A stretch of 56,784 nucleotides of DNA, filler included, from Dugesia japonica (taxonomy: Eukaryota): NCBI GenBank assembly GCA_001938525.1. It is 3 parts of 3 records of this genome, joined end to end, with 100 filler letters (N's around TTAATTAATTAA, not from the genome) between each part and the next. Parts side by side here need not be neighbours in the genome. Positions count along the whole stretch, not along the records: positions 1 to 25,267 come from MQRL01501491.1; positions 25,368 to 46,654 come from MQRL01643597.1; positions 46,755 to 56,784 come from MQRL01181097.1. One strand, given 5' to 3'. The notes under the pieces were generated by a model, which worked only from the letters and a program-made list of their open reading frames with translations, had not been told where the DNA came from and did no database searches. The position numbers and the translations under genes were made by a program. This document shows, one piece after another, positions 1 through 56,784 of the stretch (position 1 is its first letter; each line of letters opens with the position of its first letter).

Positions 1-1743
1 TAACAAACCATATGTAAAAAATGTTTAGAATTTTATTTTGAGTTCAACAATACCAAATTTGAAATTGTACAATAAAAATTGGTCGAAAAACCTGGAACCA
101 AAAATTTGAATTGTCGACCTTCACCAGCAAAACTTCGTCCGCTCCAACCCGAATTTGAAATTTTTTTCCGTATATGTAACGTCCAATCAAAATCCCACAT
201 TCCTGGATCACTCAAATTACTATATCACTTTGTCGGCGGGGGGAGGTGATCCATTGCGCTCATATCTATCTAGTTACACTCTCACTGCTGTCTTGTTCCT
301 ATCATTCTTGCTTGCATCATTCTGTTTGTGCGTGCACCAACTAGTCTGCATGACTCCTACATAAAGGGCGCTGACTGGCGACTAAGCTGTTCTTATGATT
401 GACATAAGATTCGACCACGTTCACCACCATCTATCATGTCATTATTTGATTTAATTCCTTCCATGCAGAAGTCTATTCTTTGCAAGCAATTGATTGTTCT
501 GTTGGCTTAGGATTGTGATTTCTTTAATCAAACGAACGGATCTTGATTTTCACTACTGTACCTGATCGGCTTCCTTAATCTCTAAGGTTTTTGATGCTGC
601 AATAGCCTTCACTTAAGGTTAAATAGATATCAATTAGTCGTTCAATCTTTAAAATTTGATTAAAAGAAAAATTTATGGATTAAATTAGACCTATGTTTTA
701 CTTAATAAAGTGAAACAGGGAACGTAAAAATTAGTGAACTCAACTATGACATAAATAAGACTAAAAGAGTAAATATCTAAAACTGAAATCCCACTAGGCT
801 TATTTTATGAATCCAATTATGATTATATTATCACGAGGTCCTCAAAGTAAACAAAATTTTCTATGTAAAAAAAAATTAATAGTTCTTTTTGATGGAAAGA
901 TATGCTATCGATAAAGTTTGGAAACCATTGCTATATATTCTATTACTATATATTTTTCAGAGGTGGGGATGCCAAAAATGAATTGTGTTTCGGGCTACGC
1001 CACTGCACTAAGCATTACTAAAATTAAAAAATATAAAAATTAGTTATTCAATAAAAAATAAAATCATTTTCTTATTATGCAATTATTTAATCGATTNNNN
1101 NNNNNNAAATTTTCGTATTATTAAATTATTCACAAAGTCAAAATAAACTCATTCCCACATTATTAAGCTGTTTGACCGATTTCATTAAGGAGCATTTTCA
1201 TATTATTAAATTGTTTATTCAATTAAAATGAATTCATTCCACATTAAAAAATTAGTTAATCGATTGAAATTAAGTGCATGTCAACACTCTTGAGTCACAC
1301 ATCCAATTAAGGTAGGAATCCTTCGAGTATTATCGATTTGCAAAATCTAATCGTGGATTTAACACTACAATTAGTTAACTTTCTTTCTCTCGATGAGTCA
1401 GATAGAGCATCTTAGATATTACTCCAATAATAAATCTCTATATCCCCTATAGTAATTTGCTGATAGAAAAATCAATGATCGACTATTTTCCATCGTTTAT
1501 TGTGTCTCGCCGTTTATGTGTTACACATGTGAGAATGATATTTGAATTTTTTAATTTCAAAATTTATATGCGCAACTAAAATATTTATAAAATTTTTGAA
1601 ATTTAAAATATTTCAAGAAAATATTTAAAATAATTATTGCGCATATTTGTTTGAATATTAAAACTTTTCTAATTCAGTTTTTCAATTCATAGTAACTTTG
1701 TCTTAAATAAATGTTTGATGAGGATAGCGTTTTTCTTGTTAAC

Positions 1744-3897
1744 ATGGCAACCACGCTAGACTCAAACTTAGAAACAGATTTGTTACGCCCGAAACCTTTC
1801 AAGTTAGGCGACAATCTTGACAGATTCTTGAAGGACTTTGATCAATTCTTCAAAGCGGCCGAAATTCCCAAATATTTACAAGAGATTGTAATTGGTAAGA
1901 TGATTGACCCGAAGTTTGAAGAAAGATATGAAGCATCAGAGAACAAAGTCAATGGGGTATGAAGCTAAGCTACGATTACTGTTTGAAATACCAAAAGACG
2001 TTTTTGAAGATCTAGAAGAATTCATTCGCTACAGGCATGGTGATACCGATAATAAGTTATTTTTTCACGATGTAGAAAAACTGGCAAATAAACTGCTTAG
2101 CCATAATCTGTTAAAAGAGCTACAAATATAAATAAATATAAATAACTATAAATAAACGCAGAGGCATAGAAGAAGTCAAAAAAATATATTCTGAGGAAAA
2201 AGGTTTCCGAACCGGAAGAAATAAAAGAATCAACCAAAGAATCAACAAATATCAAGAATCACCAAAAAGACAAAAGGAATAACCATGAAGTTTACAAGAA
2301 GGCATTATACACGGAACCAAAAAGATCGCTACCAAGGATGCAAGAATCAACCTTCAAAGAGCAGAATACCAGAAGGGAGTTTAAAATAGAGAAAGTAAAA
2401 TTTTGGACCTGTCACAAATTGGGACACATAAGTTTGGAGTGCCCAGAAATAAAGCTTCCTACATGCTACGAATGTGGAAGTGTAAGGCATCAAATAAGAA
2501 AAACGGCATATAAGAAAACAGTGCAACAAGATAAAGTGCAAAAAATGCAACAAGAACGGTCATAAAACTGAAGACTGTTTCACAAAGATGGATTACAAGA
2601 GACGGGATATAAGAGAAAAGAGTTCAAAAAAGCTCCCATTTCCGAGTAGGCATGTTAACATCAATGCAGTAGAAGATGATAAGACAATTAATAAAGAATA
2701 TAAAGACGTTATATATGGTAACATTAGATATGAAAAAACGTATATAAATCAAAAGAAACCCAAACGGAGAGGTTTTACCAACAGTGAAAATGGTAGGAGC
2801 TTTAGAACTCAAAATATCAATAGTTATAGTAAAAGTAGTCATATCAATAATATAGAGGATGATGTCAAAGAACGAGTTTATAATTTTCTAAAGAAAGAAA
2901 TATCAGTAATCTAGCAAGAAACATCAGTGGAACTAAGATTCGCAACAATGGAAGAATGGGGAAAAGGTGTGGTCAGATATGATATAATGCATGGTAGATC
3001 GAGTATTGCGATTAAGATCCAAAACATACAGTTTGAATGCCTACTGAATACCGTAGCAAAAATTAATGTGATAGGTATGAATGTGTTTAACAAATTCAAG
3101 GATGTCCTGTTATTAACAACCAAGGACAGACTTTGGTGCGCTAACGACAGTCCATTAAGTACCAGAGGAATATTTAAGGTTGAAGTGAGGATTGGCAATA
3201 CTTGTAAACGGATTAATTTCATAGTTGTGGAAAAGATGATCCCTAGCATAATTGGTGGCATTAAGTTGCAGACCAGGTTTTGATTAGAACTTCATTGGAT
3301 AGATACAGCAGAAAAAGATAATCAAGATAGGATTTCCAATATCAAGCCGCATTTTGGAAGGATTATTACAGATGAAGAAAGATGTCAAAAAGGTATGAGT
3401 GAGATAAATAAATTAGAAAATAGTAAAATCAAGAAGTTGCTAAGAAAAAATTCAAATATCTTTATGGCAGATAAATGGGACATAGGATGCACCAAATTGG
3501 TTAAGCATGAAATTGTAACAAAAGGAGGACCTAAAAATGTTAAGCCATGGAGGTTACCTATGAACCTAGAGGATAAGATAAACGAAGGAGTACATAATNT
3601 ATTTGAAAATGNAATTATATAAAAGTGCAATTCAACTTGGAACACCCCGTTGATATGTATCTGGAAAAAAAGAAAAGAAAGACACCCAAATCCATCTAGA
3701 TTTTTGACAGCTGAACGCTATTACGGTAAGATAAGCATTTCAAATGCCAAATGTAGAAGAGATTCTGGATAGATTAGGAGGGTCAAAATTCTTCAGCTCA
3801 TTTGATTTAAGTAATGTTTACTATCAAGTAGAAGTTCATGAAAATTATCGCTAGAATTGGAGACAAATTATTACCCATTGCAAGACCGATTAAAATG
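1744..3897 (+). mobile_element. Decayed Ty3/Gypsy LTR retrotransposon (gag, CCHC knuckles, protease, start of RT)
   Basis: AACA|TGGCAACC LTR-end/PBS-like junction at 1741-1752. gag 'PKPFKLGDNLDRFL', zinc knuckles 'CHKLGHISLEC' and 'CYECGSVRH', protease 'CLLNTVAKINVI', RT-proximal 'DIGCTKLVKHEI', 'WNTPLICIWKK'. Many frameshifts and stops; ends at a gap. Confidence 0.9.
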
Positions 3898-4654
3898 NNN
3901 NNNNNNNNNNNNNNNNNNNNNNNNNNNNNNNNNNNNNNNNNNNNNNNNNNNNNNNNNNNNNNNNNNNNNNNNNNNNNNNNNNNNNNNNNNNNNNNNNNNN
4001 NNNNNNNNNNNNNNNNNNNNNNNNNNNNNNNNNNNNTAGATTTATTACACTTAATGAACCCAATTCATCATCACTCTTCCAGTTATAATTTTTAATTCTT
4101 TTGATAAACTCAAAACTATTCTTTAAATGTGCCGGAATAAAGCTTTATAGTGATTAAAATATATCTGCCAAACGTTTGCCTTAATGCTGTAGAAGGAGTG
4201 TCAGAAGCGTTTACAATAGGTCTTCCGTTCGCTGTTACTATGTAATCTTTAGGAAAAGAGTACATCAAGGATGAAACTGGTTCATGACATTTAACTGTTA
4301 AAAGTAAAGATTTTATTGGGTCTTCATATTTTTCTGATATTTGAATTAATTGTTTTTTGAATTAAATTTTTTCTGTAGTTCATAGTCTTTTGTGGGCTAT
4401 TGTTTTACAATTATTTAAATGTTCAGGAAATAGTTCAATGTATGTTTATTCAGATAAAGCTACCAACTAATTTGATTTTTTTTGTAGGTATAATGATAAG
4501 TGATTTTAAATTTTTAATTTCTTTGATAATTTGATTTTCATTACTTTTTTTATTATTATTNNNNNNNNNNNNNNNNNNNNNNNNNNNNAGTTTAAATTGA
4601 AGGTCTTTATTGATAACAACATTGAGGACCTTCAATTTAAACTATTACTTAAGT

Positions 4655-4745
4655 CAATTCCTTACGAAGACAAAGTCGAAATACAGAATTGTTATCAAAA
4701 ACCAAAATAACAAATTTTGATAGAAGCTTTTATTTTGAATGAATT
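4655..4745 (+). ncRNA. Hammerhead-ribozyme repeat, copy A (core mutated)
   Basis: CAATTC-CTTACGA-A-GAC-AAA-GTC-GAA-ATAC-A-GAATTG followed by the family tail (..ttttgatagaagcttttattttgaatgaatt). Confidence 0.7.
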
Positions 4746-5087
4746 ATAAACTTTTATTTTAATAAAGTATGCCGAATAATAACATGAATTTATTTTTAAT
4801 GTTTTTGAAGTATGGTATATTATTAAGAGGGTTTAAATGAAATTAAAATACTAATATGTAGTCCATTTCAAAAAAGGATTGTTTTACGCAATTGTTCATA
4901 CTAACCTAGTTAAAACTAACCGGGTTTCACTGTAATATAATATTAATAATATTAAAATAATATGATAAAATTTTCTTTGAATTTATTTTACTCCAATCAT
5001 TTATAGAAAGTTAAGGAGCTAGTTTTTTTATAATACTTTTTGATTGCATTTTTAATTCTCATAATTTTATCAATGTTTATTTTTAAG

Positions 5088-5285
5088 AAAATCTTCCAAA
5101 TTACTCCTTTGAATTTGATTGAATGGTCTGCGGTAATGAAAATATCAATTCCGGTGATTGTGATTGATGAGACAATGAAGTTCATATCTCGTAAATCTAT
5201 GGATGATGAACCTTTGATGCAGGGTGCTTACGCAGTATTCCTAATGTGGGCTGCTTATTTTGCATTGTTATTTTTATGTCCATAA
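5088..5285 (+). CDS. SERCA: Terminal exon of sarco/endoplasmic reticulum Ca2+-ATPase (last TM helix plus hydrophobic C-terminal extension)
   Basis: ttttaag acceptor at 5081-5087. [35 protein letters not shown] matches the SERCA C-terminus (IFQITPL..QW..VLKISLPVILLDE.LKFVAR). Stop at 5283-5285. Confidence 0.9.
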
Positions 5286-5454
5286 CATTGAGCATGATAT
5301 TTGGCATGTTGGAATTTAGTCGTAGACTTGACCAGATTGTTAAAATGAAACATGTTTATGTGATCTAGGATTAAAAAATACTTTAGAAATCCGTGAATTT
5401 TATTTGAATTCTTTATAAATATAAAATGTACTGAAATTATTTTGAATTTTCTAT

Positions 5455-5455
5455 G

Positions 5456-5521
<66 letters not shown>
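5455..5521. repeat. (AAT)n microsatellite running into a gap
   Basis: Direct reading. Confidence 0.95.
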
Positions 5522-5867
5522 NNNNNNNNNNNNNNNNNNNNNNNNNNNNNNNNNNNNNNNNNNNNNNNNNNNNNNNNNNNNNNNNNNNNNNNNNNNNNNN
5601 NNNNNNNNNNNNNNNNNNNNNNNNNNNNNNNNNNNNNNNNNNNNNNNNNNNNNNNNNNNNNNNNNNNNNNNNNNNNNNNNNNNNNNNNNNNNNNNNNNNN
5701 NNNAGCCCCGGTGACTCTTACCCGACGTTAAGAGTGCATGAGCGCACCATCTGCGTGTTATTTGGGTTCGTTTACTGCGGCGATAGAAGCCAATTTTAAA
5801 TTAGATGTATAAAATCAATATTAAACGATAATATTTTTATAAACACTATGCAGCATTACAAATGTGG

Positions 5868-6212
5868 TCAATCGTCATTAAAACATAGATCAATGAATTT
5901 TTGACGGGCTTTCTTCGGAGGTAGAATACCCGATGACGTGGAGGGAGAGTCCAATTGTAGCTGCCAAAAACTCTCATTCTCGTGCCGGAGCCACTCGACT
6001 TCCGCTTCAAGTTTCCATATTTGCATACCCTGGGACTCATCTCTCCGAGTATACTCTATATTTTGCTTTCTCAACGTGGAAACTTCTACTGCTAGCATAG
6101 CTATCTTCTCCTGCAAAGATTGACAGGTTTGGGACCAGTTAGTGATTGTTGCGAGCTGACTATCTGTACTGGCGGAAAACTGGACGCCGCGCCAAACGTT
6201 CGGCTGGGTCAA
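5868..6212 (-). CDS. Orphan ORF in a GC-richer island; coiled coil plus basic NLS-like PPKKAR
   Basis: 114-aa open frame with heptad-like pattern and markedly higher GC than the flanks. The TTG start follows a stop, so it may be frameshifted from an upstream ATG (MDENAPEL..). Confidence 0.35.
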   Translation of the reverse strand: MTQPNVWRGVQFSASTDSQLATITNWSQTCQSLQEKIAMLAVEVSTLRKQNIEYTRRDESQGMQIWKLEAEVEWLRHENESFWQLQLDSPSTSSGILPPKKARQKFIDLCFNDD

Positions 6213-6609
6213 CTATTAAAGAGCTGTCGATTTCGAGTCAGTTCGGGAGCATTTTCGTCCATCTAAAGTGGTATAGATTAATTCGATTTAATCTGTCAAT
6301 TCGTTATGCGTTAACGAATTTCATTGGGATTTCCTTACCATTGAAATTATAAGCATGATAACTTGATGGTAAAATGCGAGGTGATTTTAATTGAGGCGAG
6401 GTGTTTAATCAACGTCACGATAATTTCAAGGTCTGGTATAGTTATATTGAAACAATAATGCTATCTTCAAGATTGTTATTTAGAATATTTCTAGTTAGTG
6501 GCTACCTTAGCAGTTGAATATAATATTGAGGTGAAAATTATCCGTCGTAACTTTAATTGCAGTAATTATTAAATTAACCATTGTAGTCATATTAACAATT
6601 ATATTAACC

Positions 6610-6807
6610 TTAATGATGATAACAATAATAATACTAGTAATAATAATAACAATAATAATATTAATTAGCATAATGAAATTGTTACTAGCAATCCTGATCC
6701 TAAGAACAATAATGATAATAGTGATAAGAAAAAATAAATAACAATATTCATAGTGACACTAATAATACAACAAGAAAATCCTAATGGTAATAATAATAAT
6801 AATAATG

Positions 6808-6855
<48 letters not shown>

Positions 6856-7180
6856 NNNNNNNNNNNNNNNNNNNNNNNNNNNNNNNNNNNNNNNNNNNNN
6901 NNNNNNNNNNNNNNNNNNNNNNNNNNNNNNNNNNNNNNNNNNNNNNNNNNNNNNNNNNNNNNNNNNNNNNNNNNNNNNNNNNNNNNNTAATAATAATATT
7001 AATGATAATAATACCAATAATGATAATAGTAATAATAATAATGATAATAATGATAATAATAGTAATAATAGTAATGATCATAATATTAATAATTATAATA
7101 ATTGTAATTGATAATTATAATCCTATCGTGAATAGCATTACTAGTGAAGATAATATTATTAATAATAAAATAAAAATATG
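6610..7180. repeat. (AAT)n and degenerate AAT-rich low-complexity region
   Basis: Direct reading; explains the poly-I/N/L/Y pseudo-ORFs. Confidence 0.9.
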
Positions 7181-8783
7181 AACCGTGCTATTAATAATCT
7201 GAATAATAATAGTCTGGGCATAAATTAGTAATAATATAAATTTTATACATTGTCTATTCCTAATGGGTCTGGATATATGATAATAACTACGATAAACTAT
7301 GATTTGTAAAGTTTATTATCGATTAAGATTTTATGGAAAAACGAAAAAGGCTTAATGCATAATAGTTAATGGATAATATAATAATTAGCATTAAAATAAA
7401 TGAAAGATTTTTTAAAATATTAAGAAAAAATTAAAAATAACTAAATAAACTCGCATATTTTATGGATACATTTAATTGAATTATTAAATAAACATAAAAA
7501 TGACAAATACTAACTACCTTTGACAGCTATGCTGGAACAATATTCTGAATTGAAGAAAATGAAGAATAAATGGAACTGTAATTAAATATCTGAAATAGGT
7601 TTGAGTTTTGAAACTGGGATATTTCTTGACGAATTCGATGGTTTGAAACTGGTTCTCTTCTTGCGAAAGATACGAACGACGATATTCTTCTGATTTACTA
7701 GATGTGGTTATCGTACGGAGAATTTCCCAAAAATGATGGAGTTTCTCAATTAATTTACTGCCGGTTGGATATCGCTTTTATACTACAACTTTGATGAGCG
7801 ATCTTGAATCTTGTCAGGTTAATATCCTGTTTTCTTCGAAGCTAATGCGTTGTCTTCCAAACAATCTATACGTGATTTAACGATGAATCTAATGCTACGG
7901 AGATGAATTGACGGATCCACAGAAGTGTTCGTACAGAAATTGGATTTTCCAAAGATGGTTAAATTTTTAATTTTAAATTTTAATATAGGATCTTCTGGAA
8001 ATTAAAATTTTTAATTAATCTTCTGATTGGCTGGAACGATTGATTTTTGAGTGCAAATTTGATTATGGTTGTTTTAATTAATCCTAATTTAATTAATTTC
8101 AGCTTTTTAAATTAATTAGATCTGTTTTTAAGGGGTAAGTTTTGTGTTTTTCAGGACACTTTTATAGTTGATTTTGATCCTGATTCTAACCTCATTGGTT
8201 ATTCGTTCTGGATTATTACTTAAATTATTTCGAGAAATATTTGATTTTTCAGCAAATGCGACAATTTTATGGTAATTTTATTTTGATTTACTTCTTAATT
8301 TTACCATTTTTTATAGATTTACATGTTATTTATTAATTGGGATCCAGATAATTTGAAAATAATTTGCTTTTCCTCCGAATAGGTCGAGATTTCCTGCAAT
8401 TTGTTGTAGATTTTTTACAAATAAATTTTGTTTTTTAATCTTGTTTTTAGTTTAATTTCTCTGTTTTTCGTTTGCTTTATATTTACTTTGTTTTCAACAT
8501 CGATTGGGTTCTGTCCCAATAATAATTATAATTATATAATTAAATATAAATTATAATTATAATTAAAATAATAATAATTTTAAAAATATTTTTATTCAAT
8601 TCAACTCAGAATCAAAAGCTCTATAGGAATACATCTTAACTTTTTTTCTAAACATGCTTGATTCTCTCAGAAAAGACAGTTGCGCAATAGACAATTTCGT
8701 AATAGGTGTGTATTTGTGACGCAATAAACCACGTGTTACTTAAAATATATTTATAATAATAATAATATTAATAATAACAATAA

Positions 8784-8837
8784 TATTTCATTAAAATAAG
8801 ATAAGGCTTCGATCAAAACAAAACAAAATTTATTTGT
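8784..8837 (-). repeat. Tail of hammerhead repeat family (ribozyme part presumably in the adjacent gap)
   Basis: Reverse complement is identical over ~55 nt to 51151-51205, which directly follows hammerhead copy D. Confidence 0.85.
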
Positions 8838-9479
8838 NNNNNNNNNNNNNNNNNNNNNNNNNNNNNNNNNNNNNNNNNNNNNNNNNNNNNNNNNNNNNNN
8901 NNNNNNNNNNNNNNNNNNNNNNNNNNNNNNNNNNNNNNNNNNNNNNNNNNNNNNNNNNNNNNNNNNNNNNNNNNNNNNNNNNNNNNNNNNNNNNNNNNNN
9001 NNNNNNNNNNNNNNNNNNNNNNNNNNNNNNNNNAGAAAAGTCTTTTAGATATTATAGATATATTATTCTTAGAATTTTTTAATTTTGATTTTTTTGTATT
9101 TTTTTTATTTAAAATTTAAATATAAAAAACACAAAACAAAATAAAAAAAATTTTTTAAAAAATTTTCATAAAAGTACAAAACAAAATGGGCTTTTATAAT
9201 ATCTAAAAGACTTTTCTGTATTAATCAAAAAAAATCTTTTTTTTGAAAATTTTTTGATGTAAAAATAANNNNNNNNNNNNNNNNNNNNNNNNNNNNNNNN
9301 NNNNNNNNNNNNNNNNNNNNNNNNNNNNNNNNNNNNNNNNNNNNNNNNNNNNNNNNNNNNNNNNNNNNNNNNNNNNNNNNNNNNNNNNNNNNNNNNNNNN
9401 NNNNNNNNNNNNNNNNNNNNNNNNNNNNNNNNNNNNNNNNNNNNNNNNNNNNNNNNNNNNNNNNNNNNAAATCTCAAAT

Positions 9480-9535
9480 CCGATCAATGGTTAAGTCCAA
9501 CAATTATTCTCACAATAATTGTAATTATAAAATAA
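9480..9535 (+). repeat. 3' tail of hammerhead repeat family
   Basis: cgatcaatggttaagtccaacaattattctcacaataattgtaattataaaa matches the tails at 39707, 48865 and 50146. Confidence 0.85.
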
Positions 9536-10841
9536 CAATAATAATAATTATTATTATTTCTTTATTTACCCTTAAATACCATATTTTGTCCAGTTTTATC
9601 CTATTTTACTCGATTTTTTCGTGGTTTTGCCATATTTTGACCTATTTAACCTGTTTGACTCTATTTGGTCCTATATGACCATATTTTGTCGGATTTTTCT
9701 ATATTTTCTTTATATTTATGTATTAAGTTTCAAATGATAATAATAACTCATGGTTAATTTTAATGGATAAAGAATTAAGTCCATTACAATTTGAGTTCAA
9801 TATAGGTTTCAACATAAAAAATATGAGTTGTCATATGAAATATAGATATCCCTTTCAATAAAATCCTTCACTATTTACCATCATTTTTGCTTGCTCATTG
9901 GTTTTTGGGCGTGCACCTTGGTTTTCATGGTTTTATTTAAAAACATAATTACCAGTTACATTATTAGTAAAATCAAACTTTAGACTATAACTTAAACATT
10001 TTTATATGGTTTCGATATGGAAAATTAGTTTCGTCATTCAAAAATATTGAACTTATCATAGACAATACGAGCTTTACCATTGTAAAATATGAGTTTGGAC
10101 ATGGAAAATATTTAATAAAGTACATCTAGTCACTAATTATATTACATTTATTGTATACATACAGTCATTTAACATGCTTAATTTGTCTATATTTTATCAA
10201 TTTTCACTTATTTTCCCACCATTTTCATACATTAGTCATTTCCGATCATTTACCTTCTATTTTCCTGATTTACCTCTATTTAGCTATATTTAGCTATATT
10301 TAGCCATATTTGTCTATTTTCTATTTGGTTTTAATGGATATTTTTACTTCATATTTTCAAAGACCCCACTTCACTAATCTTTAAAAAGTGTCATATATCA
10401 ATAAAAGAAGACAATGAGACTGAGCGAGATCTAGTATGATATGCTTTTTATTTAATATAATATAGCTATTTCAGTATATTTTAATCATCTTATTATCCTT
10501 CTGCTTCTTTGTTTACTCCTTGGTTCTCTGGTTGCTCATTGGTTTATTTGCTTGCTCTTTAATTTTAAAAGGTTTCTTTTTCTTTCAAATACCTAATATT
10601 TAGATACAATGTTAAAGAATTATAGTTCAATATAGAAATAACTGATTTTATCATTAGAAATATTGATCTCATCATTGAAAATATTAGTTTCAATAGATAA
10701 AATTATAGTTTCATTATTAAAAACATCGAGTTTATCATGAAAATATTAGTTTTATAATGAAAATATTGGTTTTATTATTGGATATAAGACCATTAAATTA
10801 GATATATTCAATACACTACATTCGGATTACTAGAAAGATAT

Positions 10842-12720
10842 TGGCGCATGGGAACAAAAAATCAATAATTTCACTCAATTTAAACAAAAATAATTCATTT
10901 CACCTCATTTAAACAAAGAAATTCAAAAAATCGGCCAAAGATTATTGTGGGTAAAATATTAGAAGGAGAATGTAAAACTCTACACACCGAAACAACACTC
11001 GGATATGCAGAAGAGTTAAATTAAAATGCAGAAATGTTTGAAAAAGTATCACTCAGACAATTTTCCCTTGAGAAACAAAGAACAGAAGAAGAAATTACAG
11101 ATAATACACTGTAAAAAAAAGTAAGAATGATATAAAAGTTGCAAACAATTACTACGATGTGGTCAAAACATTAATAATACTCGAAAAGAATAGATGTATT
11201 TAGTCGATATAAAATGGTTGTCGGCAAAACTGACATAATTAAACATAAAATGGAAACAATCAAAAGCAGACCAATTTCTTTCAAGCCACGCAGAACACCA
11301 AAAAAAACTCGAAAAAGATGTAGAACATATGGTTAAAGATTTGGTAGATACTGGTGTTGTAAAGCCGAGTACTTTCCATAGAACTTTCTAATTGTAATGA
11401 CGAAAAAGAAAAATGGTCATAACCGTATGTGTGTTGACTGGATGTGTGTGAGCACTGGATGCTAAAACAAACTGACCAATATTTCTAATATTATCATCAG
11501 AGGAAAAATTTGACAGTATTACGAGACCCAACTGTTTTCAACTCTAGATCTTTCGAGTGGATATCATCAAGTGCCAATAACTAACAAAGATCAGGAAAAA
11601 CAGCATTCTACACAAAGTTTGGAAAATACGAATTTATCAGAATGCCGTTTGGATTATCCTCAGCACCAGCAACATTTCAACGACTTATGAATATTGTATT
11701 GTGGAAGGAAAATTAGAAATATATTTAGTAATATATTTAGACAATGTTTTAATATTCGGTAAAACTGTAGAAGAACACAATGAAAGACTAGATCAAAGAC
11801 TAAAAACAATAAAAGAAGCTGAACTTAAATTATCACCAGAAAGAAAACAAATTTCAATGGGCAGATGAAAATAAAGAATAATTTTACAAGCAACGTAAAC
11901 AAAATACAAAATCATCAGTACTAGTTTTGCCAACAAAAATAGCAAATATATCTTAAATACAGATGCTTCTCTCAACGCAATTGACGCTATAAATTTTCAA
12001 GTATAAAATGGTAAGAAACAAATATTATAATATGTATTGAAAACACTAACAAAATGTTAGAGACAGTACAAGTAAAAAGCTTCTGGCAATATATATGTCT
12101 GTTCTCAAGTTTAAGCACTATTAAATGGGATTACAATTTGTGGTACCAACAGATTATCAAATATTTAAATTGATGCTTAATTAGGAGAGCCCAAATACGT
12201 GGCAATACTGCATATGGGATGCTGAATTAAAAATGTTTGATATGATCGTAGCTTTTAGATAAGGTTATGAATATACTAATGCTGATACATTTTCATGATA
12301 ACCAGATTGTTAGTAGTGTTTAATAAAACATGAGGATCCAAAAAGAAAAAGAAACGTTTTAATATACAAAACAACAGATAACGATGAGTAACAAAGTATA
12401 CGCTCAGAAAAGGTTATAAATATAATAAACTAGGAAAAAAATGGAAACAAAGAAAATATATAAATATATGAATAATACTACAGGCTCTAGATACAGACGA
12501 GAAAACACTTCGTGACGTAGAGAAATAAGGAAATACAATCGTATTGGGAGAAAAAGTAAGAACTGCAAATTCGAGGCGAGATTCTATATTTAAAAAATAA
12601 GGAGAAATATTTTCTTATTGTGCTCACATATAAAAGTAAAGAGGGGAAGATGGTGAGATCGACATTGTTAGGTAAATCTTCAATTGTTGATTCATTTTGA
12701 AAATCAGAACTCATATTGTT
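10842..12720 (+). mobile_element. Heavily decayed Ty3/Gypsy pol (RT, RNase H)
   Basis: TGGCGC PBS-like site at 10842. 'LDLSSGYHQV', '[21 protein letters not shown]', 'IYLDNVLIFG', 'LNTDAS', 'HTNAD'-like motifs in broken frames. Confidence 0.88.
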
Positions 12721-12899
12721 AGACATTTTTTATTTNNNNNNNNNNNNNNNNNNNNNNNNNNNNNNNNNNNNNNNNNNNNNNNNNNNNNNNNNNNNNNNNN
12801 NNNNNNNNNNNNNNNNNNNNNNNNNNNNNNNNNNNNNNNNNNNNNNNNNNNNNNNNNNNNNNNNNNTAAAGGACTAATAGTGAAAAGTTAGTGCAAGTT

Positions 12900-13250
12900 A
12901 TCTTAAAAGAAATGAGCGCATCAAATCGTGCACTTTACCTTAAAATCGATCTAGTTTTGTGAGATGTTAATAGATTTGGATGAAATTTATGTTTTTTGAA
13001 AGGGTAGATGTTGTCGCAGATGATGGTATTGGATTTGGGTCGAGATGGTAGATTATTGATTTCATTTTTTGTGTTTAAAGCTGTAAAGTTAATAAGTAAT
13101 ATACTTTGAGAAAATATATTTTATTCCGAGTTGAAATTATCTTTATAAGAAAGAAAAGATTCGTTTTATAAGAAAAAAGTATTTTTTGATTTTTCCGATG
13201 CGTGTGTGTAAGTACTTTGGAAAAATCGAAATTAGAAAGGTTTGTATGAG
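12900..13250 (-). repeat. Diverged copy of the repeat at 18470-18720 (probable Penelope-like element linker region)
   Basis: Reverse complement shares ordered blocks with 18509-18660: ttacacacac, atttcaactc, aaatcaataat, cccaa..c..taccat. Confidence 0.5.
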
Positions 13251-27036: not shown

Positions 27037-27414
27037 TAGTGGTTCTCAACCTTCCTAATTTGGCGATCTTTTAATGTAGTTTATCTTGTTGTGGTAACCC
27101 CAAACAAAAAATATTTTCTTTGCAAGTAACTTTGCTACTTTTGTGAACAGTAACGTAAATATCTGATATACTACATTAAACTTGTTACGCACGCCTGTAT
27201 TTGAAGTGGTATATATTGCAGACGTGGTATTATTATATCCCCACACGGGTAACTCTTACGTGAATGTAAATGCTTTACCTGGAGACAGATAGAAAAGAGG
27301 TGTCTCAATTCTTAAGATCTCAGGAACTCCGTGTTTTCATATGAACTTAGGTGACCCCTGTGAAAGTGTCATTCGATCCTCAATGGTTCGCTACCCACAG
27401 ATTTAGAAACATTG
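27037..27414. mobile_element. SPIN/URR1-like non-autonomous hAT element
   Basis: Ends tagtggttctcaaccttcctaat... and ...acccacagatttagaaacattg. Internal ttaggtgacccctgtgaaag and gttgtggtaacccca..aaaa.atttt match my recollection of the SPIN_NA/URR1 consensus. 8-bp TSD atttagta/atttacga with central TA. Confidence 0.8.
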
Positions 27415-27921
27415 ATTTACGAATAACTCATTTTAACTGATAAAGAAATATTTTGTTAAAGCAATATGTAAATAGTTTTGTGTTACTTTGTATTTTTGAC
27501 AGTTTTGTACACCTAGTTATAATAATAATTTTTTTTAACTTTAACATGCAACTAAACTTATTTAATGATTATTTTAACCACTCTATAAAGTTAATTATCT
27601 TAAGAGTATAATAAATGCACAATTACTTCCCATAAAAGTTTGATTATAGTCATTATTTAGTTCAATTATTTATTATTTAGCTATTATCATAATATTTCGC
27701 TATTGCAATTTCTATTGAACTAATTTGAAATATTAAAATTTGTTTATTTTGGTGGTAAAAGTACCCAGGGCCGGCGCCAGACTATTTGGCACCCTAGTAC
27801 AGTGCCAACAGCAAATAATTATTTAATTTATATTAACTTTCTAAAAAAATACTATGCTGTCGTTTGTTTTAATACAGACTTACATTCAATAGAATTTTTA
27901 TGTATAATCTTATATAATGTA

Positions 27922-28061
27922 AGTTAAAAAACTTGAAATTTCTATAATTATTTATTTAAACAAAAAAAACTATTTATTAATAATGAATTCTTTAAACAAA
28001 TAATATCATTTAATTTTAACAAATTGAAAAATTTATATCATTAGTTAAATGATATATAACT
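27922..28061 (-). repeat. 3' LTR (140 bp, AGTT...AACT)
   Basis: Direct repeat of 32293-32431, about 10 substitutions and one indel by eye. Confidence 0.93.
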
Positions 28062-31000
28062 TCTCTCTTTTTTTAATTTTCATTTTCAATTCAGCTATTT
28101 AAGTCATCTGGGTTTAAGCTGTCCTGCATAATCTATAAGCACCTGATGTGGGCTTATAAATTTATTAATTTTATAAAGACCCTCATACCTGAATTCTTCT
28201 TTCTTTAACTTGTGTGGTTGTACTTTCACTAATACTTTTCCCCCTTTTTCAAAATGTCTGGACGTTCGTTTTTCACATTCATATTTTTTAATTAATGATC
28301 TGCTTTCTGTAGATTTTCATCTGCCAGTTTTTTCATTTCATTTTCTTCTTGTGGTAATCCGTGTAAGACTATTCTTCTTCCCAAGATAGACCAGTCGATT
28401 TTTGTTGTGTTGCATTTATTACAAACTGAATTCGTGGAAGCAATTTGTCCCAACCTTATTCGGTGCAGCTTTTCTTAATCATTGTTACTATCATATCTCG
28501 CAGTATTCTGATATTTCTTTCTGCTAAACTATTTGATTGATGTTGATATTGGAAAGAAAATTCTTATTGAATCTCAAAATTTTCTGCAAGTGACCGCATT
28601 AACATTCCTTCAAAGATTTTTGCTCTGTCGGTCAGAAATTATTTTGGCTTACCGAAATGATATATCTAGTTTTCCTTGTTGCTTCTACTATCGATGTTTC
28701 ATCCTGTTTACCTAATGCTGCGAATGACACTAACTTATTTTACCTGTCAACCATGATGGGAACATATTTCTTTTTGGTTTTCACTATTGAAAGTAAGCGT
28801 TATCCATGATAACCTGTTCTAATGGTCCAAATTCTGTTCGTGGAATAAGAAATTCCTTTGTTCGAACATTGTGCGTTTTACGCATGTTACATATCATACA
28901 TTTTTTAGTTGATGTCCTACTTTTTTTACATATTTGGCCAAAAACAACTTGCACTCAAATATTCCTTCAGTTTATGACCTTCCATATGACAAAATTTATC
29001 GTGCATGAAATCTATAAGATTGGGTATCGATTTTCTTTCCAATACAATTCTTTTCTTGTCTGCTTTATTGATAATCAGTATCTCATCATCCAACTCAAAT
29101 TTTTTGCAGTTTGGAAAAATATTTACTTTTGGTCACCATTGTGTCTCAGTTTATTATTTATCATTCCACTTTCATTATATTTAATGATTTCTCTCGTTAT
29201 TGGATCATTTCTTTGTACTTCTTTAATATGGCTTCTATCAAAGTTTCTTTTGTCTAAANTGTTAATTCTTTTAACTCGAGATTGTTCCCCATTGGTATCT
29301 TGATGTAAAGTCTGACAAAGACTCTCTCCTATCCTTGAAAGTACATCAGCATTTCCATGAGCTGCTCCTTTTCGGAATTTTAGATCGAAATTAAATTCTG
29401 AGAAATTTGTTATCCATGTTTAAAATTGAAAACTAATGTCATAAATGTCTATGCTTTATGACCCGTTCTTGCTTTAAATTTCTTGCCAAACAAATAGTGT
29501 TTAAAATACATCATAAACTCATGCAGAGTTAACAATTCCTTACGAGTAACACAATATCTTTTTTCGGGATTGTTTAAAGTTCGAGAACCGAATGCTATCA
29601 CCATTTCCAATACATTATCCATTATTTGACTCAAAACCCCTCCAATTGCTCCTAAACTAGTATCAGTATCCAATATCATTTTGCTCTTATTATTTGGGAA
29701 AGTCATAATAGGAGCACTACACAATTTTATCTTCAAAGATTGAAAACTATCTTCACATTCATTTGTCCATTCAATGTTCTTTTCTTGTCTTGTCGTNGCT
29801 GCATACAATGGTGCTGCAAGTAAAGCATAATCTTTACATGCTTGTGTCCATTCATTTGCATAATCTTTTATAAAACGCCTGTAATAATTTGTCAATCCTA
29901 AGAACGCTCGTATTTGCGTGGCACATTTTGGCATTACTACTTCTCAATTTTTTTTGATGATTTCATTATTTGTCTCNNNNNNNNNNNNNNNNNNNNNNNN
30001 NNNNNNNNNNNNNNNNNNNNNNNNNNACACCTTTAAAGCTAATTGTATGTCCTAACAATTTCAGCTTCTTGGAATTTAACACACATTTATCTGGATTTAT
30101 TTTTAAACCCGCATCTTTTAGAAGCTGAAAAATTTTACCAACTCGTTTGTCGTGCTCCTCATTAGTTTTAGCATTTATTTAAATATCATCCATATATACT
30201 AATACTCTTTTGTACAACATTCCTTCAAATATTTTAAGCATCAAGCTTTGAAATGTTGCTGGTGCAGTACATAATTTAAAGAGCATTTGATTAAAACAAA
30301 ATTGATCCATTTTTGCATTAAAAGCTGTCTTCAGTTTTGATTCTTCGCTTAGATAAATTTGATGATATGCTTGCACTAAACCAAGCGTTTCTAATAATAA
30401 TTGAATATCTAGAACTGTAAACAAATATTTTTCTGTAATTGAATTCAATTTTCTAAAATCAAGACACATTCTTATCATTCCATCTTTCTTTGGTAAAATT
30501 TCTAATAAGAAATTCCATGAACTTCTGCAACTTCTGATAATATTTGATTTTCTAGGATTTTCTAACAATTCATCTATTTTACTTTCCAAGTGCATCGTCT
30601 GTCTTCTCAGGTTTATTATTATTGGAGGTTCTGTCGTTTCCATGTGATGTTGCATCAGTTTTGCATATCCAAGATCAAATTTTGATGACATAAATATGTT
30701 TTTGTAAGTTTCTATCATTTCTCTTACTTCTTACTGACATTATTTAAAGCATTAAAGTAATTTCCCACTCTTTCTGTATTATCAGTAAAGTGATTTTCAT
30801 CGTTTGAGTTAATAAAATCAACTTCAGTAATTTTCATTCCAAATAGCTTTCTCATATCAATACTTCCGATACATTTTGGACAAATATTTCTAACAATTAT
30901 TACTTCTTTCTCTCTTAGCTTCCCATTACATTGTAATTTCAGTTTAGTTTTCCCTATATATTTTCTCCTTTTTGGGAGAACACTCTTGCTAGAAGAATGT

Positions 31001-32292
31001 GCGACGATGACAAATTAATTGATCCGATTCTTCTCCACACATCAGCACTCATGACTAATATTGCTGCTCCTGAATCTCACAACATCTCAATGTCATATCC
31101 ATTGCAACGCATTAAACTCCATTCTCTTCCATCTCTCTTCTGAAACATCTTATCATCGAACATCAATTTTTCATCTCAGAGTATTTTCTTTGTTATTGCA
31201 GCCTTACTGAGGAGATGGATGCAGTGGGTTGCTGATCGTTTTATATCATCATCGTCTGAAAGAACATCGTTTATATACTCAATTTGTTCACCACTGTAAG
31301 ATAACATATCATCTTCTTCTGCAATACACAATATCTTCGAAATGTGGAATTTCTTATTCGAATTAATGGACAATCTCGAAAATTATGACCTTCTTTTCCA
31401 CATATTAAACATTTGTCTTTAATTGTAAAATTCATTTTTCTATTTCTTGTATCTCCACAGCAGAAACATGCGTCCGGTGTTAAAACTTCTTCTCGTGGAG
31501 GATTCTTTCCTTTGACTTTGCAATAGAGCTTAAATAAATAATAATTTTCGTCGATATTCGANNNNNNNNNNNNNNNNNNNNNNNNNNNNNNNNNNNNNNN
31601 NNNNNNNNNNNNNNNNNNNNNNNNNNNNNNNNNNNNNNNNNNNNNNNNNNNNNNNNNNNNNNNNNNNNNNNNNNNNNNNNNNNNNNNNNNNNNNNNNNNN
31701 NNNNNNNNNNNNNNNNNNNNNNNNNNNNNNNNNNNNNNNNNNNNNNNNNNNNNNNNNNNNNNNNNNNNNNNACAGAATATGTTTGGTATTAATTTATCCA
31801 AATTATTGGCTAATTCTCGCCTTTGCATATCAGTAAGTTCTGGTTGAAGGACAAATGTTTCTTTTAATTTTTCGCTCTTTACACCATTAATTACAAATAT
31901 TGTTGCAATTTCATCTAGAGTCTATTTACTTGCAAACACTTCGTTCACTATTTTTCTGACTCTTAACGTGAAATTACGATATTTTTCAGTTGGGTTTTGT
32001 TTGATCTTCGTAAAAGTGTTATTTTATTCACCAGTGTCTCTGAAATCACAAATGACTCACGAAACCACTTTTCGCAGATCTTGTTCATCAAAATTGAACC
32101 TTCTTTGCATTTTCCCACCAATAACTCTTTCGCATCTCGTCTCATTAACATATCAAACGCGAACGATATCTCCATTTGATTAAACTCTGCAAATTCTTTT
32201 GTAGTCCGAAGATGGCAGCTTTGCAAAAATCTTTTTGGGGATCATCTTTTTCTTTTTTCGTCANNNNNNNNNNNNNNNNNNNNNNNGTCGTC

Positions 32293-32431
32293 AGTTAAAA
32301 GACTTGAACTTTCCATAATTATTTATTTAAACAAAAATACTATTCATTAATAATGAATTATTTAAACAAATAATATCCTTTAATTTTAACAAATTGAAAA
32401 ATTTATATCATTTCATAAATGATATATAACT
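32293..32431 (-). repeat. 5' LTR (139 bp, AGTT...AACT)
   Basis: Direct repeat of 27922-28061. Confidence 0.93.
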
Positions 32432-33719
32432 ATGTAATTTCAAAACTTTATTTTTCGCGCTTTTGTTTAGCAAATGTATAAAGGAGTTACACCAGGTTAA
32501 TATCTCTAGCAATATCATGTTCAATTGAAAGAGTAGCTAGTCCTGCAATCACTTTGAGCTTTAAGAAACTGTGGTTGCTACTTGGTTCAAAAACTGGAAG
32601 TACCAAGAGGATTCTTAGAGCTCTTTCAGTGTTTGGGACGATATCTGTTAGATTAATTTTCACTACAAAATTTAGTACATCCTATGGCGGTGTACACCTT
32701 TCAACTCGTCTTGAAATGGCTTTCAGTTCACTGAATAGATACATTGAATCAATATCTTTCTCATGAAATAAGCAATATTCCGTACGTTTCCTGCTAGTTT
32801 TATTTTGCAAACTGTAAACATCATAAAAGAAACCAAACAGCTAACTAATTTTTGCTTCGAAGTTAATCTTTCTTCAATTGATTTTATTGCCGTGTCAAAA
32901 CAGCGAAGTAAGATTTTACGTAGAATTTGTCTTTTGGATCCTGAATAGGTTCGTCGTCATCTCATTTGCATGATAATGGTTTTTTCTTTCTTCTGATACC
33001 GGTTGGTTTGGATTAAAAAGGTGCTGGTATCTCTAAATTGAATGTAATTCCAGCTACATTTACCAGTGTTTCTTCAAACTCCGTGTCATTTCTGCGGTTT
33101 ACGAGATATGTTTTTGTTTTATTCAAATGATTAATAGCGTCATGCATGTCTAACGCTTTTGTCTGAAGTTGTTTACTAGTCATGTTGATTTAAAACAACA
33201 CGTCACATTACACAACTAATGAAATGACAAACTTAAAACTAGAAATGGTTTTGCAATAATTCCTGAATATGTTCGTGACTTATCCTCAGATGTTCCTGTT
33301 AGATTTGTATCATCTGCAATCTCTGCCAAAGCATCATAAATATTATAAAGCTCATAACAAAGATGTTTCAAAGCATCATTTCAACTTTACCAACTTGTTT
33401 CACTCAGTTGTTTAATAGGGAAATTAGAAACAGGTCGATTAAAAACTTCCTAAAGACGAATTGCTTAAAAAACATAAACACGTTGCACTAGATCAAAGAA
33501 AACTGTTGTATCTAAGCAAAATTTGCAGCACTATTAATAGCCAAATTCAAGGTATTTGCAAAGGAAGGAACAAACAATGTTCGGGGATTGCCATATTTTG
33601 TCTTTTCCTTTCATATTGCTGCCATTATTATGTTATTATCCACTTCACTGAATTTCTCACGCCATAATAGAATTGGGGACATGTTTTTCGAATTTTATGA
33701 ACTTTTATCAGGAAGATAT

Positions 33720-35160
33720 TAGGGTTTCTGGAAATCCGCACTTTTTCAAAACCACGGTTTCAGTTTTGTATTCGGTTTTTGGTAATATTTGATATTTGAA
33801 TGGGTTAGATTACTAGAAATTTTGAATATATATTTTAAAATTATTAGATCAGTTTTGTTTCATTTCACTATTTCTAAACATTTGAAGTTATTTACTTTCT
33901 CTATAAAAATTCCAATCTAGTTTCTTGGCTATGATTCTCTTAAAGAACGCTGTAAACGTCATTCAGTTGTATAACTAATATGTTAAGTATTTAAATGCAA
34001 AATTTATATTGATACGTAAATAAATTAGTGTTTAAGTACAGGTAGAACTAAGTACAAGCCGAAATATTATATCTATGAATATAAATATTAATGTCTTTTT
34101 AATTATAAAACTAAATATAAAAACTAAACAAAATTTGACATAAAACTAAATTTATTTTAAATTCAAAAAATAATGTTTTAAAACACTAAGCTATTTAAAT
34201 GTTTATCGTTCAATCGAGATCTTAATTTTGTACAAACGTTTGCGCTTAGAGAAAAGGTTCTTTCAGCGTAGGTGGATGTAGTTTTAATTGCAGAGAGTGC
34301 TTGAAACAACATATTTAATTTTTTTGTTCTCTCGAAAGCTCTTTTATATGTAATGAACTCTTGTTTCAAAGAGTTTGAAGAGTGATTTGTTTTCTTTTAA
34401 GTATTTTTTTTAATACGTATTGAATAGCTTTTTGAACTTCGTCTTGCAGGAATAGTTTGAGTTGGCCACTTCTTCTAATTCTTCTAAACATTACAAACAT
34501 ACACGTTTAACTTTATTGTTGCCTGGATAAAGTTATTCAAAAAGATTTCCGGCAAATAATCAAACAGACTTTGTAGAAATTTTGAAGGATCAAATAAACA
34601 TGTAGCCAATTCTGTTAATTTCAGATTTTCATCGGTTTTCAAACGTTCCATGATATTATCCATTAAAGCTTTGCTTTTATTAAAGCTAATACATTTCTTT
34701 ACAAGATTCCTATTACACCTTGTTCCGTAAATATGTTTGAATCGCCGGTACCTAATGTTTTTACTAATACTCTTACCGGAGATAAAATTTCCTTTAAGTT
34801 ACATAACAATTGAAAATAAACATTTTTAATTTAATGCACTGAATTTAATTTTGTTAGAGTCTGTAATACTGGGACTTGTAGAAGAATAAATGTTTCTTAC
34901 ATTGGTTCAACTCTTTTCTTTTTGGAAAAGAGTTTTTATGTTTTGTTGTAGAAAATTGCTATCTATCGGAAATAAACGAAACAAATTCAATCCCTTATAG
35001 ATGGGAATGGTTATTTTTTTTCCATACAAAAACTTTTCTTTTCCTACAATTTTTTAAATTAAAACCAAAAACTGCGGTTCTTTTTGACAGTTAATCAGTT
35101 TCGGTTTTTTATAGAAAACTGCGGTTTTAGGGTTCGGATATATCCGGACCAGAAACCCTA
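33720..35160 (-). mobile_element. Inner hAT element (internally deleted) with transposase C-terminal remnant
   Basis: Perfect 12-bp TIR TAGGGTTTCTGG / CCAGAAACCCTA, TSD gaagatat/gaagagat, subterminal cggttt repeats, 'TTSTYAERTFSLSANVCTKLRSRLND' dimerisation motif at 34178-34369. Confidence 0.92.
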
Positions 35161-36415
35161 GAAGAGATGATTCACTTATTTTGTTACTGGCATACAGCTT
35201 GCAACAGAAGCAACAAACAAAGTCATCACTTACAGAATACTGAAGCCAATGTNNNNNNNNNNNNNNNNNNNNNNNNNNNNNNNNNNNNNNNNNNNNNNNN
35301 NNNNNNNNNNNNNNNNNNNNNNNNNNNNNNNNNNNNNNNNNNNNNNNNNNNNNNNNNNNNNNNNNNNNNNNNNNNNNNNNNNNNNNNNNNNNNNNNNNNN
35401 NNNNNNNNNNNNNNNNNNNNNNNNNNNNNNNNNNNNNAATGAAATTATCGATTCTATGCCCTCCATATTTTGTTCCTTAGTGCATACCATGCATTTCATT
35501 TTGTAGTTCAAACTCTTCTGATACTGTCTCTTCGGACTCCTCGACTACTTTATTCGTTTCGGCTTGATTGTTTAACTCCTCTGAACAATCTTAATCTCTA
35601 CCTAGATGGAATATCAACGTATTTAATACTAAAAGGCGGTATTTTTTAATATTTCAATTTCTGACTGATCTTCTAGAGCCGTACTATGTGGCTGTCTACT
35701 TCGTTTAGTAGTTAAACTGGCCCTGATGGTACATGCTTCTGACCAACTAAAATTATTATCACTGCTGAATAAATATACATTGATGCTTTAATACCAAGAT
35801 AATACTCCATAAACATCTAACAGTTTTATAAATTTTATGTTATATAATCTTTTGTGCTATAATAAAGTGCCTTGAAATTTATGAAACCACCAAGAATTAA
35901 AGTAAAATATTGAAATAATTTTAATTAGTTATGTAACAGTAAATATTGATATACTTCGAAATTTAAAAATAGGTTACCAAGTAGCCGTAAAACTGGTATA
36001 GAGTATTTTTGGTCTTGCTCAAATTAAATGTGCAAGATTGTAGACATAAAAATTTTCTCTATGATGTTGTACAACGTGTCGAAATTAATCTGAGGAAATC
36101 TTCCGCTTTGTATAGTTATAATACTCCGATAGTGTAATGAGTAAAGTAGTCAATGTGTATTCGTTTGAGAAATGTAGATAATGGCATTTTTCTCATATCT
36201 TTTATGACGTACACCTTAAACACTTGTAGCTAAATGGTTGTTGCATTACTGCCTATATTTGGTGACTTGGTTTCAGGTAGCTTCTCGATACTACTAGACA
36301 AGAAGCTTATGAAGTCACGAAGATCTTTAATATAATTTTTAAAAATAATTTTAAATAGATGTACAATTACAATTATTGGGAGGACTTAACCATTGATCGT
36401 ATTTGAGATTTCTTC

Positions 36416-36587
36416 AAATTAAAAGCTTTGATTAAAATATTGTTTTTATTTTTGTTTATTTTTAGTTCTTGATAGTATTTTGAATTTTTGATTAAATCTT
36501 CGTTAGAAATTGACTTTTTGACAAAAATTCGAAATACTATCACGAAAAAAAAACGGAAAACAATATTTTTATCGAAGCTTTTAATTT
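36416..36587. repeat. Head-to-head inverted pair of the hammerhead repeat (degenerate ribozyme on minus strand)
   Basis: Minus strand reads aaaagtcaattt-CTAACGA-A-GAT-TTA-ATC-AAAAATTC then the tail. The plus strand carries a mirrored copy caaaaattcgaaatactatca...aaacaatatttttatcgaagcttttaattt. Confidence 0.7.
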
Positions 36588-37059
36588 AAAAAAAATCTAA
36601 AATAATTTAAAAAATTAGAAAAATCGAAAAATTTGTATGAAAATAAATTAATAAAAATAAATTCAGTTTGAAATAAATAAATTTTTGTTGTTGTTTTAAT
36701 TTTTTTGAAAAATTCANTTTATATCTGTTTATCATTTTATAAAAAAAATTTAAATTGAATCATCTAATTTTTTAAATTCAACGACGAGTGTCTCAAACTC
36801 ATCTTACACATTTAAAAAACAAACGAAATTTAAGCTAATTTCTTTCATTTCTAAAATTTTCAAACCAAAAACTAAATTTTTAAAATTAATCTAGGAATTT
36901 TAAAAATTTTATCCAACCAATGAAATAGTCAAATTTTCTGTCTACATTTTTCTCAACAAAATTTTTAACCTTATGAGATTGAAATACGACTTTTATATTT
37001 AAAATATTCCTAAGTGCNNNNNNNNNNNNNNNNNTAAATTCAGTAGGCTACTGCATGTC

Positions 37060-38030
37060 ATTTCGTCAGTGGGGAAGAAGTGGCCAAGTTCTGCACTACC
37101 CATCTGCTAATACTAGATGAATACAAATTTTTCGGTAATTATTGTAATTCAACAAAAAATCGAAAATCATTTTATTGATTACAATTAAAATTTGTCATTT
37201 CCTTCATACCGACAAGATACTTGCAAACAAAACGTTTCATGAAATTTGGTCATTAAAAGAACCAGATTGCCATTTTCATAGTTAAAACAAGAACAGCTTT
37301 ATCTTTGAACTGATCGAACGATACCCAAATTTTTTTCGATTGATTTTATGCATAATAACGATGTTTTCTTCGTTTCAGCACCAAAAATATAATATATAGT
37401 TTCTTTTATTATCTTTTATATCAGCTTGTAAGTTTAATATGCATAAAGTTTGTCTGATTTTGATGCAATCCTAATCAAATGAATTGTCAATTCGGTAGTA
37501 CTATGCACTATTAAAGTCGTCAACAAGGCAAATATGATACTCAATAACTNNNNNNNNNNNNNNNNNNNNNNNNNNNNNNNNNNNNNNNNNNNNNNNNNNN
37601 TCTCCTAAACCTTTTTGGAGTGCCCATATTTGTCAGTTCTCAATGCATTCAAACAATTCTGATCTTGAGCTTGAAATTCAGCCCTGAAAGCTGCTTTACT
37701 TCAGCTTTGGCCTCTTTTGAGAGACCTCTTTCGATAACGTCGCACGCATGTATGTTATTGGCTCTAAATATTGTTATTTTCTCTTTTATTTTCATACAAG
37801 TATATGCCTGCATCGTATAACAGACTTAAAAATACCACACGATTGCTGTGATCACCTTCTAAACACTATTTTTGCAGTAATAAATTTAGGACTTCCATCG
37901 CCTCATAAGTAGTGCTGAATTGAGCATCAGCATTCACTTTACGAGCAAGTGCTATTTTTCTGCTAAACGCGCGTGGTTCAATCTCGCTTTCTTCCTTGCT
38001 AAAGCTTGATCAACAAAATTTTGAGTCATT
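37060..38030 (-). mobile_element. Probable Mutator-like (MULE) transposase relic
   Basis: Broken frames give an N-terminal C..H region ('NNIHACD..ERGLSKEAKAEVKQL'), 'LTT' and 'LCI..TYKL' (cf. HxDATYKL). Confidence 0.45.
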
Positions 38031-38834
38031 CTGATTAAATGAATAAAAAAACTAAAATTAAATTATTTAAAGGCCACCATGGCTTTTTTTTACAATTAAG
38101 CGTTAAAAGTTATAATATTTATTCAAATATTTAGTTGATGGATACTTTAGTAAAACATTTGTCTTTATTATACGGCAGTTCATAGTATGGTCACAAAATT
38201 TTTACTAAGCATTTAATTTTTCTACTCAGCATTTAAATCTCAGCCAACCTTAATTGTAATTCCTTAGTAATTTTATTAAGGATTTGAATTTAAAGAATAA
38301 CANNNNNNNNNNNNNNNNNNNNNNNNNNNNNNNNNNNNNATTTTATTATCGAAATCTAACAAAATGTAAAATATTATTCTTTAAAAAATATTATACTGTA
38401 TCTTTTACCAACTGCATTTATTCTTTTATAACATATTCACATGAAATTGCTTATTTTGCAAAATGAAATAAATTTTAAATTGTAAATTAGATAAAAAATA
38501 ATAAAAAAATTACAATTGAAAAGTAATTTATTTATTAAATGAATCATATCGAAATATATATAAAAATATAAATCTTAAAGAAAATTAAAATATAATTTTT
38601 TAAAAAATTGTTAATTGAACGAAAGAAATAAAATTGCTATTGACTAATTTAAACTAATAAATATTTAATTTCTTTACAAAACTCGGTAAATTAAAAACAA
38701 TTTACGTTTTAATCAATTTGCTTTAATCAATTAATATTTTCGTTAAATTCAAGCTTATACTATTACTAGATATTTTATTATTGATTGGGTTATTATGGAT
38801 TTCATTATTATAACGAAGATTATTTAAGCGAATA

Positions 38835-39446
38835 ATGTTTAATCAATCACAAAATTTAATCAACAAAAACGTTTGTAATGAAAGTGGAGAATTTCAAACA
38901 AAAACCAATTCAATAAATGATTTTAATTTCATGTATAATAATCATAATGAGTCCAGCAAAAAAAAATCTAAAGAAAAATCTGAAAAAGACAAATCACAAA
39001 AAAGTGAAACAAAATCTGCAATGAAAAAAAGTAAATCTGATAAAAAGAGTGATGGTAAAAGTAATGAAAGTAAATCAAATAAGAAAAATGTTGAATATAC
39101 AAAGGATGAAAAAAAATCCAATCAAAAATCAAAAACGTCGAAAAGTGATTCAAATCCCGATACTTCTGAAATGAAAAAACGAAATTCAAAGAAAAAAGAC
39201 AGATCAGCGAAAGATAGTATAAAAGACGACAGAATTTCAATTAGTATTCTCCAAGATAGAACTGCAAAACGAAAGGAAATTATTGATAATGCAGTGTCTA
39301 AAGGTCAATTAAATTTGGTTGATTTTACTAATTTGAAAGGCGAAGAGCTGAGAAAAGAATTAGAAAAACAGAATAGAGAAAGAGAAAAAAGAATGCAAAA
39401 ATATATTAAATTTGATGAAACAGTTATCATTGATAATACTGAAGAA
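38835..39446 (+). CDS. Orphan gene exon 1 (K/S/D/E-rich, coiled coil)
   Basis: 204 open codons from ATG in ~80% AT DNA; phase-0 donor GAA|gtgagg. Confidence 0.75.
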
Positions 39447-39616
39447 GTGAGGTTTATTTATAACAAATATTTTAATAAGTTTTAGTTAACATTAATAAAA
39501 TCTCTAATGCGATCAAACGTTAAATCCAATAATTATTCTCACAAAAATTGTAATTGTAAAAATTAATAAAATTTGCTTAAATTTTTTTATTGCAAATTTA
39601 CTTTGCTAACATTTCT

Positions 39617-39737
39617 GACTTCCGGACGAAGACAGTCGAAAATTAAAATTATTATCAAAAAAAAATTTTTAATCGAAGCTTTTATTTTAATGAATTCTGA
39701 AAAAAACGATCAATGGTTACGTCCAACAATTATTCTC
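39617..39737 (+). ncRNA. Hammerhead-ribozyme repeat, copy F (degenerate)
   Basis: C-CGGACGA-A-GAC-A-GTC-GAA-AATT-A followed by the full family tail. A further tail-only copy lies at 39509-39562. Confidence 0.7.
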
Positions 39738-40615
39738 NNNNNNNNNNNNNNNNNNNNNNNNNNNNNNNAATCAACAGTTATTATATAAGAAATGTTAGCA
39801 AAGTAAATTTGCAATAAAAGAAGATCCTAGACAAGCGTCTGTGTCAGTTAGCTTGGGTAGTAAAGAAGCCATATTTCACGTTTCATTTCCCAATAGTATT
39901 GTAATAATCGTGTTTAGTAGCACAATTTCCATTATGGTGCGAGATCTGCTAGCCATGATATGGATTTATTTATTTAAAATAATAATAAATTTTCAAAGGA
40001 TTCAACACAAATCCGCTCCAAATATATTTCTCTCTGTAAACCACCCTATGATGTGTGTAAGTATAGAAGTTAGTAGAAAGGTGAAATACTTGAATAAATA
40101 GTTTGCACATCTAAAAAACACTTACCAAAATTTTAATTTCTTTGCACATAACATTGAAAATTTTTTTTATGGATTTGCAAATATGATAAAAAGATTAATA
40201 AATATATTTATTTATTAATAAGATTATTGGTTGTCTTTTTACTATTTTGTAAACAAGAATGTTTTTTAGGTTTTTAATTTTTGCTTAAATGAATGACATT
40301 TACCCATACAAATTTTGTTCTAGCCACTTAAGTAGTCTTATTTTTATGGTAAAGGGGTCAAAATTTGCACTGATTTAGTGATAACTAGTTAAATTACATA
40401 AACCAAAAATATCATATGCTCCGCTTAAGCAATCTCACCTGTATATAGTAATTCAAATTAATTCAAAATTAATTACACAATTTCAAAAGAAAACAGTAAA
40501 AACTATTTGAAATTTGTATTTTTAAATTTTTATAAATTTAGTTCAACAAAGTTGTTTAATTTTATATATTTCATGCAATTTTTGTGAAAAAATAGTAATT
40601 TAAATTTTATTTCAG

Positions 40616-40699
40616 GATAATCTTGATGAAAAGATATCCGCACTGGAAAATGAGTTAGTCACACTTAAAGAAAATATCAAAAACATGTTAGAAAACCCG
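40616..40699 (+). CDS. Orphan gene exon 2
   Basis: tttcag| DNLDEKISALENELVTLKENIKNMLENP |gtaaat; 84 bp, phase 0/0. Not in the ORF track. Confidence 0.75.
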
Positions 40700-42359
40700 G
40701 TAAATTATTATACAAAATTATTATTATTAATATTCTAAAATATACAAATAACTTTTGAGGTTAAATATTTTTAATTAGATACCCTAGATGGAATATTAAT
40801 TGATTGAACAATGATTTTATTATGGTAAAATATAATCATAAACTATTCGAAAATAATTCTGTGAAAGATTACTAAAGTTTTTCTCAAAATATTACAATTA
40901 ATGCTGTACCTAGTTGAGTTAGCATTGTGGTGTTCCAAGAGTACGTGGTAATACCAGAATTTTTGGCATTTAAATTTAAAGCGTGGTACATTCACGGAAT
41001 CTAAGATTTAGGTGGAATGTGGTCAAAGACTATTATATGGCTTATATATTATAATTGTGACGACTTATGTAAAAAATAGATTTGTTTTGTGATTTATTTA
41101 GATTGTGCTAAATACGAAAGTTGGGATTACCCTACTATAAAGACCCATTCAGCAATTCTCCTTAATTCTTACACGTATATAATTGGGAATCTCTACTGGT
41201 TTTTAATTTATCACTCATTACATTCATTGGAATAAATAAGATTTTGTACATCTGAAATACAATTTAACGTTTCATTAACTATAACTGTGAGTTTTTTTTG
41301 AAAAGCGAGTTGAAAGTTTTGTGCTTTGATTGGAAATTATTTTTTTTTAAATCTTTTATTTAAAAATTGAAATTCGAAAATTAATCAAGAAATTAAAGTA
41401 AATTAAATTAGAAATTTTGTACAAAATTATGTGTAGTTAAAGATTAATTCAAATATTTTTATACACAATTTATTGTAAATTTTTAGAAACTACAATTTTG
41501 TTTTAAAATTTTGAAAATTTAAAATGATATGTTAATAGCGAATGATTGTTTGTTTTAAAATTTGGGAAATTAAAGATAAATGCTACAGTTTTCTTTGGAA
41601 TCAATATTCACCATAGCTTCTTGCTGTTAGAGTTTCCTTTAATTCTTTCGCCAACATCGGTAAATTTTATTATTTGATTTGCTACTTGATAATCTCTCAA
41701 CCAGATTTTCAACATTGCTTTAGTATATTATTGAAATTCTGCAGAATAAATCCTCTTGACAAATTCATGTTTTCGATCATACTAGTGCGATTTTCAAAGT
41801 AGAATTTCTGTCATCGTCAATTAGGTTCTTTACAACAAGTCTAAAACTTTATACTTCCATTTTTCCACAGTATTTGAATAGAACTGTAAAGTTGAAGCAA
41901 CACAAAATTTCCTAATTTCAGGGATTAATACAGAAAATATAATATAAATATAAACTGTACTTTTATTTAAAAAAATTTAGTTTTGTAAATATGATGCTGA
42001 AACAAGTAACTAGAACTTGGACTGATTCAAAGCTAGACAAGCAAAAAATTTCTAATGTTTTACATAGAAATGAGAGTGTTTTTTGTCGTTTCAATTGGGG
42101 TAAAAAACAAAGTAATCTCACGTGAATACCGTATTCAATCATATTATAATGAATTGAGAAACAAATTAATTTAATTCATCTATTAAAATTGATTTATAAG
42201 TAAAGGAATATTCATAANNNNNNNNNNNNNNNNNNNNNNNNNNNNNNNNNNNNNNNNNNNNNNNNNNNNNNNNNNNNNNNNNNNNNNNNNNNNNNNNNNN
42301 NNNNNNNNNNNNNNNNNNNNNNNNNNNNNNNNNNNNNNNNNNNNNNNNNNNNNNNNNNN

Positions 42360-43135
42360 AATTTGTTTGACAATGGCGTTATTAGAAAGTTTAATTCTCA
42401 ATGGAACACTCCGTTAATATGTGTTTGGAAGAAAGAAAGGAAAGACATTAGATTATGTCTAGATTTTAGAAAACTGAATGCTATCACAGAAAGACAGGAA
42501 TTTCCGATGCATAATATAGAGGGAATCCTAGAGAATTTGAGTGGTTCAAGATATTTTAGTATTATTGATTAGGGTAATGTATACTATCAAGTTCGGTTAT
42601 ATAAAAATTCACAAGGGAAAACAGTATTTTCTATGAAAATGAACAGTATTGTTTCACAAGAATACCTTTTGATATAGCTGCAGCACCTGAAACGTTTCAA
42701 GAATTAATGACAAAAGTATTAGGAAGATTGAGAGGAACGATGGTATACATGGATTATATATTGATATTTTCATAAAATTTAGAGCAGCACTATAAAATTC
42801 TAGACCAAGTTTTTAAAAGAATTAAAGAATCAGAGTTGAGAATTAATCCGAAAAATGCCATTTATTGCGAGCAGAAGTCAAACTTTAGGACATGTCATGG
42901 ACAAGAATGGAGTTAGAACTGATCCAACAAAAATTGAAGCGATAAAAAATTTCGGAAGACCTAAATGTGTGAAAAACTTGAGAAGCTTTTTAGGAATATG
43001 CCATTACTATAGAAGGTTTATCAATTACTCAAAGAAAGCTAGAAGCTTGAAAGAGCTATATGGAAGTAATATTAATAATACAAGACTTGTGTGGTCTGAA
43101 AACTGTGTCAAGATGTTCGAGTTGATTAATATAAG
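42360..43135 (+). mobile_element. Ty3/Gypsy RT-RNase H fragment (same family as 3400-3840 and 22245-22900)
   Basis: 'WNTPLICVWKKERKDIRLCLDFRKLN', 'LRSFLGICHYYRRFI'. Confidence 0.9.
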
Positions 43136-43194
43136 AAATTACAGGAAAGATTTTCTTTCTAGAAAAATAATGATGAATTGACAGAAAATCTAAA

Positions 43195-43335
43195 GAGATT
43201 ACTAAATGTCATCAACCAAATTCTATTGATTTAAAAAGCGCATTTTCAGTGGCTAATAATTTCCGTATTAAAATTCCATCAAAGTTATCAGATAAATCAT
43301 TTTGCACTGTTTTATTTTATAAAGTATTACTTTAA
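43195..43335 (+). pseudogene. hAT transposase dimerisation-domain fragment
   Basis: 'QPNSIDLKSAFSVANNFRIKIPSKLSDKS' parallels the motif at 34178-34369. Confidence 0.65.
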
Positions 43336-43878
43336 TAATTAGAATGTCTAAATAAATTTTGAAAAAACTATCTTGAAATGATTTATTTTACATATATTGT
43401 ACTTACGGTGCTAATGCATTTGAAATTTCAATGCTTGAAAAAATATCGACTTCGAGCTCAGACCTAAAAGACCTTCAAACTATAAAATCTTCCTATACTC
43501 TTTAAACAATTACATAACAAGTTTTCACATTGTAAGGTTGTTTACCAAAATAGAATAGAGATTGTTTTCTATTCATAGTAACAGATTATTTTTTAATGAA
43601 TTTAACTTTTCTTGTTCTATTTCAAAACATTTGTTTTCTATATCACTTATATACAAATCAGAAGCCATTTGTTTTTCTCTTTACTAGTTTTTATTATTAA
43701 ATTATACAGTCTGTTCTAGGTAATGGTTGATCATTGACAATATTCTATTTATAATAGTATTTATAGTTAATATTAAAATGATTGATTGTTTATCTTTTTG
43801 TCGGTACTCTCTTTGATTTGAAAAAGATATATGAAATAGTTTTCAATAAAGGTTAAATATTTATTAATTATTCTACAC

Positions 43879-44323
43879 CAGGAGTCGGCAACGTGATGCC
43901 CGCGAGACAATTTTAAAGTGCCTGTATTCAAATATCTAAAAACTAGTAAATATTCATAGATGTAATAGAAATTTTAGTAAAGTCGTAAAAATTGAATAAA
44001 ATGATTTTAACTTCTCTATTTTAACAATTGTACAATTTAAGTAAAATGTTTAATGACATTAAATTTTGACTAAGGACTCAATTAAAGTTTTCGACTATTA
44101 GATACATCTGTTTGTGCATTTACTAAACTAAATATTTTCTTTTCCCATAATCCTCATTTCGTATACGAGAAGAGTGAGGATGTAAAATAAAGTGATCATA
44201 CGACATAGCCTGTGTTCCTGTGTAGTACAAAGTGATAGTTTTCCAGGGATATGCTTTTTGTGCCCGCTGAAATTTTATATTTCAGAAATATGCCCGACCA
44301 CTAAAAAAGGTTGCCGACCCCTG
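43879..44323. mobile_element. hAT (Charlie/Buster-type) MITE
   Basis: TIR CAGGAGTCGGCAAC / GTTGCCGACCCCTG; TSD ttctacac/tactacat with central TA. Confidence 0.88.
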
Positions 44324-44933
44324 TACTACATTCATAAAAATTTGCGGCTCCAATTATTTGTATGTATTTATTATATCTAAATTTTATCCATTGAAAATTA
44401 CATTTTTAAAAATCCTATTAAAGTTGTCGAGTACAGTATATTCNTAATCAGATAAATCAACCGCTGCATTATTAACACTATGGTGCATAAAATGGGTATT
44501 TTCAATCCATTGTGAATTTTTATTTGTATTATTGTTCAATTTGTGATTACCAATTTAGTAAGAAAATTAACAAATATTTTTGTGGTAATAAATAAAAGCT
44601 TTAGTTTAGATTTTGTGATATTTTTCAAATGTTGAAAGTTCGGTACTTTTCATTCATGGTACATTCTTTTATCTTAGGGTTAAAATAGCCCATATTTATT
44701 TCAAATAAAAAATTAATTAAAATTTTCTATTNNNNNNNNNNNNNNNNNNNNNNNNNNNNNNNNNNNNNNNNNNNNTTTTTAAATTAAAATTTAATGTTTA
44801 AATAAATATTTTACTTTTCAATTATTTTCTCAAAACCAATTTAAAATTTTGAATTATTGTGTTGTAACATAATTTTCCGCGATTTTATTGTTTTTATTGT
44901 AAATTCAAAATTTTTATTATTGAAAAGTGACAT

Positions 44934-45545
44934 TTATTTGAAAATCTCATTTTGTGCTTTACAAAATCTCATAAATATTTTTATGTCAGTAAATTTTTTT
45001 AAATCATCTAGATTTTGTAATTCCAGGTAGATGAAAAACAATTTAGACAACGCCAGATCACACACAACAATGAATATCAAAGCTATTCTAAGGAGCTCCA
45101 ACCGGTGTTTCTTCAACACCCTCCGTATTCTCTAGACCAAGTTCCAACAGATTACCATATTTTGTGTTGATTGTCGAATCAAATTAAGTCTATTACCTTT
45201 TTACAAAAGCGTCTCAACAATTTTTTCGAGATCAGGCCTTAATAATTCTGGTGAAATGGTATCGACAGTAAAGTGGATAGGTGGAAGCAAGTCATAAATA
45301 ATGACAGAGATTAAATTATTGATTAACTTGTTATTATTGTAAAAAGAATGGTTCTAAATAANNNNNNNNNNNNNNNNNNNNNNNNNNNNNNNNNNNNNNN
45401 NNNNNNNNNNNNNNNNNNNNNNNNNNNNNNNNNNNNNNNNNNNNNNNNNNTTTTTTTGGACTTCGATCTCATTCCCGCACTTAAAAATTTCAAGTTAACC
45501 CGTGGAATAGGTTTATGTAGAAATGAATTCCAAGGGTTAAATGAA
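44934..45545 (-). pseudogene. Probable Penelope-like reverse transcriptase relic
   Basis: 'LHKPIP' (cf. PKxHKP), then 'LIRQSTQN', 'LALSKLFFIYLE' (cf. P.LANLFM.YLE) and 'IFMRF' (just before the expected YxDD, which is lost). Confidence 0.5.
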
Positions 45546-46139
45546 ATTTAGGAATTAATTTATGTTGTTTAATTCCGTTGAGACCTAATTTTTGATTTCT
45601 TAATAGCAAATTAATTTGTTGTTGACGGGCCACATCATCAGTTTAACTCAAATGCGTGAAGCATGTAAAAATGGTAGACCTCAGGTGGTGCATCACTGAT
45701 ATTATGGGCACTATTTAATTTCTAAAATTTAATATAGCACTGTTAAAGTGCTACAGCACATAAAACTGCAGCCAGCATTGTATATACTAGCATTCTTGCT
45801 ATAAGTTAAATATCTATTCACATGTGAATATTTTTGTTAAATTATCAGTTTAAGTGAAAGTCAAAAATTTTAATTTATAATTTAATTTAATAAAATTTAA
45901 TTATTCTATTTTGATTTGGAAGATGCATATTTCATCCTAGAGCAAATTGATTCGAAATTGTTCTTGAAAAATATTTCAATATCAAATATTGTTAATTATT
46001 TGAAATATAAAAATAATTTCAAAAATTATGAAATTCCTGTACGGAACATTTAGCATATTGATTGAAATACATCTTTCCAATATTTCTGTTGATATTTATA
46101 TAAAAATTTAATATTGATATAATTTCATTAATCTATTAG

Positions 46140-46352
46140 GTGGAAAGCAAAGCACTTTTAGTAAGAAAAAAAGATTGGTTAACATTTAAATCTTTAGAAT
46201 TAGAACATATGTTTGATGATACAGGATACAAATTTGAAATGTTGGAAAAGAAACACAAAGCCATGCACGAAGCATTGAAAAATATTGAATCAGTAAAAAC
46301 CGATATGAAAAAAATAGTTAAATATCGAGCTGTATTAAACAAATTACAGAAT
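46140..46352 (+). CDS. Orphan gene exon 3
   Basis: tattag|GTG...AAT|gtaagt; 213 bp, phase 0/0, helical charged sequence. Confidence 0.75.
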
Positions 46353-47867
46353 GTAAGTTTCTTTCAAATTTTTATAGATGTTGAATTATAACCAATAAAA
46401 CAGCTAATCAAAAACAGAAAAATTAATATTCTTTGTTATACTTTCTTGCGTATCAATAAATTAAAAAGAATCGATCAAAATGTTTTTTTGTTATTATTAG
46501 TAATACAATATTTTTGTTTTATTAAGGTATGATTACCTATTACCACATGTACACAAAGTATGAATTCAGTAAATATATGCTTTAGATAAAATTATATTTA
46601 TCAAATATGTACATTTACTAGTCACGCACATATTAGATTATATATATATATATANNNNNNNNNNNNNNNNNNNNNNNNNNNNNNNNNNNNNNNNNNNNTT
46701 AATTAATTAANNNNNNNNNNNNNNNNNNNNNNNNNNNNNNNNNNNNNNNNNNNNAGCTTAGAAATATAATAATTTTTATTTAAAATTTGGGCGCAATTAC
46801 TTATAATTTATTATATTAACGGTGAGATTGGGGGGGGGGTACTGTACAAGTGCTCAAATATCTTAGTAAGCCAATACATTTAAAATTTATTAAAAAATAT
46901 GGAACTGAGTAATTTTCAATATATAAGCTTGAAATAAAAAGGAAACAATTCTCTAAACAAAGTAAAAAATTTGATATTCAAACTGTTAATGCATTAATAA
47001 AAATTTTTTTAATTATTTACGCAAGTTTGATTTCTAATTATAAAATATTAAAACTATTAAAATTACAATGAAAACTTGAATTTACTTTGATCCATATGTA
47101 CTAGTTNNNNNNNNNNNNNNNNNNNNNNNNNNNNNNNNNNNNNNNNNNNNNNNNNNAAATAATAATTTATTATATTAACGGTGGATGTTATTTAGTTATA
47201 ATAATAAATAAATAATAATATCCACAGATAACTGTCAAATGTTACCTGATAATATATTTCTCAATAATAACTTAATAATATAAGCAAAGTATTTAGAATA
47301 ATTACTAACTGTACAATTAAAAATAATATTCATCATAAATTAATATTTTAAAAATATAAATAATTTAAACAATGGAAATTATAGAAAAATTTAATTTTAA
47401 TATTTCATTATATATATNAAGTTTTTTTTAATGATTTTTATGCAAAGTGTATATTATTCATGTATATAAAGTACTATATAAAAAATTTTAAATGATCATA
47501 AATTTTAGCGAGATTGTTGATACAATGTATAAACTATTTGAGTAACAAAGTTTTTGAAATAAATATTTTCATTGAGTTGATTGAATATAGAGATATAGTG
47601 ACGGCCTGTACCCCCGCTGAAGTAAGAATATTAACTTAATCCTTTTTTAAGTTAAGACTTCTTTATGAACCTCTTTAAGAACCTGTATACTTTTTCTGAT
47701 TATACAATTGGGGAGATTTTCCCTGTGCATTTAGCTGGGAATTTTTTTTGACTTAATCAGATTATGTAATTAGGTTTATTAATTATAAAATAATTAGCAA
47801 TTTTAAAAAAAAATTTTGACTTCAAGTAAAATTAGATAATATTATCTCGCTCTTTTTTGTCCTCTCA

Positions 47868-48360
47868 CTAATTTTCTACTTTTTCATCCGTTTTGCTGTT
47901 AACCTTTCGCATAAGCTGATATCCTAAAATCTTCTGCATATCTATTCCTCCGATCAGATCTGGTGTGACTCTTTCAGCAACTAAGAAAGTAATCTCTTTG
48001 CGAACTTCATCAATTATCAATCCAACTTTAACTTTTCCAACAATTTCAAGAGTACTATTATTTGCACAACGCAATCTTTCATCACTCATTTCTAAATGCA
48101 TTTCTCGTAAATTATTAAAACAACTCAGATTCATCAGGTTAATTCTACCCAATGCATCTAATAAACATTCTAATTCATTTCCATTAAATTGATACCGTAA
48201 CACTTGGTCTGCCTTTTAATTTATGGTACGAAATATTTGTTTTCTGTTCTGATTCAATTGTTCTACTTTTCTTTCATCAGCAAAATTTTCCCTCTTTAAG
48301 AACTTGTATACTTTTTCTGTAACTTTTCCTAAATCATCCCACTCTTGGACCCTTTGAGGA
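47868..48360 (-). mobile_element. Ty3/Gypsy gag-end/protease fragment
   Basis: 'ECLLDALGRINLM..ERLRCANNS..DLIGGID' is paralogous to 2927-3283 and 23142-23444. Confidence 0.85.
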
Positions 48361-48672
48361 TAAATACTAACTACATTTAACTATATTTATATTTTATTTA
48401 ACACGCATTATTTATACATTATTGTCATCAATAATTATTATATTTAAAATCATTAATGTCAATAGATACTAAATTGCAACACATAAAATTAGGATTAGTC
48501 CACCAAAACAATCTTAAAATACCCAACATCTCGAATCTTCCTAAACTGTCTTTCAATTTGTCTGTTTGTAGTTTGATGATAGAGGTTCAAAAAGCAAAGT
48601 TTTTATTTGAAAGCAAACATTTATTTCATCATTTAAACTAAATTCATCGTATTCTTTTTCTTTTCTTCTCAG

Positions 48673-48684
48673 ATTGACAAATGA
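48673..48684 (+). CDS. Possible terminal micro-exon of the orphan gene (IDK*)
   Basis: Strong polypyrimidine acceptor ttttcttttcttctcag|ATTGACAAATGA, with AATAAA ~18 nt downstream. Confidence 0.45.
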   Translation: MDK

Positions 48685-48750
48685 GGTCATCAATTCGATA
48701 AAATAAAGCGTTTATATATGTATTATTTATTTTATAAGAATCGACTTTTA

Positions 48751-48918
48751 AATTGACTCTAAAAGTCAATTCCTGACAAATACAAAGTCGAAATATAGAA
48801 TTGTTATCAAAAACCAAAAATAAAAATTTTGATCGAAGCTTTTATNTTGATGAATTCTGAAAAACGATCAATTTAATTACGCCCAACAATTATTCTCGCA
48901 ATAATTGTAATTGTAAAA
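48751..48918 (+). ncRNA. Hammerhead-ribozyme repeat, copy B (two core/stem mutations), full tail
   Basis: CAATTC-CTGACAA-A-TAC-AAA-GTC-GAA-ATAT-A-GAATTG. Confidence 0.75.
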
Positions 48919-49174
48919 TTTTACATATATTTTTGAAATATTTCAAATATATTTTGAAACTTTTTAAATATATTTCTGCAAAAACCTGTAAACAAAAAAT
49001 CTTTTAAATTACAGTAATATTTTTCGAAATATTTATATTACCGAATTTTTAAAATAGTAAAAACTTATTAAAAAATTATTTAAAAAAATATCGTATGAGT
49101 ATTTTTCTTAGAAAATCGATATTTTTAAATATAAAATTTAATAATAAAACAATTGTGATAGTAAATAAACCTTA

Positions 49175-49330
49175 GGGACCATCCATTAAGGATGTCCCCA
49201 AAAAGTTAGCACTTTTTGACTCCCCATCCTCCTTGTCCCTTTATGTCCATTTCCAAGATCCCTCATATTCCCCACGTGTCCCCTTGTTGGAAACTACCCT
49301 TCCGAGGGGACATCCTTAATGGATGGTAAG
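49175..49330. mobile_element. PIF/Harbinger (Tourist-like) MITE
   Basis: 22-bp perfect inverted repeat ACCATCCATTAAGGATGTCCCC (49178-49199 / 49306-49327); TTA on both sides. Confidence 0.88.
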
Positions 49331-49538
49331 TTATGGCAAATTTTAAAGTTCTCAATTTAACTAATTATTATTATAATTATTATTATTTTTATAATCATTT
49401 CAATTAACACAAAAAGTTGTACCCACACACAGGTAAAATAACTAAAATAAAACATTTAGCTACAAAATATATTGATACTAAATTAGCGAAAGTCGGCAAC
49501 GTCAACATTAATTTTATTTGTTGCCGCCATGTCATCTA

Positions 49539-49949
49539 TCATATGTTATTTTTTGGTCCAAGTTTATCAGTATCTTCTCTCGATTCATGGAATAATGTTT
49601 CGTTTTCAAATATTGTCAAGTTCAACCTTTCNNNNNNNNNNNNNNNNNNNNCAGAGTTCCATTTGGGATTTAAAATATCTTCGAGTGAAAAGGCGCAAAT
49701 AATCATTCGCATATTTCTTGGGATTATTCCAGTAGAATACTTAACTTTTATTAGCCTATTACAAGCTGTATTTGTTAAGTTTAATAATCTTTCTAGGCCC
49801 CACTTCGATAAATCAATCATGTCAACAACTATTCCGTCATATAAGAATTTATTTGGCCCCAACTTTCCAAAGTCCTCCTGTATCGTTACATACAGGGCTT
49901 TTTGAAAATGGGACAATGCGTAATTGGTTTTTCCAATTCCTAAATTCAC
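49539..49949 (-). CDS. SF3 helicase domain resembling CRESS-DNA virus Rep (endogenous viral element or domesticated exon)
   Basis: Walker A 'GIGKTNYALSHF', Walker B 'YDGIVVDM', B' 'VKYSTGIIP', motif C position 'MIICAF', Arg-finger-like 'ERLNL'. Confidence 0.7.
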   Translation of the reverse strand: MNLGIGKTNYALSHFQKALYVTIQEDFGKLGPNKFLYDGIVVDMIDLSKWGLERLLNLTNTACNRLIKVKYSTGIIPRNMRMIICAFSLEDILNPKWNSXXXXXXXERLNLTIFENETLFHESREDTDKLGPKNNI

Positions 49950-50041
49950 TTTTAATAATGTTTACAATAATTAATATTTAATTACATAACAATTGTTAGA
50001 TAAGTAATAATAAATATAATAAGAAATAATTATTTAAAAAT

Positions 50042-50197
50042 CAATTCCTGACGAAGACAAGGTCGAAATATTGAATTGTTATTCAATATCAATAAAAAAA
50101 CCAAAATTTTGATCAAAGCTTTTATATTAAATGAATTCTATTAAACGAACAATGGTTATGTCCAACAATTATTCTAGCAATAATTGCAATTGTAAAA
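50042..50197 (+). ncRNA. Hammerhead-ribozyme repeat, copy C (intact core)
   Basis: CAATTC-CTGACGA-A-GAC-AAG-GTC-GAA-ATAT-T-GAATTG: 6-bp stem I, 3-bp stem II, palindromic stem III. Predicted cleavage after 50072. Confidence 0.85.
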
Positions 50198-50816
50198 CAA
50201 ATAATTATTTATTTAATTAATAGTGTTGGATAATAAATATATACTTAATAAATTTAAATAATCAAAGAAAAACTGCAATTTTTAATAAAAACTCTTAAAC
50301 GACATTTCAATACATATTTTTGTATAACATGTTTTGAGATACATATGTAATCTAAATATACAATATTTAACCATTTTNNNNNNNNNNNNNNNNNNNNNNN
50401 NNNNNNNNTATTAATTGTGCAATCTCTCAAATAAATCAAATACATTGAATAAAAATTCAAAAACCTGATGAACATTCAGTTCTGGATCAATTTATCTGAT
50501 CACCAATCATTCATATATAACTCTCCAAAAAATCTTTAAAGTTTCTGCACAAAATTTTAAAATGATATCTATTAATAACTGATTTACAACTAATATTATA
50601 TCCAACCATATTACTCNCATCACCAAGTTGACGGAAGTTTCTCAAATGTATGTGGCATTACACATTCATTCATATTTATAAACGTCAGAACACATAGTAT
50701 GGGTGTATTTTTGGCTTATTACTATACATCTTTATGATTTTATAAGACTGCGAAACCACTTTAAAATTTAAAGAGTTATTTCTATATAAAGTAACCCACT
50801 CTTAAATTATTTAAAT

Positions 50817-51316
50817 CAGGAGTGGGCAATATTATATATCTTACGGGCCAAAATTAGGTCTATTTTACACTGGCGAGTCACATGGCGACTTTCAATAAAA
50901 TCGGGATTAGATATATTATATATTTGATACCACTTATTTACATAAATATTTTATTGTGCAGATCTAAGAGTTGACATTAAAATTTTATTTAATGTTTTTA
51001 AATAAAGAAATATTATCTGGTTTAACAAAAAATGTGTCAAATTAACTTTCACAAGCATCTATATATACGAACAAATAGACGTAAATTTTTATATAAAAAT
51101 ATTTTTCATGTTCCTGAAGAAGACTATTGTCGAAAATTTGAACTTGTTTTACAAATAAATTTTGTTTTGTTTTGATCGAAGCCTTATCTTATTTTAATGA
51201 AATATTTTTCATTCCTAATATATTATAAAATGTAATCTGTAAAGGAAATAATTGAAAATATTAAGAGATTTCGCGGTAAGAAAGAAATATGTTAAGTGGT
51301 AGGTTGCCGACGTCTG
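50817..51316. mobile_element. hAT (Charlie/Buster-type) MITE carrying a hammerhead repeat insertion
   Basis: TIR CAGGAGTGGGCAA / TTGCCGACGTCTG; TSD atttaaat/gtttatat. Confidence 0.7.
51110..51205 (+). ncRNA. Hammerhead-ribozyme repeat, copy D (intact core, second subfamily)
   Basis: GTTC-CTGAAGA-A-GAC-TATT-GTC-GAA-AATT-T-GAAC. Confidence 0.85.
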
Positions 51317-51397
51317 GTTTATATCCTTCAGAATACGAAACAGTTAATACGTAACTAAACTTCAATATTTTATCTGGATCTTTGATAATACTTTTAT

Positions 51398-51486
51398 ATT
51401 TCATTAAATTAAAGAAAAAGCTTCGATCAAAATAAAATTTATTCATAAAGAAATTCAAATTTTCGACACTTGTCTTCTTCAGAAAA
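51398..51486 (-). ncRNA. Hammerhead-ribozyme repeat, copy E (intact core, weak stem I)
   Basis: Minus strand TTT-CTGAAGA-A-GAC-AAGT-GTC-GAA-AATT-T-GAA followed by the tail ttttgatcgaagcttt. Confidence 0.8.
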
Positions 51487-52049
51487 GATAACTTTCTGAT
51501 GGATTCAAATTGACGATCGATCATTGCTACAAGTTCTTAAACTTTTATCGAGATTTTATTGGTCTACTAAATTATAATTTTTTTTAAAATTAAGTCTGAA
51601 AAATTATTTTTAATTAAATTTGATTAAAAATTTTCCTAAATGTTTTTTGTAAAAATTTTTTTAATAAATTAAAGTATATAATATTAAGATGTATTTTATT
51701 AATATTAAAATTTTAATCTAATTTTTTTTAGTTATTTTAATATTAAGAATCTTTGTAATAGTGTTTATTTATTTTTAACTTTTAATTATTGAAAGGTTTT
51801 TTAAATTATTGTAATTAGTGAAAATTTTTAATTATTGTAATTGTTAAAAATCACATTAAACTCAGGTTTCTCCTCTTTAATTAATATTTGTTCATGTTTT
51901 TTCTGTGAAGTGTAGAAATGTAGCCTGTTCCTAATGTTTTTCAAGTAATATGATGATTTTCTGGTAAAACATTATGTTTGTTTTGAAAGTGTTTGAAGAC
52001 TTAACTTTATTTATGTTTGAGATGTTCTTTAATTTTTGTAGGGATGGTT

Positions 52050-55000
52050 CTACATGTTTTTCCTATATATGTATCCTTACATAAGGTGCATGTTATTTTG
52101 TAAGTGATATTTTTTATTGCATATATTTCTACCATCACATATGCATTTCGGACCACAAAAATTCTGCCTTGGTTTCTGTAATTGGATACCCAAAGGTGCT
52201 TGTATTTTAAATATCAAATTTTATTTTACAAAAATCTTTTTAGATTCTTTTAAATGCAAGAATCCATGAAAAGTACAAAGATATATTTTCATATCACAAA
52301 CATTTACACGTGCCAAGGCACTACTTCCCCTTTCGACTACAGCGTCTCAGGGTACTCTCACTAATATGATACATATAAACAAAAGATGATTTATGATATG
52401 TCATCCTCATTTCCTTTGCAATATCCTTTGATGGAATCAAAGTCGATTGTCTAATGATATGTTGAAATAATAGAATCCGTGCGGATATCGTCGGGTATTT
52501 GAGATCATATGAAATTCCAATTAATCGATATTTCTTCGTCAATGGGCTTTACATGAGTAAATACCATTCAGATTTTCTTCCATTAGGCATTTATTGACCA
52601 TCATTAGTTCTGAATAACTGGGAGCAAAATCGACTAGACTATGAGTGTTGTGAGACGCCCATGTAAGATTGCTCCATCTAATGTTAGAAATCATCATTTT
52701 CTATTTAAGCTTGCTGATCTTCTCTTGAGAGATTTTCAATTTCGACTTGATATTGTTGTTTTCCAATAACGAAGAAAAACGAGAATAAGGTGTCGAGGAG
52801 AACCTTCCAATCTGGAATAGCTGCTTGTATTTCGTTATTGAGGCTCTGATATTTTGAATTGTTAGTAATATGTGCTTCCTCCATGTTATCGTGATTATCG
52901 TAAAGTGTTTTGACATCAAGAAGCCACATTTGTCAACTCTCTTTAATTTCTATTTGAAGATCAACGCGCATCATCGAGTAAACGAAAGCACATTTACGAT
53001 CATTTGATAATGCTGAGATTTGGATTTGATTCCTGCAGTGTGGAGTAGAGAGAATTGAGAATAGCATTATGTCTGTTTACGAGGTAATACGAGTTTCAGG
53101 GACAAGGGCAGGGAACGTGATATTGCGACTTTATTTCATAATAGAATTTTCTACATTTCTCCTTATTCTTTTGGTACTGAATTCAACCGTTGACTGGCAA
53201 TGTGTTTGTCCTGGCTAAGATGAATGATGTACCAATCTTGAATAATAATACTTCCATTATGTTTGAAAGTTTGTCTAAGGCCAATGAAGTAGCTAAGATG
53301 CCAGCACGACAATGCTCACTCCATTTCATGAATTGAGAGAGCTGGTAAAGTCTGTGATAGGAGAATAGAGATAAGCAGTTGATGCATTTAGAGGCAGACC
53401 GCAGATCCTTTTGACTCTTTTACTAATTTTGAAGTCAAGGCTTTGCTGAAAACAGTGTTTTCAACCTTATGGTGACCATAGTCTTCTAGTACACGATTAG
53501 GTATGTTGTAGTTGCGAAACACAAATATGAGCCTCGAGTGTATGAATATTTTGTAAGCTTCAAACTTTCTTCAAACCGCTCCAATTAGTCCAGAAATTAA
53601 CTGTATTTACCATGCTTTGGAGATTGTCGAGGTTATCCGCTATCAAGGCAATATCATCAGCGTAGGCTACACATTCTAAGCGATAGTTACCGATTTGAGC
53701 GCCAGCATTTTTCACCAGTGCGCATTCTGTAAGAATTGGATCAAGATCAACATTAAAGACAAGCATTGATAGAGGGCAACCTTGAAGGACTCCTCTATGG
53801 ACCGATATGCACAAGGTTGTAATATTTGATCAGATATAATAGGATAAACAACCTTCATCGATGATATTAATGAGATTTGTAGCGGGACACTCCATACCCA
53901 CAAGTCTTAAGATTCATGTTATGTGATGAATTTGTATACTTCCGAAAGCGTCCGAAATGTCNAAGTAGGCGATGTGTAAGTTTTTACCTGGACCGTATTC
54001 TTGAAGAATAGACATGAGAATGTTGTTATGCTCTGTACAGCCTTCTGATTTATCGGTTCCTTTTTGAAGAGGAAACGAAAGTTGATTTTATCTATCCATT
54101 TTTTAATTTGACCAGCTAGGCATGCAGTAAAGATCTTATACATGCATTCCAGCAGAGCCATAGGACGCCAAGACCCTATTTGATTGTATTTTCCTTCTTT
54201 GTCAGGTTTTGGAATCATGAGAGTTAAATATGATTTCCAGTGCTTTTAAATTTTGCCTGATCTAATGATCTTGTTGAATAGAAGGCAGATAAATTGAGAT
54301 TGTGGGTCACAATACTTGATCTATATGTAAGTGATGTTACTGATTCCTGGACTGCTGTTCGACATGGATTAGATGACACGAATAAGGTCGGTTTGTTAAA
54401 TTTCTTGAAATTTGAAACTAAGACCACGACGAATGTGTGGCAAAATATCCCATTGAGTGGATGAAGGATCAGAAGATTTGAGTTTGAAAGTACATGTTCA
54501 AAAACAGATTTTGGACACTGAATTTTTCACGAAGTGAGAAATCCATAGTGGCCCCCTGATGTTTAAAAGGATTGGTGTTGTTGAATCTTTTAGGTTTTGT
54601 ACTTCTAGTTTTCCAAATATATCCGGTTAGAACATTCTCGATAATTTCAGGTTTCAGAATTGTAAGTTCAGAAAATAGGAGATTGATGTTACTGAGTCTT
54701 TGATGTAGTAGTGAGACTTTTTATTTGAGCTGGATGGACTGATATCGATAACAATTTTAGATGGAAGATCCATAAGAGATTAATTTATTTCTGATGGCAT
54801 TGATTTAGATTTTCAAAGGAGTTTGATTGTGGATAATCTTTTCAATAATTCCACACGTGATGAGTCCAATGTTAACTTGATTTGATGAGACATCGTGAGG
54901 TGTAAAATTTAGAACAAATCGAGCCTCTAAATCTTAATCATTTCTGAACGAGTTCATATTTTTGTTAAAAAGTTTGCCAACAGTCATTGAGGATTCATCA

Positions 55001-56784
55001 AGAATATTCGATGAAGTATCAATGAGAAAGGATTTTCCTATGTTTTGATTAAAGAAGATATTCCAACTATCGTTGACTAACTTGAATGGGAAAATTACAA
55101 GATCTTTGCGTATGAATTGGTTGAAGCCAATGTTTCTTTTAATAAATTATTCATTCCCTTCAGCAAGTTTAGTGAGGTCTCCACATTGCGTAACAGGTAC
55201 TTTGATTGATTTCATAATTTCAGTGAGGTATTTTATAAGATGATTTTCATTAAAATTCATGATTGATTTTGACGCTTTCAATAAAGAATTATCTGGAAAA
55301 TATCATCCACCTTCATCATCATATTTGTTTTCCTTTTCTTTTTTTCCTTTGTATTCTGAAACACCCAGGAACGGATCTCTTCAATGTTGATGTTCTTCGG
55401 AGTTATGCCATTTGACATCTTGAGAATGTACCAACAAACTATTCGTCCACAATCATTTCCATTCGTTTGTTTNTGGTGTTCAATTGATTTTTCCTGAAAG
55501 ACGAATTTTGTTTTCAGTTCCCTCAAGGTTTCAGATATTTCTTTCGCTAATTTTATTAATTCTTTGTCGGGACTACGTCTATTTAATGGATACAAGATCA
55601 TAGATTTTTTCTTGTATGCAAAGAAAAGCACCCAGTATTGGTTGTTGACATGTATAGGTGTGAAGATTCTAGAAATTTTACTAAAATCAAAGTTATTCAA
55701 TGCTTCACTAATTGTGGATGTTTCTCTTTATGCTATCGTAAAAACGAAATTTAGTATCAACGCACACGTAATGTTGGAAATGTGATTTTCAACAAATTCT
55801 TCAATCTGTGGATCACTGAACAAGAATGTATTTTTGTATGGTGGATTTTTCACAATTAAGCTATATGGAGACTTGAGCTTAATTGTGGAGCCATATCATC
55901 AAATTTCCGGTTTGTTTGACTTTGCATTTGGCGTCGAATTGGCCAGAGCAGATTTCCCTTTCTTTTTCTGTCTAGATCTTCCACCTATAACACTTAGATC
56001 TTTTATTGGTTCATGCTCAGAAGCATCAGTTGATGCATTAAGAGTTTCCATGGTTTGATATATCATTAGGATATCTGGATTTGATAATGTAACGGAGGAG
56101 ACATCAGCTTTGTTGTAGATAACCAGATCTAATGCGTATTTCTGATCTCCTTTCTTGATTGTAGGATAGAGAACTTTCAAAAGTNNNNNNNNNNNNNNNN
56201 NNNNNNTGTTTACTCTTGAGAATTCTCTTAGTTCTTTGAGATTTTCGTGAGGGAGATTTTTCATTCTGGTTGGTCTTTCAAGTTTGTTCATGAATTTGAG
56301 ATAATCAAGTGTAATTTATCTTGAGTTCTCATGATTAACAGATATAAGATCATCATACTTTTTGATAAAGTCAAGATTTTTCTTTTCGATAATTTTTTCT
56401 AGAAATGGGTTTTCGACTCGATAATTGATTTTTATTCATTATTTTTGCCAATGATTCCTTTGGAATAGTTTTGTTGTCAACTGCCTTTTGTGAGTATTTC
56501 TGTCACCCTTGGTACTCTGTGTGGCTGGCAGCACCAGATATTTTATCTTGTGTAACCACATTATCATCATCCTTCGAGAGTGCAGTTATCGCTAGTTGAA
56601 CACAAGCTATTCCATTCATGCCGAGATCAGAAGAAACTTCAAAGATATGAGCAGGGACCATTTCTGATATTTTATCAATATCGCAGCTATTATTAGCGAG
56701 TGTCTTCAGGTCTTTAGAAATGGAATTGTAAATATTACTCTGTTTTCCTGCTATTTTGAGAGCACCTGTTTCAAGATTCCATAA
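52050..56784 (-). mobile_element. Decayed NeSL-clade (R2-superfamily) non-LTR retrotransposon: Ulp1/C48 protease + RT + probable RLE region
   Basis: Protease 'PIHVNNQYWVLF...KQTNGNDCG' (55278-55700). RT 'IPKPDK..WRPMALLECMYKIFT', 'GVLQGCPLSMLVFN', 'AYADDIALI' (53560-54218). Degenerate Cys knuckle near 52300-52345. Boundaries are approximate. Confidence 0.85.

What the first reader, a model, noticed from the sequence alone, without database searches (positions are those of the whole stretch)
4655..51486. Dispersed family of short repeats headed by a minimal type I hammerhead ribozyme
Seen: seven copies with a recognisable core (4655+, ~36480-, 39617+, 48767+, 50042+, 51110+, ~51452-) and tail-only copies (8784-, 9480+, ~36520+, 39509+). 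All share stem I-CTGANGA-A-GAC-loop-GTC-GAA-palindrome-H-stem I' followed by a conserved tail (tgatcgaagctttt...cgatcaatggttacgtccaacaattattctc...ttgtaattgtaaaa). Pairing covaries between copies: stem I is CAATTC/GAATTG or GTTC/GAAC, stem II is GAC/GTC or GAT/ATC with variable loops, and stem III is ATAT or AATT. Established: minimal type I hammerheads occur in Penelope-like pLTRs and animal retrozymes. Inference: this is a non-autonomous, ribozyme-processed retroelement family present at about one copy per 5 kb here, with no ORF of its own.
Basis: partly seen in the sequence, partly recalled or inferred. Interest (0 to 1): 0.9.

Follow-up and report, generated by a model that had tools for sequence, protein, structure and literature searches.

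The report
Penelope retroelement ends with minimal hammerheads
The scattered short repeats are real, but they are the broken-off end pieces of a very abundant Penelope-like jumping gene, a kind already known to carry a tiny self-cutting 'hammerhead' RNA motif, so the catch is correct and mostly ordinary.

Summary
The repeat is real: all 11 listed places match one family. Only 3 of the 7 claimed cores (50048+, 51114+, 51482-) fit a minimal type I hammerhead (0 hits in 60 shuffles); the other four have mutated catalytic bases. 'No ORF of its own' fails. Copy 51482- lies 367 bp behind a GIY-YIG endonuclease remnant, and copy 4655+ sits head-to-head with an RT remnant of the same Penelope-like element (PLE), 51% identical to an RT+GIY-YIG protein. 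In DNA runs the endonuclease remnant and the repeat are both about 10^4-10^5 times deeper than unique flank. The unit is best read as pLTR plus 'tail' of a high-copy, probably Nematis-clade PLE. Two fixed 3' ends, inverted partners and fold-back junctions match published PLE anatomy. RNA reads show no pile-up at the predicted cuts (weak test). A tandem retrozyme is not supported. Still open: many ~160-bp copies start at one point just upstream of helix I, which may mark run-off cDNAs or a non-autonomous mini-element. The scan noted the same kind on other genomes. New member of a known kind.

The parts
50036..50197 (+). Best full unit (e): minimal hammerhead 50042-50078 with intact core, then linker and long tail ending in a stem-loop; predicted cut before 50073
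   Evidence: Descriptor pass; MFE equals the hammerhead helix I+II fold; loose-end peaks at 50036 and 50197 with unrelated flanks
51107..51203 (+). Copy f: intact minimal hammerhead 51110-51143, ends at the short 3' terminus; predicted cut before 51140
   Evidence: other genomic copies of this type run on upstream into a conserved sequence and downstream into the long tail
51398..51492 (-). Copy g: core intact, stem I weakened in this copy; short 3' terminus; 3' pLTR of the PLE endonuclease remnant
   Evidence: 95-99% of DNA depth at 51483 and 51486 shows other letters that pair in stem I
51849..52241 (-). PLE C-terminal remnant: Cys-rich linker and GIY-YIG endonuclease with CxxC and two His, broken by stops and frameshifts; 5'-truncated
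   Evidence: Pfam GIY-YIG E 0.0011, below cut-off; 310 relatives at E<=0.001; tblastn E 4e-26; profile E 1e-28
51493..51848 (-). AT-rich spacer, read as the PLE 3' UTR between endonuclease and hammerhead
   Evidence: Depth 600-9,900 against 20-50 for unique flank; a different copy spans 51465-51637 with 22 differences. Inferred function
4651..4745 (+). Copy a: core-mutated head plus short tail; inverted partner at the 5' end of the RT remnant
3828..4505 (-). PLE reverse-transcriptase remnant (N-terminal motifs to RT4), broken by stops and frameshifts
   Evidence: tblastn with P0005: 51% over 100 aa, E 1.4e-31
4589..4643 (.). 17-bp perfect fold-back at the junction between the RT remnant and copy a
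   Evidence: 0 of 400 random 91-nt windows had an inverted repeat above 14 bp
48761..48918 (+). Copy d: full-length unit with core mutations (G8, G10.1)
39617..39737 (+). Copy c: decayed head plus tail, flanked by a perfect inverted repeat of about 31 bp
39462..39561 (+). Copy t4: diverged linker and long tail, no recognisable head
   Evidence: E 1.2e-10, not in training set
36360..36519 (-). Copy b: decayed head plus long tail with an 11-nt deletion
36520..36598 (+). Copy t3: 5'-truncated inverted copy joined head-to-head to b, starting inside the hammerhead
   Evidence: E 1.1e-6, not in training set
9469..9533 (+). Copy t2: long tail; head region not readable
8785..8837 (-). Copy t1: f-type linker and short end; head region not readable
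   Evidence: 55-nt identity to f

Best explanation
The repeat is the pseudo-LTR end (hammerhead plus optional tail) of one very high-copy Penelope-like retrotransposon with a C-terminal GIY-YIG endonuclease, probably of the Nematis clade. Shown: the motif, its linkage to RT and endonuclease remnants, two fixed 3' ends about 60 nt apart, inverted partners and fold-back junctions. Inferred from the Anolis PLE: the RT-EN protein binds its own RNA, nicks AT-rich DNA and starts cDNA internally at one of two sites about 65 and 125 nt downstream of the cut site. It then copies through the uncleaved hammerhead and usually stops early, leaving short solo pLTR copies. The hammerhead has only a palindromic 4-nt stem III, so it should cut only as a dimer or with protein help. 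Most genomic copies are decaying relics.
For: The endonuclease remnant lies 367 bp upstream of g on the same strand; the RT remnant is head-to-head with a; both match the same protein, P0005, which carries RVT_1 and GIY-YIG. Endonuclease bins reach 0.4-1.15 million summed depth and tail bins 1.06-1.30 million in two DNA runs, against 20-51 in unique bins (the tool warns this is not a copy number). Contig joints link the f/g type to the long tail, so all copies are one family (tables 5, 5c, 7). A blind pattern scan of metagenomes found 2 contigs of one locus, with two converging hammerheads of this form, each behind a PLE-type C-terminus. Every structural trait is in print for PLEs: the extra base after A9, G10.1-C11.1, palindromic helix III, solo motifs and opposite-strand pairs 100-700 bp apart (PMC4209133); inverted 5'-truncated partner and optional tail (PMC8557442); ~200-bp pLTRs with junction palindromes and solo pLTRs (PMC3846280); tail as the stretch between two RT start sites (PMC11167929).
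Against: No intact element and no direct-repeat pair around an ORF lies in the window, and no genome was available. e-type copies show a fixed 5' end with unrelated flanks (agreement 0.45, 120 reads, one RNA run), which random 5' truncation does not predict. The spacer between endonuclease and g is 100-1000 times shallower than either side, so the genome-wide link is shown for a minority of copies only. The tail here (~60 nt) is longer than the published 30-40 bp. An e-type head was never seen joined directly downstream of an ORF. Cleavage was not tested.
Confidence: 0.82

Rival explanations
1. The e-type ~160-bp unit is a separate non-autonomous mini-PLE (SINE-like) that is transcribed on its own and mobilised in trans by the PLE protein.
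For: Fixed ends at 50036 and 50197 with unrelated flanks (table 7). Six of 7 head-bearing copies in the window start at or within about 6 nt of helix I. Non-autonomous PLE derivatives are described for Chlamys (PMC8557442, passage).
Against: e-type copy a is joined to an RT remnant through a fold-back. e and f/g types share linker and tail. f, of the type that elsewhere runs upstream, stops at the same point, so the boundary is not specific to one subfamily. Copies are 67-93% identical, with no young burst seen. This rival is compatible with the best explanation for part of the copies.
Confidence: 0.12
2. Non-LTR retrozyme: the hammerhead cuts a tandem transcript into ~160-nt monomers that circularise and are reverse-transcribed by a PLE.
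For: Unit size is near the published 150-450 bp range (PMC7229834, passage). The unit begins and ends with a TAAAA-like word, as a permuted circle might. One X1 contig joins 50183 back to 50036 with 30 letters between, at single-copy depth.
Against: No tandem array of the unit in the window. No direct 50197-to-50036 joint among the 15 joints shown (284 more not shown). Published retrozymes carry canonical hammerheads with loop 1-loop 2 contacts, whereas minimal ones are assigned to PLEs (PMC7229834). RNA depth on the unit is similar to that on the endonuclease remnant.
Confidence: 0.05
3. The hammerhead likeness is chance in an AT-rich repeat such as a MITE.
For: Folding z-scores of the 37-nt motifs are weak (-2.0 to +1.0). 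Rfam has no hit. Covariation rests on few events.
Against: 0 descriptor hits in 60 shuffles against 3 real; position behind a PLE endonuclease here and in an unrelated locus; no terminal inverted repeats shared by the copies.
Confidence: 0.01

Closest known systems
Minimal hammerheads (min-HHR) in pLTRs of metazoan Penelope-like elements (Cervera and De la Pena 2014, PMC4209133; read parts 1-2 of 4 and searched one of two supplements)
   Same: Type I topology, extra base between 9 and 10.1, G10.1-C11.1, short helix I, palindromic 15.2-16.2, mostly solo and variable copies, opposite-strand pairs a few hundred bp apart. The supplement lists motifs with the same UUC/GAA and AUUC/GAAU helix I.
   Different: Helix II here is only 3 bp (7-8 bp in Schistosoma). 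This sequence family was not among the passages seen; the planarian motif listed there differs in sequence.
Nematis-clade EN+ PLEs, e.g. PNL2_SM (Craig et al. 2021, PMC8557442; passages, section 11, supplement parts 1-2 of 59 and search passages)
   Same: C-terminal GIY-YIG with CxxC and two His, Cys-rich linker before it; by eye the window's endonuclease resembles the PNL2_SM row of Fig. S2. Hammerhead near the 3' end, inverted partners, optional tail.
   Different: No tree with labelled references was built, so the clade call is by motifs. The linker reads CxCx5C, a spacing the paper gives for the Hydra clade, but Hydra lacks the CCHH motif and its RT and hammerheads look different.
Poseidon of Anolis carolinensis (Frangieh et al. 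2024, PMC11167929; read parts 1-2 of 4)
   Same: Hammerhead followed by a stem-loop region with two discrete genomic 3' ends; no RNA-seq reads beginning or ending at the cut site; AT-rich targets.
   Different: Other clade. Its ORF starts inside the hammerhead and its tail is 30-40 bp; here the two ends are ~60 nt apart and the ORF start was not located.
Non-LTR retrozymes of animals (PMC7229834, passages; bioRxiv 10.64898/2026.07.22.740005, part 1 of 5 and passages)
   Same: Short, AT-rich, type I hammerhead, thought to derive from PLE pLTRs; dispersed monomers are described.
   Different: Defined by tandem units with complete, mostly canonical hammerheads and abundant circular RNA; neither was seen here.

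Membership tests
PLE-type minimal type I hammerhead | CUGANGA and GAAA/UH core closed by helices I and II | tested here: met
   3 of 7 claimed copies pass; 0 hits in 60 shuffles
PLE-type minimal type I hammerhead | Extra base between 9 and 10.1, G10.1-C11.1 pair, palindromic stem III | tested here: met
   All three passing copies; G-C at 10.1-11.1 in 6 of 7
PLE-type minimal type I hammerhead | Self-cleavage (dimer or protein-assisted) | not testable with these tools
   No bench test; no RNA end pile-up listed at the cut sites, a weak test
Endonuclease-bearing Penelope-like element | Single ORF with PLE RT and C-terminal GIY-YIG | tested here: inconclusive
   RT and endonuclease remnants at two separate places both match one RT+GIY-YIG protein; no intact ORF in the window
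Endonuclease-bearing Penelope-like element | Hammerhead in the pLTR downstream of the ORF, same strand | tested here: met
   g is 367 bp behind the endonuclease end
Endonuclease-bearing Penelope-like element | Inverted 5'-truncated partners, junction palindromes, optional 3' tail | tested here: met
   b/t3 head-to-head, 17-bp fold-back at a, ~31-bp inverted flanks at c; four copies end at the short and four at the long terminus
Endonuclease-bearing Penelope-like element | Direct pLTR pair flanking a full ORF | not testable with these tools
   No genome held
Nematis clade | Cys-rich linker plus CCHH in the endonuclease | tested here: met
   Translations; alignment A3; compared by eye with Fig. 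S2 text
Nematis clade | Placement in the RT phylogeny | not tested
   No labelled reference sequences were available as tool inputs
Hydra clade PLE | CCHH motif absent from the endonuclease | tested here: not met
   CxxC and both His are present; definition from PMC8557442 section 11
Non-LTR retrozyme | Head-to-tail tandem units each with a complete hammerhead | tested here: not met
   None in the window; no direct back joint among the joints shown (15 shown, 284 not)
Non-LTR retrozyme | Abundant small circular RNA | tested here: inconclusive
   One oligo-dT and one cDNA library, neither suited to circles
Non-LTR retrozyme | No protein-coding capacity in the family | tested here: not met

The most novel reading that the evidence does not exclude
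The ~160-bp copies are complete run-off cDNAs: reverse transcription starts inside the tail stem-loop region and runs to a fixed RNA 5' end about 6 nt upstream of helix I on an uncleaved transcript. The genome would then hold tens of thousands of natural records of a PLE's RT start sites and transcript start, or of a dedicated mini-PLE built around a hammerhead with a 3-bp helix II. This would show in vivo that hammerhead cleavage is bypassed during transposition. I found no report of a 5' boundary fixed at the hammerhead edge in the passages read (searches), which is a limited look.
Probability: 0.25. Interest if true: 0.45.

Novelty: new member of a known kind. Interest (0 to 1): 0.2.

Why it matters
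As it stands it adds one more PLE family with minimal hammerheads, a class described in 2014, here at very high copy number. Its use is as material for an open question: what the PLE hammerhead does. With so many copies, end positions and core decay can be mapped genome-wide to ask whether cleaved or uncleaved RNA is the template and whether the core is under selection in young copies.

Tried and rejected
Whole genome: none held, so no genome-wide count, consensus or R-scape-type test. Rfam E-value scan: five chance matches, no hammerhead family. Pattern scan of viral contigs: 0 hits. Related-locus scan with P0005 in viral contigs: 31 pattern matches, 0 confirmed. Word-based protein search with the 81-aa endonuclease piece: no candidates. 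Cluster look-up of 10 relatives: no names. Atlas search: RT/GIY-YIG clusters only, no clade name. Sequencing-run search: no RNA holder listed. Earlier notes on this genome: none. Hydra-clade assignment considered because of the DKT and CxCx5C motifs in relatives, then rejected because CCHH is present. The RT at 53560-54245 was considered as the partner ORF and rejected: it belongs to a non-LTR element with a C48 protease and does not match the PLE profile. The tail as ORF start (an ATG opens about 15 codons in e and t2, broken in b and d) is plausible from PMC3846280 but untested. Four short motifs of this family were absent from the readable part of the Craig supplement and two occurred in unrelated contexts; that file was cut when read, and file 1 of the Cervera supplement could not be searched, so the family may be listed where I could not see.
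Full report
Setting. The window is 26% G+C with 2,522 N and is full of transposon debris: LTR-type RT, RNase H and integrase pieces, a hAT piece, a non-LTR element with a C48 protease, and a TRAF/MATH exon. No genome is held. Public runs of one coded organism hold the stretch. An animal host is inferred from these genes; likeness to published planarian PLE rows suggests a flatworm, which is inference only.

The observation. BLAST and alignment show one repeat family. A profile from 9 copies finds all 11 listed places at E<=6.3e-6, including two not used in training, and nothing else below E 0.88. A strict minimal-hammerhead descriptor passes 3 of the 7 claimed cores (50048+, 51114+, 51482-), with no hit in 60 local dinucleotide shuffles; allowing one core mismatch adds no real site and gives 0.25 per shuffle. 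The other four heads have changes at U4, G5, G8 or G12 and broken stems. For e, f and a the lowest-energy fold is helix I plus helix II, but z-scores are weak. Five of 11 pairs show two-sided changes: two from the decayed copy b, two from f, one between subgroups. This supports the fold only modestly. Two 'tail-only' copies adjoin N runs where the head would be, and one of them is identical to f over 55 nt.

What the repeat belongs to. A weak Pfam GIY-YIG hit upstream of g led to 310 relatives. Of the 10 scanned against Pfam, 6 carry both RT and GIY-YIG and a seventh RT only. tblastn with the 150 listed relatives hits two places well: an endonuclease remnant at 52241-51849 on the minus strand (E 4e-26), ending 367 bp before the core of g, and an RT remnant at 4505-3828 on the minus strand (51% to P0005, E 1.4e-31), head-to-head with copy a. 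A third place near 24,400 scored only E 0.001. The a junction has a 17-bp perfect fold-back, longer than any in 400 random windows; c has inverted flanks of about 31 bp; b and t3 form a head-to-head pair. Four copies end at one short terminus (a, f, g, t1) and four at a long one about 60 nt further (e, d, t2, t4; b ends within a few bases of it; c is masked there). A blind pattern scan of metagenomes gave two contigs of one locus: two converging hammerheads of this form, each downstream of PLE-type coding sequence. That is one independent case.

Reads and contigs (49900-52400, 85% likeness, 4 of 24 listed runs). Two contig sets laid 38,696 and 37,040 records. Summed depth is 1.06-1.30 million on the tail, 0.4-1.15 million on the endonuclease core and 20-51 in two unique bins. 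The tool warns that this is no copy number; I take only the order of magnitude. Joints and loose ends show f/g-type copies continuing into the same long tail, so the two types are one family. f-type copies elsewhere have a conserved upstream sequence (agreement 0.76-0.78), while e-type ends at 50036 and 50197 have unrelated flanks (0.45-0.48). At two stem I positions of g, 95-99% of depth shows letters that pair, so g is a decayed copy of a pairing type. The spacer between endonuclease and g is much shallower (600-9,900), which limits what can be said about genome-wide linkage. In RNA, 108 and 4,042 reads were laid; only 54 of 4,042 were 99% alike and 85-89% ran on into unlike sequence, as expected for passive transcription of many copies. 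The only begin/end pile-up listed is 5 molecules at 51826; none at 50073 or 51140. No direct tail-to-head joint is among the 15 joints shown (284 not shown); one contig shows such a return with 30 letters between. These libraries are poor tests for circles or cut ends.

Mechanism. Shown here: motif, PLE linkage, two 3' ends, inverted junctions, high abundance. Taken from print: min-hammerheads sit in pLTRs, occur mostly solo and cut weakly and only as dimers (PMC4209133, parts 1-2 of 4); inverted 5'-truncated partners and optional tails are typical (PMC8557442, passages); pLTRs of about 200 bp include the ORF start, have junction palindromes and occur solo (PMC3846280, passages); an Anolis PLE starts cDNA internally at two sites that delimit the tail, needs no hammerhead cleavage in vitro, and its hammerhead cuts only with protein (PMC11167929, parts 1-2 of 4). 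Inferred: the same applies here, with starts about 65 and 125 nt behind the cut site, near the 8-9 bp tail hairpin (z -3.3 and -2.7 in two of four copies folded, -1.2 and -0.6 in the others). Copies containing the whole core fit an uncleaved or religated template, not a cleaved linear one.

Clade. The endonuclease keeps CxxC and two His and has a Cys-rich linker. That excludes the Hydra clade as defined and resembles the PNL2_SM row printed with the Nematis entries. No tree was built.

What remains unexplained. Six of 7 head-bearing copies start at or within about 6 nt of helix I, and RNA reads from other copies show the same boundary. Run-off to a fixed transcript start, a stall at the ribozyme fold, or a dedicated mini-element could each produce this; none was tested.

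Verdict. This is a new member of a known kind. Earlier notes of this scan reached the same class of answer on other genomes; I read them after stating my reading and did not check them.

Noticed in passing
window 52340-56315 (-): Broken non-LTR retroelement with a Ulp1/C48 protease piece (55278-55727) upstream of RT pieces (53560-54245); NeSL-like by recall. It abuts the 5'-truncated PLE endonuclease remnant.
   Followed up: partly
window 50488-50823: Another high-copy repeat (summed depth 14,000-109,000). The minus strand at 50728-50633 reads like a decayed GIY-YIG start resembling the Perere_Smed row in PMC8557442 Fig. S2; profile E-value only 7.8. Possibly a second PLE family.
   Followed up: partly
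window 2170-3860 (+), 11100-12000 (+), 21100-24800 (-), 28900-32240 (-), 42200-43180 (+), 47868-48215 (-): Several decayed LTR-retrotransposon remnants: RT, RNase H, integrase and zinc-knuckle Pfam hits; the last piece was assigned by eye.
   Followed up: no
window 19790-20293 (-): TRAF/MATH domain exon, E 7e-15.
   Followed up: no
window 38814-39485 (+): Open frame of 223 aa, Lys/Ser-rich, no Pfam hit; its last codons overlap the diverged copy t4.
   Followed up: no
window 49539-49961 (-): Open frame of 140 aa with no Pfam hit, beginning about 75 bp from the head of copy e; RNA depth about 46 in the adjoining bin of one run.
   Followed up: no
window 46454-46500 (-): Possible twelfth, very decayed copy of the linker region, E 0.88.
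   Followed up: partly
window 34178-34396 (-): hAT transposase dimerisation-domain remnant.
   Followed up: no
L001 521-556 (+) and about 710-749 (-): Two converging minimal hammerheads with 5-bp helix II, each downstream of a PLE C-terminus, in a marine metagenome contig; L002 is the same locus.
   Followed up: yes

What the first reader, a model, noticed from the sequence alone, without database searches (positions are those of the whole stretch)
49539..49949. CRESS-DNA-virus-like Rep helicase domain, possibly spliced and domesticated
Seen: an open 136-aa frame with SF3 motifs in the spacing typical of gemini/genomo/redondo-like Reps (GxGKT..AL.HF, DGIV.D, VKY...IP). No HUH nuclease half or capsid gene is nearby. 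Similarity starts right after a tttag (49928-49932) inside Walker A, preceded by AT-rich intron-like DNA, and the frame has no stops, unlike almost every TE relic here. Walker B (VVDM) and motif C (no Asn) look altered. Inference: an endogenous ssDNA viral element, perhaps exonised. It would also record a host for that virus group.
Basis: partly seen in the sequence, partly recalled or inferred. Interest (0 to 1): 0.75.

Follow-up and report, generated by a model that had tools for sequence, protein, structure and literature searches.

The report
Lone helicase exon of viral Rep
An AT-rich, transposon-littered eukaryotic contig carries the last exon (helicase half only) of a replication gene from a small circular-DNA virus-like element, still open but lacking two catalytic residues and its front half: an ordinary viral fossil from a little-known lineage.

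Summary
On the minus strand, 49542-49939 is a stop-free frame that is truly homologous to the SF3 helicase domain of CRESS-type Rep proteins. There were 147 hits in 1.84 billion proteins, the best at E 2.8e-20. The hits carry Viral_Rep or Gemini_AL1 front halves. The best solved-structure match to a predicted model of the piece is the PCV2 Rep ATPase domain, though weak (E about 0.1). The best viral fold match, and the only named relative, is the Rep of the planarian virus-like element (TM 0.90).

Similarity begins exactly at an AG acceptor inside Walker A. The tttag lies at 49940-49944, not 49928-49932. One close relative has a short GT..AG intron at the same codon and phase, so the intron probably came with the element and is not a sign of host exonisation.

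The 20-N gap is compatible with one continuous frame: seven residues are missing and the invariant arginine sits in place. No endonuclease half exists anywhere in the 10-kb piece. The second Walker B acid (D/E in 78 of 79 relatives) is Met, and the motif C Asn (74 of 79) is Phe.

Best reading: a 5'-truncated endogenous fragment that is dead as an ATPase and sits between copies of an interspersed repeat. Domestication is neither shown nor excluded. The host is unknown.

The parts
49542..49939 (-). Terminal exon-like coding block: SF3 helicase domain of a CRESS-type Rep, running from inside Walker A to the natural C-terminus. It includes the 20-N assembly gap.
   Evidence: phmmer best E 2.8e-20. 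Family profile positions 197-319, E 8e-43, with X at the gap. AF2 model pLDDT 93.6. Best PDB fold match is the PCV2 Rep ATPase domain 8xms. BFVD top hit is the planarian element Rep, TMq 0.90.
49940..49944 (-). tttag: putative 3' splice site, phase 1. The AG is at 49941-49940. Homology begins at the codon that spans it.
   Evidence: Sequence. Profile alignment starts there. Relative L003 has a GT..AG intron at the same codon and phase, and L001 has one two codons downstream.
49539..49541 (-). Stop codon of the frame, followed at once by a second in-frame stop codon. It lies close to where the relatives end.
   Evidence: P0003 aligns to its own last residue.
49632..49651 (.). Assembly gap (20 N) inside the exon. 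It is compatible with 7 missing codons in the same frame.
50035..50197 (+). Copy of interspersed repeat R, 95 nt upstream (in gene sense) of the acceptor. It marks the outer limit of what can belong to the viral fragment on that side.
   Evidence: About 85% identical to 48760-48918.
48760..48918 (+). Second copy of repeat R in the same orientation, 620 nt beyond the stop codon.
49178..49327 (.). 150-nt element with perfect 22-bp terminal inverted repeats, 47% GC, lying between the stop codon and repeat R. It looks like a separate MITE-type insertion.
   Evidence: DNA fold z = -4.6.
51111..51485 (.). MITE-like unit whose inverted arms are the first ~80 nt of repeat R.
   Evidence: I1, I5.
53560..54218 (-). 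Neighbour: reverse-transcriptase relic in several pieces (a retroelement, not part of the Rep fragment).
   Evidence: RVT_1 at E 6.4e-10 and 9.4e-4.
55278..55700 (-). Neighbour: Ulp1/C48 peptidase-like ORF, scoring just under the Pfam cut-off.
   Evidence: Peptidase_C48 E 6.9e-4, 19.9 bits against a cut-off of 20.7. No homologues found at its length.

Best explanation
This is an endogenous fragment of a small Rep-encoding DNA element. The element belongs to the little-sampled CRESS-like lineage whose only named member is the Rep of the planarian extrachromosomal virus-like element. The fragment lies in the chromosome of an unidentified AT-rich, TE-rich eukaryote.

Only the last exon of the Rep gene is present: the SF3 helicase domain from the middle of Walker A to the stop codon. 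Its own intron acceptor is still attached. That points to unspliced DNA as the source, with the 5' break inside or upstream of the intron (inference).

As it stands it cannot act as a replication protein.
- It has no HUH endonuclease half.
- The first Walker A glycine is not encoded in this exon.
- The second Walker B acid is Met and the motif C sensor Asn is Phe, so ATP hydrolysis should be lost. This follows from what is known of SF3/AAA+ helicases and was not tested here.
- There is no in-frame ATG before residue 44.

The frame is still open and the protein is no more diverged than its nearest relatives. The insertion is therefore either fairly young or under some constraint. I take 'young or lucky fossil' as the more likely of the two.
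For: - Homology: 147 hits, best E 2.8e-20 at 55% identity.
- Of 79 aligned hits, 25 carry Viral_Rep, 7 Gemini_AL1_M and 2 Gemini_AL1.
- The family profile hits PCV2 Rep 7lar at E 1e-19.
- Fold: the top five PDB matches are the PCV2 Rep ATPase domain (probability 0.77-0.89). The BFVD top hit is the planarian element Rep at E 1.3e-9, TMq 0.90, rmsd 1.3 A, followed by Reps of uncultured CRESS viruses.
- P0003 is named Rep of the planarian virus-like element.
- The intron is shared with L003 (same codon and phase) and nearly with L001. Their upstream exons lie within about 50-60 nt.
- No N-terminal half in any frame of the piece: best E 0.88 for the profile, and nothing significant from 149 single queries.
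- Catalytic columns are lost. The Arg finger is kept.
- The chromosomal context is full of repeats: an RT relic, a Ulp1-like ORF and MITE-like repeats.
- Other members of the same subgroup are broken or chimeric copies on AT-rich contigs. L004 is broken and P0004 is fused to a PIF1 piece. Endogenisation of this lineage therefore recurs.
Against: - The frame is open over 133 lettered codons in DNA where 7-8% of codons are stops.
- Relative-rate tests show no excess change on the window's branch: chi-square below 3.84 in all 16 comparisons.
- 10 of the 12 nearly invariant columns that can be read are kept.
- These three points would also fit a gene kept by selection for a non-catalytic role.
- The upstream exons could lie beyond the piece's edge or in the gap at 50378-50408.
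- The host is unknown, and no copy number or expression data are at hand.
Confidence: 0.62

Rival explanations
1. Exapted exon. The helicase-domain exon is spliced to host or element exons lying beyond 56784, or across a TE-swollen intron. It would yield an ATPase-dead Rep-derived protein kept for binding or oligomerisation, or as a dominant-negative guard against related elements.
For: Open frame. No rate acceleration. A usable AG acceptor in the right phase. The fold-determining and Arg-finger columns are kept while only catalytic ones are changed.
Against: No upstream exon, start codon or coding-looking ORF within 6.8 kb upstream. The acceptor is inherited from the element's own intron, so it says nothing about host use. 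There are no expression data.
Confidence: 0.17
2. The fragment is a passenger inside a host transposable element. A piece of Rep DNA was caught between two copies of repeat R and has been spread or kept as part of that element.
For: Two R copies in direct orientation bracket the exon, 1,275-1,280 bp apart. R's first ~80 nt also form the arms of a MITE 1 kb away. One relative is fused to a Helitron-type PIF1 piece.
Against: Only one such unit can be seen. No target-site duplication or second copy is available. R copies may simply be frequent in this genome.
Confidence: 0.13
3. Assembly artefact. A complete Rep gene, or an episomal element, is present in the organism, and the front half is missing here only because of gaps or a chimeric join.
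For: Nine runs of N in 10 kb, one inside the exon and one 430 nt upstream of it. The named relative is reported as extrachromosomal (PMC3198968).
Against: Relatives keep the preceding exon within about 50-60 nt of the acceptor. Here 95 nt of read sequence upstream show none, and then a host repeat begins. The gap at 50378-50408 lies beyond that repeat.
Confidence: 0.06
4. A cellular or non-CRESS P-loop NTPase that only resembles Rep.
For: Pfam, NCBIfam and PDB sequence searches with the piece alone return nothing, even at E 10.
Against: Every significant relative is Rep-like. Hits with a recognisable front half carry Rep endonuclease domains. Fold searches rank Rep first.
Confidence: 0.02

Closest known systems
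Rep of the planarian (Girardia tigrina) asexual strain-specific / extrachromosomal virus-like element (P0003; UniProt Q910M2)
   Same: It is the only named relative. It shows 42-44% identity over the helicase domain. It is the best viral fold match, with TMq 0.90 and rmsd 1.3 A. It has the same GIGKT..ALSHF, DG..DD, VxYG and RR landmarks, and its C-terminus falls about 16 codons before the window's stop.
   Different: That Rep is a full 272-aa protein with an N-terminal half, an intact Walker B and an intact motif C. The window has only the helicase exon, with M and F at those two catalytic columns. The element was reported as not integrated (PMC3198968). No NS1-like second helicase or long inverted repeats of that element were seen here.
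Endogenous CRESS/circovirus-like Rep fragments in eukaryotic genomes (Liu et al. 2011, PMC3198968; Dennis et al. 2018, PMC6069186; Kinsella et al. 2020, PMC7493932)
   Same: A Rep-derived fragment embedded in host repeats, without a capsid gene, that could in principle serve as a host record.
   Different: It is not from Circoviridae, gemini- or genomoviruses or the Entamoeba/Giardia-linked families, as far as names go. It is helicase-only and starts at an intron boundary.
PCV2 Rep ATPase domain (PDB 8xms, 7lar)
   Same: Best solved-structure match to the model. It shares the SF3 core order of strands and helices.
   Different: Only 14-16% identity, TMq 0.52-0.63 and E about 0.1 over the top five chains. 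PCV2 Rep is catalytically complete and unspliced.
Spliced Rep genes of mastre-, becurto-, capula- and grabloviruses and genomoviruses (bioRxiv 10.1101/687855)
   Same: Rep is interrupted by a short spliceosomal intron between the nuclease part and the helicase core.
   Different: Here, and in relative L003, the intron sits inside the Walker A codons. Two other close relatives (L002, L004) lack it. Only 9 of 79 related proteins show geminivirus-type Pfam domains, so common descent of the intron is not shown.

Membership tests
CRESS-type Rep (HUH endonuclease + SF3 helicase) | Significant sequence homology of the helicase part to Reps that carry a Rep endonuclease domain | tested here: met
   best E 2.8e-20. 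Among 79 hits, Viral_Rep in 25, Gemini_AL1_M in 7 and Gemini_AL1 in 2.
CRESS-type Rep (HUH endonuclease + SF3 helicase) | SF3 fold of the ATPase core | tested here: met
   Model pLDDT 93.6. PDB top five are the PCV2 Rep ATPase domain. BFVD has 16 Rep hits at E<=1e-3.
CRESS-type Rep (HUH endonuclease + SF3 helicase) | Walker A GxxxxGK[ST] | tested here: inconclusive
   G-I-G-K-T is present. The first Gly (G in 76 of 76 relatives) would be encoded upstream of the acceptor and is not in the piece.
CRESS-type Rep (HUH endonuclease + SF3 helicase) | Walker B with two acidic residues | tested here: not met
   First Asp kept (79 of 79). Second position is D 72, E 6, N 1 in relatives and Met in the window.
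CRESS-type Rep (HUH endonuclease + SF3 helicase) | Motif C sensor Asn | tested here: not met
   N in 74 of 79 relatives, Phe in the window.
CRESS-type Rep (HUH endonuclease + SF3 helicase) | Arginine finger | tested here: met
   R in 75 of 77 relatives. The window has R at that column, as the second residue after the gap. This depends on the gap being 7 codons.
CRESS-type Rep (HUH endonuclease + SF3 helicase) | N-terminal HUH endonuclease domain in the same gene | tested here: not met
   No match to profile positions 1-196 in any frame of 46755-56784.
Free CRESS-DNA virus genome | Small circular genome with a capsid gene and an origin stem-loop next to rep | tested here: not met
   The exon lies on a 10-kb piece with an RT relic, a Ulp1-like ORF and MITE-like repeats. 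No neighbouring ORF has a capsid-type Pfam hit. An origin motif was not searched, because a short AT-rich motif would match by chance in 25% GC DNA.
Endogenous viral element | Virus-derived sequence joined to host or repeat DNA on one molecule | tested here: met
   This is subject to the assembly being right.
Domesticated (exapted) viral gene | Complete transcription unit: start codon, upstream exon, splicing, expression | not testable with these tools
   No transcript data. No upstream exon or ATG was found in the piece.
Domesticated (exapted) viral gene | Purifying selection on the host branch, or orthologues in sister species | tested here: inconclusive
   Open frame and no rate acceleration. 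However, dS against relatives is saturated, and no orthologues or paralogues are available.
Planarian virus-like element (PEVE/PIVE type) | Rep plus a second NS1/E1-like helicase ORF, with unique regions flanked by long inverted repeats | tested here: not met
   Only Rep homology was found. No Parvo_NS1-type hit among ORFs of 50 aa or more. The element's genome was not fetched, so its non-coding parts were not compared.
Replitron / Helitron transposase | Replitron: Rep without a helicase. Helitron: Y2 Rep plus an SF1B (PIF1-like) helicase | tested here: not met
   The window's domain is SF3, with no PIF1 hit. Replitrons lack a helicase (PMC10288648).

The most novel reading that the evidence does not exclude
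The exon is a living, catalytically dead remnant of Rep that the host splices onto upstream exons lying beyond this piece, and that is kept as a decoy or dominant-negative partner against related elements. In addition, the Walker-A intron would mark a Rep lineage (the planarian element plus unnamed AT-rich contigs) that lives in animal or protist nuclei and moves in and out of chromosomes.
Probability: 0.12. Interest if true: 0.6.

Novelty: new member of a known kind. Interest (0 to 1): 0.3.

Why it matters
Rep-derived fossils are among the few ways to tie the huge mass of host-less CRESS-like sequences to real hosts. This fossil belongs to a lineage with one named member, the planarian element. 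Otherwise that lineage has only unnamed short contigs, several of them broken or chimeric. Once the organism is known, the fragment would add a host record and a minimum age for that lineage.

The shared intron inside Walker A is a small but useful marker for nuclear expression in that lineage. As a gene, the fragment itself is most probably inert.

Tried and rejected
- Searches with the piece alone gave nothing usable. Pfam, NCBIfam and the PDB sequence search returned no hit, and PHROGs returned only noise at E 0.26. The word-indexed protein search found nothing at 55-173 aa. Only the exhaustive phmmer run found relatives.\n- A possible second, degraded helicase copy just downstream of the stop. 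This was suggested by a short echo of the D.GKLGP stretch, but E was 0.3 and there is no DNA similarity to the first copy (score below shuffles). Rejected as chance.\n- A patch like the planarian Rep's N-terminal part at 56277-56435 (-), with tblastn E 0.06 among 149 queries. It runs through a stop. Its pieces compared apart give only an 11-residue match at E 0.018 and one at E 17, and the profile gives nothing. Rejected.\n- Host identification failed. There were no tRNA or Rfam hits. The Ulp1-like ORF has no homologues. The sample accessions of the relatives appear in no held paper. Names were available for only one of 20 clusters, and the profile search for named full-length Reps gave 7 unnamed hits.\n- dN/dS against L001-L003: dS is saturated or undefined and dN is 0.34-0.47. 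This is not informative for the host branch.\n- The bacterial promoter/terminator scan is irrelevant for a eukaryote.\n- Replitron idea dropped, because Replitrons have no helicase.\n- The Rebrikov 2002 paper on the planarian element is not held.

Full report
WHAT IS THERE

On the minus strand, 49949 to 49539 is a stop-free frame of 136 codons, seven of which are X from the 20-N gap at 49632-49651. The piece as a whole is 19-39% GC, and one codon in 13.5 is a stop across its six frames. A run of 133 lettered codons is therefore expected about 0.1 times in the piece. I searched the two sides of the gap apart throughout. The upstream side is window:49653-49949:- (99 aa) and the downstream side is window:49542-49631:- (30 aa).

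IS IT A REP HELICASE?

The 99-aa piece alone finds nothing usable in Pfam, NCBIfam, PHROGs or PDB sequences, even at E 10, and nothing in the word-indexed protein search.

- Exhaustive phmmer against 1.84 billion representatives finds 147 proteins at E<=1e-3. Nine are at E<=1e-10 and the best is 2.8e-20 at 55% identity.
- Most hits are about 300 aa long with the match at residues about 180-280, which is the place of the helicase in a Rep.
- Of 79 aligned hits, 25 carry Viral_Rep, 7 Gemini_AL1_M and 2 Gemini_AL1.
- The family profile finds PCV2 Rep (7lar) at E 1e-19, along with the solved Rep nuclease domains.
- An AlphaFold model of the 99 aa, built with that alignment, has pLDDT 93.6.
- Its five best PDB matches are chains of the PCV2 Rep ATPase domain 8xms. 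These are weak by E-value (about 0.1), with probability 0.77-0.89.
[quoted passage not shown] Reps of uncultured CRESS viruses follow.
- The same planarian protein is sequence hit P0003, the only one of 20 clusters I looked up that has a name.

THE GAP

- With 20 N the two sides are nominally in one frame: one base plus 20 N makes 7 codons.
- After the gap, only that frame stays open (30 codons). The other two frames stop after 2 and 7 codons.
- The family profile places the upstream piece up to position 289-290 and the downstream piece from about position 298. P0001, P0005 and P0139 each imply exactly 7 missing residues.
- The nearly invariant arginine (R in 75 of 77 relatives) is the second residue after the gap.
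- The downstream piece alone scores only about 7 bits, within the range of shuffles.

Continuity in frame is well supported but rests on position rather than on strong similarity.

WHERE THE SIMILARITY STARTS

The profile alignment begins at the Gly codon of G-I-G-K-T. The first base of that codon is the G of an AG preceded by ttt (tttag, 49944-49940 on the minus strand). Upstream lies AT-rich sequence with no similarity to any Rep.

I looked up the contigs of the closest relatives. They are short, unnamed and AT-rich (28-37% GC).

- L003 has a GT..AG intron of about 60 nt at the same codon and in the same phase.
- L001 has one of about 50 nt two codons further on.
- In both, the preceding exon lies directly upstream.
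- L002 and L004 read through Walker A without an intron.

Introns in Rep are known from several geminivirus genera and from genomoviruses (bioRxiv 10.1101/687855). The acceptor in the window is therefore best read as the element's own, not as a mark of host exonisation.

WHAT IS MISSING OR ALTERED

- No frame of 46755-56784 matches the N-terminal 196 profile positions. The best E was 0.88, and 149 single-protein queries gave nothing significant.
- A weak patch at 56277-56435 resembling the planarian Rep fell apart when its pieces were compared separately.
- The first Walker A glycine (G in 76 of 76 relatives) would be encoded before the acceptor.
- The second Walker B acid is D in 72, E in 6 and N in 1 of 79 relatives. 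The window has Met.
- The motif C Asn is present in 74 of 79 relatives. The window has Phe.
- GKT, the first Walker B Asp, the Arg finger and the other nearly invariant columns are kept: 10 of the 12 that can be read.
- The first in-frame ATG is that Met at residue 44.

From what is known of SF3/AAA+ helicases, such a protein should bind but not hydrolyse ATP. That is inference and was not tested.

AGE AND CONSTRAINT

- Relative-rate tests against four close relatives and four outgroups show no excess change on the window's branch (chi-square below 3.84 in all 16 comparisons).
- Against a helicase profile built without the window and its four nearest relatives, the window scores 99 bits. That lies inside the range of those relatives (78-107) and below typical family members (median 136-146).
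- dS against L001-L003 is saturated.

These data fit either a fairly recent insertion or some constraint, and they cannot separate the two.

SURROUNDINGS

- The exon lies between two copies, in the same orientation, of a ~160-bp repeat R: 48760-48918 and 50035-50197, about 85% identical and 1,275-1,280 bp apart.
- The first ~80 nt of R also form the inverted arms of a MITE-like unit at 51111-51485.
- A 150-nt element with perfect 22-bp terminal inverted repeats sits at 49178-49327.
- Further upstream, in gene sense, are a reverse-transcriptase relic in pieces (53560-54218) and a Ulp1-like ORF (55278-55700).
- No capsid-like or NS1-like ORF was recognised.
- There are no tRNA or Rfam hits.

This is eukaryotic, TE-rich chromosomal DNA. 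The organism could not be named. It is not human-like.

READING

The most likely reading (0.62) is a 5'-truncated endogenous fragment of a Rep gene from the lineage of the planarian element. It would have been taken up as unspliced DNA, with the break in or before the intron, and it is now inert as a helicase.

The rivals are:
- an exapted exon whose partners lie outside the piece (0.17);
- a passenger inside a host transposon bounded by R (0.13), which overlaps with the main reading;
- an assembly artefact hiding a complete gene (0.06);
- a non-Rep NTPase (0.02).

Other members of the same subgroup are also damaged or chimeric. L004 is a broken copy, with more than one frame change and stops. 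P0004 is fused to a PIF1-type piece. This lineage has therefore entered AT-rich genomes more than once.

STEPS LEFT OUT, AND SLIPS

- I did not scan viral contigs or metagenome contigs with the Rep. I also did not fetch the planarian element's genome or the contigs of P0003/P0148. I could not tell whether those roads would bring in a virus of animals.
- I did look up five unnamed short contigs of the closest protein hits. One of them returned no DNA. Nothing names their origin. I used them only for bounds, intron position, composition and scores.
The only read-through was the window's own frame, with X at the assembly gap.

Noticed in passing
window 49178-49327: 150-nt element, 47% GC in 25% GC surroundings, with perfect 22-bp terminal inverted repeats and a 106-nt interior. 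DNA fold z = -4.6. It occurs once in the piece and looks like a young MITE.
   Followed up: partly
window 48760-48918, 50035-50197, 51111-51485: Interspersed repeat R: two direct copies bracket the Rep exon. The first ~80 nt of R also form the inverted arms of a 375-bp MITE-like unit.
   Followed up: partly
window 49408-49902 (+): The antisense frame over the Rep exon is the longest stop-free run of the whole piece (165 codons including X). No homology was sought for it.
   Followed up: no
window 53560-54218 (-) and 55278-55700 (-): A reverse-transcriptase relic split into several ORFs, and a 140-aa Ulp1/C48 peptidase-like ORF just below the Pfam cut-off. The latter has no homologue of similar length among 5.8 billion proteins.
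   Followed up: partly
L001 (ENA ERZ27292660), L003 (Logan SRR27560321), L002 (JGI 3300031718), L004 (Logan SRR21676451): The closest relatives sit on short AT-rich contigs (28-37% GC). Two have a short GT..AG intron inside Walker A and two do not. One (L004) is a broken copy, and one protein (P0004) is fused to a PIF1-type piece. This suggests a Rep lineage that repeatedly ends up in AT-rich eukaryotic genomes.
   Followed up: partly
window 49545-49590 (-): The tail of the frame after the gap has a short echo of the D.GKLGP stretch found in the first piece. E is about 0.3 and there is no DNA similarity, so it is probably chance.
   Followed up: yes
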